Positions 1-64,000 of a stretch of 64,000 nucleotides of DNA are shown piece after piece. The notes beneath the pieces were generated by a model. The model had not been told where the DNA came from. It saw only the letters and a program-made list of their open reading frames with translations, and did not search any database. Location of the stretch: positions 384,001 through 448,000 of the forward strand of contig CBEVQO010000002.1 in assembly GCA_965552055.1 (NCBI GenBank), given 5' to 3'. How positions within the stretch are numbered: the stretch's first letter is position 1; each line of letters starts with the position of its first letter. The translations under genes were made by a program, and so were the position numbers. Source of the DNA: an uncultured bacterium. Lineage in GTDB: Bacteria; Hydrothermota; UBA3073; NMUJ01; CBEVQO01.

Positions 1-155
1 GCAAAACCAAGATGAATATCAGGAGCTGTAGGGTCTATCCCGAGTTTCACCCTTAATCTTCCCTTTTTCTTTATCTTAGAAAGGAGTTCTTCTTCTTTTA
101 TTACTTCTGCTGTCTTTTCTTTTAAAATTTCTATTTGCTTTTCCGGGGGTATCAT
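1..155 (-). CDS. tyrS: Tyrosine--tRNA ligase, 5' part (runs off window start)
   Basis: Not in the ORF track. Manual translation from ATG at 155: MIPPEKQIEILKEKTAEVIKEEELLSKIKKKGRLRVKLGIDPTAPDIHLGF, the TyrRS KLGxDPTAPDxHLG (HIGH) region. ATGA overlap with the stop of the upstream gene. Confidence 0.9.
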   Translation of the reverse strand, partial: MIPPEKQIEILKEKTAEVIKEEELLSKIKKKGRLRVKLGIDPTAPDIHLGF

Positions 156-3070
156 CTTATTTTGACAAATTTACCTTTAAAGATTTTGTTTCCAGATACA
201 AGACGATAAAAATAAACTCCAGAGGACAAATTGGATACATCAATTTTTAAAGGATTTTCATCTTTTATCTTTAATTTTTTGACCTCTCTACCCATTGCAT
301 CATAAATTGTTATTTCACTTTCTCCAATCAAAGGCCCCATGAAAATTATTTTATTTTTTACAGGATTTGGATATACTTTTAAACTTATTAATTTCGTCTT
401 TCTTTCTGTTTCTCCTGTTGTAACCTGTGCTATAACTTTTATTTTGTATTCGGGTTCACCTGGGTCGTTTGAATTTATAATTACATAACCTGTAGAACTA
501 CCTGTAATCTGAGAGAAGTCAACTTTTACTGGTAAATAACAATCTTCAAGATAAGAAAGTGTGCAACAAACATTATCCACGATTATCCATGGTGCATCTG
601 TATTTACACCTGTTATTATTAAATCGGATTTTCCAAGATTCAAGATTATTATCGTATCAACCGAATCAACGCTTACAACGGTTGTACCTGAAACAAAGGA
701 AACAACAGCTGCGTGGAAATAGTCAACATTGTCAAGATACCAGTTTGAACCATCACCGTACATATTTTTATAATCGGGTATCGTATCAAAGGATGTTGTC
801 GGATAAGATGTATCCATCTCATAATTACCAATCCAGAAACTATTTTCAATATATAAAGGATTTGTTAAATCATAAATGTTCCAGTATATTGTATTTGCAT
901 TTATTACTTCAGCCGTTACTTCCATTGCACACAATCTCTCACCCGGTACGCCATTGTTATCTTTCCATACAAACAAACTGCATCCTTTTGATGCATCCGG
1001 TATTGCTGATACAACACCATGCCATATCTGATAAAGAGTGCAGGGCCGGGTTATCTCAAATCTCGTAGCTTCATAATAAGTGCGATAAGAGGCTTCCCAT
1101 ATAAAATAAGGCGGAGATAAAGGAGGCATCAAAGTATCAACTACGCCTTTTTCCAGTTTTGAATTACGAATAAATTTAATCTCATTGCCAATTAAATATT
1201 TCTTCTTTGTAGATTTTGCTTTTGAAGAAACTACTTTTTTAAAAATTAAACTGTCTTTATCAACATAGATATCAGGGAAATTATCAAGTCCGTAATATTT
1301 CATCGAGGGTTCTCCATAAAGATTAAATTCATAAATGTTTACCAGAGCAAATGTATCGTTATCCACATTATAATAAGTTGAGCGAGCATAAGCTAAAGCA
1401 TCCCCCACTTTGTTTCCTGTATTTACGGTATCTTTTAATAATCCATAAAAGTAGTAGTAATCAAGTGATTGAGCGCCACCGTGCAGAGGGGTCTGCCAGC
1501 CAACAACCCCCCATGCTGCACGTGACGCACCAACAACACCCGAAGCACCATTACGCAATAGAGAAAAAGCAACATTATCCGCATTTTCCGGATAACCACA
1601 CAAACAAGACATCAGGTAAACAAAAGAAGGATAATCATCATGTAAATTGCTGGCATCACCTGACACAAATGAAATTGGAGCAGTTATCTCAGCATCTTCT
1701 GGTACACCATCTCCATCGTCTGTTGCCCATACTTTGCGCGCAAAACTCGTAAGCCAACCATGGTGTACTTCGTGAAATATACCTTTCTTACGCCAATACT
1801 TCAAAATATTATCTCTGCAAACAGAATCTGTACACTCATAAACACTAGGATCAAGTCCTGCTTTTTCATACAGAGTTACACTCAAACTTCTACTGATTAT
1901 TCCGGCTGATAAAATTTTCTCAATTAAAGTTGCTCCATCTTCTTTCGGATAGCCCGAAGAATTCTCATTCTGATAGAATAAAATTGCTCCTGCCTGTAAA
2001 GAACTCTTTTTGTATTCCTGCAAAAGCTCTGTCTCAAAACGCTTGATTTTTTCTAAAACTTCCTTTATAACTGAAGTGTCACTGTATGGAATCCTGCCAA
2101 CCGCTATATCGGAAACTACATCAACATTATCCTCTGCATATTCACCGTAAAGCCCGTCTCCATCTTTATCCCAAGATTGTGAATCTGGCAAACTCAAATC
2201 AGCATAGTAAAGGTCTGTAGGAACTGGACTTTCCCACCACGCATTATCAGGACCATCTGCATCATTATCCCACGGACAACATTTCCTCATTGGAATAGTA
2301 TTAATGTCTCCACATATCAAAAGATACTTTATACCCCAATCAAGATATTTTTCTCTCAAAAAATTCCTTATCTTCTGTGCAGTATCCACACCCGAATAAT
2401 TCACAACTATGCTTTCAAGTGGCATCACATAAACATTAAAGCCGACACTCTCTTTATAATCAATAAAATCCTGCAAAGAAGATATAAAAGATGCTGGACA
2501 AATAATAACATAATCATAAACTTGCTTTGGCAAACTACCAGTATACCATTTAAAAACATCATCCCAATTTACGAATAAACTCCTCACTTCTTCTATATCT
2601 CCAAGATAATCCTTACCTTCTTTTAAGTCAAATTCTATTTCGACATCTATCCTATCTGCAAAATATAATTTATCACTCTGCGGGTCATAAGCAAATGGAT
2701 AAAATTTCAAAGTAACAAATTTATACTGCCTGTATGAACCCCAGTTTAAAAACTCACCCAGTTTCTCGGGATAGAACTCTTTTTTCATTTCAATTTTCTT
2801 CAATTTATATCCTTTTAGAAGAGGAACCTTTGGCAATGTTTTTTCTATTCCAAATTTCTTTTCGATTTCTCTCCTTATGCCATAGAATTTCACATCTCTT
2901 ACGACAGCTCCTGGTGGCAAAAGCACTCTGTAAACTTTACATGGCAACCTGGGGCGCCCGGATTCCGTAATATAAGAATAATCGCGTAAATCCAAAGTAA
3001 ACTCAAAAGAAAATTTTAAAACTTCGGAATTTAAAGCAAAAGGAATTAATATCAACAAAAACTTCTTCAT
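152..3070 (-). CDS. C25 (gingipain-like) cysteine peptidase with propeptide and T9SS-type C-terminal domain
   Basis: Signal peptide; YVIICP, LLICGD, DLYYADL, VGRIP, HHG and SCLCG, NLYGEP C25 motifs; C-terminal VYPNP...LSSGVYF...KFVK. Confidence 0.85.
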   Translation of the reverse strand: MKKFLLILIPFALNSEVLKFSFEFTLDLRDYSYITESGRPRLPCKVYRVLLPPGAVVRDVKFYGIRREIEKKFGIEKTLPKVPLLKGYKLKKIEMKKEFYPEKLGEFLNWGSYRQYKFVTLKFYPFAYDPQSDKLYFADRIDVEIEFDLKEGKDYLGDIEEVRSLFVNWDDVFKWYTGSLPKQVYDYVIICPASFISSLQDFIDYKESVGFNVYVMPLESIVVNYSGVDTAQKIRNFLREKYLDWGIKYLLICGDINTIPMRKCCPWDNDADGPDNAWWESPVPTDLYYADLSLPDSQSWDKDGDGLYGEYAEDNVDVVSDIAVGRIPYSDTSVIKEVLEKIKRFETELLQEYKKSSLQAGAILFYQNENSSGYPKEDGATLIEKILSAGIISRSLSVTLYEKAGLDPSVYECTDSVCRDNILKYWRKKGIFHEVHHGWLTSFARKVWATDDGDGVPEDAEITAPISFVSGDASNLHDDYPSFVYLMSCLCGYPENADNVAFSLLRNGASGVVGASRAAWGVVGWQTPLHGGAQSLDYYYFYGLLKDTVNTGNKVGDALAYARSTYYNVDNDTFALVNIYEFNLYGEPSMKYYGLDNFPDIYVDKDSLIFKKVVSSKAKSTKKKYLIGNEIKFIRNSKLEKGVVDTLMPPLSPPYFIWEASYRTYYEATRFEITRPCTLYQIWHGVVSAIPDASKGCSLFVWKDNNGVPGERLCAMEVTAEVINANTIYWNIYDLTNPLYIENSFWIGNYEMDTSYPTTSFDTIPDYKNMYGDGSNWYLDNVDYFHAAVVSFVSGTTVVSVDSVDTIIILNLGKSDLIITGVNTDAPWIIVDNVCCTLSYLEDCYLPVKVDFSQITGSSTGYVIINSNDPGEPEYKIKVIAQVTTGETERKTKLISLKVYPNPVKNKIIFMGPLIGESEITIYDAMGREVKKLKIKDENPLKIDVSNLSSGVYFYRLVSGNKIFKGKFVKIR

Positions 3071-3076
3071 TATTAC

Positions 3077-3103
3077 AATTTAATTAAAATTTGCAATTGT
3101 CAA
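3077..3103 (-). promoter_or_regulatory. sigma70-like promoter TTGACA-N15-TAAATT, apparently leaderless (ATG 3070)
   Basis: Read from sequence; 6 nt between -10 and ATG; no SD. Confidence 0.7.
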
Positions 3104-3112
3104 GAAAAAATG

Positions 3113-3139
3113 TTGACATTTTCACAGGTTGATTAAAAA
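3113..3139 (+). promoter_or_regulatory. promoter TTGACA-N15-TAAAAA, apparently leaderless (GTG 3145)
   Basis: Back-to-back with the 3077-3103 promoter; weaker -10. Confidence 0.55.
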
Positions 3140-3144
3140 TAAAG

Positions 3145-4110
3145 GTGCGTAAATTTATTTTATTACTTTTCTTTTGTGGATGTGTAAAAGATGCTGGTTT
3201 TTCTTTGCTAAAAGATAGAGCACCAAAGCCTCACATATTTTTTGTTAAAGCACAAATTGATACTTCTTTTTTAGATTTTAAAAACCCGGGAAATTTAACT
3301 TATTTATATTGCGGAAATACGAATGAATTCGAAGTAAGAACTTTAATGACTTTTCATTATCCCGATACCCAAAAACCCTCTCTTGTCTTTCTTTTTGTAA
3401 AAGGTGCTACAACTTCCTGCTCTGTAAATGTGCATATTCTAAAAACAAAATGGCATCCGAATAGAGTATCATGGATACAGCCTGACACAGGACAAAATTG
3501 GTCAGGAGGAAATTTCTATGAAACACCAATACTATCTTTCAAAATAAAAGACACCGTCACAAAAATCGAAATACCTCCGGATAGTTTTATGAAAATCTGC
3601 GATACAATATATCACGGAATAATTTTAATTCCAAAAGATACAAATTTAACTTACTTCCCGGCTGATAGTTTTTATTTTTTATGCATCAAAGGCACAGATA
3701 CTATAAAATGTAAACCAATTTATCATACATCGATCGATACATTTAAAGCAGAACTTTCTAATAATTTAGTAAAATGCGGTTCACATTTGACAATTTGCAC
3801 ATTAAAAGTAAATACAGATAGCTTGTATCTCTATCCAAATTTAAATCAGGCAATAATTTATTTTGATTTCAAACTTTTAAAAGGCTACAAATTGACTTTG
3901 AGAATAAAAGGCAAAAATAGTTATTCCTCTTATCATTCTTTTAAAAACGGTGACACCATAAAAATAGATATTACAAGCGTAATTTCAGAGATAAAAGGCG
4001 ATACTCTGGACAAAATATTAATAGAACCCTCTAAATATCAGTTTTCAATAGGAGAAATTGAAAATCCAAGGATAAAATTAATAATGACAGAAAGTCCGGA
4101 TAGTTTATGA
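3145..4110 (+). CDS. Hypothetical lipoprotein
   Basis: 321-aa ORF with lipobox-like LFFCGC; beta-rich; overlaps the next gene. Confidence 0.65.
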   Translation: MRKFILLLFFCGCVKDAGFSLLKDRAPKPHIFFVKAQIDTSFLDFKNPGNLTYLYCGNTNEFEVRTLMTFHYPDTQKPSLVFLFVKGATTSCSVNVHILKTKWHPNRVSWIQPDTGQNWSGGNFYETPILSFKIKDTVTKIEIPPDSFMKICDTIYHGIILIPKDTNLTYFPADSFYFLCIKGTDTIKCKPIYHTSIDTFKAELSNNLVKCGSHLTICTLKVNTDSLYLYPNLNQAIIYFDFKLLKGYKLTLRIKGKNSYSSYHSFKNGDTIKIDITSVISEIKGDTLDKILIEPSKYQFSIGEIENPRIKLIMTESPDSL

Positions 4111-4982
4111 TTTTAATTCTGTTAACATATTCGCTTTTTTCAACAAAGTGCGAAGGAGAAAAAATAAACTATTATCACAAAATCAAATTTGAAAATGTAA
4201 GAAAAATCACCCTTTCTTTCCTTTCTTATGGTGTCTTATTCGAAAAAGATGACAAAAAAACTCAAGATTTCATGTTCTCAATAAAAAAATTATCTTATAT
4301 CAATCCAATATATAAAAATTTATGTGCTTATTTAATTTTTGAAAATGAGTATGACCACAGATTTTTTGTCCATTCCGATAGTTTTTCTTTAACAGAGAGC
4401 ATAAAATATGTAACGGAAGTACAGGGCGAAGGAGGAGCTAATTTAATCGCGATGGGAATTTTCAATAAATTTAAAAATATAACTGTATTTGCTGATTTGG
4501 GATATTTATTTGGAATATCGAGAGAAATCTGGAAAACTAAGTTCGAAGCACCTGTATCTATAAGAGAAGCTATCGACACGATTAACATCAAAAAATTTGA
4601 TAATTTTACTTATAATCTGGGATTCGAATTTAAAAAAGGAAGGCTTACGGTCGAGGGATGTTACAGAGATTTTGAAAATGATTTTTATTTAGGTGCATCT
4701 TTAAACTTTGATTTCTTATCCCTGTATGGCAGATACGGAAAATTTGATAAAATCTTTTCTTTATCTTTTCCTTGGTTTTACAATCTCACTGCCGGTGGAG
4801 GCATTAGAAACTGGGGAAATTTAGAATGCGAGGAAAGGTATCTTTTATTTTCGTTTGACTACATATTTATTGATAAAAAAGGAGGAATAATTTTACGGAT
4901 AGAACCCGGCGAACGAGTATATCAAAATCTTAAAGAAAAATTTTTAAGAATAAATATCACCCTTTCCGGCAAAGAAGGATAA
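4107..4982 (+). CDS. Hypothetical exported protein, possibly an outer-membrane beta-barrel
   Basis: Short signal peptide; alternating aromatic/Gly beta-strand pattern; ATGA overlap. Confidence 0.55.
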   Translation: MILILLTYSLFSTKCEGEKINYYHKIKFENVRKITLSFLSYGVLFEKDDKKTQDFMFSIKKLSYINPIYKNLCAYLIFENEYDHRFFVHSDSFSLTESIKYVTEVQGEGGANLIAMGIFNKFKNITVFADLGYLFGISREIWKTKFEAPVSIREAIDTINIKKFDNFTYNLGFEFKKGRLTVEGCYRDFENDFYLGASLNFDFLSLYGRYGKFDKIFSLSFPWFYNLTAGGGIRNWGNLECEERYLLFSFDYIFIDKKGGIILRIEPGERVYQNLKEKFLRINITLSGKEG

Positions 4983-5044
4983 AGTGTTAAAAAAGGTTAT
5001 GTGATATTGACCTTTTTAGAGATGGGTCGGAGGGAAGATAATGC

Positions 5045-5071
5045 TTGACAATTCTACATTTTATTTATAAT
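5045..5071 (+). promoter_or_regulatory. promoter TTGACA-N15-TATAAT, apparently leaderless (ATG 5077)
   Basis: Perfect consensus hexamers, 15-nt spacer, ATG 5 nt after -10. Confidence 0.8.
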
Positions 5072-5076
5072 TTGCG

Positions 5077-6354
5077 ATGGAAAGAAGGAAAGAAATAATT
5101 GGTGGAATCGTTACTTTTATGTCAATGGCGTATATTATTTTTGTTCAGCCTTCTGTCTTATCACAGGCAGGTATGGATTTTGGTGCAGTAATGATGGCAA
5201 CATGCTTATCTGCTGCATTTGCTACCCTTATGATGGGTCTTTATGCCAACTATCCAATTGCCCTTGCTCCAGGTATGGGTGAAAACTTTTATTTTGCATT
5301 TACGGTGATTCTTGGAATGGGGATTGCATGGCAAAAAGCACTTGGTGCTGTTTTTCTATCGGGTGTCATCTTTTTGATTTTAACTCTCGTAGGTATCCGT
5401 GAATTGATAATAAATGCTGTTCCTTCTTCCTTAAAGAATGCAATTGCTGCAGGGATTGGACTTTTTATCGCTTTCATAGGACTAAATCAGGCAGGCATTG
5501 TAAAAATCGAAGGAAATGTCATACATCTCGGAAGTATGAAATCACCTCCTGTTTTACTTACTTTATTTGGCTTATTCTTAATTTGTGTATTAATGAGATT
5601 TAATGTAAAAGGTTCGATTTTAATTGGTATGCTTGCCACGGCTGTTCTTGGAATAGCTCTTGGTTATCTTAAATTTTATGGTATTGTGGGTAAACCTCCT
5701 TCCATCTCTCCTACATTTCTCAAACTCGATATAAAAGGTGCGCTTGAACTCGGTTTTATAACGATAATCCTTGTATTTTTACTTATGGATATGTTTGATA
5801 CCGCAGGCACTTTGATAGGAGTTGGTCAGGCAGCTGGCTTTATAAAAGATGGTAAACTGCCGCGTGCTAATAGATGCCTGTTAACAGATGCTGTTGGCAC
5901 AATACTTGGTGCACTTTTGGGCACATCTACTGTTACAAGTTATATTGAGAGCGCTACAGGTGTAGCACAGGGTGCAAGAACAGGTTTTGCCAGTGTAATA
6001 ACAGGCTTATTATTTTTAATTTCTATTTTCTTCTATCCACTTGTGAAAACAATCGGCGGCGGTATGGAATGGCAGGGAGCAATTTTTTACCCAGTTACAG
6101 CACCCGCACTTATAATCGTGGGATATTACATGGCACATACACTAAAAGAAATAGAATGGGAAGATATTACAGAAGCAATTCCTGCATTTTTAACACTTAT
6201 CGGTATTCCTTTGACTTACAGCATTGCAGATGGTATGGCACTCGGCTTCATATCCTATTGTATAATAAAATTGCTGACAAAGAAAGGTAAAGAAGTTCAT
6301 CCAATCCTTTATGTATTTGCAGGTTTATTCATCTTCAAATATGTAATCTTCTAA
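5077..6354 (+). CDS. NCS2/AzgA-family purine permease
   Basis: TFMSMAYIIFV, ALAPGMG, DMFDTAGT, TSYIESATG..GARTG motifs; many TM helices. Confidence 0.92.
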   Translation: MERRKEIIGGIVTFMSMAYIIFVQPSVLSQAGMDFGAVMMATCLSAAFATLMMGLYANYPIALAPGMGENFYFAFTVILGMGIAWQKALGAVFLSGVIFLILTLVGIRELIINAVPSSLKNAIAAGIGLFIAFIGLNQAGIVKIEGNVIHLGSMKSPPVLLTLFGLFLICVLMRFNVKGSILIGMLATAVLGIALGYLKFYGIVGKPPSISPTFLKLDIKGALELGFITIILVFLLMDMFDTAGTLIGVGQAAGFIKDGKLPRANRCLLTDAVGTILGALLGTSTVTSYIESATGVAQGARTGFASVITGLLFLISIFFYPLVKTIGGGMEWQGAIFYPVTAPALIIVGYYMAHTLKEIEWEDITEAIPAFLTLIGIPLTYSIADGMALGFISYCIIKLLTKKGKEVHPILYVFAGLFIFKYVIF

Positions 6355-6356
6355 TT

Positions 6357-7112
6357 TCATATTCCAAGAATCAATTTTGTGTTCAATCTTAAAATTTTTT
6401 CCAATCTGTTAAATTCTATTTTTTTAATTTCTGCGATTTTTTTAGCGCTTATTATTACATTTTTAGGCTCATTTCTTTCTTTAGGATTTGGTGCCAGCAC
6501 AGGAGCATCACTTTCTAACAGCAATTTATCTACGGATATTCTCATCACAACTTTTTCTTTTTGATGTGAACGCACAATAGATGGCGGTATTGAGAAATAA
6601 AAACCATGTTGCGCACCTCTTACTGCATGAGATGCTCTGCCATCAAAAGCATGCATTATAACTTTCTTCGCCCCTTCTTCTATCAAAATATCAATTGCAT
6701 ATTTGCCTGCACTCCTTGAATGGCAAATTAAAGGTTTGTCTAACTCTTTTGAAAGTTTTATAAATTCCCTGAAACGCTCTTTTTGCAGTTCCCTTTTCGC
6801 ATCATCTTTCTCCCAGTAAAAATCAAGCCCAACCTCACCGATTGCTACTATTCTATCCTTTTCTTCTTTTATCAAAGACAAAATTTCCCGAAATTCTTTT
6901 TCATCATCATTAACCGGGTCAAATCCTACACTTACAAGTATAACATCCGGGAAGCGTTCCTGAATGCGAAAAGATTTTTCTACCTCTTCTACATCAAGTG
7001 CACAGTCAACGATTTTCTCAACACCCGCTTTTAAAGCATCTTCTATTACCTTCTCTAAATCCTTATCAAATTCTTCATCATTCAAATGACAATGCACATC
7101 AACAAATCCCAT
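6357..7112 (-). CDS. tatD: TatD-family hydrolase
   Basis: DVHCH, IGEVGLD, HSR, HAF, ESDAP motifs. Confidence 0.92.
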   Translation of the reverse strand: MGFVDVHCHLNDEEFDKDLEKVIEDALKAGVEKIVDCALDVEEVEKSFRIQERFPDVILVSVGFDPVNDDEKEFREILSLIKEEKDRIVAIGEVGLDFYWEKDDAKRELQKERFREFIKLSKELDKPLICHSRSAGKYAIDILIEEGAKKVIMHAFDGRASHAVRGAQHGFYFSIPPSIVRSHQKEKVVMRISVDKLLLESDAPVLAPNPKERNEPKNVIISAKKIAEIKKIEFNRLEKILRLNTKLILGI

Positions 7113-8292
7113 TTTGTATCACTTTTTCATAAATTTTTATAAGATTTTTAGTTATTCCTTCTATTGAGAATTTTTCTTTAACATATTTTTTAGCATTATC
7201 CACCAGCTTTTGCGAAATTTCTTTATCTTCAAACAACTTTTCTATAGCATCTGCAAGTGCTTTTTCATCCTTCTCTGGAACAAGAATTCCTGTTTCACCA
7301 TCTTTCACTATGTCAATAATTCCACCAACGGATGAGGCAATTACCGGCACACCATAAGAAATTGCTTCAAGCAATACAACACCAAGTCCTTCAGTATCGC
7401 CTCTCTTATCATGAATCGCAGGCAAGACAAAAATGCGAGCATTGCGATATCTCTCAACCAATTCACTTTCGCTCACAAAACCACAAAATTCAACATTATC
7501 CAGCTCTAATTTTTCTTTTAATCTTTTCAAATCCTCAAAAAGAGGACCTTTACCAACAATTTTTATCTTGTAATTTTTCCCTCTATCTTTTAAAATTTTT
7601 GCTGCTCTCAATAAGTACTCAACTCCTTTTCTTTCAACTAATCTCCCTACAAATAAAATTTCTTTCCTTTTATCAAATGATAAACTCTCTTTCGGCTCTG
7701 GCAAAGAACTTGCAAAAGGCACTATTTCAATATTCCTCAACTCACCTACCAGTCTAAACAACTTTTCTTTTGTATAACTCGAATTTACTGTTATGAAATC
7801 CGCTTTTTTAACCAAAAATTTTAAAATATGTTTAAATATGAAGTTTTTTTCTGCAAAAACAATCTCTGCGCTGTGGAAAGAAAATATCATTTTCTTTTTC
7901 TTTTGTAATTTCATTAAATAACCAAAAATGCCCAGAGGAAAGGGCCAATGTACATGAATAATGTCAAAAGCGTATTTTTTAGCAAATCTCAACGATTCTA
8001 CAATGCCGAAGAATAAATAAAAAGGCAAAACAAGATAATAAAATTTATTTTCCTTTAATCTTTCGGGGACCGCACATTCGTGCGTCAATCTTTCGTATTT
8101 CTTGAAAAAATAACGAAATCTATAAACGAAAACATCTTTAATTTTACCAGATTTCAAACCACGATAAGATGAAGTGAAAATTTTAATATCTATTCCCCTC
8201 TCTTTTAACTTATCAATGAGTTTTACAAGCCAGGGAGTTATCACATCTTCTTCCTTTCTCCAGTAAGCAGTAACAATATAAACAACTTTCAT
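7099..8292 (-). CDS. GT4 glycosyltransferase
   Basis: FVGRLVERKG, EGLGVVLLEA, GGIIDIV. Start taken as ATG 8292 (MKVVYI) rather than TTG 8310. Confidence 0.9.
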   Translation of the reverse strand: MKVVYIVTAYWRKEEDVITPWLVKLIDKLKERGIDIKIFTSSYRGLKSGKIKDVFVYRFRYFFKKYERLTHECAVPERLKENKFYYLVLPFYLFFGIVESLRFAKKYAFDIIHVHWPFPLGIFGYLMKLQKKKKMIFSFHSAEIVFAEKNFIFKHILKFLVKKADFITVNSSYTKEKLFRLVGELRNIEIVPFASSLPEPKESLSFDKRKEILFVGRLVERKGVEYLLRAAKILKDRGKNYKIKIVGKGPLFEDLKRLKEKLELDNVEFCGFVSESELVERYRNARIFVLPAIHDKRGDTEGLGVVLLEAISYGVPVIASSVGGIIDIVKDGETGILVPEKDEKALADAIEKLFEDKEISQKLVDNAKKYVKEKFSIEGITKNLIKIYEKVIQNGIC

Positions 8293-8293
8293 T

Positions 8294-8326
8294 TCAGTCA
8301 ATATAACCAAGCGCCTTTAATCTCCT
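8294..8326 (-). pseudogene. 3'-terminal remnant (RRLKALGYID*) of an alkaline-phosphatase/sulfatase-superfamily gene
   Basis: agg aga tta aag gcg ctt ggt tat att gac tga, ending 1 nt before the GT4 ATG; an in-frame stop lies 3 codons upstream. Confidence 0.5.
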
Positions 8327-8373
8327 GCATTTCTAATTCCTAACGCAAATTTCTCAAAATAATCATCAATAAT

Positions 8374-8400
8374 AATTTATAAAACTCAATAACATGTCAA
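8374..8400 (-). promoter_or_regulatory. promoter TTGACA-N15-TAAATT for GT4-tatD
   Basis: Read from sequence; an ATG at 8366 opens an 8-codon micro-ORF. Confidence 0.65.
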
Positions 8401-8421
8401 GGAAAATTTTTTATCATCAGC

Positions 8422-8448
8422 TTGACTTTTTGAAATTTAAATTACAAT
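8422..8448 (+). promoter_or_regulatory. promoter TTGACT-N15-TACAAT, apparently leaderless (GTG 8454)
   Basis: In-frame GTG 5 nt after -10 gives the family-typical N-terminus. Confidence 0.7.
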
Positions 8449-8453
8449 CTTAT

Positions 8454-9956
8454 GTGAAAAATAAAGTGATAATTTTTGGATTAGATGGTGCGACTTTTGA
8501 TTTTATTCTTCCCTGGGTAAAACAAAATAAACTCCCTTTTTTCAAACGACTTTTAGAAGAAAGTGCTTATGGCTATCTCAGAACAACAATCCCTCCTTTA
8601 ACTCCCTGTGCCTGGACATCTTTTATGACCGGTAAAAACCCGGGCAAACATGGAATTGTTGACTTCCTCTGGATAGACCATAATTATAACGAAAAAGTTA
8701 GCTTTAACAAATCAAAAACATTATGGAGAATCTTATCCGAAAATGGTCTCAAAGTCATAGTCTGCAACATACCATGCACTTATCCACCTGAACCCGTAAA
8801 CGGCATTTTAATTTCGGGATTTTTAACTCCTTCTTTAAAGTCAAATTTCACTTATCCTTTAAATTTTAAAGAAAGGTTATTAAAAGAATTTCCTCATTAT
8901 TTTTTTAGAGAGAAGGTAAAATATTACGAAAACGAAAAAGAAAGAGAGGAATTTGCAGAAGAAGTTTTTAAATTGACAGAGCTTCATTATGAAGTTGCTA
9001 AATTTTTATTGAAAAACTTTGATTATGACTTTTTTATAATCAACTTTATGGGGATAGACCATATGCAACATTGGTTTTGGAGATTTTGCGATAAAAATCA
9101 TCCAAACTTTTCTGAAAAATTATCAAAAAAACACGGTGACAAAATTTTTAAAATTTATAAATATATAGACGATATCTTATCGGATTTACTGAACATAATC
9201 CCCGATAATTCTTACATTATTCTTATGTCAGATCATGGTGCGGGTCCCTGTTATGGAACAATGTGCCTTAATTATCTTATGTTAAAAAAGGAGTTTTTAA
9301 AACTTAAAAAATTGCCCAATGTAAGAAGAAAAGAATTTATGTTAAAAATAGGCTTCTCACCTTTTTATCTTTCACGCCTTGCTTTTCACATAAAGAAAAT
9401 TAAAGACGCTGTTGCAGTAAAAGATGTTGAAGGCAGAAAAGAAATAACTCAAAAATATGGTATCACATTGAAAGATATAGATTGGGAAAATACGCTTGCT
9501 ATCGCGTTTGGATATTATAATCAAATTTATGTCAACAAAAAGGGAAGATTTAAAAATGGCAAAGTTGAAGATAAAGATTATGAAAAAGTACGCGAAGATA
9601 TTATATCTATTTTAAAGTCATTAAATTTAAAGATAAAAGTATGGCGTAAAGAAGAGATTTATAAAGGAGAATTTCTTCCATTATTACCCGATATTTTCTT
9701 CTCCGCAGAGGATTTTGCGTATACTGGTAGTTCTTTTTTGATACCTTCTTTTAAACTTTTCATACCTTCCTTGACTTTCAAATCAGGAGAACATCGACTC
9801 TTTGGGATTTTCGCGATTACAGGACCCAACATAAAACATCAGAAACTTGAAAATATTTCTATTATAGACATCGCACCAACTGTACTTGAAATCTTCAAGA
9901 TAAAACATAAATATCAAATGGACGGCAGGGTATTAGAAGAAATTTTTGCAATTTAG
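8454..9956 (+). CDS. Alkaline-phosphatase-superfamily nucleotide pyrophosphatase/phosphodiesterase
   Basis: GLDGA, PPLTPCAWTSFMTGKNPGKHG, DHMQH, SDHG, GEH, DIAPT. Start moved from 8394 to GTG 8454 because a promoter lies inside the longer ORF. Confidence 0.88.
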   Translation: MKNKVIIFGLDGATFDFILPWVKQNKLPFFKRLLEESAYGYLRTTIPPLTPCAWTSFMTGKNPGKHGIVDFLWIDHNYNEKVSFNKSKTLWRILSENGLKVIVCNIPCTYPPEPVNGILISGFLTPSLKSNFTYPLNFKERLLKEFPHYFFREKVKYYENEKEREEFAEEVFKLTELHYEVAKFLLKNFDYDFFIINFMGIDHMQHWFWRFCDKNHPNFSEKLSKKHGDKIFKIYKYIDDILSDLLNIIPDNSYIILMSDHGAGPCYGTMCLNYLMLKKEFLKLKKLPNVRRKEFMLKIGFSPFYLSRLAFHIKKIKDAVAVKDVEGRKEITQKYGITLKDIDWENTLAIAFGYYNQIYVNKKGRFKNGKVEDKDYEKVREDIISILKSLNLKIKVWRKEEIYKGEFLPLLPDIFFSAEDFAYTGSSFLIPSFKLFIPSLTFKSGEHRLFGIFAITGPNIKHQKLENISIIDIAPTVLEIFKIKHKYQMDGRVLEEIFAI

Positions 9957-9960
9957 TTTT

Positions 9961-10764
9961 TTATTTAACACAGATAGCTAATAAAGATGCTACCTCTCTA
10001 TCGATCTTCTCTACGAAATAATAATCTTCTAAGGTAACATCTGTTGGAAGATTCAAAGTAATGACCTTCCGGATTATTGTCTTCAAACCTGAAGGCATAA
10101 ATCTCCACATCATCTTCAATTTTGAAGGCAATTTTCCACCTTGTCTTATTCTTTCATAATCCTTTGCTTTAGCAGTTCCTGTTAAACCAATAATTTTAAC
10201 CTTTCTGAAATATTTTGATAATAATTCCTTTAATTCATCTTCAGTATATTCTTTTACATGTTCCGGATTCCAGGGTATATTTTCCACTTCTCGGGCTATT
10301 CGATTTGGTGTTGACAGAAAAAAGCATCCTTCGGATTTCAAAATTTCCTTTACGATTTCCAAAAATTCTCCCGGCTTCTTTAAATGTTCAATCAGCTCCA
10401 TAGCAACTGCTATATCAACATTTGATTTTAATTGCGGTAATTTATCGATTAATTCATACACATTTACTTGATAAAAATATAACCCATTTCTAGAATACAA
10501 ATTCTGTGCTTTTTGGATTACTTTTTTATCAATATCTATTCCTATAACTTCTTTCGCATAATGAGCTAAATAATAACTCCCATACCCCTCTCCACACCCG
10601 ATGTCTAACACCGTTTTGTTTTTTACATAATCCTTTAAATAGCGGTATCTTTGCATATGAGAATAGAAAAGAGGCAATCTATCCTTCAAGTGTGAAGGAA
10701 CGGTTAAGATAACATCATCAATTACGATTTTATTAGCGGCTTCCTTATTTTTGCTTACTTTCAT
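9961..10764 (-). CDS. Class I SAM-dependent methyltransferase
   Basis: VLDIGCGEGYG, ELIEH, STPN, HVKEY motifs. Confidence 0.9.
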   Translation of the reverse strand: MKVSKNKEAANKIVIDDVILTVPSHLKDRLPLFYSHMQRYRYLKDYVKNKTVLDIGCGEGYGSYYLAHYAKEVIGIDIDKKVIQKAQNLYSRNGLYFYQVNVYELIDKLPQLKSNVDIAVAMELIEHLKKPGEFLEIVKEILKSEGCFFLSTPNRIAREVENIPWNPEHVKEYTEDELKELLSKYFRKVKIIGLTGTAKAKDYERIRQGGKLPSKLKMMWRFMPSGLKTIIRKVITLNLPTDVTLEDYYFVEKIDREVASLLAICVK

Positions 10765-10768
10765 CTCT

Positions 10769-12961
10769 CTATTTCAATATCAATATTTTCGTAAATTTAG
10801 TCTCTCCGCCTGCCCGTAATCCAACAAAATAAGCTCCCGCTTTTAGATTATCATTTTCAACATCCAAAATTATTCTATTTAGTCCTGCTAATGCTTCTCC
10901 TTCATATAATCGTTTTATTTCCCTTCCCATAATGTCGTATAATGTGATCTTCACATTGCTTCTCTTATTTAAAAGGTAGATTATATTAATTTTATCACCG
11001 CAAGGATTAGGATAAGTCGTAACACCCATTATTTCTCTCTCGCTGACCATAGTAGCTAATTCCACATTACCATTGCAAGCATGTACATTTGTAATCTCAA
11101 TTCCATCTATAGGAACATCATTTACTTTTACTTTAACATACATTGTGTTGTTCCCTCGAGGTAATTTATAACCCCTTGAACTATAGATTACTACTCGCTC
11201 TCCTGATTTAACAGAATTGTAAGATATCTCCATCGCTTCAGCACTGCATTGAATATCTTCAATTTCAAGCTGAGAGGGATTAAAATTAAGATCAAATTGT
11301 AAACCACTTATATCTACTTCACTATTTATTTCTATAGGGATAACATAAATTCCTGTTTTAAGCGGAAGATCTCCTATAGAGATACTTATTCGTCCTTTTT
11401 CCCCTTTTCCCATTTCTTCACCTAAAATGAGACACACTATCCCAATGGCATCCAAAATGTTTATTTCTCCATCCCCTGACGGATATGGTATTACATCTGC
11501 AGCCCACAGCTCATATTCAGTTGGCGGATCTCCTATTCCAAGAATAATATTAATACATCTTACAACATCAAGAACATCTATTTTTCCGTCGCAATTAACA
11601 TCCCCCTTTTTACCATAAGTGAAATAAATAAAACCATCTTCTGGCAACAAGTCCACCGGTTTTGCAAATGGATCACAAGCCACTACATCTTTTAAATGTA
11701 ACAAAGTGCTATCGCCTATTTGGGCATTCGTATTACAAGTAAAGTAAAGTTTCAAAATGTAACCATCTCCAGGTAAAATACATTGATTAGATAAACTATA
11801 AAGTATCACTTTAAGCGAGCCAGGATAAATATGATAATTTAAATCCATTAGTTCACTTCTCAAAGTTAAACTTATACTATCTATTGATATTAACTCATCT
11901 TCAAATTGTAAAGTGAATTGCAACCCTCCTATACTTTGACTTGGATTTATAAGTCGCAAATAAGTAAACCCATTATCTCCCGGTCTACAATAATTATCCA
12001 AAACTACTAAACGATTCTCTGATTCGACCTGTGTTCTATAAACATAATCAAAATATCGATCTCCATTCTCCTCATGTCCTCCTGCAATATAAATATATCC
12101 TTTCCATAAACCCGACTGTAAAAAATGGGCTTTGTAAGGCATTACTCCCACCAATTTCCACTCTCCTAATGAATGATCTTCCTTAATCTCTGCACAATAA
12201 ACTGAATCTATCTCTGACTGATTGGTCGATTTTCCTCCAAAAACATAAATTTTCCCATTATACACTAACGCCGTTAAACCACTCAAAGGTAGAGGTAAAG
12301 AAGTTGTTTCATACCATTCTTTTATAGTATGGTCATCTTCTATTTTTGCATAAAAAACTTTATTCTTTATCCCCACATTATAATCATAACCACCTATTAC
12401 ATAAATATAACCATCATACACAACACAAGCATGACCAACGACTTCTTCGGGCAAAGGTGTAGTTGTTAACCATTCGGCAACCTTTCCATCTTCTTCTATT
12501 TTTCCGTAAAATACAGTGTTCTTTGAATCAAACCAATTTCTCCCTCCTATAACATAAATATAACCATCATAGGCCACAGCATATCCATTATCTCGTGCTT
12601 CAGGTAAGTCTGCCATTCTCTGCCAAGGTTCTAATGAATGATCCCCTTTTATTTTCGCGCAATAACAATCATTGTAAAAACCATTGGGGCCTTGCCCTCC
12701 TATCACATAAATATAACCTCCATAATGAGTAAAGGAAATTCCTTGACGGCGTGACAAAGTTTCTGTAAGTGTCCACTCCAAAAAATTCCCGTCCTCCGTA
12801 ATTTTAGCATACCACACTTTCCCAGTAGTTTGGTAATCGCCAGTAAGTCCACAAAATGTATACACATAATCATCCACTATCACAAAACCAAATTCCGCTT
12901 GAGGCTTTGGTAAATCGCGTGTCTCAAGCCATTGAAGTGATAATAAAATTACCCACCACAT
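10769..12961 (-). CDS. Secreted Kelch-repeat protein with cohesin-like and dockerin domains and T9SS-type CTD
   Basis: About six YIYVIGG Kelch repeats; two GLQFxL cohesin-like modules; GDVNCDGKIDVLD...GDGEINILD dockerin; YPNP CTD. Confidence 0.8.
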   Translation of the reverse strand: MWWVILLSLQWLETRDLPKPQAEFGFVIVDDYVYTFCGLTGDYQTTGKVWYAKITEDGNFLEWTLTETLSRRQGISFTHYGGYIYVIGGQGPNGFYNDCYCAKIKGDHSLEPWQRMADLPEARDNGYAVAYDGYIYVIGGRNWFDSKNTVFYGKIEEDGKVAEWLTTTPLPEEVVGHACVVYDGYIYVIGGYDYNVGIKNKVFYAKIEDDHTIKEWYETTSLPLPLSGLTALVYNGKIYVFGGKSTNQSEIDSVYCAEIKEDHSLGEWKLVGVMPYKAHFLQSGLWKGYIYIAGGHEENGDRYFDYVYRTQVESENRLVVLDNYCRPGDNGFTYLRLINPSQSIGGLQFTLQFEDELISIDSISLTLRSELMDLNYHIYPGSLKVILYSLSNQCILPGDGYILKLYFTCNTNAQIGDSTLLHLKDVVACDPFAKPVDLLPEDGFIYFTYGKKGDVNCDGKIDVLDVVRCINIILGIGDPPTEYELWAADVIPYPSGDGEINILDAIGIVCLILGEEMGKGEKGRISISIGDLPLKTGIYVIPIEINSEVDISGLQFDLNFNPSQLEIEDIQCSAEAMEISYNSVKSGERVVIYSSRGYKLPRGNNTMYVKVKVNDVPIDGIEITNVHACNGNVELATMVSEREIMGVTTYPNPCGDKINIIYLLNKRSNVKITLYDIMGREIKRLYEGEALAGLNRIILDVENDNLKAGAYFVGLRAGGETKFTKILILK

Positions 12962-12978
12962 TTTCCCCTCCTTACTAC

Positions 12979-13005
12979 ATTTTATTCAAAAAATAAAATT
13001 GTCAA
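12979..13005 (-). promoter_or_regulatory. promoter TTGACA-N15-TAAAAT, short leader with SD AAGGAGG
   Basis: Read from sequence. Confidence 0.75.
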
Positions 13006-13060
13006 GTTTTTTTCAAATCTCATTTAATCATAAAAATAATCGCAAAATAAATGAAATACA

Positions 13061-13087
13061 TTGACAAAATGGAAATATAGTTATAAT
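13061..13087 (+). promoter_or_regulatory. promoter TTGACA-N15-TATAAT, apparently leaderless (ATG 13094)
   Basis: Perfect hexamers; ATG 6 nt after -10. Confidence 0.8.
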
Positions 13088-13093
13088 CAATAG

Positions 13094-14014
13094 ATGCAAA
13101 TGTTTAAAAATAAAAAACTTTTGAGAATAATAGGTCTCATTTTCATTTTTTTAGCTTTTTTCTTCCTTATTAAAACTTTTTTGAAAACATGGAAAGAAGT
13201 AGATTGGAGCACGATGGAAATTAAATACGAATTTTTCTTTCCCGCTATTTTCTTTAATTTCTTACAATTCTTAATCAGTACCTTTCTATGGTATTTTTGT
13301 TATTGTCATATTTTGAACCTTAAAATCAAATTTAAAGAGCTTTTGGCAATTAACATTATATCACAAATAACTAAATATATTCCCGGAAAAATCTGGTCTC
13401 CTGCAAGTGCAGTTATATTAACCACCAAATTAGGGGTGCCAATTGAGCAAAGTATAAGTGCCCAAGTATTTTTGACATTCCTTTATATTTTCTCGTCTTC
13501 TATATTATCACTTATTCCAATTTTAATTTTCTTCTCCAAAACCAATTTGTTTTTACTTGTTTTAATAATATCTTTAATTTGCTTTATCACACTTCATCCA
13601 TCAATTTTCAACAGAATAATAAATTTAATTTCCCTGAAACTCAGAAAAAAAACGATTAATGTAAATTTCTCTTATAAGGATATCTTATATCTTTTCTTCC
13701 TTTTCATTTTATCTTTATTCTTTCACAATATAGGATGTTTTTTTATGCTAAAAGCATTCTTTTGGAATCTTATAAAGTTTAAACAAATTTGGATTTTTAT
13801 CGGAATAAACACCGCTGCTTTACTTATTGGCTTTATCAGTCTGCTTCCAGGTGGCCTAGGGGTTCGGGAAAGCATTACATTTTTGGGACTAAAATCACTT
13901 TTTCCGACTTCAATCGCAGTATTGATGAGTCTTTTAATAAGATTATGGGTGGTTGTGTATCTTTCTTTGTTTTTCTTTATCTTTGGATTGAAATTTTTGA
14001 AGAAACATTTGTGA
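13094..14014 (+). CDS. Lysylphosphatidylglycerol-synthase-TM (UPF0104) flippase-like membrane protein
   Basis: KYIPGKIW and PGGLGVRE motifs; multi-TM. Confidence 0.85.
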   Translation: MQMFKNKKLLRIIGLIFIFLAFFFLIKTFLKTWKEVDWSTMEIKYEFFFPAIFFNFLQFLISTFLWYFCYCHILNLKIKFKELLAINIISQITKYIPGKIWSPASAVILTTKLGVPIEQSISAQVFLTFLYIFSSSILSLIPILIFFSKTNLFLLVLIISLICFITLHPSIFNRIINLISLKLRKKTINVNFSYKDILYLFFLFILSLFFHNIGCFFMLKAFFWNLIKFKQIWIFIGINTAALLIGFISLLPGGLGVRESITFLGLKSLFPTSIAVLMSLLIRLWVVVYLSLFFFIFGLKFLKKHL

Positions 14015-14046
14015 AATTTTTATTTTATAAAATTGGAAAAATTTTG

Positions 14047-14073
14047 TTGACATTTTGGTATTTTGAAGATAAT
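14047..14073 (+). promoter_or_regulatory. promoter TTGACA-N15-GATAAT
   Basis: Read from sequence; ATG 8 nt after -10. Confidence 0.6.
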
Positions 14074-14081
14074 AATAGGAT

Positions 14082-15209
14082 ATGGCGCATGCCTATACAC
14101 CTGGGCTGATAATTGCTGAGGAATTCCATGTAAGGAAAGAACGAAGATTACCCATTAAGGGTCAGGTCGTTGTATTTGTTGCCGGCAAAGTAAAAGCAGA
14201 GGATGTTGTTGCGAGGACACAGTTACCCGGTGATGTCGAGCCACTTAATATAGCGGGTATCCTGGGGGTGCCCCCCTCTGATGTGCCCCAGTATTTACTT
14301 AAAAAACCAGGTGACCCCATTAAAAAAGATGAAGTAATAGCAGAAATCAAAAGCTTCTTCGGGCTATTTAAAACTCAGGTGAAATCTCCCATTGATGGAA
14401 TATTTGAAAGCTATTCTACGGTCACGGGACAGGCGATGCTCCGTCATCCCCCTATGCTCGTTGAAATTACGGCTTACATCGATGGTGTTGTTACTGAGGT
14501 TTTTGAGAACGAAGGAGTTGCTGTTGAAACCGATGCTACATTCATTCAGGGAATTTTCGGAGTAGGTGGTGAGACAACAGGAATTTTAAAAAGGGTAGCC
14601 GATAAACCATCGGATGTTATAACTGCCGAAGATATTTCTGAAGATGTTAAAGGCAAAATTTTAATAGGTGGTGCACTTGTTACCGCTGACGCTCTTAAAA
14701 AAGCTGCAAAACTGGGTGCTAAGGGCTTTGTAACAGGTGGCATTGATTCAAAAGATTTAAGAGAATTTCTCGGTTATGATATTGGAGTAGCAATTACAGG
14801 TAAAGAAAAAATTGGCTTAACACTTGTGGTTACCGAAGGTTTTTCAAGAATGACAATGATGGAAAGAACTTTTAAACTTTTATGTCAGCATGAAGGCAAA
14901 AAGGCTTCGATGAATGGCGCAACACAGATAAGAGCAGGGGTTATAAGACCGGAAGTAGTAGTACCCCTTGAGGAAGTGAAACCCAAAAAGGAAAAAGCGA
15001 AAATTGAACAACAAACAGGGATTGATATTGGAACGAGAGTAAGAATTATAAGGGAACCTTATTTTGGCAAGATGGGTAAAGTGGTTGCTTTGCCACCTGA
15101 ATTAAAAGACATTGAAACAGAATCAAAGGTTAGAGTTTTAGAAGTAGAACTTGATACAGGTGAGAGAATTACTTTACCTCGAGCAAATGTTGAAATTATA
15201 CAGGAGTAA
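14082..15209 (+). CDS. Conserved hypothetical protein (barrel-sandwich-hybrid N-terminus, C-terminal KOW-like motif)
   Basis: KKPGDPIKKDEVIA...SPIDG resembles biotinyl/lipoyl-like modules; GTRVRIIREPYFGKMGKV is KOW-like. Confidence 0.7.
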   Translation: MAHAYTPGLIIAEEFHVRKERRLPIKGQVVVFVAGKVKAEDVVARTQLPGDVEPLNIAGILGVPPSDVPQYLLKKPGDPIKKDEVIAEIKSFFGLFKTQVKSPIDGIFESYSTVTGQAMLRHPPMLVEITAYIDGVVTEVFENEGVAVETDATFIQGIFGVGGETTGILKRVADKPSDVITAEDISEDVKGKILIGGALVTADALKKAAKLGAKGFVTGGIDSKDLREFLGYDIGVAITGKEKIGLTLVVTEGFSRMTMMERTFKLLCQHEGKKASMNGATQIRAGVIRPEVVVPLEEVKPKKEKAKIEQQTGIDIGTRVRIIREPYFGKMGKVVALPPELKDIETESKVRVLEVELDTGERITLPRANVEIIQE

Positions 15210-15222
15210 AAAGTGAGGGGGT

Positions 15223-15678
15223 ATGAAAATATCAGCGGTAGCAATTAAAAGCTGGCCAATATTCCATGGCATGACCGAGTCGGATATTGAAGAGATACTA
15301 AAAATATGCGAGATTGTGGACTACAAAGCAGGTGACCAGATAATAAAAGAAAATGGCTTGCCCGTTGCAATGTATATCCTGATAGAAGGTGAATGCAAAG
15401 TTACAGTTAGTCAGAGTGGCAAAGAAATACTTGTTGCAACAATCGGTCCAACTGAAATTTTCGGAGAAGTTGGATTTGTTGATGATTACCCGAGGACTGC
15501 AACTGTTACGGCTACTAAACCTTCAAAAGTTTTATTACTTAGAAAAAGCAAATTTGAGGAACTCGTTGAAAGAAATACAAAACTTGGTTTCAAATTGATG
15601 AAAAATATAGCATATGTTATTGCAAAAAGATTGCGGAAAGTAGATGAAAAATTGAAACAATTACCGATGTATACTTAA
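15223..15678 (+). CDS. Stand-alone cyclic-nucleotide-binding protein
   Basis: FGEVGFVDDYPRTATV phosphate-binding cassette; no HTH. Confidence 0.9.
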   Translation: MKISAVAIKSWPIFHGMTESDIEEILKICEIVDYKAGDQIIKENGLPVAMYILIEGECKVTVSQSGKEILVATIGPTEIFGEVGFVDDYPRTATVTATKPSKVLLLRKSKFEELVERNTKLGFKLMKNIAYVIAKRLRKVDEKLKQLPMYT

Positions 15679-15689
15679 AAGGAGGTAAA

Positions 15690-16172
15690 ATGGACATTGT
15701 AAATTTATTAAAGGGTGTAAAAACTTTTAAAGGATTAAGTGAAAACGCACTCAAACAAATTACAGATATTGCAGAGATAAAGGAATATAATGAAGGTGAA
15801 GTTATTTTTGAACGCGGTAGTGAAAGCGATTCTTTATGTATTCTGGCAGAAGGTCAATGCGATGTAAAAGCACCACTGGGCAACTACACAGAAATCACAG
15901 TTCATCCATTAAATCCCGGAGATATATTCGGAGAAATAGGCTTCCTTGATGGTAAGCCACGCTCTGCTACTATAATTGCAAAAAAGAAGGCAAAAATTAT
16001 AAAAATTCATAAGAAAAAACTCGAAGAATTAATTGAAAAGGACAAAGAAATAGGTTTGATATTGTTTAAAAATTTATCAAAAGCACTTGCAGAAAGAATA
16101 AGGTCAACAACAGAACATTTTCAGAATTTCTATCTGAAAGCCGAAATCTCCTTCATGCAAAAATTATTCTGA
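15690..16172 (+). CDS. Stand-alone cyclic-nucleotide-binding protein
   Basis: FGEIGFLDGKPRSATI; SD AAGGAGG. Confidence 0.9.
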   Translation: MDIVNLLKGVKTFKGLSENALKQITDIAEIKEYNEGEVIFERGSESDSLCILAEGQCDVKAPLGNYTEITVHPLNPGDIFGEIGFLDGKPRSATIIAKKKAKIIKIHKKKLEELIEKDKEIGLILFKNLSKALAERIRSTTEHFQNFYLKAEISFMQKLF

Positions 16173-16197
16173 TATTTCCCGCAAACAGGAGGTAAAA

Positions 16198-17487
16198 ATG
16201 GGCGAAAAAGCAAAGGAGTGGATTAAAAAAGATACAGAATATATATCTCCATCTTACCTGCGTCCTTATCCCCTTGTTGTTGATTATGCGAAGGGAATGT
16301 ATGTATGGGATGTTGATGGCAAGCAATATCTTGATTTCACAGCAGGGATAGCGGTTTGTGCAACAGGTCATTGCCATCCCGAGGTTGTGCGCTCAGCAGA
16401 GGAGCAAGCGGAGAAACTAATCCACATGTCCGGTACAGATTTTTATTATCCTTCACAGATAAAACTCGCTGAAAAGCTTGCAGAAATTGTACCCGGTGCA
16501 CCCAATCGAAGGGTCTTTTTCTGTAATTCTGGTGCAGAAGCGGTAGAAGCAGCCATAAAGCTTTCGCGCTGGTATAAGCGCCGTCCTTACATAATTGCAT
16601 TTTACGGGGCTTTTCACGGAAGGACATGCGGGGCTCTTTCTTTAACCTGCAGTAAAATTGTGCACAAAAAATTCTTTTCACCGCTTTTACCATGTGTAAT
16701 ACATACACATTATGCTTATTGTTATAGATGCCCTTTTAACCTTAAATATCCAGAATGTGATTTTGCCTGTGTATCTTTTATTGAAGATGAGATTTTTAAA
16801 AAATTAGTTTCTCCTGAAGAGGTTGCTGCTGTTTTTGCAGAACCCATCCAGGGTGAAGGCGGTTATATAGTGCCGCCACCTGGCTTTTTTGAGCGTCTTA
16901 AAAAACTTCTTGATAAATATGAAATTTTATTTGTTGATGATGAGGTACAGGCGGGTATGGGCAGAACAGGAAGGATGTTTGGAATAGAACACTGGGATGT
17001 CATCCCCGATATTGTTTGTATTGCCAAAGGTTTAGCATCTGGTTTTCCTATTGGTGCGATGGTAGCGAGAAAGTCGATTATGAGCTGGGAAAGGGGTGCT
17101 CATGCATCAACCTTTGGTGGCAATCCTATCTCGTGTGAAGCAGCTCTTGCAACGATAAGATTGTTAGAAAATGGGCTTGTGGAAAATGCAGAGAAAATGG
17201 GCAATTATTTAATTGAGAAATTGAAAGAAATGCAAAAGAATTATGAAATTATGGGAGATGTAAGGGGAAAAGGTTTGATGGTAGGTGTAGAGCTTGTGAA
17301 AGACAGGGAAAAGAAGACCCCAGCAAAAGAAGAGTGCGATAAAATTCTGCAAAAATGCTTTGAAAAAGGATTATTACTTTTGAGTTGCGGTGAATCGGTG
17401 ATAAGATTCATGCCACCTCTTATCGTTGAAAAAGAACATATCGATAAAGCACTCGAAATTTTTGAGGAAGTTTTGAAATCCATTTGA
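16198..17487 (+). CDS. Class III PLP aminotransferase (4-aminobutyrate/acetylornithine family)
   Basis: NSGAEA, AFHGRT, EPIQGEGG, DEVQAGMGRTG, AKG, STFGGNP. Confidence 0.92.
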   Translation: MGEKAKEWIKKDTEYISPSYLRPYPLVVDYAKGMYVWDVDGKQYLDFTAGIAVCATGHCHPEVVRSAEEQAEKLIHMSGTDFYYPSQIKLAEKLAEIVPGAPNRRVFFCNSGAEAVEAAIKLSRWYKRRPYIIAFYGAFHGRTCGALSLTCSKIVHKKFFSPLLPCVIHTHYAYCYRCPFNLKYPECDFACVSFIEDEIFKKLVSPEEVAAVFAEPIQGEGGYIVPPPGFFERLKKLLDKYEILFVDDEVQAGMGRTGRMFGIEHWDVIPDIVCIAKGLASGFPIGAMVARKSIMSWERGAHASTFGGNPISCEAALATIRLLENGLVENAEKMGNYLIEKLKEMQKNYEIMGDVRGKGLMVGVELVKDREKKTPAKEECDKILQKCFEKGLLLLSCGESVIRFMPPLIVEKEHIDKALEIFEEVLKSI

Positions 17488-17490
17488 TTT

Positions 17491-17982
17491 TCATTTGATT
17501 TCCAGAATTTGCTTTAGGGAGTGTTTATATTCTTTTAGTAAAATGCGATAGGACTTTGCACCTATTTTGATTTTCTCAGATTTTAGAGACTGATAGTGTG
17601 GAACTTTTTTCCAGCTTTTACTAAAAATAACACACTCTATTTTGCAAATGTTATTTTTAATTCCGGAATTTTCAAAAATTGTTTTAAAATTGTGTGATAT
17701 AAAATTAATAGTATTTTCAAATTTCTCTTTTACTTCGCGTGGATGAATATTTCTACTTTTTAACTCCACTAATACTGCTATTAACTTACAATTTCCTATT
17801 AAAATTATACAATCTACTGATTTTTTATCTGCAGGTAACAGTGTATCCCCTTTAATTATTTTATATTTATACTTCTTACCTACTCCGATTTTAATTTTCG
17901 TTTTTCTTGTTTCTTTACATTCTTTAATAATATAATTTTTATATTTATCTTCGATTTTCCTTAAAATTTGTTTACATTTCAT
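17491..17982 (-). CDS. Hypothetical protein, possible PD-(D/E)xK nuclease fold
   Basis: SVDCIIL...LVELKS pattern; Lys-rich; overlaps the ATPase stop. Confidence 0.55.
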   Translation of the reverse strand: MKCKQILRKIEDKYKNYIIKECKETRKTKIKIGVGKKYKYKIIKGDTLLPADKKSVDCIILIGNCKLIAVLVELKSRNIHPREVKEKFENTINFISHNFKTIFENSGIKNNICKIECVIFSKSWKKVPHYQSLKSEKIKIGAKSYRILLKEYKHSLKQILEIK

Positions 17983-19496
17983 AAAGAAGTATCTTCTTCT
18001 TTTAACCGTTCTATTTTTATTAACTCTTCATATAATTCTTTGTGTACCTTCACGAATTCATCTTGAGGTATTCCTTCGTCTTCATTAACTGCTATTTTCC
18101 GTATTATAAAACCATTTTTTGATTTACTATATTTAAATAAATAAACTGCAACTTGTTTGGAAGGTAAAATTTCTTCTTTCGTGTAACCTATCTTTAATAA
18201 TTTTTCCTCATCCAATTTGCTTAAAATAACTAAATTATTAAATTGAGAAAGTGAATGCTCACTGTGAGTGGTAATTAAAAATCGTAAATTTTTTCTCATT
18301 AGTTTCACTATTAATTTACTCAAAACTGTTTGAGATTTAGGATGTAAATGTGACTCTGGCTCTTCCAAAATTAGATAAGTCCCAGGATTTACATTATACT
18401 TCAACAATAAAAGCAATGGAGCTAATTCTACTATCTCTGAAGAACACAGCCATAGTGGTATTTCCTTTGAATTAAAAGAGTAAACAATTTCCGGTAATAA
18501 TTTTTTTTGTTTTTGCTTCAATAAAACATTTCCTCCTATTAAATTTTTTTCCATTTTTTCCGCTAAATCTCTTATCTGACTTTCGCGCTGTTCATGTTTT
18601 ATTCCAACATTAAGAAAAGTAAGCTGAGATAAAAAATAACGAATAAGATAAGGTAAAATCGGAATTCCTTCTGTTTTATCTCTCTTTCTAAATAACGGCG
18701 GAGTTATATATAACTTTGAAGTCAAAGGTTTATATGCCAAAATTAACCCTGAGCGTTCAGCGGGTAAATATTGAAAAGGTATGACAAATTCGGATAAAAG
18801 AAAATAAAAAATTGATTGAAATAAAGCAACTTTTAAAAAAGTTCGGTCCATTCTCTTAGGGTTTTTAATATAATTCTCACCTATTTCTAGAACACAATTT
18901 TTACATTTAAAATTCTCGCAAGCATAAGTGAGACCCATTAAACTATTATGAGGTGCTTGTTCCAATTTTATAAAATTATTTAACTTATCATAATTGAGCT
19001 TATAACGCGTTACTTTCATTTTTTTCAAACTTGCGTTTATTTCAATTTCAACCTCAAAATGTGAACATTTTATTCCAATCTTTCCGGTTTTTGAGTTAAC
19101 ATTAATTAAATTAAAAATCTCTTCATTAAATGTCATTTCAATTGCTTGTTTAATCTTACTAACAAAAATTTTTTTGATGAAAAGATCTAAATTTTTGTTG
19201 CTTTCAAATATTTTAATCTTTTCCATTTTACGAGTGAATTTTAATTCACCGCATTTTGTCATAAAATCCTCTACTAAAGCATCCAATACAACTTTTTCTT
19301 CCTGTGGAAGTTCATCTATGTCCAATATCATTGTTTCTTTAATTTCATTCATCAATGTAAAAAGTGAACCCACAAGTCGAGCAGCGTATGTTTTTCCAGC
19401 GTTATTTTGTCCAATAAAAAGCGTTAGAGGTTTTAAAGTAAATTTTCCTTCAACTATTGGTCCCAGATTCTCAATTTTAATTAAAACTTCCGCCAT
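17979..19496 (-). CDS. ABC-type AAA ATPase (AAA_15/AAA_21-like)
   Basis: IENLGPI, Walker A GQNNAGKT, LPAERSG, Walker B/D-loop ILEEPESHLHP, H-loop ITTHS. Confidence 0.88.
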   Translation of the reverse strand: MAEVLIKIENLGPIVEGKFTLKPLTLFIGQNNAGKTYAARLVGSLFTLMNEIKETMILDIDELPQEEKVVLDALVEDFMTKCGELKFTRKMEKIKIFESNKNLDLFIKKIFVSKIKQAIEMTFNEEIFNLINVNSKTGKIGIKCSHFEVEIEINASLKKMKVTRYKLNYDKLNNFIKLEQAPHNSLMGLTYACENFKCKNCVLEIGENYIKNPKRMDRTFLKVALFQSIFYFLLSEFVIPFQYLPAERSGLILAYKPLTSKLYITPPLFRKRDKTEGIPILPYLIRYFLSQLTFLNVGIKHEQRESQIRDLAEKMEKNLIGGNVLLKQKQKKLLPEIVYSFNSKEIPLWLCSSEIVELAPLLLLLKYNVNPGTYLILEEPESHLHPKSQTVLSKLIVKLMRKNLRFLITTHSEHSLSQFNNLVILSKLDEEKLLKIGYTKEEILPSKQVAVYLFKYSKSKNGFIIRKIAVNEDEGIPQDEFVKVHKELYEELIKIERLKEEDTSL

Positions 19497-19503
19497 CAAT
19501 TAA

Positions 19504-19530
19504 TTTATAGTAAATTTGTCATTAAGTCAA
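19504..19530 (-). promoter_or_regulatory. promoter TTGACT-N15-TATAAA, apparently leaderless (ATG 19496)
   Basis: A TAAATT at 17-nt spacing is also possible here. Confidence 0.55.
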
Positions 19531-19542
19531 GAAATATTTTTA

Positions 19543-19672
19543 GCACAGCCCATTTGCGTTATAACATTTTTTTACGGGTATGCACTTTTAAAAGCGTTAT
19601 ATGGTTAAAAGTGGGGTTATGCGTGGGCTGTGCAAGGGGGAAGGTGGGGACTGGGAGGAGGGGCTAAAAATT
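19543..19672 (+). repeat. GC-rich intergenic element copy A (hairpin plus G-tract tail)
   Basis: gcacagccca (19543-52) pairs with tgggctgtgc (19624-33); tail ggggg aaggt gggg act ggg agga gggg ctaaaaatt. Confidence 0.8.
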
Positions 19673-20178
19673 ATAGGTATATCTCTGTTTATAATCCATA
19701 AATCCCATTTGTAAGGTAGGGGTTGATTTTCGCATAATAACTTAAATTCTTCATAGGTAAATCTGTCTTTTTTTCTTTCAAATCTTACTTTTTCGGGTGC
19801 GTCAACTACGATTATCATATCGAATAGCTCTTCGAGCCTCCATTTACCTATCAATGCACAATCCACAACCACAACAGGATAAACACTTTTTGCAATCTCT
19901 ATCTCCTTTATTAATTCACAAATCAAAACAGGATGAACTATTCGGTTTAATTTCTTCAACTTTTCTTCATCTCTCAAAACAATCTCTTTTAGCGCTGGAC
20001 ATTTATAAACTCCGAACTCTTTTAAAATTTTCGCTTTTACTTCGGGAAATTCCCTAACTTTCCAGCCAATTTCATCTGCACTTATTACCTTTGCACCCAT
20101 TTTTTTGAAATATTCACAGATAAAAGTTTTGCCTGCTCCTGTTTTGCCTGTCACAGCTATCAAAAATCCATTAGCCAT
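19597..20178 (-). CDS. coaE: Dephospho-CoA kinase
   Basis: IAVTGKTGAGKT, ISADEI, IVHP, VVVDCAL; last ~25 aa are encoded by repeat copy A. Confidence 0.85.
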   Translation of the reverse strand: MANGFLIAVTGKTGAGKTFICEYFKKMGAKVISADEIGWKVREFPEVKAKILKEFGVYKCPALKEIVLRDEEKLKKLNRIVHPVLICELIKEIEIAKSVYPVVVVDCALIGKWRLEELFDMIIVVDAPEKVRFERKKDRFTYEEFKLLCENQPLPYKWDLWIINRDIPIIFSPSSQSPPSPLHSPRITPLLTI

Positions 20179-21362
20179 TTTATCCTCTCTTTCGCATAGT
20201 TTAACTCATCCTCTTCTTTTATCTTCCCATCAATGCGCGCTGATAGAACATCGTCTAAAATTTGCTTAAAAAGAGGAGAAGGTTTTAAACCCATCTTTTT
20301 CAAATCTTCACCCGTTATCTTTAATCTAAAATCTTTCAATTCTTTTAAAAATTTCTCTATTTTCTGTGTCACATCTTTGAAATTTGCATAAATATAACAT
20401 AAATTTGGCATGGGCACATCTTTTAAACAAAAATATATTTCACTATTTGATTTTGCTCTTTTCAAATTTTCTGCTCTACTAATGTCTTCCTTTAATCTAT
20501 TTGCACATTTCTTCTCATAATATTTGGGCTCATACAAAACTGGCTTTTCTGGATTTAAGAGAAGCATATAGTAATAAAACCATTTATCTTCTTTTATCTT
20601 TGCAATCTCTATGAATTTATCTGCCATTTTAAAATTTTCTTCATCACATAATTTGAGAGAAAGTAAAGAGAGAATACCGTATTCTTCCAGTTTCTTTATC
20701 ATTTCGTATCTTTTTTCTTCTTCCAGTATTAATTTTATTTCGTTTCTTATTCTTTCGGGTGTCAATAATTTAATGTAAGACACTGCTTCTTTTAATAACT
20801 TTTCTGTTTTTTCTTCTATTTCGAAAGAAAACCTCATTGCAAATCTTACAGCTCTGAAAATCCTTGTTGGGTCATCAATAAAACTTTTATCGTGTAAAAT
20901 CCTTATCTTCTTTGCTTTTATATCATCAATTCCTTTAAATGGGTCTATTAATTTCTCTTCTTTAATATCGAGTGCTATTGCATTTATTGTGAAATCTCTT
21001 CGAAAAAGGTCATCTTCTATTTTGCCGAAAGATACTCGGGGTAGAACCGCTGGTGATGGATATTCTTCTTTCCTTGTCATTGCAAAGTCAATCCTGAAAT
21101 CTTCTATCTCAATGGTAGCGGTGCCGAATTGCGGATATCTTGTTATTTTGCCTTTTAAAATCTTGTTTAATTTTTGGGCAAATTCTATTGCATCTCCTTC
21201 AATGCAAATATCCAGATCTTTTTTCAGATTTTTACCCATAATTAGGTCGCGTACAGGTCCTCCCACAAGGAAAGCCCTTGTTTTTTCTTTTTCACACAAA
21301 TTTTTTATTTCATCAAGGATTTTTTTTATTTGCGGGTCAACGATGGTGATAATCTTTCCCAT
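20160..21362 (-). CDS. cca: tRNA nucleotidyltransferase (CCA/A-adding family)
   Basis: VGGPVRD..DLD, DDLFRRDFTINA, SFIDDPTRIFRAVRF, ERIRNE. Confidence 0.88.
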   Translation of the reverse strand: MGKIITIVDPQIKKILDEIKNLCEKEKTRAFLVGGPVRDLIMGKNLKKDLDICIEGDAIEFAQKLNKILKGKITRYPQFGTATIEIEDFRIDFAMTRKEEYPSPAVLPRVSFGKIEDDLFRRDFTINAIALDIKEEKLIDPFKGIDDIKAKKIRILHDKSFIDDPTRIFRAVRFAMRFSFEIEEKTEKLLKEAVSYIKLLTPERIRNEIKLILEEEKRYEMIKKLEEYGILSLLSLKLCDEENFKMADKFIEIAKIKEDKWFYYYMLLLNPEKPVLYEPKYYEKKCANRLKEDISRAENLKRAKSNSEIYFCLKDVPMPNLCYIYANFKDVTQKIEKFLKELKDFRLKITGEDLKKMGLKPSPLFKQILDDVLSARIDGKIKEEDELNYAKERIKWLMDF

Positions 21363-22213
21363 TCATAAACTATAGGTGCTACTATGAAAATTGACGAATA
21401 TGTTCCAACGATTACTCCAATTGTTAGTGTCAAAGCAAAATCGCGAATAACATATCCACCAAAGATTAAAAGAGTAATAAGCACAAAAAGGGTTGTGAGA
21501 GATGTAATAACCGTTCTGTTCAACACCTGATTTATACTCATATTTATTATATCAAATATCGGCTTTTTTCTTACAAATCTGAGATTTTCTCTAACTCTAT
21601 CGGATAATACGATTGAGTCATTTATTGAATAGCCAATGATTGTTAAGATTGCTGCCATTATCGCGGGTGTTATTTCTTTATTTAGTATTGATAGGAGACC
21701 TATTGTGATTATAACATCGTGCACTAATGCAAGTATTGATGCCACTCCGAATCTAAAATTAAATCTTATTGAAATATAAATTAGCATAACGATTATTCCG
21801 AAGAATACCATCCAGAATGCCCTTTTTCTTAACTCTGCTGAAATCATCGGACCTATTGTTTTTACCATCTCGATTTCCGGTTCTTTATCTTTCAATTCTT
21901 CCTGAATTAGTTCAGCTATTGGGGTTTCTTTTTTTCCTCTTATTAAAAATTTATTTTCTCCTGCTATTTCCTGTATTGATACATCGCGGTATCCTTTATC
22001 TGCGAAAATTTTCCTTATTTCTTCGATATTTACTTTCTTCCTGAATCCACAGGTTATTATTTTACCGCCTGTGAATTCCACACCGTATCTTAAGCCTTTA
22101 TGTGTGATTATTGATACAACTCCTGCTATTGCGAGTGCCAGTGATAAAAAGTAGCAGAATTTACGGATGCCAAGGAAATTTATATTGATACCTTCTGGAA
22201 AAATCCTCAACAT
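21326..22213 (-). CDS. secF: Protein translocase subunit SecF
   Basis: GVEFTGG, IGYSINDSIVLSDRVREN, RTVITSLTT, GTYSSIF. Start moved to ATG 22213 based on the promoter. Confidence 0.93.
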   Translation of the reverse strand: MLRIFPEGININFLGIRKFCYFLSLALAIAGVVSIITHKGLRYGVEFTGGKIITCGFRKKVNIEEIRKIFADKGYRDVSIQEIAGENKFLIRGKKETPIAELIQEELKDKEPEIEMVKTIGPMISAELRKRAFWMVFFGIIVMLIYISIRFNFRFGVASILALVHDVIITIGLLSILNKEITPAIMAAILTIIGYSINDSIVLSDRVRENLRFVRKKPIFDIINMSINQVLNRTVITSLTTLFVLITLLIFGGYVIRDFALTLTIGVIVGTYSSIFIVAPIVYEWERLSPSLTRK

Positions 22214-22220
22214 ATCAAAA

Positions 22221-22247
22221 AGAATAAACAAAATGTGAGTTTGTCAA
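22221..22247 (-). promoter_or_regulatory. promoter TTGACA-N15-TATTCT, apparently leaderless secF
   Basis: ATG 7 nt after -10. Confidence 0.65.
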
Positions 22248-22275
22248 GGATTTGTTTGAAATTTTTAAGTGAAAT

Positions 22276-22479
22276 TTATATTCCGTCTGTGGTCTCAGAA
22301 ACTTTGTACTCTTTTAAGGTCTTCTCATATACGATTTCTATTTTCTCTACATTAGTTGAATGTGGCTCAACATAAACTGGCATTTCTTTTTCCTCGAATT
22401 TTTCGTTTGGTGAATTATACATCATCTTTATCTGTCCGAAAGGCAAAATATTTATAGAAATTTTTATGTTTTCAGCCAC
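22276..22479 (-). CDS. Small hypothetical protein
   Basis: 67 aa; GTG start preceded by strong SD AAGGAGGTGA overlapping the end of the upstream gene. Confidence 0.55.
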   Translation of the reverse strand: MAENIKISINILPFGQIKMMYNSPNEKFEEKEMPVYVEPHSTNVEKIEIVYEKTLKEYKVSETTDGI

Positions 22480-22482
22480 AAC

Positions 22483-23511
22483 TCACCTCCTTTTATATTT
22501 CTTCAACCCATCGGGTGGCAGCTGCAATCCTATATTTATGTTTATTTGAGGATTTGGTGGTATGTTCCTCTTTTTCCTTAATTCAATGTTCGTTTTGAAT
22601 ACATGTAATTTTTTTGTACTTTCGATAATCGCTATAGGTAGGTCTTCTATCTGATGTTCGTCCTTATCTTTTAGAATAATTTCTGGATGAATGGGCTCTC
22701 GGAGTTTTAGAAATTCTTCATATTTTAAATACAATTCCCACATTAGATTTTCGAGTTCTTCATCGGAGTATTCCACAGGGAGTCCTATATCTTTTGCCTC
22801 TCGCCTACCGATAGCGTGTCCGTGAGAATAAATTTTTTCTGTCAATGTTTCTATAATTGTAGATATTTTTTCTTCATCAAGTTTCTCCTTCCTTGAAGTT
22901 AGAAGTTTCCGTGCTACAAGTCTAATGTGATGATGCTGTCTGTTTACACTCCCTAATGTTAAAGGACCTATCTGGTTGATTAAAGAGCCTAATATATTTG
23001 CCACGGCGTCTTGATCATTGATATTTGCTCGTTCTTTTACAAATGATAAAAATGAGTTAACATCTTCAACTGCAATTTCCTGAGGTGGCACTGCAGTTTC
23101 ACCTATTGTGGCTTTAACCAGTGTAGGATCAATAGGTCCTAATTCTGCTTTCTTTCCCATTATAATATTATCTGCACCCATGGATAGTAAAGTAGCGGCA
23201 CTTTGAGCTCTATATGGTATCAACACATTAAACTCGTCACAAAATTCTCTTATCATACTGACAATTCTCCATGGCACGCTTACATCTCCACCTCTACTAT
23301 ACAAAAAGAGGTCTATGTGTTTTTTATCTTCAGTGAATTCTAAACTTAGCAAATGGTCGTATAACGGTCTTACAGCATCTTCCGCAATGCGCGCACCTAA
23401 TGGATGTCTATCTCCTGTGAAATACACTATAACTTTACTTTGCCTTTTTTGCTCTATTTTTTCTATCAAGCCTTTACGGATAGATTTATTTAAATCTTCT
23501 TCTATTCCCAT
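22483..23511 (-). CDS. SDH-family Clp-fold serine protease, possibly 3'-truncated
   Basis: DLFLYSRGG, AQSAATLL, LGPIDP, HGHAI. Start moved to ATG 23511 based on the promoter. Confidence 0.8.
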   Translation of the reverse strand: MGIEEDLNKSIRKGLIEKIEQKRQSKVIVYFTGDRHPLGARIAEDAVRPLYDHLLSLEFTEDKKHIDLFLYSRGGDVSVPWRIVSMIREFCDEFNVLIPYRAQSAATLLSMGADNIIMGKKAELGPIDPTLVKATIGETAVPPQEIAVEDVNSFLSFVKERANINDQDAVANILGSLINQIGPLTLGSVNRQHHHIRLVARKLLTSRKEKLDEEKISTIIETLTEKIYSHGHAIGRREAKDIGLPVEYSDEELENLMWELYLKYEEFLKLREPIHPEIILKDKDEHQIEDLPIAIIESTKKLHVFKTNIELRKKRNIPPNPQININIGLQLPPDGLKKYKRR

Positions 23512-23518
23512 CTTTATT

Positions 23519-23545
23519 AATTTAATCAAAAACACTTTTTGTCAA
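23519..23545 (-). promoter_or_regulatory. promoter TTGACA-N15-TAAATT, apparently leaderless (ATG 23511)
   Basis: Read from sequence. Confidence 0.7.
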
Positions 23546-23573
23546 CTCATTTTAGTCAAAAATTTACATAAAT

Positions 23574-23682
23574 TAATGCGAGCGTAAGCGAGCCTGTTAC
23601 ATATGGGTTGTGAGCCAACACCCCGACTGAAAGGAGGGGTGTGCACGAGGGCGGTGGGGACTGGGAGGCGGGGCTAAAAATT
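23574..23682 (+). repeat. GC-rich intergenic element copy B
   Basis: taatgcgagcgtaagcgagc; ttacatatgggttg; acacccc/ggggtgt stem; ggg cggt gggg act ggg aggc gggg ctaaaaatt. Confidence 0.8.
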
Positions 23683-24197
23683 TAATAACTTAAATAAAGG
23701 GTTATTCCTGTTCCTTTCAATACTTCTGAATTTTCGGGTGGCGATGTCCTTACTACATGGTTTGAAGGCAGGTCGCTTTCTACATATTTTATCCTTTCAA
23801 TTCTGAAACCTTTATCGAGTAGAAGCTCTATTGCTTTCGCAGCAGGCAATCCCCTTACAAATGGTATAACAACTTTCTCATATCCTGCACTTACTATCAA
23901 ATGCACTTCTCTTCCTTTTTTTACTCTCTTTGTTGGCAAAGGTTTTTGTGATATTACATAACCTTTTGGTACCGTTGGGTCATATCTTGTGGTATCGACC
24001 ACTGGCACGAGTCCTGCACTTTTCAGTATTTCTCGTGCAATATCAAGTGGCTTGCCACACACCTCCGGCACTTCCACCACAGCATGTGCGCGTGTTAGCC
24101 AAGGCATCACAATGTAATTTGCAATTATTAGACCTACAAAAAATGTCCCTGTAAATATCAATGCAACTGCACCAAGTAATTTCAAGAAGTTACGCAT
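23682..24197 (-). CDS. Membrane-anchored PASTA-domain protein
   Basis: One TM, two PASTA repeats (VPEVCG...VISQKP; IPFVRG...VVRTSP). Start at ATG 24197. Confidence 0.88.
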   Translation of the reverse strand: MRNFLKLLGAVALIFTGTFFVGLIIANYIVMPWLTRAHAVVEVPEVCGKPLDIAREILKSAGLVPVVDTTRYDPTVPKGYVISQKPLPTKRVKKGREVHLIVSAGYEKVVIPFVRGLPAAKAIELLLDKGFRIERIKYVESDLPSNHVVRTSPPENSEVLKGTGITLYLSY

Positions 24198-24855
24198 TTT
24201 GCAATACACAAACAAAATGCCCAAGATATCCCTTAAAAATTTTTAAAAAACACCAGCCAGTATCATCGCAGATTGTTCTAACATCATCGGGTGATAACAA
24301 AAATAAATTAAACCAGTCACCTATTAATCCCTTATATTCTGCACGCAAATGTAAAATGCCATCTTTTGCCTCGGGAAAGTGCGACGGCTCTGTTGAAGAA
24401 CCTATCAGAAAGCCTCCCTTTTTTGTTATCCTCTTTATCTCTTTAAAAAGCAATAAAGTATTTTTGTAATCACCGCAGATTCCAAAGCCATTTCCCAGCA
24501 ATAAAACTGTATCGAACATATTTTCTTTAAAGGGCAAAAACGGAGCTCTGCCACACACGATTTTAACACCTCTATTTTTTACAATCCTGCAAATCGTATT
24601 ATTCATATCAAATGCTATTACTTTTATTTTTTTCCTCAAAAGATAAACAGAATGCCTGCCTGCACCACAGCCAATATCGAGCGTCAAACCCTTTGCATAT
24701 TTCAATGCTTTAATTTCCTCGGAAAGAACACCATCATAATATAATGCAATTATTTCTCTGTCAACAATTCCGCTTTTTCTTCTTACAACAAATTCTACAT
24801 CCTCACCATTTATAAAATCACAAATCGCCTGCGCGAATAACTCGTAACTATCCAT
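24190..24855 (-). CDS. Class I SAM-dependent methyltransferase
   Basis: LDIGCGAGRH, FDTVLLLGNGFG. Confidence 0.88.
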   Translation of the reverse strand: MDSYELFAQAICDFINGEDVEFVVRRKSGIVDREIIALYYDGVLSEEIKALKYAKGLTLDIGCGAGRHSVYLLRKKIKVIAFDMNNTICRIVKNRGVKIVCGRAPFLPFKENMFDTVLLLGNGFGICGDYKNTLLLFKEIKRITKKGGFLIGSSTEPSHFPEAKDGILHLRAEYKGLIGDWFNLFLLSPDDVRTICDDTGWCFLKIFKGYLGHFVCVLQNA

Positions 24856-25916
24856 TAAAACGGAGTAAAATCAATATCTTTACTTAATCTTTCTATAAAT
24901 TTTGCGAGTAATTTTGCAATATTTTCAAGGTCTGACAATTCGAGCACCTCCACAGGTGTGTGAATGTATCTGCAAGGTATTGACACCAGACCCGCTGCTA
25001 CTCCTGCTCTCGTAAGCTGTATAACATTTGCATCGGTGGGAGTCCCTCTTTCTATTCCTTCAACCTGATATGGTATTTTCTCTTCTTCTGCTGTTTTAAT
25101 CAGCAGCTCAAAAACTTTCGGATTTATATTTGGTCCCCTTGCGATTACTGGACCCTTTCCGAGTTTTATCTCGCCTATTTCCTTTGCATCAACGGTGGGA
25201 TAATCTGTAGCAATAGTTACATCAATTGCAATACCTACATCTGGCTGTATACCGTAGGCACTCGTTTTCGCACCCCTTAGCCCTATTTCTTCCTGAACAG
25301 TGGCAACCCCATAAACTCCTGCTTCTATTTTTTTGCCTTTTAATAATTTTAAAACTTCGCTAACAACAAATGCACCTGCTTTGTCATCAAAACCCCTTCC
25401 CATTACTCTCTTCTCATTCAGTTTCTCGAATTTAACTGCTGGTACAGCAGGGTCGCCAATGGATACAAGTTCTTCTGCTTCCTTTTTAGACGCTACTCCT
25501 ATATCAATCCACATATCCTTAAATTTCACAACCTTTTCTCTTTCTTCTGCTTCCATTACATGGATGGGCTTTTTACCGACAGCTCCTATTACTATTCCTT
25601 TTTTACCTTTTATCATCAATCTTTCACCGGGCACAAGATGGCGGTCAACACCTCCTATTGGCTTAAAGTAGAGAAAGCCTTTATCATCTATGTATTTTAT
25701 CATAAAACCGATTTCATCGATATGTCCTGCAAGCATCACTCTTGGTCTGCCTTCTTTATTCAGTACAGCTATCGTATTACCGTGAACATCCGTGCGTATT
25801 TCGTCGCAGTAAGCATTTGTACGCTCTTTCCATATCTTTACTGCGTCTCCTTCAAAGCCCGATGGACTCATAGCATCACATAACTTCTGTAAGAATTCTA
25901 AACTCTCCCTATCCAT
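24855..25916 (-). CDS. M42 family metallo-aminopeptidase
   Basis: PSGFE, GHIDEIG, FDDKAG, QEEIGLRGA, DVT, RYIHTP. Start at ATG 25916 after SD AGGGGG. Confidence 0.92.
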   Translation of the reverse strand: MDRESLEFLQKLCDAMSPSGFEGDAVKIWKERTNAYCDEIRTDVHGNTIAVLNKEGRPRVMLAGHIDEIGFMIKYIDDKGFLYFKPIGGVDRHLVPGERLMIKGKKGIVIGAVGKKPIHVMEAEEREKVVKFKDMWIDIGVASKKEAEELVSIGDPAVPAVKFEKLNEKRVMGRGFDDKAGAFVVSEVLKLLKGKKIEAGVYGVATVQEEIGLRGAKTSAYGIQPDVGIAIDVTIATDYPTVDAKEIGEIKLGKGPVIARGPNINPKVFELLIKTAEEEKIPYQVEGIERGTPTDANVIQLTRAGVAAGLVSIPCRYIHTPVEVLELSDLENIAKLLAKFIERLSKDIDFTPF

Positions 25917-25924
25917 TGCACCCC

Positions 25925-28756
25925 CTATCTTTGAGACCTGCAAATATTCTTATAAGGACAACCACGACACCTATATTCATCTTCACAATCCGCTGGATAT
26001 TCACCAGAAAATATTAATCTCATATAATTTTGTAACTTATCTTTCGCTTCTTCTATCTGAGAATCCAATACAAAGCCATCAGAAAGTAATTTCAACTTTA
26101 TTCCATCATCATGTATAAAATAAAAACCAAAATTCAACTTTTTACCGGGATATGCTTTTGATAACAGATAAAGATAAACATCGGGTTGCGTCATCTCCTT
26201 CCATATCCTTCCTCCTGCTCTCGGTGAAGAATGCTTGTAATCAATAATCTGGATACCCCGTCCATAAATACCATCAACTTCATCAATTCTATCAACTTTA
26301 CCTTTTAACTTTATCTTCCTTCCATCGAATTCAAATTTTTCTTCAAACCATTTTTCTGTTGCTATCACTTTAAAAGGAAATCTATACCGACGACGCTTCT
26401 CTTCTATTAAAAATTGAATCAGCAAGGGTAAAATTCTTTCAACCTGACTGCTCAAAAGATATTTATCGGCGATTATTCTGTCTCTCACGGCTTCTTCTAT
26501 TTTTTTATCAATCACTTTTTTCAATTCATCCTCATCAAAATCTTCTCCTATCATATCTCTGCATTCATTCAACACTTCATGTATTATGCTTCCTCTATCG
26601 ATTAATCTCATCGATGGCTCTGCTATTAACGGCTCTTTTATTTTCATAAGCTTTCTCATGTAAAATTTAAATTTGCACTGTACCAGATTATCAAAATCCG
26701 ATGCCGATAACTCTTCGATCTTTATCATATCTAATGGAATCCTGGCAACATTTTCTCTATTTGCTCTTTTTATTATCTCACTTACATTTTGAAATTCAAA
26801 TATTTTCCCATATTCTCCATGCAAATAACATAAATTTTTCTCGACATCGTCTTTACAAAATGCTTTATCAATTGAAGGCACATAAGCGAACTGCATATAA
26901 TCATCTTCTTCTTTATCTTCACGCAATCTCAAAACAGCCTCAATAAAACCAGATGGTAATAAAGGTCTACCTTCGCTATCCACAGAACTATAAGTTAAAA
27001 AAACTTTCTCCCTTGCAGTTAAAAGTGCAAAATAAAAAAGTAAAGGCTCTTCCTGATGTCTCCTCTTTGATGTGCTGAATACATTCCTCTTAAAAATTCT
27101 GTTAATTTCTTCTTTAACTTCATCTGCAAGATATGGGCTTTCATAATGTTTCTCCGGGAAAACTCCGTCGTTCAATCCTATACAGAATACAACTTTGAAT
27201 CTTAATCCAACAGCATCGTAAACATTTAAAACCTTAACACCATCAAATTTGTGCCAGTCAGAAGGCAAACTTATATCCTTTAAAGCATAGCTTAATGTAT
27301 CAACAAAATCCTGCAATTCAAAATCATAATTAAAAAGCCTGTAAGATAACAAAATTCTTTCGAATACATTCATAATGTTTTCAACAGCGATAGCATCTTT
27401 TCCTTCGAAAACTTTATATTTATCCACAATTTCATAAAACTTTTTTCTAAATTTATTCACGGAATTTGTTTTTAATTCTTTCACATCATCTATGAACTTT
27501 TTGATAAATTTTGCACAATTTTTTTCTTCACGCCTGTTTATATCTGCTTCCAAATCTGTATCTGCTTTTTTTCTTCGTCTACGCATTATCTCTGATTTTT
27601 CACAATATTCCTCATAACACTCCCAAAAAGTTCTGTGAGAATCACGAATATAACCCGTTTGCAGTAAAAGTGTCTCTATAAAGAAGTTAGAAGGCTTATT
27701 TTTCAAGAAGTCCGAGCTTAAAATCTTACGCAAAGCATCGCGCTCAAAATCCTTATCAGGAAGTGATAAAAGTTCTATCAAAAATTTAGTCAAAGGCAAA
27801 ACTATAAGTGGTAAACTTCTCCTGAAAGAAAAAGGTATCCCCCATTTTTTAAATTCCCTGTCAATAACAGGACCATAAAGCGTCATATTACGGACAATAA
27901 CAGCGATGTCATCAACATTATAGCCTTCATCGATCAACTCAAGTATTTTCCTTGCGACAAATTCCACCTCTCTAAAAATTCCTTCGCATTTTATTATTTT
28001 TACGGATTTCTCTCCTTTATACGGCTTAAAACCTTCTTCTTTCAATCTATCGGGTGTTTTGAAAATGTAGGCAAAAATATGCTTTAACTCTTCTGGATAA
28101 TCTTCTTCTGGCATTTCAAACAAAGGATTTGGGTCTATTGCTGTGAATCTTTCTCCGAGTTTCTCAAAGCTGCGGATGACCGGCTGGACAAAACGGAAAG
28201 CATCTTCACGCCATGGGTCATAAGGAACACGCACAAATAACCTGCCACCACGCTTTGCAAGCAGTTCACCGAGTTTGAAAATGAATTGCAACTGCATATA
28301 AGTGGGATTATAAAAACCTTCAAAAATTATCTCATCAAGGTCAGGAGGAAATAAATCTTCGAGATTTTCATAAATTATCCTCTCTTTATCAATATGGTCA
28401 ATGAAGCCCAATTTTCCTTTCAATCTTTCATATCGTTCATAAACATCTGCTATCAACTTAAGATGTCCCCCTATTTTCTTTGCTACTTCTTTCAGCTCGT
28501 ATGGCGTTATCATCGCCTGCTTTAATTCTCTTATGAATTCTATCATCTGATGGGCTCCAAATTCTTTCCCCATCTTTTTTCTTATTTCTTTAACAAGCAT
28601 GTATTCCATAAAATCATGAATAACTGGCTTTTTTTCTTTTAATTTTCTATAAAGAAATTCTATAAATTCTTGAAATGTAACTATCTGCCAGCCGTTTGCA
28701 TTTCCTATTTTTCGCAATTCATATTCTTTCCTTATTGTATTTGGCACTATTTTCAT
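25925..28756 (-). CDS. AddB/RexB-like helicase-fold protein with C-terminal PD-(D/E)xK nuclease
   Basis: REVEFVARKI, GLRFKVVFCIGL, LKGKVDRID...IIDYK, Cys cluster (QCKF; CRGCPYKNIC). Start at ATG 28756 overlapping the osmC-like stop. Confidence 0.8.
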   Translation of the reverse strand: MKIVPNTIRKEYELRKIGNANGWQIVTFQEFIEFLYRKLKEKKPVIHDFMEYMLVKEIRKKMGKEFGAHQMIEFIRELKQAMITPYELKEVAKKIGGHLKLIADVYERYERLKGKLGFIDHIDKERIIYENLEDLFPPDLDEIIFEGFYNPTYMQLQFIFKLGELLAKRGGRLFVRVPYDPWREDAFRFVQPVIRSFEKLGERFTAIDPNPLFEMPEEDYPEELKHIFAYIFKTPDRLKEEGFKPYKGEKSVKIIKCEGIFREVEFVARKILELIDEGYNVDDIAVIVRNMTLYGPVIDREFKKWGIPFSFRRSLPLIVLPLTKFLIELLSLPDKDFERDALRKILSSDFLKNKPSNFFIETLLLQTGYIRDSHRTFWECYEEYCEKSEIMRRRRKKADTDLEADINRREEKNCAKFIKKFIDDVKELKTNSVNKFRKKFYEIVDKYKVFEGKDAIAVENIMNVFERILLSYRLFNYDFELQDFVDTLSYALKDISLPSDWHKFDGVKVLNVYDAVGLRFKVVFCIGLNDGVFPEKHYESPYLADEVKEEINRIFKRNVFSTSKRRHQEEPLLFYFALLTAREKVFLTYSSVDSEGRPLLPSGFIEAVLRLREDKEEDDYMQFAYVPSIDKAFCKDDVEKNLCYLHGEYGKIFEFQNVSEIIKRANRENVARIPLDMIKIEELSASDFDNLVQCKFKFYMRKLMKIKEPLIAEPSMRLIDRGSIIHEVLNECRDMIGEDFDEDELKKVIDKKIEEAVRDRIIADKYLLSSQVERILPLLIQFLIEEKRRRYRFPFKVIATEKWFEEKFEFDGRKIKLKGKVDRIDEVDGIYGRGIQIIDYKHSSPRAGGRIWKEMTQPDVYLYLLSKAYPGKKLNFGFYFIHDDGIKLKLLSDGFVLDSQIEEAKDKLQNYMRLIFSGEYPADCEDEYRCRGCPYKNICRSQR

Positions 28757-29163
28757 TCTATTTTTATTTCGTAATCTATCTTTGCTGTCTTTTTGAGCAT
28801 AGCTCCAACAGAGCAATATTTTTCCTGTGATAATTCAACTGCTTTTTTTACTTTTTGTGGGTCTAAATTTTCGCCTTTTAAAATATAAATTAATTTAATA
28901 TCTGTAAAAACTCGTGGATGTTCGATTTTTCTTTCTGCCTCTATTTTTATTTTAAAATCTTTTACATTTTGCTTCATTTTCTTCAATATTGCGATTACAT
29001 CCATAGCCGTGCATCCTGCTTCTGCTACCAGCACCAGTTCCATTGGACATGGACCTGCGTTTTCACCGCCGTATTTCGGTAGAGAATCCATAAGAATTTT
29101 GTGACCGGTTTCTGTTTGAGCTTCAAATTTCATTCCACCGCACCATGAAAGCTCTGCATACAT
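28753..29163 (-). CDS. OsmC/YhfA family protein
   Basis: PMELVL..AGCTAMDV and EKYCSV motifs. Confidence 0.9.
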   Translation of the reverse strand: MYAELSWCGGMKFEAQTETGHKILMDSLPKYGGENAGPCPMELVLVAEAGCTAMDVIAILKKMKQNVKDFKIKIEAERKIEHPRVFTDIKLIYILKGENLDPQKVKKAVELSQEKYCSVGAMLKKTAKIDYEIKIE

Positions 29164-29180
29164 AATCCCTCCATACTTCT

Positions 29181-29207
29181 ATTTTACTCTATCTGCAGTA
29201 ATGTCAA
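29181..29207 (-). promoter_or_regulatory. promoter TTGACA-N15-TAAAAT, short leader with SD GGAGG
   Basis: Read from sequence. Confidence 0.75.
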
Positions 29208-29338
29208 GGTTAAATCACAATTAAAAGGTGAAAATTTCTTTTAAATCATTCTCTGACAATATTTTTTCTTGCCATTTTTAAGAAAATTTTTGTTTTCTTA
29301 ATATCTTTTCGGAAAACAAGCAATAAAAATAAAATAAT

Positions 29339-30601
29339 TTATCGGGTTAAATCACAAATTGGTGTCCAGCCTTTTACTTCTTTTACTTTTACCCTTACGA
29401 AATCACCGATTTTAACCTCCCCCCTTATCACGCAAACTTTATCCTGACGGGTTTTGCCACGAAAATCGCTACGCTTTGCTTTGCCATCAACGAGCACTTC
29501 AAATTCTTTTCCTTCCATCTTCTTATTTATCTCTGTTGTTATTCTGTTCTGTAAACCTATCAAAATTTGCAGGCGTCTTAATCTTTCTTCTTCGGGTACT
29601 TTGGGCTCAAGTTTCACAGCAGCTGTCCCTTCTCTTTCCGAATATTTAAACATAAATGCATAATCAAATCGCACTTCTTTTACAAGATTTAAAGTTTCTT
29701 CAAAATCTTTCTCCGTTTCTGTTGGAAAGCCTACGATTATATCCGTTGTGAGGGCTAAATCTGGAATTGCTTTTCGCAGTTCTTCTACAAGTTTCAAATA
29801 TTCTTCAATTGTATATTTCCTATTCATAAGTTTAAGTATACGATTTGAGCCTGATTGCACAGGCAAATGTATTTTCTCACAAATTATATTCCTGTATTTT
29901 ACCATGACTTCGATAATATCCCGTGTGAAATATTTCGGATGGGAAGTTAAAAATCTCAGCCATTTAACTCCAGATTCCTTTGCTACCATCTCAAGCAGTT
30001 TCGCAAAATTAACCCCATTGTATTCATACTGATTTATAGATTGTCCGAGCAAAGTTATTTCTTTCACCCCTTTATCTACCAATCTTTTTGCTTCCGTAAG
30101 GATATCTTTATAAGGTCTGGAGATAAGCCTTCCTCTTACATATGGCACAATACAGTATGTGCAGTAGTTATCGCAGCCACGCATAACAGGAAGGAAAGCG
30201 GATACCCATGGCTGGTCTGCATAAATACCCGCGTAATCTTCTTTTTTCTCATCTACACATGAAATTTTTTGTGCACTTCTTATAAGTTGAGGTAGCAATC
30301 TATAATTTGATGGTCCTATTGTAATATCAGCGCTTTTTATTTTTTTTAGTTTTTGTGCCATGCAACCTGCTACAACTATTATTAAATCTGGATTTTTCTT
30401 TTTGAGACCAGAAAGCACATTTATCCTGCCGAGTGCACGCTTTTCTGCATGTTCACGCACACAACATGTGTTAACAATAATAACATCAGCATCTTTGGGA
30501 GAAGAAACCTCTTGAAAACCTTCTTTCTTCAAAATAGAGGCAATTAACCTCGAATCATAAACATTCATCTGACATCCATAGGTTATAATGTGGAATTTCA
30601 T
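29339..30601 (-). CDS. miaB: tRNA-2-methylthio-N6-dimethylallyladenosine synthase
   Basis: TYGCQMN, NTCCVRE, CDNYCTYC radical-SAM motif, HLPVQSGS, TRAM domain. Confidence 0.93.
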   Translation of the reverse strand: MKFHIITYGCQMNVYDSRLIASILKKEGFQEVSSPKDADVIIVNTCCVREHAEKRALGRINVLSGLKKKNPDLIIVVAGCMAQKLKKIKSADITIGPSNYRLLPQLIRSAQKISCVDEKKEDYAGIYADQPWVSAFLPVMRGCDNYCTYCIVPYVRGRLISRPYKDILTEAKRLVDKGVKEITLLGQSINQYEYNGVNFAKLLEMVAKESGVKWLRFLTSHPKYFTRDIIEVMVKYRNIICEKIHLPVQSGSNRILKLMNRKYTIEEYLKLVEELRKAIPDLALTTDIIVGFPTETEKDFEETLNLVKEVRFDYAFMFKYSEREGTAAVKLEPKVPEEERLRRLQILIGLQNRITTEINKKMEGKEFEVLVDGKAKRSDFRGKTRQDKVCVIRGEVKIGDFVRVKVKEVKGWTPICDLTR

Positions 30602-30607
30602 AATATT

Positions 30608-30634
30608 AAATTAACATCAAAATTGGTTTGTCAA
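30608..30634 (-). promoter_or_regulatory. promoter TTGACA-N15-TAATTT, apparently leaderless miaB
   Basis: ATG 6 nt after -10. Confidence 0.7.
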
Positions 30635-30638
30635 GTTG

Positions 30639-31028
30639 TTAGATGAAAATCACATTTGTAGTAGCAGATTTCATTTTTTCGTCAAAAGTTAAAACGCTTG
30701 CCCTTTCATTTGATGCTATGTATAGTAAGAAAGAACCAACAAAGGATAATTTATCTTTATTTGCTTTTTCAAGAGTTTCTTTAAATTCATCTCCAATAAC
30801 CCAATAAATGCGGAAATTTTCAAATATCCATTTACCAGCCTCTTTTGCTTTATCTTTTCCCATTCTTCGCCATATCAATGCAAGTGTTTCTATAAGCACC
30901 TCTGAGATTATCCATAACTCCCATTCATTATCAAGACATTTTTTAAATTTTTCAACTGCTTCTTGATGAAAATCATCGGTTTTTGATAGATAAGCATAAA
31001 TTGCAGAAGTATCAACAAATACTTTCAT
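30639..31028 (-). CDS. PIN-domain (VapC-like) toxin
   Basis: VFVDTSA, SEVLIET, LTFD; ATGA-coupled to the upstream gene when started at 31028. Confidence 0.85.
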   Translation of the reverse strand: MKVFVDTSAIYAYLSKTDDFHQEAVEKFKKCLDNEWELWIISEVLIETLALIWRRMGKDKAKEAGKWIFENFRIYWVIGDEFKETLEKANKDKLSFVGSFLLYIASNERASVLTFDEKMKSATTNVIFI

Positions 31029-31582
31029 TTGCATAACAATTCGTCATGTTTTATTGATGCTCTTTTATCTGTATCTTCGAATATTCCTTGCATTTTTAGA
31101 AAGTTTTCTCTTTTTGCTAATTTTTCAGGGTCAACTTCAACATAGAGTGGTGAACGCCCGGGTGACATTGCCACTCTAACTCCATATTTTAAAGGAATTA
31201 TTTTTTCGGGTTTACCTTTTTTAAAAACTTTTTTGGATTTTCTTTTTGGTGGAAAGTTTTTGAAAATCTTGTTTAGCAGTTTATCGCAAGCTTTATAAAA
31301 AATGTCATCGCGTTTATCAGCAAAAGCAAGTTCTACCAAATATCTTAAAATCGTTTTGTCTCTCTCATTACTTTTATCTTTTATAAATTTTTCTATCTCT
31401 TTTTTTGCCATTTTCAAGAATTCTTCAGATTCTATAAACCACAGAGGTTCTCTTTCACTATGTGTCTCTTTTTTTCTTAATAATATTTCATAAATTTCTT
31501 TTGATAACGCTTTTATCTTTTCGGGCTCTTTTTCGAACTCTCTCTCAACTATTTTAACTATTTTTTCCTTATAATCTGGCAT
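31025..31582 (-). CDS. Putative antitoxin, unusually long
   Basis: Directly upstream of and overlapping the PIN gene; C-terminal GIFEDTDKRASIKHDELL resembles VapB-type tails. Confidence 0.55.
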   Translation of the reverse strand: MPDYKEKIVKIVEREFEKEPEKIKALSKEIYEILLRKKETHSEREPLWFIESEEFLKMAKKEIEKFIKDKSNERDKTILRYLVELAFADKRDDIFYKACDKLLNKIFKNFPPKRKSKKVFKKGKPEKIIPLKYGVRVAMSPGRSPLYVEVDPEKLAKRENFLKMQGIFEDTDKRASIKHDELLCK

Positions 31583-31664
31583 ACCTTTTCACTTCTTCGC
31601 ATCTCCCAGTTATAGAAGGGACGATAAATGTTATTTATTATTACTTTCATTTTACTCTCTTTAT

Positions 31665-31691
31665 AATTTAATCCGTTAATCTGTATGTCAA
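31665..31691 (-). promoter_or_regulatory. promoter TTGACA-N15-TAAATT for the TA pair
   Basis: Read from sequence. Confidence 0.65.
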
Positions 31692-31702
31692 GGGATATTT
31701 TA

Positions 31703-32524
31703 TTAGAAATAATAGTATAGCCAGATGTTAAATGTCCCCCTTGTGAACATATCAAAGTTATATTGCCATGGATATTCCCTTTCACTAAACTCGTGTTTTT
31801 GGGTCTCTTCCACTGTCGTATAATCAGAATAAAATTTTACTCTCCTGATATATCGGCTCCTCTCGTATATATACCTTGTCTTTGATAACGAAAAAACATT
31901 TACCTTAAGAGAGATTGAAAATTTGCGTTTATTTATTTTAAAATAGTAATCGGATTTCAAATTTAAAGAGATGGAATAAATTTCATTTTTATCCTCATCT
32001 GAAGATGTGGTTGAAACCGTATCCCAGGAGGATGTCTTTTTTCTCTCTTTCATTAAAATTCTCCCTTCTTTTATCGAATAGCTGGGTGATAAGCCCATTG
32101 CTAATGAAAATGACCTTTTTACAAATATAATCTTAAAAAGTTCAAAGCCCGTAGAAAATAAATTTGCTTTATATTCTTTTTTTCTAAAAATAAATTCTAC
32201 CGTAGTATCTGTTACTGTAAATGTATCATAAATATCATTAGAATAAGTGATTGCTTCCACTGCTACGCTATCTCCATGTGTCCATTTTTTATATGCCACA
32301 TCAAAACCGAGCGATATTTTTTTAAATGGACGATATAAAATTGTATACTCTGATGGCAGATAAGCAGCAAATGACTGAAAGAGATCAATTAAATACGGCG
32401 ATACATATAAATAACTCCTTTGAGAGAAAGCACTCGATAAATTGACTCCGAACACTAATTTTCCTTTAACTTCGTCAAAAGATAAACTCTGGAAAGCCAA
32501 CCCGATTAAAAATAACCCCATCAT
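31703..32524 (-). CDS. Hypothetical outer-membrane beta-barrel protein
   Basis: Signal peptide; amphipathic strands; C-terminal YYYF. Confidence 0.6.
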   Translation of the reverse strand: MMGLFLIGLAFQSLSFDEVKGKLVFGVNLSSAFSQRSYLYVSPYLIDLFQSFAAYLPSEYTILYRPFKKISLGFDVAYKKWTHGDSVAVEAITYSNDIYDTFTVTDTTVEFIFRKKEYKANLFSTGFELFKIIFVKRSFSLAMGLSPSYSIKEGRILMKERKKTSSWDTVSTTSSDEDKNEIYSISLNLKSDYYFKINKRKFSISLKVNVFSLSKTRYIYERSRYIRRVKFYSDYTTVEETQKHEFSEREYPWQYNFDMFTRGTFNIWLYYYF

Positions 32525-32544
32525 TAATGGTTAAAAATCATTTG

Positions 32545-33411
32545 TTAATGCTTTTTTAAAATTTTTGCAAAGTCAGGGTCGTATTCTTTTAACTTTTCTA
32601 TTTGTCTATCATACCAGCTCTTTGATTTTCTAGCGAATATATGTCTCTTTGACGATTTACTTTCTATATCAATGTGCACATTTTTGGCTGAATTTTTCGC
32701 CCAGAAATATCCTGTGCCGTTACCTGTCACATTTCCTCCTATAGTGCGACCTATCCATGGGCCACTTATTGCAGTGACTGATATCTCTCCACTTCCATAA
32801 AATACGCTATCAACATATGCTGGGAAAAGCCTTTTTGCTGGAATTAAAACAGAAGTGCCTGTTTGTTCGATTGTGGTATCAAAGTCAAACCAGTCCTCAT
32901 AACCACTTGTATCACGATAATCGTACCATATAGAAATACATATCTCGTAATAGTCTGCACCAGTAGCTTCATCCCAACTTATATTTAAATCTTTATTTTG
33001 ATGCAAAGTATCATCCTCGCTGGGTGAAGTTATCTCAAAATCACCCGGTAATGTCACTGTTGCCTCTGCTGTGCCATCAGAGTGATAAACCTTTAGCTTT
33101 AATTCTTTACCAGGTTCATAATCGCATTTATCCTTAGACCACTCACTATACCAACCGTACTCTCCCCAACTATAGTAATAACCAAGTTTGAGTGTATCAT
33201 CGTTTATCGTAACTACCGGCACCAAACGAGTACCATCAACTTCAACATACGCTTTTGTCCGTCTCTCGTCATCCCCATAATAACTTCTATTAACATATCC
33301 CATAATCGCTGTTCCGAAACTGATTGTTGTAGCGCCTTCCTCTTTTTTACACCCGTAAGTGGCTCCGAGCACCAATGCCACAACCCCCACAATTTTAACA
33401 ACATGCTTCAT
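32545..33411 (-). CDS. Hypothetical lipoprotein
   Basis: Lipobox ATYGC; Ig/FN3-like WDEATGADYY segment; SD GGAGGGGG. Confidence 0.7.
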   Translation of the reverse strand: MKHVVKIVGVVALVLGATYGCKKEEGATTISFGTAIMGYVNRSYYGDDERRTKAYVEVDGTRLVPVVTINDDTLKLGYYYSWGEYGWYSEWSKDKCDYEPGKELKLKVYHSDGTAEATVTLPGDFEITSPSEDDTLHQNKDLNISWDEATGADYYEICISIWYDYRDTSGYEDWFDFDTTIEQTGTSVLIPAKRLFPAYVDSVFYGSGEISVTAISGPWIGRTIGGNVTGNGTGYFWAKNSAKNVHIDIESKSSKRHIFARKSKSWYDRQIEKLKEYDPDFAKILKKH

Positions 33412-33431
33412 TACCCCCTCCCTTTTATTGA

Positions 33432-33458
33432 ATCATAATCACCCTATGAGTTTGTCAA
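33432..33458 (-). promoter_or_regulatory. promoter TTGACA-N15-TATGAT, short leader with SD
   Basis: Read from sequence. Confidence 0.7.
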
Positions 33459-33477
33459 TAAAAATTTTTAAAAATTT

Positions 33478-36300
33478 TTATTTTACTACGGACAAAGGCA
33501 AATTATTATCAAAATCGCCGTCTAAATCCGGGTTTTGCTTTCCTGCTGTTGCATTTCTCACCCTTTTATAAACCCAGTTGTATAATTCTCTCAGACGAAC
33601 AAATCCATCCCTATCTGTATCTGCCGAGCCCCGTAACCCTTTTATCAAATAATAGGTGAAAACGCCGTGATTATCCCATTTCTCTCCTTCAAAGGATACT
33701 TCACCAGCACTTGAGGCAGACATCACCGCCAAACTCCTGCGTGAAAGCGCAAGCTCTTCTATCAACTGCGAAACAAGATAATGTATCAATCCTCTCTTTA
33801 AACCGATTTCATCAATAAAACCACCAGAATGACAGGCATCTATGAAGAACACAATCTTACCTGCACGCGATAATTTAAGCAACCGTATAATATCCGAACT
33901 CGGAATGCCTGTAGCTGCTATTTTATCTGTTTCCGCATCATAGGGCAAAAAGTATAACTCATTGGCATAAGGAATACCGTGCAAAGCAAGATAACAAATA
34001 ACCATGTCATCTTTTCCTGCTCCTTTTAAAACCTTCTCAAAAGCATCAACTATATTTTTTCTGCTCGCTTTTTTATCTATTAAAAACCATATTTTATCAG
34101 GTGTAGCCCCGATAAACGGACTTTTCACAAGTTTATAAAAAGAAAGAGCATCGTTTGAAGCAGCCTTTAAGCGCAAGGATTTTTCCCTGTAATTTGAAAT
34201 CCCTATCACTATCGCCCAAATGGTAGGCAAAGAAAATTCCCTTCTGTCAATTACAAATTCATAAGAAGATTTTAAACCTTCCACATCTTCCGCTTCTATC
34301 CTCACATAATTTCTGCCTTCTCTTAACTTTATCTTCTCACTTATTTTATAAACTTTGCCAAAAATTTTCTTTTGTTTTAGTACCATGCCTCTTACTTCTT
34401 TTTTATTAAGGAAAATTTTCACATCCTTTATTCCCTTATCATCGAAAACCGCTCCATAAATTTCGTAAAATTCTTTATCTGTCTTCACATAAGAATCTTT
34501 TGGTTTGCTTATGGCAATTATTGGTGGGTTTTTCAAAAATATTCTGTAATATCTTATTTTTGGCTTTTCTTTTAAAATTTTGATTTTCTCCAGATTTTCT
34601 TTTCTTATCCATCCCGATAATCCTTTTTCTTCTATTTTAACCCATTCACCCATTTTTGCGGAAATAACTATATTTTGTCCAGAATCAATTTCTGCAATAA
34701 CAGGTAAGAAATCGCCTGCACCTGCATAAACTTTGACCCTGCTTTTTGTTCTGTAAAAATCTTTCACTTTCACAATTTTTGAAGGACGCATTTTTACAGG
34801 TAATTTTATATTAAATTCCCTTTTTATTCCCCAGAATTTATCAAAAATTTCAATTTTTAGAGGGATTTCTTTCCCTTTATATGCTGGTTTGCATGAAAAA
34901 TAAAATTTTGCTATTTTAACCTCCTGCGGATAGATTTTGCCAATTTCTTTTTCGGTCTTTGTGTGAAATTCAATATTTTTATAGTTTTTTGGTTTTATTT
35001 TAATTTTGACATCTCTACCTTCACCTGCACCTATATTTTTTACAAAAACATAAAGATTTATTCCTTCACCAGGTTGCACTATTCCATCGCCATTTCCCGG
35101 CTGGTCTTTAACCCTGTAAATGCAGGTAAAATCAGGATGTGGTAAACCCTCAACATAAATTTCTGTTCCTATATCCTGTGGATAATATCCATTATATTCT
35201 GTGAATTTTATTTCCAGAGGTATTTTTTGGGATTTTAAAGTTTCAGGTATTTCACAAATTAAAGATTTTGTGATTTCTTCTCCGGGTTTTAATCTTCCGA
35301 TTTCAAATTTTAAACCATTGAATATTTTTGACCTCGATTTTACAATTGCTTTTAAGCCATAAAATGTTCCGTCACCAATATTTTTTATTTTTAATTTCAG
35401 TAAAATTGACTCTCCTGCTCTTATGTGGTTACCGGGAAGTATCTGCAGGTCGCACCGAGCATAAGGCGTGCCACCCGGTTCTCCATGAAGATCGAGCAAA
35501 CTTAAAACTTTAAATTCATAAATCGGGCAAAAATCAACATTTTTAACTTTTAAAGTATAATTACCAGAAGGAGCATCTTCATCAATCTTTATCCTGACAG
35601 GAATTGATACCGCTTCACCAGGTTCTAACTCTTTTACTCTCTTCAAAACAGAAACTTCTGCATGATTTAACAAACTGCCTTCAAGAATCAAAGGAAAACT
35701 CTCAGATTTTAGATTCCCTCTATTCTCAATTTCTATATTGAGCATTTGATATTCTCCTGCTTCGAGTACTTTCTTTTTTGCATATATTTCTGCATATAAT
35801 TCTGGCGTATATTTTTTTATTTTCAAAGACCTTATCTCACCGAGCATTATTCCTGCTGATAAGAAAGGAGATATTTTTCCTTTTGTAAACTCTGCACCTG
35901 CTGATAATTCACCCGATATAACTCCTTTGCAGAACCTAACGCTTAAATTTGCTCTCCCTGTTTTCAATGTATCAAAAGGCTTTTGTAAATTTTGTGTCGC
36001 CCATCCGCACAGAGATAAATTTAAAAATGTGGAAAATTCGATTTGACCTGTTTTAAATGTTTTACCAAAAAGTGATAGGTAAAGATTTACAGGTAAAAAT
36101 AGGAATTTCTGACCAGAATCTATAAATGCTTCGCAGATGGAAGTGCCGATGCCTATCCCGGGAAAACCAGTACCCACGCTCATTCTTCCTGCTTTTATTT
36201 CTTTTTGATATTGATTTGCACCCAGATAAATGTAATCAAAGGAAATCCAGCCTTCGGGTTTATACTTTACCTGTAAAAGCAAAAAAAATATCCACATCAT
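33478..36300 (-). CDS. Exported caspase-like (C14) peptidase with Ig/CARDB-like and SH3-like domains
   Basis: WAIVIGISNY, ALHG (His), IDACHSG (Cys), HGVFTYYL..GLRG.AD; signal peptide. Confidence 0.85.
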   Translation of the reverse strand: MMWIFFLLLQVKYKPEGWISFDYIYLGANQYQKEIKAGRMSVGTGFPGIGIGTSICEAFIDSGQKFLFLPVNLYLSLFGKTFKTGQIEFSTFLNLSLCGWATQNLQKPFDTLKTGRANLSVRFCKGVISGELSAGAEFTKGKISPFLSAGIMLGEIRSLKIKKYTPELYAEIYAKKKVLEAGEYQMLNIEIENRGNLKSESFPLILEGSLLNHAEVSVLKRVKELEPGEAVSIPVRIKIDEDAPSGNYTLKVKNVDFCPIYEFKVLSLLDLHGEPGGTPYARCDLQILPGNHIRAGESILLKLKIKNIGDGTFYGLKAIVKSRSKIFNGLKFEIGRLKPGEEITKSLICEIPETLKSQKIPLEIKFTEYNGYYPQDIGTEIYVEGLPHPDFTCIYRVKDQPGNGDGIVQPGEGINLYVFVKNIGAGEGRDVKIKIKPKNYKNIEFHTKTEKEIGKIYPQEVKIAKFYFSCKPAYKGKEIPLKIEIFDKFWGIKREFNIKLPVKMRPSKIVKVKDFYRTKSRVKVYAGAGDFLPVIAEIDSGQNIVISAKMGEWVKIEEKGLSGWIRKENLEKIKILKEKPKIRYYRIFLKNPPIIAISKPKDSYVKTDKEFYEIYGAVFDDKGIKDVKIFLNKKEVRGMVLKQKKIFGKVYKISEKIKLREGRNYVRIEAEDVEGLKSSYEFVIDRREFSLPTIWAIVIGISNYREKSLRLKAASNDALSFYKLVKSPFIGATPDKIWFLIDKKASRKNIVDAFEKVLKGAGKDDMVICYLALHGIPYANELYFLPYDAETDKIAATGIPSSDIIRLLKLSRAGKIVFFIDACHSGGFIDEIGLKRGLIHYLVSQLIEELALSRRSLAVMSASSAGEVSFEGEKWDNHGVFTYYLIKGLRGSADTDRDGFVRLRELYNWVYKRVRNATAGKQNPDLDGDFDNNLPLSVVK

Positions 36301-36363
36301 TTATTATTCGATTTTAAATTTTACAACTTTATTTTTTTCGAGATTTTTTATTTTGAGAGATAT

Positions 36364-39300
36364 TCACCTTTCGAATCTTCCGCAGCAGTGTTTGTATTTT
36401 TTACCGCTACCGCATGGACATGGGTCATTTCTTCCAACTTTTTTATGTGGTCTCCTGTATGGCTCTGATGTGGTACCAACAGGTTGTGGACGCTGAGGTT
36501 CTGCTGGTTTCACCCCAAGTGCCTCTGGTGTAAGGTCTGAAAGGCGCTGTACTTCGGGCTTGTATGCAACCATTGGACGCTTTTTCTCTTCCTCCGGTAT
36601 AATAAATCTTAAACCAAATAAATGCCTTATAGTTTCTCTGTTAATCTGGGACAATAATTCTTCAAACATCGCAAATGCTTCATGCTTATACTCTACAAGG
36701 GGATCACGCTGAGCGTATCCCCTTAAACCTATCCCTTCTCTCAATGCATCAAGTTCATAAAGATGTTCACGCCACTTCCTATCAAGAGTGAAAAGTAAAA
36801 CCTGTTTCTCCAGCTCTCTCATATTCTCTTCTCCAAGTTCTTCTTCTCTTTGCTTATAAAGTGCAAAAATTGTTTCTTTAATTGTTCGCTCTATTTCATC
36901 TCGCTTTTTCTCAAGTAATTTTTCTTTCGGAACAACTATATCAACAAGGAATACATCCCGAATCTCAGAAAGCATTCCTTCAATATTCCATTCATCCGGG
37001 TCTTTTGAACTCAAATGTTTGTCAAAAATTTCTTCGAGAGTTTCCTCTATCATCTCTTTTACTCTCTCTTTTAAATTATCTTCTGCAAGAATCTGGTCTC
37101 TCATCTTATAAATCGTTTCTCTTTGTTTATTCAACACATCGTCGTATTCAAGTAGATGCTTTCTAATCCCAAAGTGAAATTTTTCCACTCTCTTTTGTGC
37201 ATTTTCTATTGATTTTGTAACCCATTTATGCTCTATTGGCTGGTCATCTTTCATTCCGAATCTTTCCATTATCGGTATCATCCTGTCACCACCGAACAAT
37301 CTCATCAAATCATCTTCAAGGGATACATAGAAGCGCACAGAACCTGGGTCGCCCTGTCTTGCGCATCTACCAGCGAGCTGAAGGTCTATTCGCCTTGCTT
37401 CGTGCCTTTCCGAACCTATTATATGTAAGCCACATTTTGGTTTTTCTCTGCATTCTTTTTTACATTGATTACGCCATTCTTTGTTTTTTCTTTTCTCTTC
37501 ATCAGGACAATTATCGCATCCCACAGTTTTTTCGAACTCACAGTTTATACAGCATTGTTTGCATTTCACAACTCCAGGTCCCAGTTTTATATCTGTTCCT
37601 CTTCCTGCCATATTTGTAGCAATTGTTACTTTGCCTTTTTGACCTGCCAGTGCAACGATTTCTGCTTCCCTCTGGTGATGCTTTGCATTCAAAACTTCGT
37701 GCTTTATGCCCCTTCTTTTTAGCATCCTCGATAACATCTCTGACACTTCAACCGATGTCGTTCCAATTAAAATTGGTCTCCCTGTTTTGTGGACTTCTTC
37801 TATTTCTTTCATTATTGCTCTGTATTTCTCTCTCTTTGTCTTATAAACTTTATCATCAAACCATACTCTTCTTACTGGCTTATGTGTCGGTATTTGCACC
37901 ACTTCGAGTTTATAAATTGTCCAGAATTCTTCTGCTTCTGTATGCGCTGTTCCTGTCATTCCTGCCAGTTTTTCATACATTCTAAAATAGTTTTGCAAAG
38001 TTATTGTGGCAAGAGTTTGGGTTTCTTCTTCAATTTTTACACCTTCTTTTGCTTCGAGTGCCTGATGTAAACCATCCGAATATCTTCTTCCTGGCATCAA
38101 TCTACCTGTAAATTCATCAACGATTATCACTTTGCCATTTTGCACAACATATTCAACATCGCGTTCAAACAGGGTATATGCTTTTATAAGCTGGGTTATG
38201 GCATGTGCCCTTTCTGCCTTCTCTGCATATTCTCTTTGTATTCTCTGTTTTTCAAAGAATTTCTCTCTTGGTGATAAATTCGGGTCTTTATCTACTTTTT
38301 TCAGTTCTGTTGCTAAATCCGGTAATTTGAAAAATTCTGGGTCACCATGGGCTAACTCTTTTCTACCCATCTCCGAAATATTCACAGTATGAGCTTTTTC
38401 ATCTATTGCGAAATATAATTGCTCATCAAGTTCATGCAGTTTTTTCTCCCTCATATATTCTGCTTCAACTTCTTCTATAAGGCGTTTGATTCGTGCTTCC
38501 TGTTCCAGCTTCATTAACCTTTTGTGTTTGGGCATTCCTCTTTTTGCTATCAACAATTTTTTACCTGCTTCTTTTTCTTTACCTTCCTTTAATAAGCGTT
38601 CGGCTTCTGCTACTATTTTGTTTATCAAATCCCTCTGTAATGCTACAACTCTTCTAACTCTTGGGTTTAATTTTTGATATGTTTTATTCAAAACAGATTC
38701 AACAGGTCCTGAAATTATGAGAGGGGTTCTTGCTTCGTCAATCAAGATACTATCAACTTCGTCAACGATTGCATAATGATGACCACGCTGTACTTTGTCT
38801 TCTAATCTCAAAACCATATTATCACGCAAATAGTCAAATCCAAATTCATTATTTGTTCCATAGGTTATATCGCAATTATACTGGGGCTTTCTGTCTTCCG
38901 GTCCCATGCCCATTTGTATCACGCCAACGGTCAATCCGAGAAGTTCATAAACAGGTCCCATCCATTCTTTATCACGGCGTGCAAGGTAATCGTTTACAGT
39001 TACAAGATGACATGAGCCCCGAGGTTTTCCATCCACCATGAAATCTCTTTCACCTTTAAGACCTCTTGCTCTGTGAATAACAGCGTTTAAATAAAGTGGC
39101 ATGGTTGCTACGAGTGTTTTTCCTTCGCCTGTTGCCATCTCTGCGATTTTACCCTGATGCAAAACTATCGCTCCAAGCAACTGCACATCATAGGGAATCA
39201 TATTCCAGTCCCAGAAATGTCCCGTCACCTTCCATTTTTTACCACAGAGTATCTCGCATGCGAGTTTTACAAGAGCATAAGCTTCATAAAGTATTTTTTC

Positions 39301-39549
39301 ATCGGGATTTTCACCATCTGCAATTCTCTTCACAAATTCTTCCGTCATCCAGAAATCTCCTGCTTCTTCCTGTGTTTCTCCAGAATATCTTGCTACTACG
39401 AGTTTTGCACGCTCTTCGAGTTCGTTTCTCAATTTCGTGTCATTCCTTAATTTTTCGTAGATTTCATTTATCCTTTTTACCTGTGGCCATAACTTTTTGA
39501 GTGCACGCTCATTGGCTGTGCCAAAAATTTTGGTCAAAAGATTTAACAT
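36364..39549 (-). CDS. secA: Protein translocase ATPase SecA
   Basis: MATGEGKT, DEVDSILIDEARTPLIISG, TNMAGRGTDI, SEC-C GRNDPCPCGSGKKYKHCC. Confidence 0.98.
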   Translation of the reverse strand: MLNLLTKIFGTANERALKKLWPQVKRINEIYEKLRNDTKLRNELEERAKLVVARYSGETQEEAGDFWMTEEFVKRIADGENPDEKILYEAYALVKLACEILCGKKWKVTGHFWDWNMIPYDVQLLGAIVLHQGKIAEMATGEGKTLVATMPLYLNAVIHRARGLKGERDFMVDGKPRGSCHLVTVNDYLARRDKEWMGPVYELLGLTVGVIQMGMGPEDRKPQYNCDITYGTNNEFGFDYLRDNMVLRLEDKVQRGHHYAIVDEVDSILIDEARTPLIISGPVESVLNKTYQKLNPRVRRVVALQRDLINKIVAEAERLLKEGKEKEAGKKLLIAKRGMPKHKRLMKLEQEARIKRLIEEVEAEYMREKKLHELDEQLYFAIDEKAHTVNISEMGRKELAHGDPEFFKLPDLATELKKVDKDPNLSPREKFFEKQRIQREYAEKAERAHAITQLIKAYTLFERDVEYVVQNGKVIIVDEFTGRLMPGRRYSDGLHQALEAKEGVKIEEETQTLATITLQNYFRMYEKLAGMTGTAHTEAEEFWTIYKLEVVQIPTHKPVRRVWFDDKVYKTKREKYRAIMKEIEEVHKTGRPILIGTTSVEVSEMLSRMLKRRGIKHEVLNAKHHQREAEIVALAGQKGKVTIATNMAGRGTDIKLGPGVVKCKQCCINCEFEKTVGCDNCPDEEKRKNKEWRNQCKKECREKPKCGLHIIGSERHEARRIDLQLAGRCARQGDPGSVRFYVSLEDDLMRLFGGDRMIPIMERFGMKDDQPIEHKWVTKSIENAQKRVEKFHFGIRKHLLEYDDVLNKQRETIYKMRDQILAEDNLKERVKEMIEETLEEIFDKHLSSKDPDEWNIEGMLSEIRDVFLVDIVVPKEKLLEKKRDEIERTIKETIFALYKQREEELGEENMRELEKQVLLFTLDRKWREHLYELDALREGIGLRGYAQRDPLVEYKHEAFAMFEELLSQINRETIRHLFGLRFIIPEEEKKRPMVAYKPEVQRLSDLTPEALGVKPAEPQRPQPVGTTSEPYRRPHKKVGRNDPCPCGSGKKYKHCCGRFER

Positions 39550-39567
39550 CTTGCCCCCCTATCAATA

Positions 39568-39594
39568 AATTTAATTAAATTTTTATAAAGTCAA
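39568..39594 (-). promoter_or_regulatory. promoter TTGACT-N15-TAAATT for secA
   Basis: Followed by a G-rich SD. Confidence 0.7.
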
Positions 39595-39596
39595 GC

Positions 39597-40787
39597 TTAA
39601 TCTTCTTTCCACACAGGATACATAACTTTTCCTATGAATAAAATTGTCCCCGTATAATTGTCAAATATTACAAAGACGAAAGGCCTGTTTACATAAAAAT
39701 AAGGTGGAAGAGACACAATTAAATCCATCACTGTAACAGCAGATGCCTCTGTGCCTTCTTCATCCACCTGAATGAATGTCGCATGGATTGCTTTTCTTAT
39801 CCAGGGACATAATGTATCTTCAAATATATCTTTAAAATTTGCTTTTCCTGGAGTAAACGCTATTCCCATACCAAGTGAAGTTAATGCTTCTTTCATAGTG
39901 TTATCATACTTACATTTAATTTTAAATTTTGGAAAGTAAATGTGTACGGTGCATTCTGTAAAATCGTTGAGCCATCTTTCCCAATTTTCAGAATTCATAT
40001 TATTTATAACAGTATCAATGTTGCTCTCTGGTAGAATTACCATCATATTGAAATTTCCGTTACCATAAGGCAGGATAATTGCATCGAATTTATCTTCATC
40101 CAAATATTTGCAATATATTTTTTGACGCATCATATAGCATGGGATTTTGCCTGTGGGAGAGTAAAAAGTATCTATGAAAGTGCTTTCTTCTGGAAATCTG
40201 AAAGTCCATATTCCTTTGTAATAGAGGGCGTTTACAAGAACCATTACATCTTCAGGGTCTATGTAATCCACAACATCTTCTATTTTGCCATTTGTTTCCG
40301 TTTCTATCCAGTTATTTATCACATCTTTTGCATTCGGGTCGCCAAAGTTAAGAGCTGTGATTTTTGCATCAAAATATTTCTCACATGTGGATTTGAACTT
40401 ATCTCTCACTTTTAAATCTTCTCTATACCATATTGAGTTTGCGATGTTTAACTTCACTCTGTTATCAAGTTGTGGCAATAAATCTTTTATCTTTCTGTAA
40501 GTGTAGTTTATTTCGTCATCTGTAAGTCCATCAAATCCAAGCACATTTTTCATTGCCTTTTCCGTGCTATCCCTTGCGCCATTGAGGAGCATACCCAGTG
40601 CCATTGATGCGCTTAAAGGTGATATCACAATATTCGTATCGCCCTCAATTTTGTTTATCTCCCTGAAAAGATTAAAGCCGAATTCGTTGAATCCATCCAC
40701 TATTTCTGTATCGGTGAGAGTGAGTTTAGGAAGTCCTGTCTCCCTGCATCCCCAGAAACAAATTAAAATGAGGATAAGATAACGCAT
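39597..40787 (-). CDS. Serpin (lipoprotein)
   Basis: ISPLS, ANSIW, NALYYKG.W, EEGTEASA hinge, FYVNRPFVF; lipobox FWGC. Confidence 0.93.
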   Translation of the reverse strand: MRYLILILICFWGCRETGLPKLTLTDTEIVDGFNEFGFNLFREINKIEGDTNIVISPLSASMALGMLLNGARDSTEKAMKNVLGFDGLTDDEINYTYRKIKDLLPQLDNRVKLNIANSIWYREDLKVRDKFKSTCEKYFDAKITALNFGDPNAKDVINNWIETETNGKIEDVVDYIDPEDVMVLVNALYYKGIWTFRFPEESTFIDTFYSPTGKIPCYMMRQKIYCKYLDEDKFDAIILPYGNGNFNMMVILPESNIDTVINNMNSENWERWLNDFTECTVHIYFPKFKIKCKYDNTMKEALTSLGMGIAFTPGKANFKDIFEDTLCPWIRKAIHATFIQVDEEGTEASAVTVMDLIVSLPPYFYVNRPFVFVIFDNYTGTILFIGKVMYPVWKED

Positions 40788-40788
40788 C

Positions 40789-41949
40789 TTACCCCCTATC
40801 TTCTTTCCACACAGGATACATAACTTTGCCTATGAATAGAATTGTCTTTGTGTATTTGTCAAATATTACAAAAATGAAAGGTCTGTTCACATGAAATAGT
40901 ATGGGAATCCTATGTATTACGCGTTTCTCGAGAACAACCGAAGTTGCAGCGACTGCTTCTGTGCCTTCTTCGTCCACTCTGATGAATGTCGCATGCTTTA
41001 CCCTATCTATCCAGATTTGTTCATCGGTAATGTCTCTAAAATTTGCCAAAATGCGAGAAAAAGCTATTTTCATATCCAGAGCTTTAAGCACATCGTTTAG
41101 TTCGTATTTACACTTAATTTTAAATTTGGGTAAATGTACTTCTACTTCTCTATCTTTGAATTTCTTCAATAAATCCTGCCATTTCTGTGGATTAAACAAT
41201 AAAATTATGTCATCAACATTTATTTTTTCATGCGGAAGGATAATCATCATTTCAAATCTCTCTTTATCCTTTTTACCGTACGGCAAAATAATAGCCGAAA
41301 ATTTATCGTCAGAAAAATATTTACAGGTGATTTCCCTTTTCATCATATAACAGAGCATTTTACCTTCAGGAGTATAAAATGTATCAATATAGGTTTTTTC
41401 TTTGTCAAATTTATAAGCCCAAAGTCCCTTAAAATAAACAGCGTTAATCAAAAACATCACATCAAGTGGTTTTATAGTATCTACTATTTTTTCAATCTTT
41501 CCTCTCGTTTTTCTTTTAACCCAGTTATTTATGGTATCTTTTGCCCATTTTTTAGTAAAATCTAAATCTCTTATTTCTGCATCAAAATATTTCTTGTTTA
41601 CTTCTATGAATTTCTTTTTCACTTTAAAACCTTTGCGATACCATATTGAATTTGCCACATCCATTGTTATTGCAGAATCCCTCTTTAATAAACTATCTTT
41701 TAACTCTCTGTAAATTTTGTTTATTTCATCTTTTTTGAGATTTGAAAATCCCAAGACATTTTTAATTGCTTTTTCTGTACTGTCTCTCGCACCGTTAAGC
41801 AACATACCGAGTGCCACTGATACACTTAAAGGTGATATTACCACATTTGTGTCTCCTTCAATCTCATTTACTTTTTTGAATAGTTTAAAAGTAAATTCGT
41901 TGAATGGAGAGGAAATCAAGTTATATAATATCAAAAATAAAAGCATCAT
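40789..41949 (-). CDS. Serpin (secreted)
   Basis: ISPLS, NAVYFKG.W, EEGTEAVAAT hinge, FHVNRPFIF. Confidence 0.93.
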   Translation of the reverse strand: MMLLFLILYNLISSPFNEFTFKLFKKVNEIEGDTNVVISPLSVSVALGMLLNGARDSTEKAIKNVLGFSNLKKDEINKIYRELKDSLLKRDSAITMDVANSIWYRKGFKVKKKFIEVNKKYFDAEIRDLDFTKKWAKDTINNWVKRKTRGKIEKIVDTIKPLDVMFLINAVYFKGLWAYKFDKEKTYIDTFYTPEGKMLCYMMKREITCKYFSDDKFSAIILPYGKKDKERFEMMIILPHEKINVDDIILLFNPQKWQDLLKKFKDREVEVHLPKFKIKCKYELNDVLKALDMKIAFSRILANFRDITDEQIWIDRVKHATFIRVDEEGTEAVAATSVVLEKRVIHRIPILFHVNRPFIFVIFDKYTKTILFIGKVMYPVWKEDRG

Positions 41950-42077
41950 CGCCAGTATTGTGGATTTTCGCTTTCCAAAATTTCGCCTTTGATTATTATT
42001 TTATCCTTACTGCCAAGTATCCTCCTCAATGTTTTTATCTTCTTTTTCAATGACTTTAATTTACCAAATTTCTTCAT
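41946..42077 (-). CDS. Small basic ORF (43 aa), below the ORF-track cutoff
   Basis: MKKFGKLKSLKKKIKTLRRILGSKDKIIIKGEILESENPQYWR*; overlaps the upstream stop (TGATG) and the downstream start (ATGA). Confidence 0.55.
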   Translation of the reverse strand: MKKFGKLKSLKKKIKTLRRILGSKDKIIIKGEILESENPQYWR

Positions 42078-43504
42078 CAATATTTGAAACTACTACCGCC
42101 TATGAATTCTCTGAGGATAGAAGTGGGTGGCACATCTGTTGTTTCTATAGGTAAAAAGTGTGATAGGAAATCTTTGAGTAACTGTGCTTCTTCGTATTCT
42201 TTCATATCCTCCGGTATTTCATCGAGTAAAGGAATAACAAATCTTTTAAGAACTGCAATCTCATAAAGTAAAGCGCTGTTAAAAATTTCGTCGGCATTCT
42301 CCTGATGCGGAAAGATATATTTCTCCTCTGCTTCCCTCACCGTACTCCACATTCTCAATGTATCACCTGCTCTGTGTCCTCTGTAAAAATAATCTCTTAC
42401 TATTCTGCGTAAGAGTCGTGCATGGGATGTTGAAATCCTGTTGTGGTCATCAAGATTTAAAGGTGTTAAAGCACTTACATAAATTTTAAAAGCACATCTT
42501 TCTAATTCTTCGCAAAAGATGGGATTTAAAGCATGTATCCCTTCGATTATAAGAATGCCATCTTTTGGCAGATAAAAAGGTTTATTTCTCCATTCCCTTT
42601 TTCTTGTTGTAAAATTGAATTTTGGCAAAATTACTTCTTTGCCTTTTAATATTTCTTTTATTTGTTTTTTGAAAAGCGGGATATCAATGGCTTCTGGAGC
42701 ATCGGTATCGAGTGTGCCATCGGGTTTTCTCGGACATTGCTCTGATGGCAAAAAATAGTCATCCATAGAAATTATAAAAACTTTCCTTTGATTCACCATC
42801 AATTGAATTCTTAATCTTTTTGAAAAAGTTGTTTTACCTGAACTTGAAGGTCCTGCCACCAGAATCACCCTTTTTCCTGTTTCAACGATTTTATCTGCGA
42901 GATTTGCTATCTTTTTCTCATGCAAAGCCTCTTCTATTTTTATGCAATCCGATATCTCACCTTCAACTATTTTTTCATTAAGGTCGCCAACATTTCTTAT
43001 ACCGAGTATTTCTGCCCAGTGTTCAGCTTCTTCGAATGCTTCAAAAAATTTCCTTTGCTCTTTAAACTTCTCTTCGAATAAAAGCAAAAATCCAGGGGGA
43101 TAATATTTTAACATGTAAAAGCCAATCTTTGAGAAATCGCGGAATGGCGGGAAGAAAAGATAATCATAAACATCGTCTATACCATAAATTCTTATTTTTT
43201 CCCGTTGATTATATTTTAAAAGTTTTACAACATCATTCCTTCCTTCATTTTCAAAAAATTTAATGGCTTTATCTTTTTCTAAAATTTTGCTTGAAATTTT
43301 TTTATTCTGGCACAATATTTCTTCGTATTTTTTGCACAATTTTTTGAAATTATCTTCTTTAAGCTTGAAATTTTTGATTTCGCAATAAACTCCTGTTGAA
43401 TACGAGTGTCTTATTATCAATCTTGCTTCAGGTGATAATTTTTTCAGTATGTAATATAAGAGGAGTAAAAGTGTTTTTTCTTTTTTTCTTTTATAAACTT
43501 CCAT
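42077..43504 (-). CDS. Nucleoside (uridine) kinase-family protein with ThrRS-like N-terminal domain
   Basis: AGPSSSGKTT, ISMDDYF, IEGIHALN, RLLRRIVRD, SILREFIGGS. Confidence 0.88.
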   Translation of the reverse strand: MEVYKRKKEKTLLLLLYYILKKLSPEARLIIRHSYSTGVYCEIKNFKLKEDNFKKLCKKYEEILCQNKKISSKILEKDKAIKFFENEGRNDVVKLLKYNQREKIRIYGIDDVYDYLFFPPFRDFSKIGFYMLKYYPPGFLLLFEEKFKEQRKFFEAFEEAEHWAEILGIRNVGDLNEKIVEGEISDCIKIEEALHEKKIANLADKIVETGKRVILVAGPSSSGKTTFSKRLRIQLMVNQRKVFIISMDDYFLPSEQCPRKPDGTLDTDAPEAIDIPLFKKQIKEILKGKEVILPKFNFTTRKREWRNKPFYLPKDGILIIEGIHALNPIFCEELERCAFKIYVSALTPLNLDDHNRISTSHARLLRRIVRDYFYRGHRAGDTLRMWSTVREAEEKYIFPHQENADEIFNSALLYEIAVLKRFVIPLLDEIPEDMKEYEEAQLLKDFLSHFLPIETTDVPPTSILREFIGGSSFKY

Positions 43505-43509
43505 CTTTT

Positions 43510-43536
43510 ATTGTAATCTTTATTTTAATTTGTCAA
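43510..43536 (-). promoter_or_regulatory. promoter TTGACA-N15-TACAAT, apparently leaderless (ATG 43504)
   Basis: ATG 5 nt after -10. Confidence 0.75.
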
Positions 43537-43540
43537 TGTT

Positions 43541-43709
43541 TAATTGCGAGCGTAGCGAGCATATTACATATGGGTTGATATGTCAGCCCATTACGGGTTT
43601 TTCGTTATAGCAGGGGTTTCTGGCTTTATCTGCTGTCTGCGTATTTCAGCTGGAGTAGTGGGCTGACTTAATCGGGAAGGTGGGGACAGCGGAGGAGGGG
43701 CTAAAAATT
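43541..43709 (+). repeat. GC-rich intergenic element copy C
   Basis: gcgagcgtagcgagc; ttacatatgggttg; gtcagcccatta/tagtgggctgac stem; gggaaggtggggacagcggaggaggggctaaaaatt. Confidence 0.8.
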
Positions 43710-43711
43710 AC

Positions 43712-43738
43712 TTGACATATAAGAGAACCGATTAAACT
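43712..43738 (+). promoter_or_regulatory. promoter TTGACA-N15-TAAACT, apparently leaderless (ATG 43744)
   Basis: ATG 5 nt after -10. Confidence 0.75.
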
Positions 43739-43743
43739 TAAAG

Positions 43744-46700
43744 ATGTTTTTGGCACTCCTTATATCGATTTTTCCAGAGATGAAAGATTTGATGCTCAAA
43801 CAAAAGGAATTTCTTCCAAAAATCTATCAAAATTATTATAACTTATTGCGGAAAAATCCCGAGCTGAGAGAAATTTTGAGAAAAATACCCAAAAATAGAT
43901 TGAAATTTGCCCGTAACTTAAGCAAAAAATTAAAGCAAGATGAAGCCGAAACCTTACATATTATTGCCATTCGTGTCGAATTTTTAAAAGATACTTTTTC
44001 GTTGACTTTTGGAAACGGATTGATGTGTGATACACCGAAATATTCGATGTATACAGGTGATGGATATCACAACATTTTGTATTATGACCCGCCTCATGAT
44101 TCCATTTATTTCCATTATTTGATGGTTGCTTTACGCAATTATTATCAGGATATCAGTTATGGCAAAATTTATATAACATGGGATATTGCACCAAAGGGGC
44201 TCGATACTGCATATCAATTACCTCATGAGATGGCTTATTATGGTGATACTTCAAATTATGCCCTTGGTCTTTTTATGCTGGTTCGTGATGCTATACTTGC
44301 ATGTGATGCTGACCACAATTTTCAGGTAGGCAAATATGATGGACATCTAATTTTTCACGCTGGATGCTCATGGCAGGCACAGGCAGCTTTTGGACTTACA
44401 CCCTACGATATTTTAACAGCTTATATACCATATTCTGAATATTTCCCGCCGATAATTACAAAAGAAGGAGACACCGTTTATGACGCTATAATTCTTCCGG
44501 AATCCAACTGGTATTATGTTGCTTTTGGAATGCAGGGAAGTATGTTTCATGAGTTCGCCCATCTACTTGGCGCCGTTGACCTTTATGATATCTCTTATAT
44601 GACGATTGGCGTGGGTGCATGGGACTTGATGGGTACGGGTGCCTGGAATATGCTGGGACATGTGCCCTGCAGGCTGTGTGCATTCCACCTTGAATATCTC
44701 GGTATAGTGAAGCCCAAAGTTATAACCAGAGATACTGTAATATGGGTGAAAAGATTATCACTCGCTCCTGACATTTATAAAATACCTGTAAATGAGAAAG
44801 AATATTTCCTGATAGAAAATAGATGTGCTTATATGCCGGAAAGTCTCGAAAGTACAAATCCAGATTCAAATGCTTTTAGAGTATGGAAATATGGAGTACT
44901 TGTAGATGTTAATGACTGGGATGTTTCTTTGCCGTGCAGTATTAATACATCGGGTATTGCTGTATGGCATATTGATACGCAAAAAGTTGCCATTTATGAT
45001 GATTCAAATACGGTAAATGTTGGCAGTCCCAAGGGAGTTGATATGGAAGAGGCAGATGGTGTTCAGGATTTTGAACTCCCATGGTATGAGATATCTGACT
45101 GGGATGCTGCACTTGAAGGTACACAATGGGATTTATTCTACAAGGGAAACGCAGATAGTTTTTCTTATTACACAAATCCCAGTTCTGCTTCAAATGATGG
45201 CGCTAATTCTTTTGTAAAAATGAAATTCGGAGAGATGGGCGATTCTATAAAAGTTGAAATAAAATTTGAATTTGTAAAATCGGGCTTCCCTGTTTCAAAT
45301 CTCGGTAAAGTTGATATAAACTCTCCTGTTCCTTTTGACTATGACGGCGATAATTTAGATGAAATTTTACTGATAGCAAATAAAGACAGTATCGGAATAC
45401 TTTATCTTTTTGATTACAAAAGTGGTTTAAAAATTGATACATTGTTAAAAAATTTCCCTGTTTCTTTTTCACAAATTGCAATAGGTGATATTGATGGCGA
45501 CAATCATGAAGAAATTGTATGGGGAAGTACAAAAGGTTTATGTGTTTATGACAGAGAAAAAGACACCCTTTATCTTTTTGGGATAAAAGAAGGGGTTTAT
45601 TCTGTTCCTACGATTTACGAAGGATTTGTAATTTTCGGTGCAGATGATAACAAATTGCATTGCGTATATCTTGAAAATGATAGTTTAAAAGAAAAGAAAG
45701 GTTTTCCAGTGGAAATAGGACACATGATAAGGGGTTCTGCGTGTTGTATCGGTGATTCTATTTTTGTCCTTTCGGGTGATGGAAGATTATATTGTGTATC
45801 TTTATCCGGTAAAATCTTATTTAGAGTTCTCAAAGAAAATTTGATGTTTACCGGTTTCAGTCCCGTTGCCGTTGATATAAATGGTGATGGCGAAAAGGAA
45901 ATAATTTGCGTAACCGGTACAGGTGATGTTTACGCAGTCAAATTAAACGGCGAAATTCTATGGCACAGACAGATTCCGGAAAATACTTATGAATATGCAT
46001 GGCTATCCACATCTCATCCTGTAATTGCGGACATTGATGGCGATTCTTTACCTGATATTATTTTTACTGCTGGCAAAAAATTGTATGTTTTAAATCACAA
46101 TGGTGCTTATCTAAATAATTTCCCGATTGAAGCAGATACCGGCTGGATTATTTCGACACCCATAATTTATGATATTGATGGAGATGGTGAAGTTGAGATT
46201 TCTTTTGGTCTTTCAAAAGGAAAATTTACATCATACGATGCTAATGGCAAATTGCAGATGTTTTTCCCTGTAGAAACCGGCACTCCCTGTTATTCTTCTC
46301 CCTGTATCTGCGACTGGGACGGCAATAAAAAAGCTGATATTTTCTTTGTCTCGGACACAGGTAAAATGTGGTGCATAGAATTTAATGGCAGTTACAAAAA
46401 AACAAAATGGTTCACAATTTGCAAGAATTTATCACGAAATCCTGTAATCGAATGGAATTATCCGCAAAAAGAATTTGTATTTACAAAAGAAAATTTTTAT
46501 ATTTATCCAAATCCATCAAAAGACGGAAAAATATTTTTGAGATTAACATCGCCTTCGAACGGCAAAGTAGAAATCATGATTTTAACCATCTCTGGTGATA
46601 TAAAAGCGAAATATGAAAAAGAAGTTTTAAAAGGAATAAATGATATTCCCCTATCCCTTAATCTGCCCGATGGCTTTTACATTGCACGAGTTAAAGTGCC

Positions 46701-46752
46701 TGATGGCAAATGTGGTTTTGCCAAATTTGTAATCGCCCGTAAATGGAAATAA
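43744..46752 (+). CDS. M6 (immune inhibitor A-like) metalloprotease with FG-GAP/beta-propeller repeats and T9SS-type CTD
   Basis: HEFAHLLGAVDLY zinc motif, WDLMGTGAWN, EYFLIENR, DIDGDG repeats, IYPNP CTD. Confidence 0.85.
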   Translation: MFLALLISIFPEMKDLMLKQKEFLPKIYQNYYNLLRKNPELREILRKIPKNRLKFARNLSKKLKQDEAETLHIIAIRVEFLKDTFSLTFGNGLMCDTPKYSMYTGDGYHNILYYDPPHDSIYFHYLMVALRNYYQDISYGKIYITWDIAPKGLDTAYQLPHEMAYYGDTSNYALGLFMLVRDAILACDADHNFQVGKYDGHLIFHAGCSWQAQAAFGLTPYDILTAYIPYSEYFPPIITKEGDTVYDAIILPESNWYYVAFGMQGSMFHEFAHLLGAVDLYDISYMTIGVGAWDLMGTGAWNMLGHVPCRLCAFHLEYLGIVKPKVITRDTVIWVKRLSLAPDIYKIPVNEKEYFLIENRCAYMPESLESTNPDSNAFRVWKYGVLVDVNDWDVSLPCSINTSGIAVWHIDTQKVAIYDDSNTVNVGSPKGVDMEEADGVQDFELPWYEISDWDAALEGTQWDLFYKGNADSFSYYTNPSSASNDGANSFVKMKFGEMGDSIKVEIKFEFVKSGFPVSNLGKVDINSPVPFDYDGDNLDEILLIANKDSIGILYLFDYKSGLKIDTLLKNFPVSFSQIAIGDIDGDNHEEIVWGSTKGLCVYDREKDTLYLFGIKEGVYSVPTIYEGFVIFGADDNKLHCVYLENDSLKEKKGFPVEIGHMIRGSACCIGDSIFVLSGDGRLYCVSLSGKILFRVLKENLMFTGFSPVAVDINGDGEKEIICVTGTGDVYAVKLNGEILWHRQIPENTYEYAWLSTSHPVIADIDGDSLPDIIFTAGKKLYVLNHNGAYLNNFPIEADTGWIISTPIIYDIDGDGEVEISFGLSKGKFTSYDANGKLQMFFPVETGTPCYSSPCICDWDGNKKADIFFVSDTGKMWCIEFNGSYKKTKWFTICKNLSRNPVIEWNYPQKEFVFTKENFYIYPNPSKDGKIFLRLTSPSNGKVEIMILTISGDIKAKYEKEVLKGINDIPLSLNLPDGFYIARVKVPDGKCGFAKFVIARKWK

Positions 46753-47600
46753 TACCCGTTGCTTTCGATAGTCTGGGAACAAGGAGTATGTGCACATTTA
46801 TAAAATCAGATGATATAAACATTTTAATTGACCCTGCGGTTGCTCTTGGACCAAGAAGATATGGCTTGCCACCACATAAAAAGGAACTCGAAAGAAAAGA
46901 GGAACACTGGAAAAAAATAAAAGAATATGCAAAAAAAGCAGATTTGATAATAATAACACATTATCATTATGACCATCACAATCCAAATTATCCCGAACTT
47001 TTTAAAGACAAAATTTTATTTATAAAGCATCCTGAGAAAAACATAAACCGCAGTCAATATGTGCGTGCAAAGCGCTTTCTGGAGCGAATTGAGGGATATC
47101 CAAAGGAGATAAGAATTGCAGAAGGTGTGGAAGAAAAATTTGGAAAATTAAGGTTAAAAATATCACAAAGTGTATGGCATGGTAACGATAAAAGATTGGG
47201 TTTTGTAGTGGAAATTTTTATCGAAGAAGATAAAAGATTTTTGTTCACATCGGATGTTGAAGGACCTGTTACAGATGAACAAACTTTATTTATTCTTGAG
47301 AACGACCCCGATATTATTTTTTCGGATGGTCCCATGACCTATCAGCCACAGGTTTATGATGAAGAAACTTTAAAGAAGGCAATTGAAAATATAAAAAAGA
47401 TAATCGAAAAGACAGGAGTAAAAAAATATATTCTTGACCATCATCTTGTAAGAGACCTTGAATTTTCTCGTAAGATAAAAGAGATTTTTGAAGTAGCAGA
47501 GCAAAATGGCTGTGAGATTATGACGGCTGCGAAATTCGGTGGCTTTGAAGAAGATTTCCTTGAAGCACACAGAAAAGATTTGTGGAAAGGAGAAAAATAA
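46743..47600 (+). CDS. Metallo-beta-lactamase-fold hydrolase (UPF0282-like)
   Basis: AFDSLGTRSMCT, IDPAVALGP, THYHYDHH, SDVEGP, LDHHLVRD. Confidence 0.85.
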   Translation: MEIIPVAFDSLGTRSMCTFIKSDDINILIDPAVALGPRRYGLPPHKKELERKEEHWKKIKEYAKKADLIIITHYHYDHHNPNYPELFKDKILFIKHPEKNINRSQYVRAKRFLERIEGYPKEIRIAEGVEEKFGKLRLKISQSVWHGNDKRLGFVVEIFIEEDKRFLFTSDVEGPVTDEQTLFILENDPDIIFSDGPMTYQPQVYDEETLKKAIENIKKIIEKTGVKKYILDHHLVRDLEFSRKIKEIFEVAEQNGCEIMTAAKFGGFEEDFLEAHRKDLWKGEK

Positions 47601-47601
47601 C

Positions 47602-47628
47602 TTGACTTTACAGTTCTTTAATTAAAAT
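47602..47628 (+). promoter_or_regulatory. promoter TTGACT-N15-TAAAAT, apparently leaderless (ATG 47634)
   Basis: Second ATG lies 5 nt after -10. Confidence 0.7.
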
Positions 47629-47630
47629 AA

Positions 47631-48044
47631 ATGATGAAAAGAGATTTACCTTTGACTCCACAAGAAGCAATTGAAAGGTCAGAAGAATATTATAACAACG
47701 CCAAAGAAATTTTAAAAGATGTGGAAATAAAATTTGGGATTTACACTGATGGCAAAAAGGTAAGGGAAGCATGTGCAATGGGTTATCTGTCTGCATTGAC
47801 CGCAATAGACGCATATCTGCTGAAAAGAGGTAAAAAGCCAGAAGAATTGCCAACATCTTTTGCGGAATACAGAGAGGTGGTATCAAAAATGCCTTACAAT
47901 GGAAAGCTAACAGCATCTTTAACCGCAGTTTACCAGAACCTTCATGTGCTCGGATATTACAGAGGCGGTATAGAAGTAGAGATGATTAAATCTGGCTTCA
48001 AACATGCAAAGAGAATAATCGATACAATTAAGAAACTGGTATGA
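47631..48044 (+). CDS. HEPN-like helical protein (DUF5618-like), copy 1
   Basis: YYNNAKEIL, ACAMGYLSALTAIDAYL, LHVLGYY pattern; true start may be 47634. Confidence 0.7.
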   Translation: MMKRDLPLTPQEAIERSEEYYNNAKEILKDVEIKFGIYTDGKKVREACAMGYLSALTAIDAYLLKRGKKPEELPTSFAEYREVVSKMPYNGKLTASLTAVYQNLHVLGYYRGGIEVEMIKSGFKHAKRIIDTIKKLV

Positions 48045-48454
48045 TGAAGAGGGATTTGCCCTTAAATCCTAAAGAAGCGATTGAAAGGTCTGAAGAATAT
48101 TACAATAATGCGAAAGAAATTTTAAAAGATGTTGAGATAAAATTTGGTCTTTATACCGATGGCAAAAAGGTAAGGGAGGCATGTGCAATGGGCTATCTGT
48201 CTGCATTGACCGCAATAGACGCATATCTGCTGAAAAGAGGAAAAAAGCCAGAGGAATTGCCAACATCTTTCGCGGAATACAGAGAGGTGGTATCAAAAAT
48301 GCCTTACAATGGAAAGCTAACAGCATCTTTAACCGCAGTTTATCAAAATCTTCATGTTTTTGGATATTACAGGGGTGGAATAGAAGTAGAGATGATTAAA
48401 TCTGGCTTCAAACATGCAAAAAGAATAATCGATACGATTAAGAAACTGGTGTAA
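48041..48454 (+). CDS. HEPN-like helical protein (DUF5618-like), copy 2
   Basis: 133/137 aa identical to copy 1; 410-nt tandem period. Confidence 0.7.
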   Translation: MMKRDLPLNPKEAIERSEEYYNNAKEILKDVEIKFGLYTDGKKVREACAMGYLSALTAIDAYLLKRGKKPEELPTSFAEYREVVSKMPYNGKLTASLTAVYQNLHVFGYYRGGIEVEMIKSGFKHAKRIIDTIKKLV

Positions 48455-49455
48455 TGGAAAGAATACTGCTTGTTAGGACGCATGCGATCGGAGATGTATT
48501 GCTGACAACACCGGCTGTAAAAGCTGCGAGAAAAATTTATCCAGATGCAAAAATAGATTACTTAACAACAAAATGGTCAAAAGAAGCAATAACTTTAAAT
48601 CCTAATATAGACGAAATAATAGCAGTGGATGACGATGTTTTTTTCTCAAAAAATCCTACAAAAATCATCAAATTGGTAAAAGAATTGAAAAAAAGAAATT
48701 ATGATAGAATTTATGCATTTCACAGATCAAAGAAAATCCATCTTTTATGCAAGTTAATAGGCAATAAAGTAACAGGAATATCTGATGGCGATTTTAATCC
48801 TTTTCTCGATGAAAAAATAGTTTTAAAAAGGGAAAACAGCAATTATGTGGCAGATGATTATCTAAAAATGTTTAACATTGAAATTGAAAATTCTTCTCTC
48901 GAATTTTACTGGAGCAAGGAAGATGAAATTTTTATTGATAATTTAATTGGTGATTTAAGGTTTGTCTGTGTAGCACCTGGTGGTGCACATAATCCTGCGG
49001 AAAGCGTCTGGCAAAAATTGTGGAAGATTGAGAATTTTATAAAAGTAATTAAATATTTGAAAAACAGGAAGGAAAAAGTTATAATAGTGGGTGGCAAGAG
49101 CGATGAAAAAATTTGTAAGGAAATCGAAGAAAAATGCGAAATTTTAAATCTGTGCGGTAAATTAACTTTAAAGCATCTCGGAGTTTTGTTGAAAAGGAGT
49201 AAATTTTTATTAACAAATGATAGTGCACCCCTTCATATTGCTGTTGCGGTAAATACTCCTGTTATCGGGCTTTTTGGACCCACATCCCCTGATGTGCTTT
49301 TACCCAAAAGAGAAAACATTATAGCAATAAGGAGCGATGCCGAATGTAGCCCCTGTTATGTTAACCGCAGATTTAAAGGATGTAAAAAGCCAATTTGTAT
49401 GGATATGATAACCACTGATAAAGTAATCTCCGTAATTGAGAAGAAATTCTATTAA
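48454..49455 (+). CDS. GT9 LPS heptosyltransferase-like glycosyltransferase
   Basis: AIGDVLLTTP, NDSAPLHIAVA, GLFGPT, CSPC...CM. Confidence 0.9.
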   Translation: MERILLVRTHAIGDVLLTTPAVKAARKIYPDAKIDYLTTKWSKEAITLNPNIDEIIAVDDDVFFSKNPTKIIKLVKELKKRNYDRIYAFHRSKKIHLLCKLIGNKVTGISDGDFNPFLDEKIVLKRENSNYVADDYLKMFNIEIENSSLEFYWSKEDEIFIDNLIGDLRFVCVAPGGAHNPAESVWQKLWKIENFIKVIKYLKNRKEKVIIVGGKSDEKICKEIEEKCEILNLCGKLTLKHLGVLLKRSKFLLTNDSAPLHIAVAVNTPVIGLFGPTSPDVLLPKRENIIAIRSDAECSPCYVNRRFKGCKKPICMDMITTDKVISVIEKKFY

Positions 49456-49461
49456 AATTTT

Positions 49462-49597
49462 TAATGCGAGCGAAAGCGAGTAAGGCACTGCCTTGACCAC
49501 GCTGTGGCTTTATAAACACCCTTCCCGTAATGAATCACAAGTACCTTGAGAGGGGTGTGCACGAGGGCGGTGGGGACAGGGAGGTGGGCAAAAAATA
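49462..49597 (+). repeat. GC-rich intergenic element copy D
   Basis: taatgcgagcgaaagcgag; acaccc/gggtgt stem; ggg cggt gggg aca ggg aggt ggg caaaaaat. Confidence 0.8.
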
Positions 49598-49598
49598 T

Positions 49599-49625
49599 TT
49601 GACAAATAAATAATTTGATTAAATT
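49599..49625 (+). promoter_or_regulatory. promoter TTGACA-N15-TAAATT, apparently leaderless rph
   Basis: ATG 5 nt after -10. Confidence 0.75.
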
Positions 49626-49630
49626 TAGAG

Positions 49631-50344
49631 ATGAGATTCGATGGTAGAAATTATGATGAACTGAGACCCCTTGAAATCATAAAGGATTATTTAAAGGATG
49701 TTGAAGGTTCGTGTCTTATAAAACTTGGCAATACCCATGTTATCTGTACTGCTACTGTTCAATCAGGTGCGCCGAAATTTGCGAAGGACCAGGGTATTGG
49801 CTGGGTTACCGCGGAATACAGGATGATACCGAGAGCTGTTCCCGAGCGCCTTCCCCGTGACAAAATAAACGGAAGGTCAATAGAGATACAGAGAATTATA
49901 GGAAGGTCTTTGAGAGGAGCATGCGATTTATCTTTACTAAATGGTTATACAATATGGATTGATTGTGATGTGATACAGGCAGATGGTGGCACAAGGGTTA
50001 CTTCGATCATCGGTGGTTTTGTTGCACTTTATGATGCAATTCAACATATGTTATCACTTGGAATGATTGAAAAAAGTCCCATCAAAAAATTCATAGGCGC
50101 TGTAAGTGTGGGTATTGTGGAAGGCAAACCTATGCTTGATTTAACTTTTGAAGAAGATTCAAAAGCAGATGTTGACATGAATGTCGTAATGACCGAAAAT
50201 TATGAGATTATTGAATTACAGGCAACGGGAGAAGGAGGAACTTTAAAAGAAGAAGATTTAAAATTAATGCTTGAACTTGCCAAAAAAGGAATAAATGAAA
50301 TAATAAATAAGGAAAAAGAAGTCCTGTGGTTGAAGCGTAGTTAA
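49631..50344 (+). CDS. rph: Ribonuclease PH
   Basis: RFDGR, GWVTAEY, EIQRIIGRSLR, DCDVIQADGGTR, DVDMNVV. Confidence 0.96.
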   Translation: MRFDGRNYDELRPLEIIKDYLKDVEGSCLIKLGNTHVICTATVQSGAPKFAKDQGIGWVTAEYRMIPRAVPERLPRDKINGRSIEIQRIIGRSLRGACDLSLLNGYTIWIDCDVIQADGGTRVTSIIGGFVALYDAIQHMLSLGMIEKSPIKKFIGAVSVGIVEGKPMLDLTFEEDSKADVDMNVVMTENYEIIELQATGEGGTLKEEDLKLMLELAKKGINEIINKEKEVLWLKRS

Positions 50345-50355
50345 TCCACCTTCAA

Positions 50356-51312
50356 ATGCCTCTAATAGTTTTTGAAAGAAAAGTTCGTGCTGGTGCAGGA
50401 ATGCGTCTTGACAAATATTTACATCAAGTAGGACTCGGACTCTCTCGTACACAAATCCAGAAATTAATAGAAGAAGGCAAAGTACTGGTAAATGGCAGAC
50501 CTGTAAAACCCAGTTATACTTTGAAAAGAGGAGATGAAATTTATGCAGAATACGAAAGAAAAGAACCTTTAAAGATAGAACCTGAACCCATTCCCCTTGA
50601 TATAATTTATGAAGATGATTACATAGTAGTTGTGAACAAGCCTGCTGGTATGGTTACGCACCCTGCGCCCGGCAATCTACGTGGCACCCTTGTAAATGCG
50701 CTTTTACATCACTGCGGCTTGGCAAAAGCAGATAGTATCGCAAGACCAGGCGTAGTCCATAGACTTGATAAAGACACATCGGGAGTTATTGTTTTCGCAA
50801 AAGAAAAGATTGCCTTATCAAATCTTGCAGAACAACTGCAAAAAAGAAGAATGAAAAAAGAATATTTAACATTTGTATGGGGAAATTTGCCACTGGATAA
50901 AGGAATAATCGATGCTCCGATTGGCAGGGATTTTATCGATAGGAAAAAAATGGCAGTAACACCTCTTTTATCCAAAGATGCTATTACCGAATATTTTGTT
51001 GAAAAGCGTTATAAATACATAACATTTGCGAGGGTGCATATTTTAACAGGCAGGACACATCAAATAAGGGTACACATGGCGCACATAGGGCATCCTGTTG
51101 TGGGTGACGAAACTTATCAGGGTAGACAGCGCTTATCGGGTATACCCCATGAATTTTTCGAAAAGGTTTTAGAAATTATGCAAAGACAGGCGTTGCATTC
51201 ACATAAACTTGGTTTTGAACATCCTGTTACAAAAAAATGGATGGAATTTGAAGCTCCTCTTCCAGAAGACATGAGAAACTTAAAAGAGTTTTTGGAGGCA
51301 CAAATTAATTGA
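50356..51312 (+). CDS. rluD: RluA/RluD-family pseudouridine synthase
   Basis: S4 domain RLDKYL, NKPAGMVTHP, HRLDKDTSG, GRTHQIRVH, QALH. Confidence 0.9.
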   Translation: MPLIVFERKVRAGAGMRLDKYLHQVGLGLSRTQIQKLIEEGKVLVNGRPVKPSYTLKRGDEIYAEYERKEPLKIEPEPIPLDIIYEDDYIVVVNKPAGMVTHPAPGNLRGTLVNALLHHCGLAKADSIARPGVVHRLDKDTSGVIVFAKEKIALSNLAEQLQKRRMKKEYLTFVWGNLPLDKGIIDAPIGRDFIDRKKMAVTPLLSKDAITEYFVEKRYKYITFARVHILTGRTHQIRVHMAHIGHPVVGDETYQGRQRLSGIPHEFFEKVLEIMQRQALHSHKLGFEHPVTKKWMEFEAPLPEDMRNLKEFLEAQIN

Positions 51313-51335
51313 CAAAACTGTAAATCGATTATAAT
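51309..51335 (+). promoter_or_regulatory. promoter TTGACA-N15-TATAAT, short leader with SD AAGGAGG
   Basis: Perfect hexamers; heads the lipoate-carrier operon. Confidence 0.8.
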
Positions 51336-51354
51336 GGGCTAAAAAGGAGGGATT

Positions 51355-51774
51355 ATGGCAAGGATTGAGGACTATGAATTGCCGGATGACCTTTATTACC
51401 ATAAAGAGCATTTCTGGGTAAGAGTAGAAGACAAAAAAGCTGTTGTGGGCTTTACTGACTTTGCTCAAAAAATGGCAGGTGAGATTAGTTTCGTAGAATT
51501 GCCCGAAGTTGACCAGGATGTACAAAAAGACGAAGTAATAGGTTCAATCGAAACAGGTAAATGGCTTGGAAAAATTTACGCACCACTATCTGGTACAATC
51601 ACAAGAGTAAATGAAGAGTTAGAGGACGAACCCACTCTCATAAACGAAGACCCATACGGTAGAGGATGGCTGTTTGAAATGGAAATAACAAATCCAGATG
51701 AACTTAAAGAATTATATAAAGGAGAAAAAGCTGTTGAATGGCTTAAGGAAGAAATCAAAAAATATAAAAAATAG
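51355..51774 (+). CDS. GcvH-like lipoyl-carrier protein (LbpA-type)
   Basis: EHFWV, GFTDFAQ, lipoyl-Lys in IETGKW, NEDPYGRGW. Confidence 0.88.
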   Translation: MARIEDYELPDDLYYHKEHFWVRVEDKKAVVGFTDFAQKMAGEISFVELPEVDQDVQKDEVIGSIETGKWLGKIYAPLSGTITRVNEELEDEPTLINEDPYGRGWLFEMEITNPDELKELYKGEKAVEWLKEEIKKYKK

Positions 51775-51778
51775 CAAG

Positions 51779-52822
51779 ATGTATTTGTTTAACCTCGGAT
51801 ATCTCGAAGGTTTTGATTCCATGACAGTTTTCCATGCTCTTGCGCGTCTCGGAATAGAAGGATTGTGCATCTGTTCACCTGCATCGCCTCAAATAAGTAT
51901 AGGATACTTTCAGGATGCGGAAAAAGAAATAGACCTTGAAATGTGCAAAAAACTTGGCTTACCTTATATGCGTAGAGAAGTGGGAGGAGGTGCGACTTAT
52001 CTTGACCAAAATCAAATTTTTTATCAAGTTATCCTGAAAAAAGACAATCCATTATTCACAAGAGATGTTTCAAAACTTTTTGAAACTTTTTCCCAGCCTG
52101 TGTGTGAAATGTATAAAGAATTTGGCATAAAGGCACAATTTAAACCCATTAATGACATTGTAACTGCAGAAGGTCGCAAAATATCAGGCGAAGGCGTTGG
52201 AGATATTGGAGAATGCATAGTATTCGTGGGAGGTGTCCTTCTTGATTTTAATTATGACACAATGGTGAAAATCTTAAAAGTACCTGACGAAAAATTTAGA
52301 GATAAAATTTACAAATCTATGAAAGAATATCTCACAACGATGAAAAAAGAATTAGGTGAAATACCAGATAGAGAGGAAATTGTAAAAGTATTAATTGAAA
52401 AATTTGAAAATCTACTCGGAAAACTAACACCTGCAAAATTAACTCCTGAAATTTATCAAAAAATGAAAGAAGTTGAAAAATATTTAACATCTCCCGAAAT
52501 GATTTATAAAAAGACGATGAAAAGATTTGAAGGAGTAAAAATCAAAGGCGGTGTTGAAATTATCTGGGGACTTCACAAAGCAAAAGGCGGACTCATAAGG
52601 ACAGCACAGGAAGTAAAGGAAGAAAAAATCGAAGATGTTGAAATAACAGGAGATTTTACTTGTTATCCAAAGGAAGGATTACAAAAGATTGAAGAAAATG
52701 TTAAAGGTGTGAAGAGAAAAAGAGAAAAAGTAATGGAGAAAATAGAAGAAGCAAAAGAAAAAGGAAAAATTCAAACACCCGGAGTTGAAGTAGAAGATTT
52801 TGCTATAGCTTTAAAATTATGA
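51779..52822 (+). CDS. Lipoate-protein ligase with C-terminal accessory domain
   Basis: SIGYFQ, RREVGGGATY, NDI..EGRKISG, HKAKGGLIR, ITGDF. Start at ATG 51779. Confidence 0.9.
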   Translation: MYLFNLGYLEGFDSMTVFHALARLGIEGLCICSPASPQISIGYFQDAEKEIDLEMCKKLGLPYMRREVGGGATYLDQNQIFYQVILKKDNPLFTRDVSKLFETFSQPVCEMYKEFGIKAQFKPINDIVTAEGRKISGEGVGDIGECIVFVGGVLLDFNYDTMVKILKVPDEKFRDKIYKSMKEYLTTMKKELGEIPDREEIVKVLIEKFENLLGKLTPAKLTPEIYQKMKEVEKYLTSPEMIYKKTMKRFEGVKIKGGVEIIWGLHKAKGGLIRTAQEVKEEKIEDVEITGDFTCYPKEGLQKIEENVKGVKRKREKVMEKIEEAKEKGKIQTPGVEVEDFAIALKL

Positions 52823-53517
52823 TAGGGGTATTTTTTGGATGCACAACAAGGTCCAATGAATATTTGGATGCCAATCTCAACACTTTTCTTAAAAAGATAA
52901 AGATTAGTTTTTTACCACTTGGCAGAGAGTTATGCTGTGGTGCTCCTCTCCATCTCGCAGGCACAGAGCATGATTTCAAAGAACAGGCAAAAAAAGTAAA
53001 AGAAGAAATTGAAAAACAAAAATTAAATTTAATAATCACAACATGTCCTCATTGTTTTACAACTCTAAAATATGAATATTCGAAAATTGGAATTCAGTTA
53101 GAAAAAGAAGTTTTACATATCACCCAGTTTATTAAAAAAATGATAGATGAAGGAAACCTGATTTTCCAGAAAAAATTGAATAAAAAAATATTATATCACG
53201 ACCCATGCTATATCGGGAGGCAGAGTGAAGGTATTTTTGACGAACCAAGAGAAATCTTACGAAAAGCAGGCTATGAGATAGTGGAATTTGATTTAAACAG
53301 AGACAACTCTATTTGTTGTGGCGGAGGAGGTTTATTGCGCGCTTATTTACCAAAGTTATCGGTTGAGGTATCAAAAGAAAAATTAATAACTTATGGTAAA
53401 GAAGCCGATTTTGTAACAGCTCCCTGTCCTTTTTGCTATCAAAATCTAAAAGAAGGTGCAGAAGGTTTAAATTATGAGGTTAAAGATTTTATCGAAATTT
53501 TGCTGGAAGCATTATGA
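52819..53517 (+). CDS. CCG-domain Fe-S protein (HdrD/GlpC-like)
   Basis: FFGC, CCG, TCPHC, YHDPCY, CCGGGG, CPFC. Confidence 0.88.
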   Translation: MIGVFFGCTTRSNEYLDANLNTFLKKIKISFLPLGRELCCGAPLHLAGTEHDFKEQAKKVKEEIEKQKLNLIITTCPHCFTTLKYEYSKIGIQLEKEVLHITQFIKKMIDEGNLIFQKKLNKKILYHDPCYIGRQSEGIFDEPREILRKAGYEIVEFDLNRDNSICCGGGGLLRAYLPKLSVEVSKEKLITYGKEADFVTAPCPFCYQNLKEGAEGLNYEVKDFIEILLEAL

Positions 53518-54764
53518 AAAAGTTCACAGAATATAAAAAACAGATTTATAAAGTTATAAAAGATGAGTTTACACGAACGGCTTTAAGACGGGCGGTATCG
53601 TCTTTTAGAAAAGCACGCGATGAAGCTCTAAAAATGTTCCCCTATGTCGAAGAAGAAAGAAAAAAATTGAGAGAAATAAAAGAAAAAGTATTGTCAAACC
53701 TCGAATATTGGATTGACAAAGTAATGGAAATTGCAAAGAAGAATAAAGTCAATGTTTATTTTGCAAAAAATTCATGTGAAGCCCTTGAAATAATTAAAAA
53801 TATCGTTGGTAATGGGAAACGAATAGTAAAGTCAAAATCCATAACCTCAGAAGAACTTGAACTAAACAAGTATCTCGAAGAATGGGGAAATGAAGTTTAT
53901 GAAACGGATTTGGGCGAATTCATAGTGCAGTTGTTGAAATCCCGTCCGATGCATATTCTTACGCCTGCTGTTAATGTACCAAAAGAAAAAGTTGCAGAAT
54001 TATTTTCAAAAGTAGCAGGAAAAGATTTGCCATCCGACCCTGTAAAGCTTACTCTTTTTGCACGCGAATATTTGCGTGATAAATTTATAACTGCAGATGT
54101 TGGAATCAGCGGTGCAAATGTTATAACAGCCGATACAGGTTCAGTATTTTTAATCGAAAATGAAGGTAATATAAGATTTGTTACAAATGCTCCTCCTGTT
54201 CATATTGTCCTTTGTGGTGTTGAAAAGATTTTACCTACTTTAAGGGATGGTATGCTCTTTGTTGAAGTTATCTCACGCTATGCCGGTTACCCTGCAATGA
54301 CCTATGTATCCATAATTTCCGGTCCTTCAAAAACTGGTGATATCGAGAAAACGGTCGTTTACGGTGCTCATGGTCCCCGTGAATTACATATAATTTTACT
54401 TGATAACGGTAGATGTGAAGTTGCGAAAAATGATGATTTGAGAGAATTTTTACTTTGTGCAAGATGCGGTGCATGTATGTACGAATGCGCAGTATATCCT
54501 ATAACAACAGGATACTGGGGATATAGATACATGGGAGGAATTGGTATCCCATGGACAGCATTTATAGCAGGAGGTCTCGAAGAAGCTGCTCCACTTGCTT
54601 TCACCTGCACACTTTGTGGTAGATGTAAAAAGTATTGCCCAATGGAAATAGATACCCCCAAACTTGTTGAAAAAATAAGAAAAATACTTTTTGAAAAAGA
54701 TTTGATACCACCTTACATCAAAAAAATGGTAGAGGAAATCAAAGAAAAAGGTGTTCCTTATTAG
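53514..54764 (+). CDS. LUD-domain (LutB-like) Fe-S protein
   Basis: KSKSITSEE, ETDLGE, ENEGN, SGPSKTGDIE, CARCGAC...C and CTLCGRC...CP. Confidence 0.88.
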   Translation: MKKFTEYKKQIYKVIKDEFTRTALRRAVSSFRKARDEALKMFPYVEEERKKLREIKEKVLSNLEYWIDKVMEIAKKNKVNVYFAKNSCEALEIIKNIVGNGKRIVKSKSITSEELELNKYLEEWGNEVYETDLGEFIVQLLKSRPMHILTPAVNVPKEKVAELFSKVAGKDLPSDPVKLTLFAREYLRDKFITADVGISGANVITADTGSVFLIENEGNIRFVTNAPPVHIVLCGVEKILPTLRDGMLFVEVISRYAGYPAMTYVSIISGPSKTGDIEKTVVYGAHGPRELHIILLDNGRCEVAKNDDLREFLLCARCGACMYECAVYPITTGYWGYRYMGGIGIPWTAFIAGGLEEAAPLAFTCTLCGRCKKYCPMEIDTPKLVEKIRKILFEKDLIPPYIKKMVEEIKEKGVPY

Positions 54765-54772
54765 GGGGTAAA

Positions 54773-55861
54773 ATGGAAGAAATGATTGAAGTACCGGTTA
54801 AGAATTTAAAAGAATTCACAAAACAGTTCTTTACAGGTCTTGGATGCACCGAAGAAGATGCAGAAATTTCTGCTGATCTTCTAATAGCAGCTGACAGAAG
54901 AGGAATAAGTTCACATGGAGTCCAGCGTCTCAAAAGATATTACACTTATGTAAAAGAGGGACGTATTAAACCAAGGTACGAATTAAAAATTATAAAAGAA
55001 ACACCCAACACTCTTACAGTATCTGGAGGATTTGGTATGGGTCATCCTGTTGCTTATAAGGTTATGAAAATGGTAATAAACAAAGCAAAAGAAACTGGAA
55101 TGTGCTTTGCAACTGTAAGGGAATCAAATCACTTTGGTATAGCAGGTTATTATGCGATGATGGCGTTGCCTTACGATATGATAGGAATAGCGCTTACAAA
55201 TACCGAACCTATTGTTGTGCCTACACATGGCAGGACAGTAGCTATCGGCACCAATCCCATTTCGGTAGCTGTACCTGCTAAAGAAGAACGACCATTTGTA
55301 CTTGACATGGGCACTTCTACGGTAGTGCGTGGCAAAGTTGAAATCTATGCAAGATTAGGTAAAGAAATGCCAGGAACATGGGCTGCAAATGAAGAAGGCT
55401 ATCCAATACAAGACCCTGCAAAAGCCCTCGAAAATATAAAAAAGAGAAAAGGAGGAGGATTACTTCCTCTTGGTGGCGCAGAAGAAGAAACAGGCGGTCA
55501 TAAAGGTTATGGCCTTGCCGTTCTCGTTGATATTCTTTGTGGAGTATTATCTGGTGGTGCCTTTGGTGCACTTGTAGCGCGTGACCCAAAATCTCCACCC
55601 AACATCTGCCATTTCCTTGGCGCTATAAGAATTGACCTATTCTGTGAACCTGAGGAATTTAAAAAGAGAATGGATGAATTCATCAGAATGTTAAAAAATA
55701 CCCCAAAAGCAAAGGGAAAAGACAGAATTTGGATACACGGTGAAAAAGAGTTCGAGGCAGAGGAACGCCATAGAGAAAAAGTGCCAGTCTACCGAAATGT
55801 ATTGGACGAAATTAAAAAACTCGGAAAAGAACTTGGAGCAGATATCTCGCTTTTGCCTTAA
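54773..55861 (+). CDS. Ldh_2-family (malate/L-lactate/sulfolactate-type) dehydrogenase
   Basis: SHGVQRL, SNHFGIAGYY, GTNPIS, LDMGTS, GHKGYGL. Confidence 0.9.
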   Translation: MEEMIEVPVKNLKEFTKQFFTGLGCTEEDAEISADLLIAADRRGISSHGVQRLKRYYTYVKEGRIKPRYELKIIKETPNTLTVSGGFGMGHPVAYKVMKMVINKAKETGMCFATVRESNHFGIAGYYAMMALPYDMIGIALTNTEPIVVPTHGRTVAIGTNPISVAVPAKEERPFVLDMGTSTVVRGKVEIYARLGKEMPGTWAANEEGYPIQDPAKALENIKKRKGGGLLPLGGAEEETGGHKGYGLAVLVDILCGVLSGGAFGALVARDPKSPPNICHFLGAIRIDLFCEPEEFKKRMDEFIRMLKNTPKAKGKDRIWIHGEKEFEAEERHREKVPVYRNVLDEIKKLGKELGADISLLP

Positions 55862-55872
55862 TTTTTAACTTT

Positions 55873-56142
55873 TTATTTTCTTAAACCCAGCTCCTTTATT
55901 ATTTTTCGATATCTTTCCGGGTCTTTTTCCATCAAATATTGTAACAATCTTTTTCTCTTGTTAACCATGGCGATCAGTCCTCTTCTCGAGTGTATATCCT
56001 TTTTGTGTTGCGAGAGATGTCGTGTAAGGTTGTTGATTCTTTCTGTAAGAATCGCTATCTGCACCTCAGGTGACCCTGTATCTTTTTCGTGTAATCTAAA
56101 TTTTTCTATGAGTTCTTTTTTCCTTTCTTTTGATATCGACAT
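55873..56142 (-). CDS. rpsO: 30S ribosomal protein S15
   Basis: [28 protein letters not shown]. Confidence 0.98.
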
Positions 56143-56151
56143 CCCTCCCTC

Positions 56152-57291
56152 CTATTTTATCCTTCTAACAGCAAGCAGCGCAATATCATCGAACAACTCC
56201 TGCCCCTCAGAAAACGCTAACACTTCATTTAATATCCCTTTTAGAAACATGTCAATATCAAATTTTGAATATTTTACTATCGCATCATAAAACCTTTTTT
56301 CTCCGAATCTTTCCTTTTTCTTATTTCTTGCATCAACAACACCATCAGTATATAAAATAATCATATCTCCCACTTCAATATTAAAATCCACAATTTCAAG
56401 GGATTTTATAAACTCATTGTGATTTACTATTCCCAGTGCCTTACCTTTGGGTCTTATAAGTTTTACTTCGTCAGCCTTATAGGGCAGGTGTATCATTGGT
56501 TTATGACCTGCATTTGCGTAAGTTATTTTATGATATTCCTGCTCCAAAACTCCATATCCCATTGTTACGAACATAAAAGGTGGAATATCCGAAAGTAACT
56601 TTCTATTCAAACCATCTAACAATTCTTTTATGTTTTGCGGATTTCTTGCATAGTATAGGATAAGTGCCCTAACTTCTGACATTACTAGAGTTGCAGGAAT
56701 TCCTTTACCGCTCACATCTGCGATGACAAGTCCATAAAGATTATCCTGAAAAGGTATAATGGCACAATAATCTCCTCCTACTTTTTCTGCCGGAAAAACA
56801 ACAGCATTCGCCTCATAATATTCATTTTGCAGTTTATATTTCGGCAAAAATGTATCCTGAATCCTGCGAGCAACTTCCATCTCGTGCTTTAACCTCTCTG
56901 CTTCTCTTATATCATGCAACATCTTCCTGACATCCTTTATCGTCTGATCAAACATCTTCGAAATATACCCTACTTCATCACGAGATGCCACTTCTACAGA
57001 ACGGGAAATGTCACCCAGGGCAACACGCTTTACGCTCTCCCTTAAATAACGCAATGGCTTCGTTATAAGCCTCAAAGAAGGATACGATAAGCCATAAAGA
57101 AAAAGGATACTTAAAAATAGAGCCCAGTTATAAAAAAAATCCAACAGAAAAATATAAAGTAACAAAAGTGAAAACCCAACATATATCCTTATTTTAAACT
57201 CAAGGGTAAATTCTTTTTCTCTCAAACATTTAAAATACTCAATAGCCAGTGCTATCACTATTACAATTGCAGGGATAAATTTCTCCATCAC
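56152..57291 (-). CDS. Membrane HAMP plus SpoIIE/PP2C phosphatase
   Basis: VGGDY, IADVSGKG, NAGH, YTDG, DDIAL; HAMP RDEVG. Confidence 0.9.
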   Translation of the reverse strand: MMEKFIPAIVIVIALAIEYFKCLREKEFTLEFKIRIYVGFSLLLLYIFLLDFFYNWALFLSILFLYGLSYPSLRLITKPLRYLRESVKRVALGDISRSVEVASRDEVGYISKMFDQTIKDVRKMLHDIREAERLKHEMEVARRIQDTFLPKYKLQNEYYEANAVVFPAEKVGGDYCAIIPFQDNLYGLVIADVSGKGIPATLVMSEVRALILYYARNPQNIKELLDGLNRKLLSDIPPFMFVTMGYGVLEQEYHKITYANAGHKPMIHLPYKADEVKLIRPKGKALGIVNHNEFIKSLEIVDFNIEVGDMIILYTDGVVDARNKKKERFGEKRFYDAIVKYSKFDIDMFLKGILNEVLAFSEGQELFDDIALLAVRRIK

Positions 57292-58436
57292 ATTTTCGCA
57301 TAAGGTAAAAATAATCTTTCGTATTCATCCTGTGCAAATCTATCTGTCATTCCAGCGATATAATCACATACTATCTGCTCAGGTGGAGCATCACCGCATC
57401 TCTTCTTAAAATCAGGTGGAATTTGCCTCATATCCGAAAGATAGGTCGTAAAAAGAGCTTTAACATAACGCTTCGCTTTATTCTGCATCTTTACAACCTT
57501 ATAATGAGTATACAAATTTTCGTATAAAAATTTCTTTAACTCATTTTGATACTCTGCCATATCTTTGCTAAATTCCACAAGAGGCGGCAATTCTCTTACC
57601 TTTTCAACAGAATCTACATTATGTTTTTCGATATTCCTAAGAGTAGTATTTATCACATCCTCAATTTGAGCAGAAATGAGTTTTCTTAAAGTTTTCCGAA
57701 TACAAAGTTCAATATCTTTCCCTTTAAGTTCCTTTTTAACTTCATCAAAAATTTCTTTCCAGATTTTTACTTCCTCCAGTTGTTCAAGTTCGATGTAGCC
57801 CGATTTCAATCCATCATCTATATCATGGACATTATATGCGATTTCATCTGCAAGATTTATAATTTGTGCTTCTATCGTTGGCGATTTATCAGGTTCAAAT
57901 TCTTTTAATTGAGATATATCCGGCTTATCATAAACAGTTACATGTTTAACAATTCCTTCTCTTACTTCAAAAGTAAGATTAAGTCCATGGAAATCGGGAT
58001 AACGATATTCGAGCACATCCACTACTCTTAATCCCTGCAAATTATGTTCAAAACCATTTGGCATAAGCTCGTTTAATGCTTCTTCACCAGCATGTCCAAA
58101 AGGTGGATGTCCTATATCATGTGCAAGTGCTATGGCTTCGGTAAGGTCTTCATTAACCCTGAGTGCACGCGCAATAGTGCGAGCAATTTGAGCAACCTCA
58201 ATCGTATGCGTTAACCTTGTCCTGTAATAATCACCTTCATGATTGACAAAAACCTGTGTTTTATATTCCATGCGCCTGAAAGCTGTGGAATGTATTATTC
58301 TGTCCCTATCTCTCTGATAACATGTCCTGTATTCATATTCTTCTTCGGGATATTTTCTCCCCCTAGAATATTTAGCTTTCATAGCATAGGGAGCCAGAAC
58401 CTTTTCTTCTAAATTAAGTAATTCTTTGGAGGTCAT
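57288..58436 (-). CDS. dgt: Deoxyguanosinetriphosphate triphosphohydrolase-like protein
   Basis: RDRDRIIHS, RTRLTH, AHDIGHPPFGHAGE, DYIAGMTD. Confidence 0.93.
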   Translation of the reverse strand: MTSKELLNLEEKVLAPYAMKAKYSRGRKYPEEEYEYRTCYQRDRDRIIHSTAFRRMEYKTQVFVNHEGDYYRTRLTHTIEVAQIARTIARALRVNEDLTEAIALAHDIGHPPFGHAGEEALNELMPNGFEHNLQGLRVVDVLEYRYPDFHGLNLTFEVREGIVKHVTVYDKPDISQLKEFEPDKSPTIEAQIINLADEIAYNVHDIDDGLKSGYIELEQLEEVKIWKEIFDEVKKELKGKDIELCIRKTLRKLISAQIEDVINTTLRNIEKHNVDSVEKVRELPPLVEFSKDMAEYQNELKKFLYENLYTHYKVVKMQNKAKRYVKALFTTYLSDMRQIPPDFKKRCGDAPPEQIVCDYIAGMTDRFAQDEYERLFLPYAKM

Positions 58437-59239
58437 ATTGATAAAGCCTCACAAATAAGCTCTGTAAAATATTTTACCTCTATACCTGTGAAATCTGGAT
58501 AGTTTTCCTTTATAAAATCCTGAAAGTTCTTAAGATTATAATGGCAAAGCGGACAGGAGGTTATCAAAATTTCTCCTCCCCTATCTATTGCGGATTTAAG
58601 TATCTTGTGAGCCCTCTCAATAACGAATTCCTTTTCATTTACAACCTGATAACTTCCGCAACATTCATTCATAAATGGAAACTCAACGGGCTCACCGCCT
58701 ATTGCTTTTATTAAATCGGATAATATATGGGGATTCTCAGGGTCATCAAGCGCTGCTTCTTCGGGACGCAAAAGCATACATCCATAATAAGGTGCCACTT
58801 TCTTACCTATCTTTTTCTTCACCATTTGCCCCAATTTATCGAAACCAAATTCTTTTAACAAATGAAGACCATGAATTACCTCAACACCTCCATCATATTT
58901 CGTTTCCTCTTCATACATCAAATCGTTTATCTTATCCATCTTTTCTTTATCTCTTTTCACAAGTAAATCAACTCTTTTAAGGGTGTTGTAACACATAGAG
59001 CACATACACAAAATCTTATCTGCCCCTTCTTCCTTTGCTCTTATCAAATTTCTGAAAGACGCAACATGAAACATAACATTATCAGAAGCAAGTGAATAAA
59101 CTGTTCCACAACAATTCCATCTATCGAGTTCTTTTATGTCGTATCCTAAATACTTAAAGAGTTTTTTCGAAGTCTCATCAAATTCTTTCGCATCTGATTT
59201 TAAGGTGCATCCAGGATAATATAAAATCTTCTCACTCAT
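58433..59239 (-). CDS. hdrB: Heterodisulfide reductase subunit B-like protein
   Basis: YYPGC, WNCCG, CSMC, YYGCMLLRP, ECCG, CPLC. Confidence 0.88.
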   Translation of the reverse strand: MSEKILYYPGCTLKSDAKEFDETSKKLFKYLGYDIKELDRWNCCGTVYSLASDNVMFHVASFRNLIRAKEEGADKILCMCSMCYNTLKRVDLLVKRDKEKMDKINDLMYEEETKYDGGVEVIHGLHLLKEFGFDKLGQMVKKKIGKKVAPYYGCMLLRPEEAALDDPENPHILSDLIKAIGGEPVEFPFMNECCGSYQVVNEKEFVIERAHKILKSAIDRGGEILITSCPLCHYNLKNFQDFIKENYPDFTGIEVKYFTELICEALSI

Positions 59240-59631
59240 GCTGATAACTTTCTTTGCGCACTTATCAAAGCAATTGGTGGCAGGATTTTTCTTTCATCTT
59301 CCTTTATTTTATTCAAATGCACATGGTCTATATTTTCGCGTAATTTCAACAATCTAACGGCTTCAAACACACGGGCAAGGTCAATTCCCCGGGGACACCT
59401 GACAGTACACATAAAGCAACTTGCACAAATCCATATCGTTTTTGAATCAATTACCCTCCTTACATTGCCCATCTGTAAATACCTTATCGCCTGATTCGGA
59501 AGCAAATCCATTGCAGAAGCAGAAGGACAACTACCAGAACATCTACCACACTGATAGCACAACATTATGTTTTGCTCAGATATCTCTTCTATTCTCTTAA
59601 GCTCGGAAATGTTCAATCCTAAATTCATCAT
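59236..59631 (-). CDS. hdrC: Heterodisulfide reductase subunit C-like 2x[4Fe-4S] protein
   Basis: CYQCGRCSGSCP and CASCFMCTVRCP; true start may be 59628. Confidence 0.88.
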   Translation of the reverse strand: MMNLGLNISELKRIEEISEQNIMLCYQCGRCSGSCPSASAMDLLPNQAIRYLQMGNVRRVIDSKTIWICASCFMCTVRCPRGIDLARVFEAVRLLKLRENIDHVHLNKIKEDERKILPPIALISAQRKLSA

Positions 59632-59633
59632 CT

Positions 59634-59660
59634 ATTTTAATCCTATTCCCAGAATGTCAA
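59634..59660 (-). promoter_or_regulatory. promoter TTGACA-N15-TAAAAT, apparently leaderless hdrC
   Basis: ATG 59628 lies 5 nt after -10. Confidence 0.75.
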
Positions 59661-59684
59661 GTTATTTTTGAAAAAATTTTCCGC

Positions 59685-59711
59685 TTGACATTTTTAAATT
59701 TCTTTTAAATT
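59685..59711 (+). promoter_or_regulatory. promoter TTGACA-N15-TAAATT, apparently leaderless (ATG 59718)
   Basis: ATG 6 nt after -10. Confidence 0.75.
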
Positions 59712-59717
59712 TTCAAG

Positions 59718-60371
59718 ATGAAAATAAAAGCAGATTTGCATATCCACACCTTTTATTCTCCCGATAGTATAATAACATTTCAAACCTTAATAAAAATTTG
59801 TAAAAGGAGAAAGATAAATTGCGTTGCCATCACAGACCATAACACAATTAAAGGAGCTGTAGAATTTTCAAAAATTTCTCCGCTCAAAGTTATTATCGGT
59901 GAAGAAATTGATACGAAAGATGGCGAAATTATAGGCTATTTTTTGAAAAAAGAAATCAGAAAAGGTTTAAGTGCAGAAGATACTGTTTATGCTATAAAAG
60001 AACAAGATGGTCTTGTGTGCATTCCCCATCCTTTTGACAAATTAAGGGGCTCTGCATTGAATCCCGATAAATTAATGAAAATCATTGATGATGTTGACAT
60101 AATCGAAGGTGTAAATGGCAGGGTTTTTAAAGAGCTTGATAATGCTCTCGCAATAGAATTTGCGGTTGCTTATAAAAAGCAGGTATCCGCAGGAAGCGAT
60201 GCACATACAGCACTTGAAATCGGTATCGCAACAGTAGAACTTGAAGATTTTAACTCAAAAGAAGAATTTTTAAAAAACCTTGAAGATGCTAAAATTTATA
60301 ACAAAGTAAGTCATCCCATTGTCCATATTTTTAGCACGGGAATTAAAATTGCGAAAAAAATATTAAAATGA
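59718..60371 (+). CDS. PHP-domain phosphoesterase
   Basis: DLHIHT, ITDHN, GEE, HPF, GSDAH. Confidence 0.92.
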   Translation: MKIKADLHIHTFYSPDSIITFQTLIKICKRRKINCVAITDHNTIKGAVEFSKISPLKVIIGEEIDTKDGEIIGYFLKKEIRKGLSAEDTVYAIKEQDGLVCIPHPFDKLRGSALNPDKLMKIIDDVDIIEGVNGRVFKELDNALAIEFAVAYKKQVSAGSDAHTALEIGIATVELEDFNSKEEFLKNLEDAKIYNKVSHPIVHIFSTGIKIAKKILK

Positions 60372-61222
60372 CAGACATCATCATTGTAACCCATAATTCA
60401 GAAAAATTCATAGAACATTGTTTGAATAGCATTCCCAAAAATTACAGAATAATCATAATAGATAACGCTTCAAAAGATAAAACAAAAGAAATTGTCAAAA
60501 AATTTGAAAATGTAAAACTTATCGAGAATAAGAAAAATATTGGATTCACAAAGGCGGTAAATCAAGGGATAAAAGAAACGCGGTCGGAATTTATTTTATT
60601 ATTAAATCCGGACATCATTGTATTAGGTGACGCAATAAAAAAGCTTGAAGAGTTCATGAAAGTACATCCGGAATGCGGAGCGGTTGCTCCACAGCTTTTA
60701 AATCCAGACCTCACAATTCAAAACTCATGCAGAAAATTCCCAACACCATTTAACATATTTCTGGAGTTCATGTTATTACCGCGGATTTTTAAAAAACTTT
60801 CTCTATGGAAAATGGGATATTTTAAACACAATAAGTTATGTGAAGTAGAACAACCAATGGCATCTGCTATCATGATAAGAAAAAAAGTTTTCAAAAAGAT
60901 TGGATATTTCAACGAAAAATACAAAAACTATGTCAGCGATGTCGATTTTTGTTACAGAATGAAAAAGGAAGGTTTTAAAATTTACTTTTATCCTGATGCC
61001 AAGATGATTCATTATCTTGGTAGGACGATGAAAATGTATCCTTTAAAATCTGTAATAGAATTACATCATTCGCTTTATAAATTTTTAAAGGAAAATTACG
61101 ATAAGAAATTTTTATTGATTATCGACGGATTTCTACTTTATTTCAGCATGTTGATTCGTGTATTTTTCCTTTTATTTTTTAAATTTTTCAAGAATATCTT
61201 TCGCTGTTTTTTTACCCGATAA
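60368..61222 (+). CDS. GT2 glycosyltransferase
   Basis: IIIVTHN, IDNASKD, GF.KAVNQG, LLNPD, DVDFC. Confidence 0.9.
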   Translation: MTDIIIVTHNSEKFIEHCLNSIPKNYRIIIIDNASKDKTKEIVKKFENVKLIENKKNIGFTKAVNQGIKETRSEFILLLNPDIIVLGDAIKKLEEFMKVHPECGAVAPQLLNPDLTIQNSCRKFPTPFNIFLEFMLLPRIFKKLSLWKMGYFKHNKLCEVEQPMASAIMIRKKVFKKIGYFNEKYKNYVSDVDFCYRMKKEGFKIYFYPDAKMIHYLGRTMKMYPLKSVIELHHSLYKFLKENYDKKFLLIIDGFLLYFSMLIRVFFLLFFKFFKNIFRCFFTR

Positions 61223-61924
61223 CAGCATACCGGCGAATATCGGACCCATTCTTGGACCACCATATACTGCGTTGACTGCCATACCGGCTACATAAAGACC
61301 AGGGACTACTTCTCCTGCTTTCTCGACAACAAACTTTTCTCCTTCTTCAGCGTTCATAGGACCTTCTCCTTTGATTATCTTCTCTCCCATTTTCTTCTCA
61401 TACAGTTTCACAAGCTGAGCATCATGTCCTGTTGCATCAACAAGTGCTTTACATAGAAAAGAAAGAGGGTCAACATGCAAGCCAGATGCAAGAGCAGAAT
61501 GCCAGTTCACCACAACACCGCATACCTCCTTATTTTTTATCACTAAATCTTCAACTTCTATGAGATTTAAAATATTTACTCCTTCTTTTTTACATTTTAA
61601 ACCGAGCCCGCAAGCAAGTTCAATTGCATCAACAATCAAATATCTATCTTTCTCTTTATATTTTACGCCTATTTCTTCTAAAATCCCAATCGATTCTTTG
61701 CTGAGTACAGTTTTATTAAACATCATACCGCCACCCCATATCCCTCCTCCTATTGACAATCTTTTCTCGAATACACAAACCTTTAGTCCTCTTTGAGCAA
61801 GAGTATAAGCACATGTCAAACCAGCAGGACCAGCGCCACAAATTATAACATCAACTTCTAAATTATTTCGTAAGGAATAAAAATACTCCTCTATTATAAG
61901 GCGGGAAATTTCTTTTTCTATCAT
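61172..61924 (-). CDS. thi4: Sulfide-dependent adenosine diphosphate thiazole synthase
   Basis: GAGPAG, GGGIWGGGMMF, LHVDP (His instead of the suicide Cys), DATGH, PRMGPIF.GMLLSG. Confidence 0.92.
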   Translation of the reverse strand: MIEKEISRLIIEEYFYSLRNNLEVDVIICGAGPAGLTCAYTLAQRGLKVCVFEKRLSIGGGIWGGGMMFNKTVLSKESIGILEEIGVKYKEKDRYLIVDAIELACGLGLKCKKEGVNILNLIEVEDLVIKNKEVCGVVVNWHSALASGLHVDPLSFLCKALVDATGHDAQLVKLYEKKMGEKIIKGEGPMNAEEGEKFVVEKAGEVVPGLYVAGMAVNAVYGGPRMGPIFAGMLLSGKKTAKDILEKFKK

Positions 61925-61925
61925 T

Positions 61926-63443
61926 TTATTGTATCACAACAAATTTATACGATTTCCCACCCGTTCTGCAAATATAAATCCCGGGCTTAAATTCTCCGTT
62001 TATTTTCAAGATATATCTATCTCCGGAGATATTCACCTCTTTTATCAATCTTCCTGTCATATCGTATATCGTTAGTTTGCCTTTTAATCCGTTAAATATC
62101 ACATAATTTTTAGCAGGATTTGGATAAATATTTATTTTATTGAGGGAAAGTTGTTGCAATGCTTTGATATTTTCTTTTGCAACTTCGATTCTTATCTCAT
62201 GTAAAACAGGACTCCCGATATCCGAAACTGCATTAAATTCGACCATATACTGAACATATCTGTGATTAGAATTTACAGATGCAATTACCGAAAGGTCATC
62301 ACCGCACTGCAACTGCGGACACATATCCCAATCCATAGCATCGGACATATCAGGAGTGGAGCCCGTACGAACTTTAACCACAGGATTACCTGTCGCCCTA
62401 AAATAAATTTTGCCATAAGGTGTTTGAAGAGGTCCCCTATCGAAAACAGAAGATTCAAAATAACCGAATTGATGAAAACCAGAGCAATACATCCATTCTT
62501 TACCCGCAACCAGTATCAATTGATTTGGCAAAATAAGCAAAGACAAAGGCGAACCAAGATATGAAAAATCTTTGCATAAGCTCCAGTTAACATCCTTTTT
62601 GTATAACCTTCCTGCGTCTGACAGAGCATAAAGCTTATCATCAGCGTTTTTAATCAAAGAGATTATCTCCTGCTCCGGTATAGCAGAAGTTATTTTAAAT
62701 GTATCATTAATCAAAGTAAGGATACAGGCAGGTTTACCAGTTGCTATTATTTTGCCATCATATTCTGTTATTATGTTTATCTTTTCAACAGTATCAGGTA
62801 AAGGATATTTTTTCACACTACCTGCTAATATACTGTAAATAGTATCTGTTTTACAGCCGACAAATATTGTTTCTCCCTTTGTGTAGATAGCTGTTATTTC
62901 GGATGGCAATTGAGCGAGCTCCTGCCAGACATTATCCTCTTTTAAAACTTTACCGCATGCTGTTCCCAGCAAAATTTTATCATCAACTGTAAGCCCTGTA
63001 GCAGTCACACTAACATTCAATGTATCACATGGAATGTAACTAACCCATTCACCATACTCATTCAGATATAAAACAGGATTAATAGTATTGGATGTAACCG
63101 CAAATAATTTTCCTGTTTTCTTAAATAGCAACCATTTAACTGTATCATCAACTTCCCAGTATCCATCCCATGATATACCATTGTTAAACGAGACCCATAT
63201 TTCACATCCTGTACAGCAGAACAGAGCCTCATCTCCTGCTTTTAAGAAAGTTAGTCCATCTGCAGGTGGTCTAAGCTTAACCCACACTTCGTCGCTTGCT
63301 TTCAGCATAATGTCACCCACTGGCAAGCCCTGCACATTTATCCCAATGAGATATTTATTCGTATCAGACCACATAGATTGGTAAGGACCACCCGACCAGT
63401 CTGTTTGTAGCCACTGGAAAGCAAGAAATATCGCTATTATCAT
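61926..63443 (-). CDS. Secreted beta-propeller-like protein with T9SS-type CTD
   Basis: Signal peptide, QTDWSGG, RYVQY, IYPNP...PGIY CTD. Confidence 0.7.
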   Translation of the reverse strand: MIIAIFLAFQWLQTDWSGGPYQSMWSDTNKYLIGINVQGLPVGDIMLKASDEVWVKLRPPADGLTFLKAGDEALFCCTGCEIWVSFNNGISWDGYWEVDDTVKWLLFKKTGKLFAVTSNTINPVLYLNEYGEWVSYIPCDTLNVSVTATGLTVDDKILLGTACGKVLKEDNVWQELAQLPSEITAIYTKGETIFVGCKTDTIYSILAGSVKKYPLPDTVEKINIITEYDGKIIATGKPACILTLINDTFKITSAIPEQEIISLIKNADDKLYALSDAGRLYKKDVNWSLCKDFSYLGSPLSLLILPNQLILVAGKEWMYCSGFHQFGYFESSVFDRGPLQTPYGKIYFRATGNPVVKVRTGSTPDMSDAMDWDMCPQLQCGDDLSVIASVNSNHRYVQYMVEFNAVSDIGSPVLHEIRIEVAKENIKALQQLSLNKINIYPNPAKNYVIFNGLKGKLTIYDMTGRLIKEVNISGDRYILKINGEFKPGIYICRTGGKSYKFVVIQ

Positions 63444-63455
63444 GGCACCCCCTTT

Positions 63456-64000
63456 TTAACGCATCCAGATTATCTTTGATAAGCAAACATTTCTACCCGA
63501 TTGAACTTTAATGAAATAGATTCCCGATGGAACCATTACTCCTTTACTATCTTTTCCATCCCATCTTAATATCTTTTCTCCTGTCAGCATCCCATCGAAC
63601 AATGTCCTTATTTTCCTGCCAGCTATATCATAAATAGCAACCTTCACATTTCCCTTTCCTGCAGGTAGCAATCTTATATTAACAAAGTATGAAGCAGGAT
63701 TTGGATACACTTCTATCCTCTTATCAATTGCAACTTTCTTTTCTTCGAGCTCAATTGCCTTCTTTTTACCAGTAAGTGCAAGTACCAATGAGTCTTCTGT
63801 AAATGTCGTTAAAACTTTTAAACCTGTTCCTCTCCAGATTGCAGTCTCAGCTTCGGGTATCATAAATGTATCAAATGCTACAACGACAGATTCACCCGGG
63901 AGAAGCTCAACCAATCTCTCAGATGAATACATCCACAACGGCTCAATAAGGGTATCTTTCCTCTCAGGTGAAATCGAATCAATCGAAGGGTATATGTAAA
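63456..64000 (-). CDS. C-terminal part of a secreted protein with T9SS/FlgD-like CTD (starts beyond window end)
   Basis: Frame is open to the window edge; VYPNP, IYDIAGRKIRTL, WDGKD, SGIYF. Confidence 0.75.
   Translation of the reverse strand, partial: YIYPSIDSISPERKDTLIEPLWMYSSERLVELLPGESVVVAFDTFMIPEAETAIWRGTGLKVLTTFTEDSLVLALTGKKKAIELEEKKVAIDKRIEVYPNPASYFVNIRLLPAGKGNVKVAIYDIAGRKIRTLFDGMLTGEKILRWDGKDSKGVMVPSGIYFIKVQSGRNVCLSKIIWMR

Follow-up and report, generated by a model that had tools for sequence, protein, structure and literature searches.

Does the housekeeping polymerase of this bacterium (genome G000) read promoters whose -35 and -10 elements are separated by 15 bp, rather than by the 17±1 bp of sigma70/SigA promoters? 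The question is raised by the window (the whole 64-kb stretch of DNA analysed here), for which a preliminary description had listed 23 TTGAC(A/T) sites, with exactly 15 nt before TAnnnT in 20 of them. On rechecking, every listed coordinate and strand was correct and the figure of 20/23 was reproduced; at spacings of 13, 14, 16, 18 and 19 nt TAnnnT was found in 0/23 sites, and at 17 nt in 2/23. The three sites reported as perfect TTGACA-N15-TATAAT were borne out, all on the plus strand (coordinates run from -35 through -10): 5045–5071 (ATG 5077, 5 nt past the -10; xanthine/uracil permease family), 13061–13087 (ATG 13094, 6 nt past) and 51309–51335 (ATG 51355 with a Shine-Dalgarno sequence; glycine cleavage H protein). 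The -10 TAAATT stands on the minus strand at 3077–3103 (ATG 3070, 6 nt past; peptidase C25 with a secretion-system C-terminal sorting domain), 8374–8400 (5' of a glycosyltransferase gene), 23519–23545 (ATG 23511, 7 nt past), 31665–31691 and 39568–39594 (ATG 39549 with Shine-Dalgarno; secA), and on the plus strand at 49599–49625 (ATG 49631, 5 nt past; RNase PH) and 59685–59711 (ATG 59718, 6 nt past; PHP domain). TAAAAT was found on the minus strand at 12979–13005 (ATG 12961 with Shine-Dalgarno, 17 nt past), 29181–29207 (ATG 29163 with Shine-Dalgarno; OsmC-like) and 59634–59660 (ATG 59628, 5 nt past), and on the plus strand at 47602–47628 (ATG 47634, 5 nt past). TACAAT occurs at 8422–8448, plus strand (GTG 8454, 5 nt past; phosphodiesterase family), and 43510–43536, minus strand (ATG 43504, 5 nt past). 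Single variants are TATTCT at 22221–22247, minus (ATG 22213, 7 nt past; SecF family), TAATTT at 30608–30634, minus (ATG 30601, 6 nt past; radical SAM/TRAM enzyme), TATGAT at 33432–33458, minus (ATG 33411 with Shine-Dalgarno), and TAAACT at 43712–43738, plus (ATG 43744, 5 nt past). The remaining three sites have, as claimed, a near-match at 15 nt: TAAAAA at 3113–3139, plus (GTG 3145, 5 nt past; divergent from the site at 3103), GATAAT at 14047–14073, plus (ATG 14082, 8 nt past), and TATAAA at 19504–19530, minus (ATG 19496, 7 nt past). A search of the 64-kb window for Rfam families found none.

Spacer length in the whole genome

As the 23 sites had been selected from 85 TTGAC(A/T) sequences in the window (our tally), the spacing was tested genome-wide. 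On both strands of the whole assembly, TTGACA-Nk-TATAAT occurred 7, 121, 27, 7 and 4 times for k=14, 15, 16, 17 and 18 respectively. Among 596 non-coding, gene-facing TTGAC(A/T) sites of the whole genome, TAnnnT was present at k=15 in 340, at k=16 in 51 and at k=17 in 67, and 16 of the k=17 sites were left once the k=15 matches had been taken out. At k=15 the 300 shuffles gave 28±5 (maximum 43), a twelve-fold excess for the real sequence, with the peak of the histogram at 15 and not at 16–18. An unseeded sequence logo, aligned on the -35 alone, placed the -10 at offset 21–26. A mixture model seeded with a TAnnnT-like matrix gave spacer weights of 0.67 for 15, 0.08 for 16, 0.00 for 17 and 0.23 for none, and -10 weights of 0.97 for T-12, 0.98 for A-11 and 0.88 for T-7. 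The word 'fixed', used for the spacer in the preliminary description, is slightly overstated because the minor 16-bp class is real, although 15 bp dominates genome-wide. The main promoter-like motif of G000 is TTGAC(A/T)-N15-TA(A/T)AAT.

Stable RNA genes and start codons

Placement before rRNA, tRNA and core genes, another property of sigma70/SigA promoters, was also found in G000. Both rRNA promoters, P1 and P2, have a 15-bp spacer, as do 20 of the 21 tRNA/tmRNA genes with a promoter match (48 genes found), whose mature 5' ends lie mostly 6–9 nt past the -10. Of 421 strong sites, 120 have an ATG exactly 5 nt past the -10. These ATGs are not a mere part of the promoter motif, as 101 of the 120 open frames of at least 80 codons; a later, Shine-Dalgarno-led alternative start was seen for just 2 of 137 ATG/GTG starts at 5 nt. 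A 17-bp reading does not fit in front of start codons that lie only 5–6 nt past the -10, and with the start codon so often at 5 nt the predicted transcription start therefore lies at most 6 bp downstream of the -10. The 15-bp-spaced hexamers would be the true -35 and -10 elements, and the resulting mRNAs would often be leaderless.

Spacer length across the phylum

We compared 151 genomes of a single phylum, probably WOR-3; four of them (G000, G001, G070 and G105) constitute the order of G000, a clade in the core-subunit tree (support 85/95). The spacer mode was 15 in 4 genomes, 16 in 86, 17 in 45 and not clear in 16, so that the commonest mode in the phylum is 16 rather than 17, and a mode of 15 was confined to the four members of the order, all of which show the peak. 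Relaxed counts at k=15/16/17 were 453/95/119 in G000, 119/48/22 in G001, 107/40/16 in G070 and 74/27/11 in G105, and in related families 51/75/480 (f4, strict 17) and 27/575/77 (f24, strict 16). By exact matches family f3, too, had seemed to be a 15-bp lineage; its relaxed counts (78/198/169) ruled this out. Viral sequences scanned for the extended 15-bp motif gave 17 single matches, none repeated within a contig, and a literature search for a 15-bp housekeeping spacer like that of G000 found no description.

Sigma factors and promoter sequence

The rpoD gene of G000 (G000:C7:57373–59100; L002:490–2217) follows dnaG and encodes regions 1.1, 1.2, 2, 3 and 4, and its product falls inside the RpoD clade of the sigma tree with support 100/100. 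It scored 284.8 bits against the curated TIGR02393 cut-off of 354, which only 48 of the 151 phylum genomes pass, and a scan of the genome collection with RpoD as query gave distant matches only. The protein carries lineage-specific indels in regions 3.0–3.2, an extra region-1.1-like copy and an altered region 2.4, with the melting and region-4.2 residues retained; the combination of -1 in region 3.0 and +1, +1 in region 3.2 was found only in G000 among 28 phylum RpoDs. An AlphaFold model, which is silent on spacing, supported both a duplication of the 1.1-like domain and a 3.0 helix that is intact. Between G000 and a second sample, 7/7 differences in rpoD were synonymous (P about 1e-5). These sequences show an intact RpoD that evolves under purifying selection; this is compatible with an essential primary sigma. 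A decaying gene is ruled out by the synonymous differences and by family f15, whose equally divergent RpoDs (248–296 bits, compared with 288 in G000) go with a 16-bp spacer; since these score as low or lower and use 16, a divergent RpoD is no hallmark of 15-bp promoters. Under strict criteria, the 12-kb stretch that terminates in rpoD gave no 15-bp promoter.

In the sister family f2, RpoD was found in 0/3 genomes: dnaG of G001 and G070 is directly followed by another gene with no rpoD between, and the sigma factors found were a short sigma and one ECF only. Despite this, f2 prefers a 15-bp spacer. In G000 the short sigma (265 aa; G000:C5:66580–67377, minus strand) lies in a degP-sigma-M23 locus and is without region 1.1, its cluster representative P0121 (96% identical) consisting of regions 1.2, 2, 3 and 4 only. 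Compared with Staphylococcus aureus SigA, its region 3.2–4 linker is 3 residues shorter in G000 and about 2 shorter in f2 (our tally). Bacteroidota proteins are among its nearest named homologues; in the tree, which has a midpoint root and long branches, it lies outside the RpoD clade and is not grouped with Bacteroidota primary sigmas.

Between G000 and G001, promoters diverge at positions -36, -9 and -8, and neither the upstream A-tract nor the interval to the ATG is the same. The -10 consensus is TAWAAT in G000 and TATtTT in G001, and a C directly 5' of TTGACA was present in 52% of G000 sites and 36–81% in the RpoD-bearing families f3, f4 and f6, compared with 19% in RpoD-less G001 (Fisher P=2e-7), a link between promoter feature and sigma type that is based on a single RpoD-less genus. 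Spacers of G000 contain a patterned A/T tract ending G-15 A-14 T-13. Within G000, a non-A at -9 co-occurs with T at -8 (25/55 versus 51/287), the flanks being identical; such sites are a lead to a second promoter class, which might serve the short sigma.

A proposed holoenzyme with a shorter reach

We favour, with a probability of just over one half (about 0.52), an order-wide holoenzyme in which sigma region 4 would lie ~2 bp nearer to region 2 than in the textbook enzyme, a shifted geometry that would go back to the order's ancestor. The 15-bp promoters of G000 would be read by its remodelled group-1 RpoD, and the 15/16-bp promoters of f2 by the short sigma. As two different sigmas share one spacing, we lean towards a determinant in the core enzyme or towards promoter spacing that was fixed first; in the latter case a replacement sigma would have had to fit. 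That the core RNA polymerase reset its ruler from 17 to 15 bp, with two different primary sigmas both reading 15, is a tentative proposal that we hold at less than even odds. A search of the beta flap tip and of the beta' zinc-binding domain, zipper and clamp helices found no indel common to both families; what they share is limited to point changes, e.g. K to R at the base of the flap tip. A longer beta C-terminal tail is ruled out as a shared core feature, as G020, with a mode of 17, has a longer one. The altered sigma/RNA polymerase geometry proposed in the preliminary description has indirect support from the RpoD region 3.0–3.2 indels, the extra region-1.1-like copy and the altered region 2.4; no indel was found in the beta flap tip or beta' zipper.

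Alternative explanations

Alternatively, the short sigma may have taken over in the order's ancestor and brought a 15-bp optimum with it, RpoD then being lost in f2 and specialising in G000. The sigma complement of f2 and the shortened linker speak for such a replacement, as does the divergence of RpoD regions 2–4 (48% identity to other families, compared with 60–70% among those families) while RpoB is at 69%, compared with 71–77%. A perfect 15-bp promoter stands 5' of the same-strand gene run containing the short sigma in G000, and the Bacteroidetes primary sigma, as far as PMC6847099 describes it, offers a precedent. We nevertheless consider the replacement unlikely, as the short sigma is not better conserved in the order (48% identity between G000 and G001) than elsewhere (mean 36–46% in other families), G000 and G001 have unlike promoters, RpoD is under purifying selection, and the codon score of the short sigma is in the 2nd percentile compared with the 26th for rpoD, albeit by a weak measure.

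The relaxed or overwound chromosome suggested earlier is a less probable cause, with one point in its favour. A full-length reverse gyrase is encoded at G000:C4:82901–86113 and, within the class, was found only in the order of G000 (3/4 genomes); the composition of G000 (IVYWREL 0.43; 16S 62% GC) suggests a thermophile. The enzyme could keep the DNA relaxed or overwound such that the twist angle needed by an ordinary holoenzyme is reached over fewer base pairs. However, the mode among 30 reverse-gyrase genomes was 15 in 3, 16 in 3, 17 in 15 and not clear in 9; with 15/30 carriers at 17, overwinding alone is therefore no explanation and reverse gyrase is ruled out as a sufficient cause. G000, G001 and G070 all have GyrA, which rules out gyrase loss, and the axial difference of ~7 angstrom is not removable by twist. 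AA/TT periodicity was uninformative as a proxy for supercoiling.

Bending or overtwisting of the DNA by an accessory factor, or by the A/T tract of the spacer itself, might fit an ordinary holoenzyme to 15 bp. The patterned tract of G000 is in keeping with this idea, which is rendered quite improbable by G001, whose spacers are without that pattern (39% GC) and still prefer 15, and by a search of five genomes for a stand-alone CarD, which gave matches only in frames of 946–1098 aa. That the motif is not promoter geometry at all (but a coincidence in AT-rich sequence, a repeat or the binding site of a regulator), or that the true -10 lies at 17, is hardly credible given the excess over shuffles, the varied spacer sequences and the rRNA and tRNA genes downstream; a 17-bp -10 would, moreover, stop 3 nt short of where start codons most commonly lie.

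Significance and comparison with known systems

In the sigma70 holoenzyme the 17-bp spacer is regarded as structurally constant, and a 15-bp lineage indicates that the ruler can evolve. With families at 17 (f4), 16 (f24) and 15, whether sigma, core or topology sets the spacing is a question open to subunit swaps; if the core was indeed reset, the phylum would be a natural 17-16-15 series for finding the ruler's determinant. A 15-bp holoenzyme could also serve for semi-orthogonal gene expression; promoters of the G000 type would be overlooked by predictors trained on 17 bp.

Like the canonical sigma70/SigA systems of Escherichia coli and Bacillus subtilis, G000 has TTGACA/TATAAT-like hexamers, an upstream A-tract, promoters before rRNA, tRNA and core genes, and a group-1 RpoD gene beside dnaG; it differs in its modal spacer of 15 rather than 17 and in having G-15 A-14 T-13 with no TG at -15/-14. 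In the survey of 49 start-site-mapped species, to the extent that bioRxiv 10.1101/2025.01.23.634641 reports it, a 17-bp spacer predominates and transcription starts 7 bp past the -10, whereas the start codons of G000 imply a start at 6 bp or less. The Bacteroidetes sigmaABfr with its -33/-7 promoters, as PMC6847099 presents them, resembles f2 in that f2 seemingly runs on a short sigma without region 1.1 and has a T-rich -10; however, the TTTG/TANNTTTG elements were not found, G001 promoters being TTGACA plus TATtTT, the f2 spacing is 15/16, and G000 keeps RpoD. The nominal spacer of 15 is shared with sigma28 (FliA) promoters, TNAAG-N15-GCC in the account of PMC3333780, but the sigma28 elements TNAAG and GCCGATA are absent from the G000 logos and are bounded differently, and sigma28 is an alternative sigma with a small regulon. 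The leaderless -10-motif promoters of Deinococcus-Thermus, as outlined in PMC12340547, likewise have TAnnnT a few bases 5' of the start codon, with a leaderless mRNA implied; to this arrangement G000 adds a strong -35 at 15 bp.

Spacer length in the window and the genome

The preliminary description had listed 23 TTGAC(A/T) promoter sites in the window, and we found every one of them in place: TAnnnT begins after exactly 15 nt in 20 of the 23 and three are perfect, while a match at 17 is present as well in two and spacers of 13, 14, 16, 18 or 19 give no match. Because these sites had been selected out of 85 TTGAC(A/T), the whole assembly of the genome (G000; 2.23 Mb in 15 contigs, ~35% GC, 97% complete) was tested, with longest-ORF gene calls whose start positions are approximate. 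TTGACA-Nk-TATAAT, where k is the number of nucleotides between the hexamers, occurred 7, 121, 27, 7 and 4 times for k=14, 15, 16, 17 and 18 respectively. TAnnnT at 15 followed 340 of the 596 non-coding, gene-facing TTGAC(A/T), against 28±5 in 300 shuffles, and the −10 element was visible in a logo of gene-facing sites anchored solely on the −35. The 67 matches at 17 were mostly shadows of a match at 15, and 16 were left once sites matching at 15 had been removed. A mixture model gave weights of 0.67, 0.08 and 0.00 to spacers of 15, 16 and 17, and divergently placed first genes, scanned with a looser −35, matched at 15 in 219 of 366 cases compared with 19–58 at other spacings. The 15-bp feature is real, genome-wide and lineage-specific.

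Register of the promoters

The rRNA operon has two tandem promoters, each with a spacer of 15. Among the 48 tRNA/tmRNA genes, 21 had a match within 70 nt, with a spacer of 15 in 20 (where several spacers from 14 to 18 fit, the pattern returns the shortest), and the mature 5′ ends lie mostly 6–9 nt past the −10. At the 421 strong sites, an ATG stands 5 nt past the −10 in 120 cases and 6 nt past it in 60, opening long frames in 101 and 51 of these respectively; a later Shine–Dalgarno-led alternative exists for just 2 of 137 five-nt starts. A second class of starts lies 16–19 nt downstream, with a Shine–Dalgarno-like motif in 43 of 46. Were the −10 read at 17, no more than 3 nt would separate its end from the commonest start codon, a gap too short for known modes of initiation. 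The rRNA, tRNA and start-codon positions thus pin the register of the 15-bp reading, and we infer the transcription start position in these promoters. In family f6 of the phylum the ATG peak is 6–7 nt past the −10, so that G000 is about one base shorter here too.

Many tRNA genes of G000 have their own promoter, and mature 5′ ends so near the −10 would imply that precursor leaders are no longer than a few bases. A G directly precedes the apparent leaderless start codon in 72% of 137 (5 nt) and 63% of 59 (6 nt) cases, and could represent either a leader of one base or a start element of an unusual kind.

Distribution across the phylum

Named homologues of G000 proteins point to WOR-3, and the best homologue of RpoD regions 2–4 outside its own cluster is at most 53% identical. 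For 151 phylum genomes we tallied TTGACW-Nk-TANNWT at spacers of 15, 16 and 17 (sums entered by hand) and called a mode if the highest count was at least double the lowest and exceeded it by at least 20. Only four genomes had a mode of 15, namely G000 (453/95/119) and the three of its sister family f2 (119/48/22, 107/40/16 and 74/27/11). Within these three spacings 86 genomes peaked at 16, the commonest mode and a very strict one in some families (27/575/77 in the relative G066), 45 at 17, and 16 had no clear mode. The last group, judged on TTGACA-based sites, came mostly from families f20, f28 and f30.

In a tree built from parts of RpoB and RpoC of 15 genomes, the four 15-mode genomes form a clade (support 85/95); 16 or 17 is the mode in their class neighbours. 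As these four are kin rather than independent cases, the mode has one origin, a shift of 1–2 bp relative to neighbours.

RNA polymerase and the basis of the spacing

We give slightly better than even odds (roughly 0.52) to a mechanism that lies in holoenzyme geometry. G000 encodes five sigma factors: RpoD (G000:C7:57373-59100), a short 265-aa sigma (G000:C5:66580-67377, minus strand), a FliA-like protein and two small ones. Set against 27 other phylum RpoDs, G000 RpoD is the only one that lacks one residue where region 3.0 ends and carries two one-residue insertions in region 3.2. It has a hydrophobic residue and a lysine at the positions of E. coli T440 and R441 and an asparagine at that of E458. 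All 11 of the 17-mode RpoDs retain E458, compared with 6 of 16 16-mode RpoDs, a comparison confounded by kinship. The melting aromatics and region 4.2 are retained, and an extra region-1.1-like domain (residues ~67–127) is absent from the aligned relatives. Regions 2–4 are 48% identical to those of other class families (60–70% among those families), yet the equally divergent RpoD of family f15 goes with a 16 bp spacer. All seven codon differences from a second sample are synonymous (P about 1e-5), indicating that rpoD is maintained.

Of the proteins that the preliminary description suggested aligning for lineage-specific indels (RpoD, RpoB and RpoC), RpoD has them in regions 3.0 and 3.2; none common to both families was found in the compared parts of the core enzyme, the RpoB flap, the RpoB C-terminus and RpoC residues 1–400. 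G000 alone has a four-residue insertion near RpoC residue 190. Stand-alone CarD was not found in the five genomes searched. The beta C-terminal tail, reported to affect spacer-dependent activity in M. tuberculosis (10.1101/534826), was rejected as a determinant, since it does not track spacing.

Replacement of the sigma factor, with the short sigma as the source of the spacing, is one of the two main rival readings but unlikely in our view. A perfect 15-bp promoter lies upstream of the short sigma's gene run, a strict scan detected none near rpoD, and the short sigma has a shorter region 3.2–4 linker; however, it is no more conserved in the order of G000.

RpoD was not detected in the f2 genomes G001, G070 and G105 (99, 87 and 66% complete), where the short sigma and a single ECF were the sole matches to region-2, region-3 and RpoD models. 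Among the 151 genomes 145 matched the RpoD model, two weakly and possibly through short sigmas, and f2 stands alone among the families in lacking any match; an unrelated gene directly follows dnaG in G001 and G070. In f2 the sole apparent candidate for housekeeping transcription is the short sigma, which lacks region 1.1, in parallel to the Bacteroidetes primary sigma (PMC6847099). The −10 is T-rich in G001 (754 kb of ~1.4 Mb), where 168 sites gave 62 matches at 15, 31 at 16 and nine at 17. C precedes TTGACA in 52% of G000 sites, within the 36–81% of RpoD-bearing relatives, but in 19% in G001. We therefore think that N15 promoters are read by RpoD in G000 and by the short sigma in f2. In f2, rpoC does not follow rpoB (G001 C18 and C31; G070 C62 and C115).

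That a relaxed or overwound chromosome sets the short spacer, the other main rival, is improbable. The reverse gyrase that the preliminary description suggested looking for is present in G000 and was found, within the class, only in its order, and a growth temperature near 68 °C is suggested by composition; but GyrA is present, and among the 30 genomes with reverse gyrase 15 have their peak at 17, three at 16 and three at 15, with nine unclear. Topology may contribute, and is insufficient to explain the spacing.

Other genes

A gene at G000:C2:239483-239809 (minus), presumably ribosomal protein S14-like from its sequence, has an insertion scoring as sigma70 region 3 (E 2.9e-11). A 230-aa coiled-coil protein (L008:3447-4139, minus) lies between rpsL-like and rpsG-like genes. 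The minus strand of the window encodes two tandem serpins before secA (39597-41949) and a caspase-domain protein (33478-36300), and the products of 152-3070 and 10769-12961 each carry a secretion-system C-terminal sorting domain.

Comparison with known promoters

No 15-bp housekeeping mode is described in the literature searched, whose coverage left out most subscription journals. PMC12285271 and PMC12542636 gave no match to the terms promoter or sigma. According to the main text of a survey of 49 species, which does not mention WOR-3, a 17-bp spacer predominates and the start lies 7 bp after the −10; its extended data may hold per-species exceptions (bioRxiv 10.1101/2025.01.23.634641). Other sources cover sigma28 promoters (PMC3333780), the leaderless −10-motif promoters of Deinococcus-Thermus (PMC12340547) and the E. 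coli spacer, with a range of 15–21 and an optimum of 17 (PMC8695583). The N15 motif would act like a sigma70 housekeeping promoter but differs in spacer length: its hexamers are textbook and the distance between them is not.

Follow-up and report, generated by a model that had tools for sequence, protein, structure and literature searches.

An intergenic repeat family with a hairpin head and a G-rich tail, the tail of which tends to adjoin housekeeping genes, in a vent bacterium

Four copies of a non-coding repeat, all G-rich on the + strand, lie in the window, i.e., the whole stretch of 64,000 nucleotides analysed here, at the places given for them in an earlier description made from the letters alone (the sequence-only reading). 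Copy A (19536..19672, +) is a headless variant with a degenerate middle module, a stem (19543-19552/19624-19633) and a G-rich tail (19638-19672), and its left arm repeats, in inverted orientation, the stem and end of its own 3' side. Copy B (23572..23682, +), of the 110-112-nt class, has a head mini-hairpin (23573-23614), a short middle hairpin (23618-23642, paired at 23618-23624/23636-23642) and a tail (23646-23682). Copy C (43540..43709, +) represents a 168-176-nt class of 24 copies, with the head at 43540-43580, the stem at 43579-43594/43655-43670, and a tail (43672-43709) in which the third G-run is broken. Copy D (49460..49598, +) is a unique 139-nt form, composed of a head (49460-49490), an inverted middle module of the long class (paired at 49516-49524/49550-49558) and a tail (49562-49596). 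The heads described for B, C and D, the spacer of B and C, and all four stems are real, while the fifth copy suspected at 4989-5040 had no head or tail match even at E<=20, its best BLAST match having an E of 0.6.

Accessory genes lie on the head side of two of these copies. The head side of A carries an AAA_15/AAA_21 ATPase gene (17979-19499) together with a gene of 163 amino acids without a Pfam match (17491..19499 in all, - strand), and that of B an SDH/ClpP-like protease gene (22483..23535, -); this proximity, already remarked on, proved to be a head-side rule genome-wide. On the tail side, the gene next to A (19597..20178, -), which its motif suggests to be dephospho-CoA kinase-like, enters the copy by about 75 nt, and the stop codon of the PASTA-domain protein gene next to B (23682..24224, -) abuts the tail. 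The gene for RNase PH (49631..50344, +; TIGR01966) follows D, with the -35 box of rph directly after the tail, and a -35 box likewise stands immediately past the tail of C, as had been claimed for both. The FG-GAP/secretion-tail protein gene that follows C (43744..46752, +) is an exception to the housekeeping trend set out below, given that it has no strong NCBIfam match.

The host genome (G000, an assembly of 15 contigs that is 97% complete) carries 70 copies of this repeat, of 75-477 bp, including A to D. The genome-wide search for further copies recovered 70 tails and 83 heads at E<=0.01, in comparison with no tail and one head in the reversed genome, which places the family far above the chance level. 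Each element runs from a conserved head through zero to four optional middle modules to the G-rich tail, and unit motifs recur among the length classes, which span 75-477 nt. The interiors, once called unrelated, are not: the C-type interior is common to 24 copies, the B-type to 15, and that of D is an inverted copy of the middle module found in the 194-426-nt copies. Similarly, the co-orientation described in the window does not extend to the genome, since contig C2, with a negative GC skew in almost all bins, bears 13 copies on the + strand and 8 on the - strand; of 60 pairs of neighbouring copies, 39 lie on a common strand (p=0.027), and no clear replichore bias of the copies was found.

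In the head, a GCG-N(N)-AGC DNA mini-hairpin is preserved through compensatory changes, as a check for covariation confirmed in the 64 of 69 heads that could be parsed, where the counts refer to copies rather than to independent events. The outer pair is G-C in 47 heads, A-T in 16 and G-T in one, the inner stem is GC/GC in 45, GGC/GCC in 18 and GGGC/GCCC in one, and the loops are GNA in 36, GNRA in 26 and GNYA in two. At the foot, the copies listed have a run of T and then AAT, ATT or ATC. One report describes GCGNAGC and GCGNNAGC as very stable DNA mini-hairpins that are much weaker as RNA (PMC13037366). A ViennaRNA fold of the head of B was set aside, given that the program has no sheared G-A pairs and left the head unfolded. 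A structured non-coding RNA family, which was among the earlier proposals, is in this context extremely unlikely, even though in all 69 copies it is the G-rich strand that gives the better RNA fold and GNRA loops do occur, because wobble pairs alone predict this better folding, 36 of the 64 loops are GNA triloops, a DNA motif, and at 24 of 69 sites the genes on the two sides are both directed away from the element. In addition, the Rfam covariance models gave no match at gathering in the window and three chance-level matches in seven loci, and the lone promoter-like match in the region of C was at the chance level.

The tail has a canonical four-run G-quadruplex (G4) motif, with at least 3 G per run and short loops, in 45 of the 70 copies, among them A, B and D as had been read, and in none of the 24 C-type tails, so the canonical G4 appears from the motif counts to be optional. 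Even so, 46 of the 67 canonical G4 motifs of the genome fall in these elements. In two shifted haplotypes the first G-run is still GGG, and the non-G positions of the tail are likewise invariant. Of 29 opposite-strand stop codons at the tail, 12 lie at -8, and the distance from the G-run to the -35 box is 9-11 or 21-23 nt in 26 of 34 cases (p=2e-5); the tails are phased to these boxes by one helical turn. This phasing, the share of G4 motifs, the constancy of the first G-run and the enrichment at housekeeping gene ends would all suit a transcription insulator kept by the host, in which the tail, as G4 on one strand and as C-rich RNA from the other, would terminate housekeeping transcripts, or else shield housekeeping promoters and set their phase. 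We regard this as very unlikely, however, given the C-type tails, the invariance of the non-G positions and the lack of the element in the 271 relatives searched, as well as the arrangement of the genes: a terminator role between convergent genes was rejected when no enrichment was found there, and tandem sites have no strand preference (23:16).

The new finding on the family is its polarity. Taking a strong NCBIfam match (E<=1e-25, first 330 amino acids of the protein) as a proxy for housekeeping, such matches were found for 43 of 70 neighbours on the tail side and 18 of 69 on the head side, against 32 of 80 in a matched random background. The discordant pairs of head and tail neighbours were 31:6 (p=4e-5), 26:6 after dropping nine copies with shared flanks, and 18:4 when only robust gene calls were used. 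The tail side differs from the matched background (p=0.014), while the head side, against the whole of that background, gives p=0.08, and equals a first background, biased towards genes near elements (19/70). Given this, tail enrichment accounts for part of the polarity, a part that the gain of cargo alone does not explain, and this, together with the presence of some accessory genes at tails too (aspartyl proteases and HepT), counts against the recombination anchor that is preferred below. Promoter-first genes make up 10 of 47 at heads in comparison with 19 of 45 in the background (p=0.043), and gene ends 21 of 29 at tails in comparison with 13 of 35 (p=0.006). Overall, the tail tends to adjoin housekeeping genes, while it is on the head side that accessory genes and promoters are shared and exchanged. 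No earlier account of such a polarity was found in the full-text literature, the coverage of which leaves out most subscription papers.

On the same side, DNA is shared among the copies. Flanks of at least 60 nt and at least 75% identity, starting within 260 nt, are shared by 22 pairs among 21 copies at heads and by none at tails; in the alignments, as read by eye, 14 of these 21 copies share promoter or gene DNA and seven share element fragments only. Five or more separate groups have non-element DNA in common at their heads, whereas no group does so at tails, and one head-side block of 153 nt, found ahead of two different genes, stops at the start codon of each. Paralogous cargo adjoins different interior classes, and degraded partial copies stand directly upstream of heads. 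All three attI-like and both attC-like matches are on the head side of copies, the attI-like sites at most 1.3 kb from the heads, a zone that makes up 4% of the genome; these attI-like sites may, however, descend from one ancestor, which weakens their value for the anchor. The genome encodes an IntI-like protein (TIGR02249, E 3e-66, 224 bits, below the cut-off of 265), the catalytic part of which looks internally deleted. Integron attC sites are defined by RYYYAAC/GTTRRRY boxes on a long hairpin. The element resembles attC sites and CALINs in its one-strand DNA hairpins tied to accessory genes, in a genome that holds both an IntI-like gene and real attC sites, but it has no such boxes, is not arrayed, and has its place upstream of the promoter of the integrase, not behind cassettes. 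The only site to pass an attC scan of the genome was C9:32280, whereas all 70 copies failed it.

The comparison of strains provides the most direct view of change on this side. In one conspecific locus (L055), eight differences all fall within the first 34 columns of the head, the rest of the element being without difference, and the 1.5 kb upstream consist of DNA of an integrase promoter, an attI-like site and an M23 peptidase, which shows that this strain swapped only the head and 1.5 kb of cargo. In a second (L052), the gene upstream was replaced at the head, while in a third (L053) the interior differs at 21 columns and the ends are identical, a conversion between strains, and for this reason the lone identical pair of copies in G000 also looks like conversion. 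In the window, the head-side cargo of A is present in run X1, whereas the contig of run X2 departs from the window at 17478 and continues with 2655 unlike letters; at 22512, on the head side of B, the contigs of X1 and X2 both depart, with 377 and 279 unlike letters following. The variation in L055, L052, A and B is all on the head side. Against the anchor, none of the X1 and X2 contigs connects the unlike letters with copy A or copy B, flank breaks between strains (4 of 16 heads, 1 of 15 tails, p=0.33) are not significantly asymmetric, and none of the 22 conspecific loci is a clean empty site. No insertion at a new site with donor flank was seen among the strain loci compared, and none of the joints listed leaves out precisely A, B, C or D; for X3, X5 and X7 the comparison used the covered parts of the window.

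One reading of these data, which we consider quite unlikely, is that the family is an ordinary dormant BOX/REP-like repeat without a role in capture, the tail of which landed beside busy housekeeping promoters and gene ends, so that the polarity would derive from target choice and survival and the head-side sharing from a few founder events. The gene-orientation classes, which match the background (39/24/6 vs 384/169/28, p=0.14), the median nearest-copy identity of 0.916, the tail enrichment as the stronger half of the polarity, and the non-significant strain asymmetry are all in its favour, but the separate groups with shared DNA at heads, the depletion of promoter-first genes there and the head-side variation in all four cases above argue against it.

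There are no terminal inverted repeats, the ends, inside A/T tracts, are unlike each other, a 9-nt terminal match occurs in copy A only, and target duplications of 4-9 bp were not above the shuffled control, so a classical MITE, as once suggested, is not supported. The consensus is compatible with a 2-bp TA duplication, which is indistinguishable without an empty site. The RAYT/Y1 enzymes gave no match in G000 by PF01797 (Y1_Tnp), NF047646 or a profile of the proteins of four relatives, while RAYT-like matches occur in 18 of 21 relatives of the class; IS91 (NF033538) was also negative in G000 and present in 3 of the 21. The Y2_Tnp and Zn_Tnp_IS91 profiles (PF04986 and PF14319) and that of Rep_1 were negative in G000 and likewise gave nothing in the control genomes, and those of Rep_trans, RVT_1, TnpB, DUF559, DDE_Tnp_1, DDE_3, mutator and IS1380 were negative in G000. 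Other candidates were rejected, that is, two weak RAYT-like tblastn matches inside unrelated genes, a sole GIY-YIG match in a 581-aa frame, the closest copy being some 3 kb away, six HUH-motif proteins, none convincing, and the IS110-type transposase, the only one found, the flanks and ends of which are unrelated to the element. A likeness to dif/KOPS, judged by eye against the consensus, was dropped.

A miniature IS91/ISCR-like rolling-circle element is an unlikely alternative, in which the tail would be the origin end at an A/T-tract target and the head a leaky terminator, with read-through moving head-side promoters, the integron platform and genes. The sources on IS91/ISCR and miniature IS801 describe two unlike ends, no duplication, one-sided flank sharing and one-ended transposition (PMC13181058, PMC3189936), and here the flanks are common only beyond the head, the tail spacing is tight (stops at -8, -35 boxes), decayed copies lie upstream of heads and IS91 genes occur in class relatives. 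On the other hand, G000 has no IS91-type gene or remnant, the element has no transposase and no CTTG/GTTC tetranucleotide at its ends, it bears no likeness to the flanks of the relatives' IS91 or RAYT genes, paralogous cargo lies beside different interior classes, and the clearest strain case is a head changed within a standing copy, not a new copy.

The reading that we prefer, at roughly even confidence, is a BOX/REP-like non-autonomous element that is now a one-sided recombination anchor with exchange at its head. It probably spread as a single-strand-type mobile element, through an HUH-type enzyme that would since have been lost or left unassembled, and today likely serves as an anchor with the tail beside housekeeping genes. 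Crossovers between copies would exchange the head together with the upstream promoter and accessory genes, by host homologous recombination at the element and a microhomology joint on the far side, with DNA probably taken up by transformation, in line with the ComEC encoded in G000. The G-rich strand would fold as single-stranded DNA in the cell, and the folded tail, as G4 or bound by protein, may make the element one-sided. A stronger version, an enzyme-free capture platform dispersed over about 70 sites, where the hairpin head and G4 tail let single-stranded DNA recombine one way, seems to us unlikely; each site would take promoter-plus-gene cargo on one side only, the integron promoter-attI platform would have spread to several sites, and the tail would shield the housekeeping genes.

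The family appears, from the collections searched, to be seen only in the lineage of one vent bacterium. Copy C as a DNA query found nothing in 30 relatives, the tail pattern nothing in 271 other genomes of the phylum, and the head patterns nothing in 21 class genomes or in viral sequences. The tail pattern gave five single matches in wider genome contigs and one in viral contigs, none with a head, and 35 in metagenomes, 22 of them conspecific and 13 without a head or genome match. Two further viral scans yielded 41 loci, none with a match of at least 28 nt to the element, four matching the head profile only and none the tail, and no plasmid or phage match to the element was found. The earlier idea of a REP-like mobile repeat and recombination site stands insofar as the family is multi-copy, lineage-restricted and without an Rfam match, with conversion and head-plus-cargo exchange.

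Repeats such as BOX, REP and ERIC are usually viewed as parasites or RNA punctuation. The novelty here is a repeat family with a measurable direction relative to core and accessory DNA, one side of which carries portable promoters and integron attachment sites. If the mechanism is true, gene gain can use dispersed repeats as directional landing pads, an idea testable in any repeat family with many sequenced strains.

We know of no sequence likeness between BOX and the element. The BOX of Streptococcus pneumoniae, boxA-(boxB)n-boxC, is likewise a composite scattered through intergenic DNA, in which constant end modules enclose middle modules that vary in number; it, too, is confined to a lineage, seems to be dormant and can extend reading frames (PMC3049150). 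The account consulted likens its terminal repeats to ISSpn2 and reports enrichment between convergent genes, both lacking here, and describes no one-sided link to accessory genes (PMC3049150); unlike the BOX type, the ends of our element do not resemble the resident IS110-type IS. REP, BIME and REPIN share the GC-rich single-strand hairpins in intergenic DNA and the mosaic, amplified modules without target duplication, and CGTC-type REPs also have no known enzyme (PMC3333891, PMC3733652). A short hairpin kept by compensatory changes is a further likeness to REP/BIME, but neither GTAG nor CGTC stands at the foot of the hairpin, inverted REP pairs are lacking, G000 has no RAYT, and the element adds a G-run tail and polarity. 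TnGBS/ISLre2 also place one end at set distances upstream of -35 boxes, 15-17 bp (PMC3942029), whereas the spacing here is two-peaked, inverted or direct repeats are lacking and the genome has no mutator-type transposase. Finally, the GGGNATC repeats of Xanthomonas and Nostoc are similarly G4-capable, intergenic and near gene starts or stops, but form simple heptamer arrays (PMC4692102), whereas the present element is composite and its canonical G4 optional.

Copies A (19536..19672), B (23572..23682), C (43540..43709) and D (49460..49598) are four members of a genome-wide family. Re-read in the window sequence, they have the places and layout that the sequence-only reading gave them, and profiles made from the assembly's own copies detected 70 copies of the tail and 83 of the head at E<=0.01, with 0 and 1, respectively, in the reversed-genome control under the same settings. 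The layout runs from a head through middle modules to a G-rich tail, head and tail both being present in 69 copies; copy A is headless, with a left arm that repeats its own 3' part in inverted orientation. The copies fall into length classes of 75-85 nt (n=9), 110-112 nt (n=15), 139 nt (n=1, copy D) and 168-176 nt (n=24), with longer ones of 194-206 nt (n=5), 257-280 nt (n=3), 328-337 nt (n=9) and 426-477 nt (n=3), and the long copies reiterate the middle unit within the loop of the central stem. Given these recurring classes and the repeated unit, the interiors are not unrelated, as had been supposed. The proposed co-orientation holds for A-D, all on the forward strand of the window, and fails as a general rule, being only local genome-wide; the possible fifth copy at 4989-5040 is no family member. 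The copies carry no terminal inverted repeats, and no target duplication of 4-9 bp rose above control across them.

The head is a mini-hairpin, which could be parsed in 64 of 69 cases. Counting copies and not independent changes, its outer pair is G-C in 47, A-T in 16 and G-T in 1, its inner stem GC/GC in 45, GGC/GCC in 18 and GGGC/GCCC in 1, and its loop GNA in 36, GNRA in 26 and GNYA in 2. Between outer pair and inner stem GA faces GA, and G-A pairs in tandem stabilise a stem of this kind in just one of the two strands. The core is identical with the GCGN(N)AGC DNA mini-hairpin, which, according to PMC13037366, is far more stable as DNA than as RNA and occurs at single-strand priming sites. 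Folding energy is lower for the G-rich strand than for its complement in 67/69 copies as DNA and in 69/69 as RNA, an advantage that does not discriminate between the two; Rfam gave no match for the element, and that it acts as an RNA is most improbable. A canonical G4 motif is present in 45 of the 70 tails (A, B and D among them) and missing in all 24 C-type tails, and 46 of the 67 such motifs in the genome lie inside elements.

It is very unlikely that the element is an insulator. The gene-orientation classes around it agree with the genome background. Where a -35 box follows the tail, its distance from the G-run is 9-11 or 21-23 nt in 26/34 cases (p=2e-5); elsewhere the tail is followed by the stop codon of a gene on the opposite strand, and in 12/29 cases this codon falls within the element end. 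Since an A-tract some 8-10 nt ahead of the -35 box is also present in promoters without the element, the A/T-rich element ends may partly be target sequence. Two opposite-strand genes extend 63-75 nt into the element (window 19597-19672; contig C8:32978-33041), and their last residues are therefore element-coded. Genome-wide, TTGAC stands 32-34 nt ahead of the start codon in 196/458 element-free promoters, which suggests that mRNAs are mostly leaderless. An A/T-rich 21-bp tandem repeat of about five units is found upstream of some promoters and on the head side of the heads at C6+6052, C2+79634, C3+106289, C9-28190, C10-26323 and others.

The tail pattern, with 66 matches in this assembly, is absent from the 271 other genomes of the phylum, and the species genomes, viral contigs, phages and plasmids scanned gave isolated matches only, with no head and tail pair. 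Of the 35 loci that a metagenome scan yielded, 22 belong to strains that match the assembly at 94-100%, and long, close pieces of the window were found in runs labelled hydrothermal vent metagenome.

The neighbours of the element are polar. Taking a strong NCBIfam hit (E<=1e-25 over the first 330 aa) as a proxy for housekeeping, 18/69 head-side and 43/70 tail-side genes were positive, with discordant head/tail pairs at 31:6 (p=4e-5) and, under stricter filters, at 26:6 and 18:4. In a first background, 70 genes taken from loci near elements, 19 had such a hit, which equals the head-side rate; a matched random background was therefore drawn, with hits in 19/45 promoter-first and 13/35 unit-last genes. 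Compared with this second set, tails have an excess of strong hits (p=0.014; 21/29 for gene ends at tails, p=0.006), and a deficit at heads is seen for promoter-first genes only (10/47, p=0.043; p=0.08 over all heads). A Pfam search of 30 head-side genes that had no strong NCBIfam hit left 19 without a match and found two DNA methylases, MvaI-type and type III restriction proteins and an AAA_14 ATPase. On the head side 22 pairs of copies have flank DNA in common, on the tail side none; 14 copies have promoter or gene DNA common to other copies' head flanks, and some shared blocks stop at start codons of different genes. A dormant repeat, whose polarity would be passive, is an unlikely account. 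As to the cause, we infer an old non-autonomous single-strand element that today would serve as a one-sided recombination anchor, a reading with about an even chance of being right. Small aspartyl-protease-like genes, a 13-member family, adjoin elements on either side at C7:28932, C2:136853, C9:52523 and, in a strain locus, L075:4037-4420.

One C9 copy has on its head side a chromosomal integron (C9:28430-33500, locus L083:3931-9001), with an IntI-like gene, an attI-like site, an AccI restriction-modification pair as cassette, attC and one further gene. The IntI-like gene scores below the TIGR02249 cut-off and has an apparent internal deletion; it also has an N-terminal HARP-like stretch and is co-oriented with its cassettes. 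Copies of this gene's promoter and first codons stand beside three other heads, and attI-like sites beside two, the integrase-less satellites with promoter and attI-like site being C7:29417-32661 and C3:13240-13380. The three attI-like sites, which may share one ancestor, all have a head at a distance of at most 1.3 kb, and the DNA so close to a head makes up 4% of the genome. In a test for the attC boxes none of the 70 copies passed.

Strain loci also bear on the anchor reading. Locus L055 differs from the assembly at 8 positions, all in the head, upstream of which lie 1.5 kb of integrase-promoter, attI-like and M23 peptidase DNA, and in L052 the upstream gene has been exchanged at the head. 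The interior of L053 differs at 21 columns between identical ends, which, from the alignment, reads as gene conversion, and in L075 a stretch of 1.18 kb without counterpart in the assembly comprises an element and a gene on each side. By locus, with L075 excluded, flanks break at 4/16 heads vs 1/15 tails (p=0.33), and no clean empty site occurred among the strain loci compared. Contigs of metagenome run X2 depart from the window at the far edge of copy A's cargo, and those of runs X1 and X2 at that of copy B's; close contigs cover the tail-side genes of both copies, and none of the departing contigs connects the new DNA with copy A or B. Copy A's cargo (17491-19499), an AAA_15/AAA_21 ATPase and a 163-aa partner without Pfam hit, varies between strains and is possibly a defence pair.

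The element works like the BOX and REP/BIME composite repeats, yet is a member of neither. One-ended rolling-circle transposition is rather unlikely; one-sidedness is common to the element and IS91-type elements, but the enzyme and the end motifs of that type are missing. All 14 enzyme families sought in the assembly were negative, and for three of these no control was positive. Among class relatives, RAYT-like matches occur in 18/21 genomes (up to 15 per genome) and IS91 in 3/21; in nine such loci compared, no flank resembles the element, and the RAYT-like genes at loci L177 (relative G004), L179 (G020), L180 (G016) and L181 (G009) have their own, unlike, short flanking repeat families. The assembly does hold two Xer-like recombinases, an IntI-like gene, ComEC and one IS110-type gene, the last rejected as the element's source, its ends being unrelated. 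This gene (L090:865-1893, contig C6) encodes an intact-looking recombinase of 342 aa with a non-coding stretch downstream, and IS110-type fragments lie at C1:171684, C1:358245 and C5:37460, the last directly upstream of a head.
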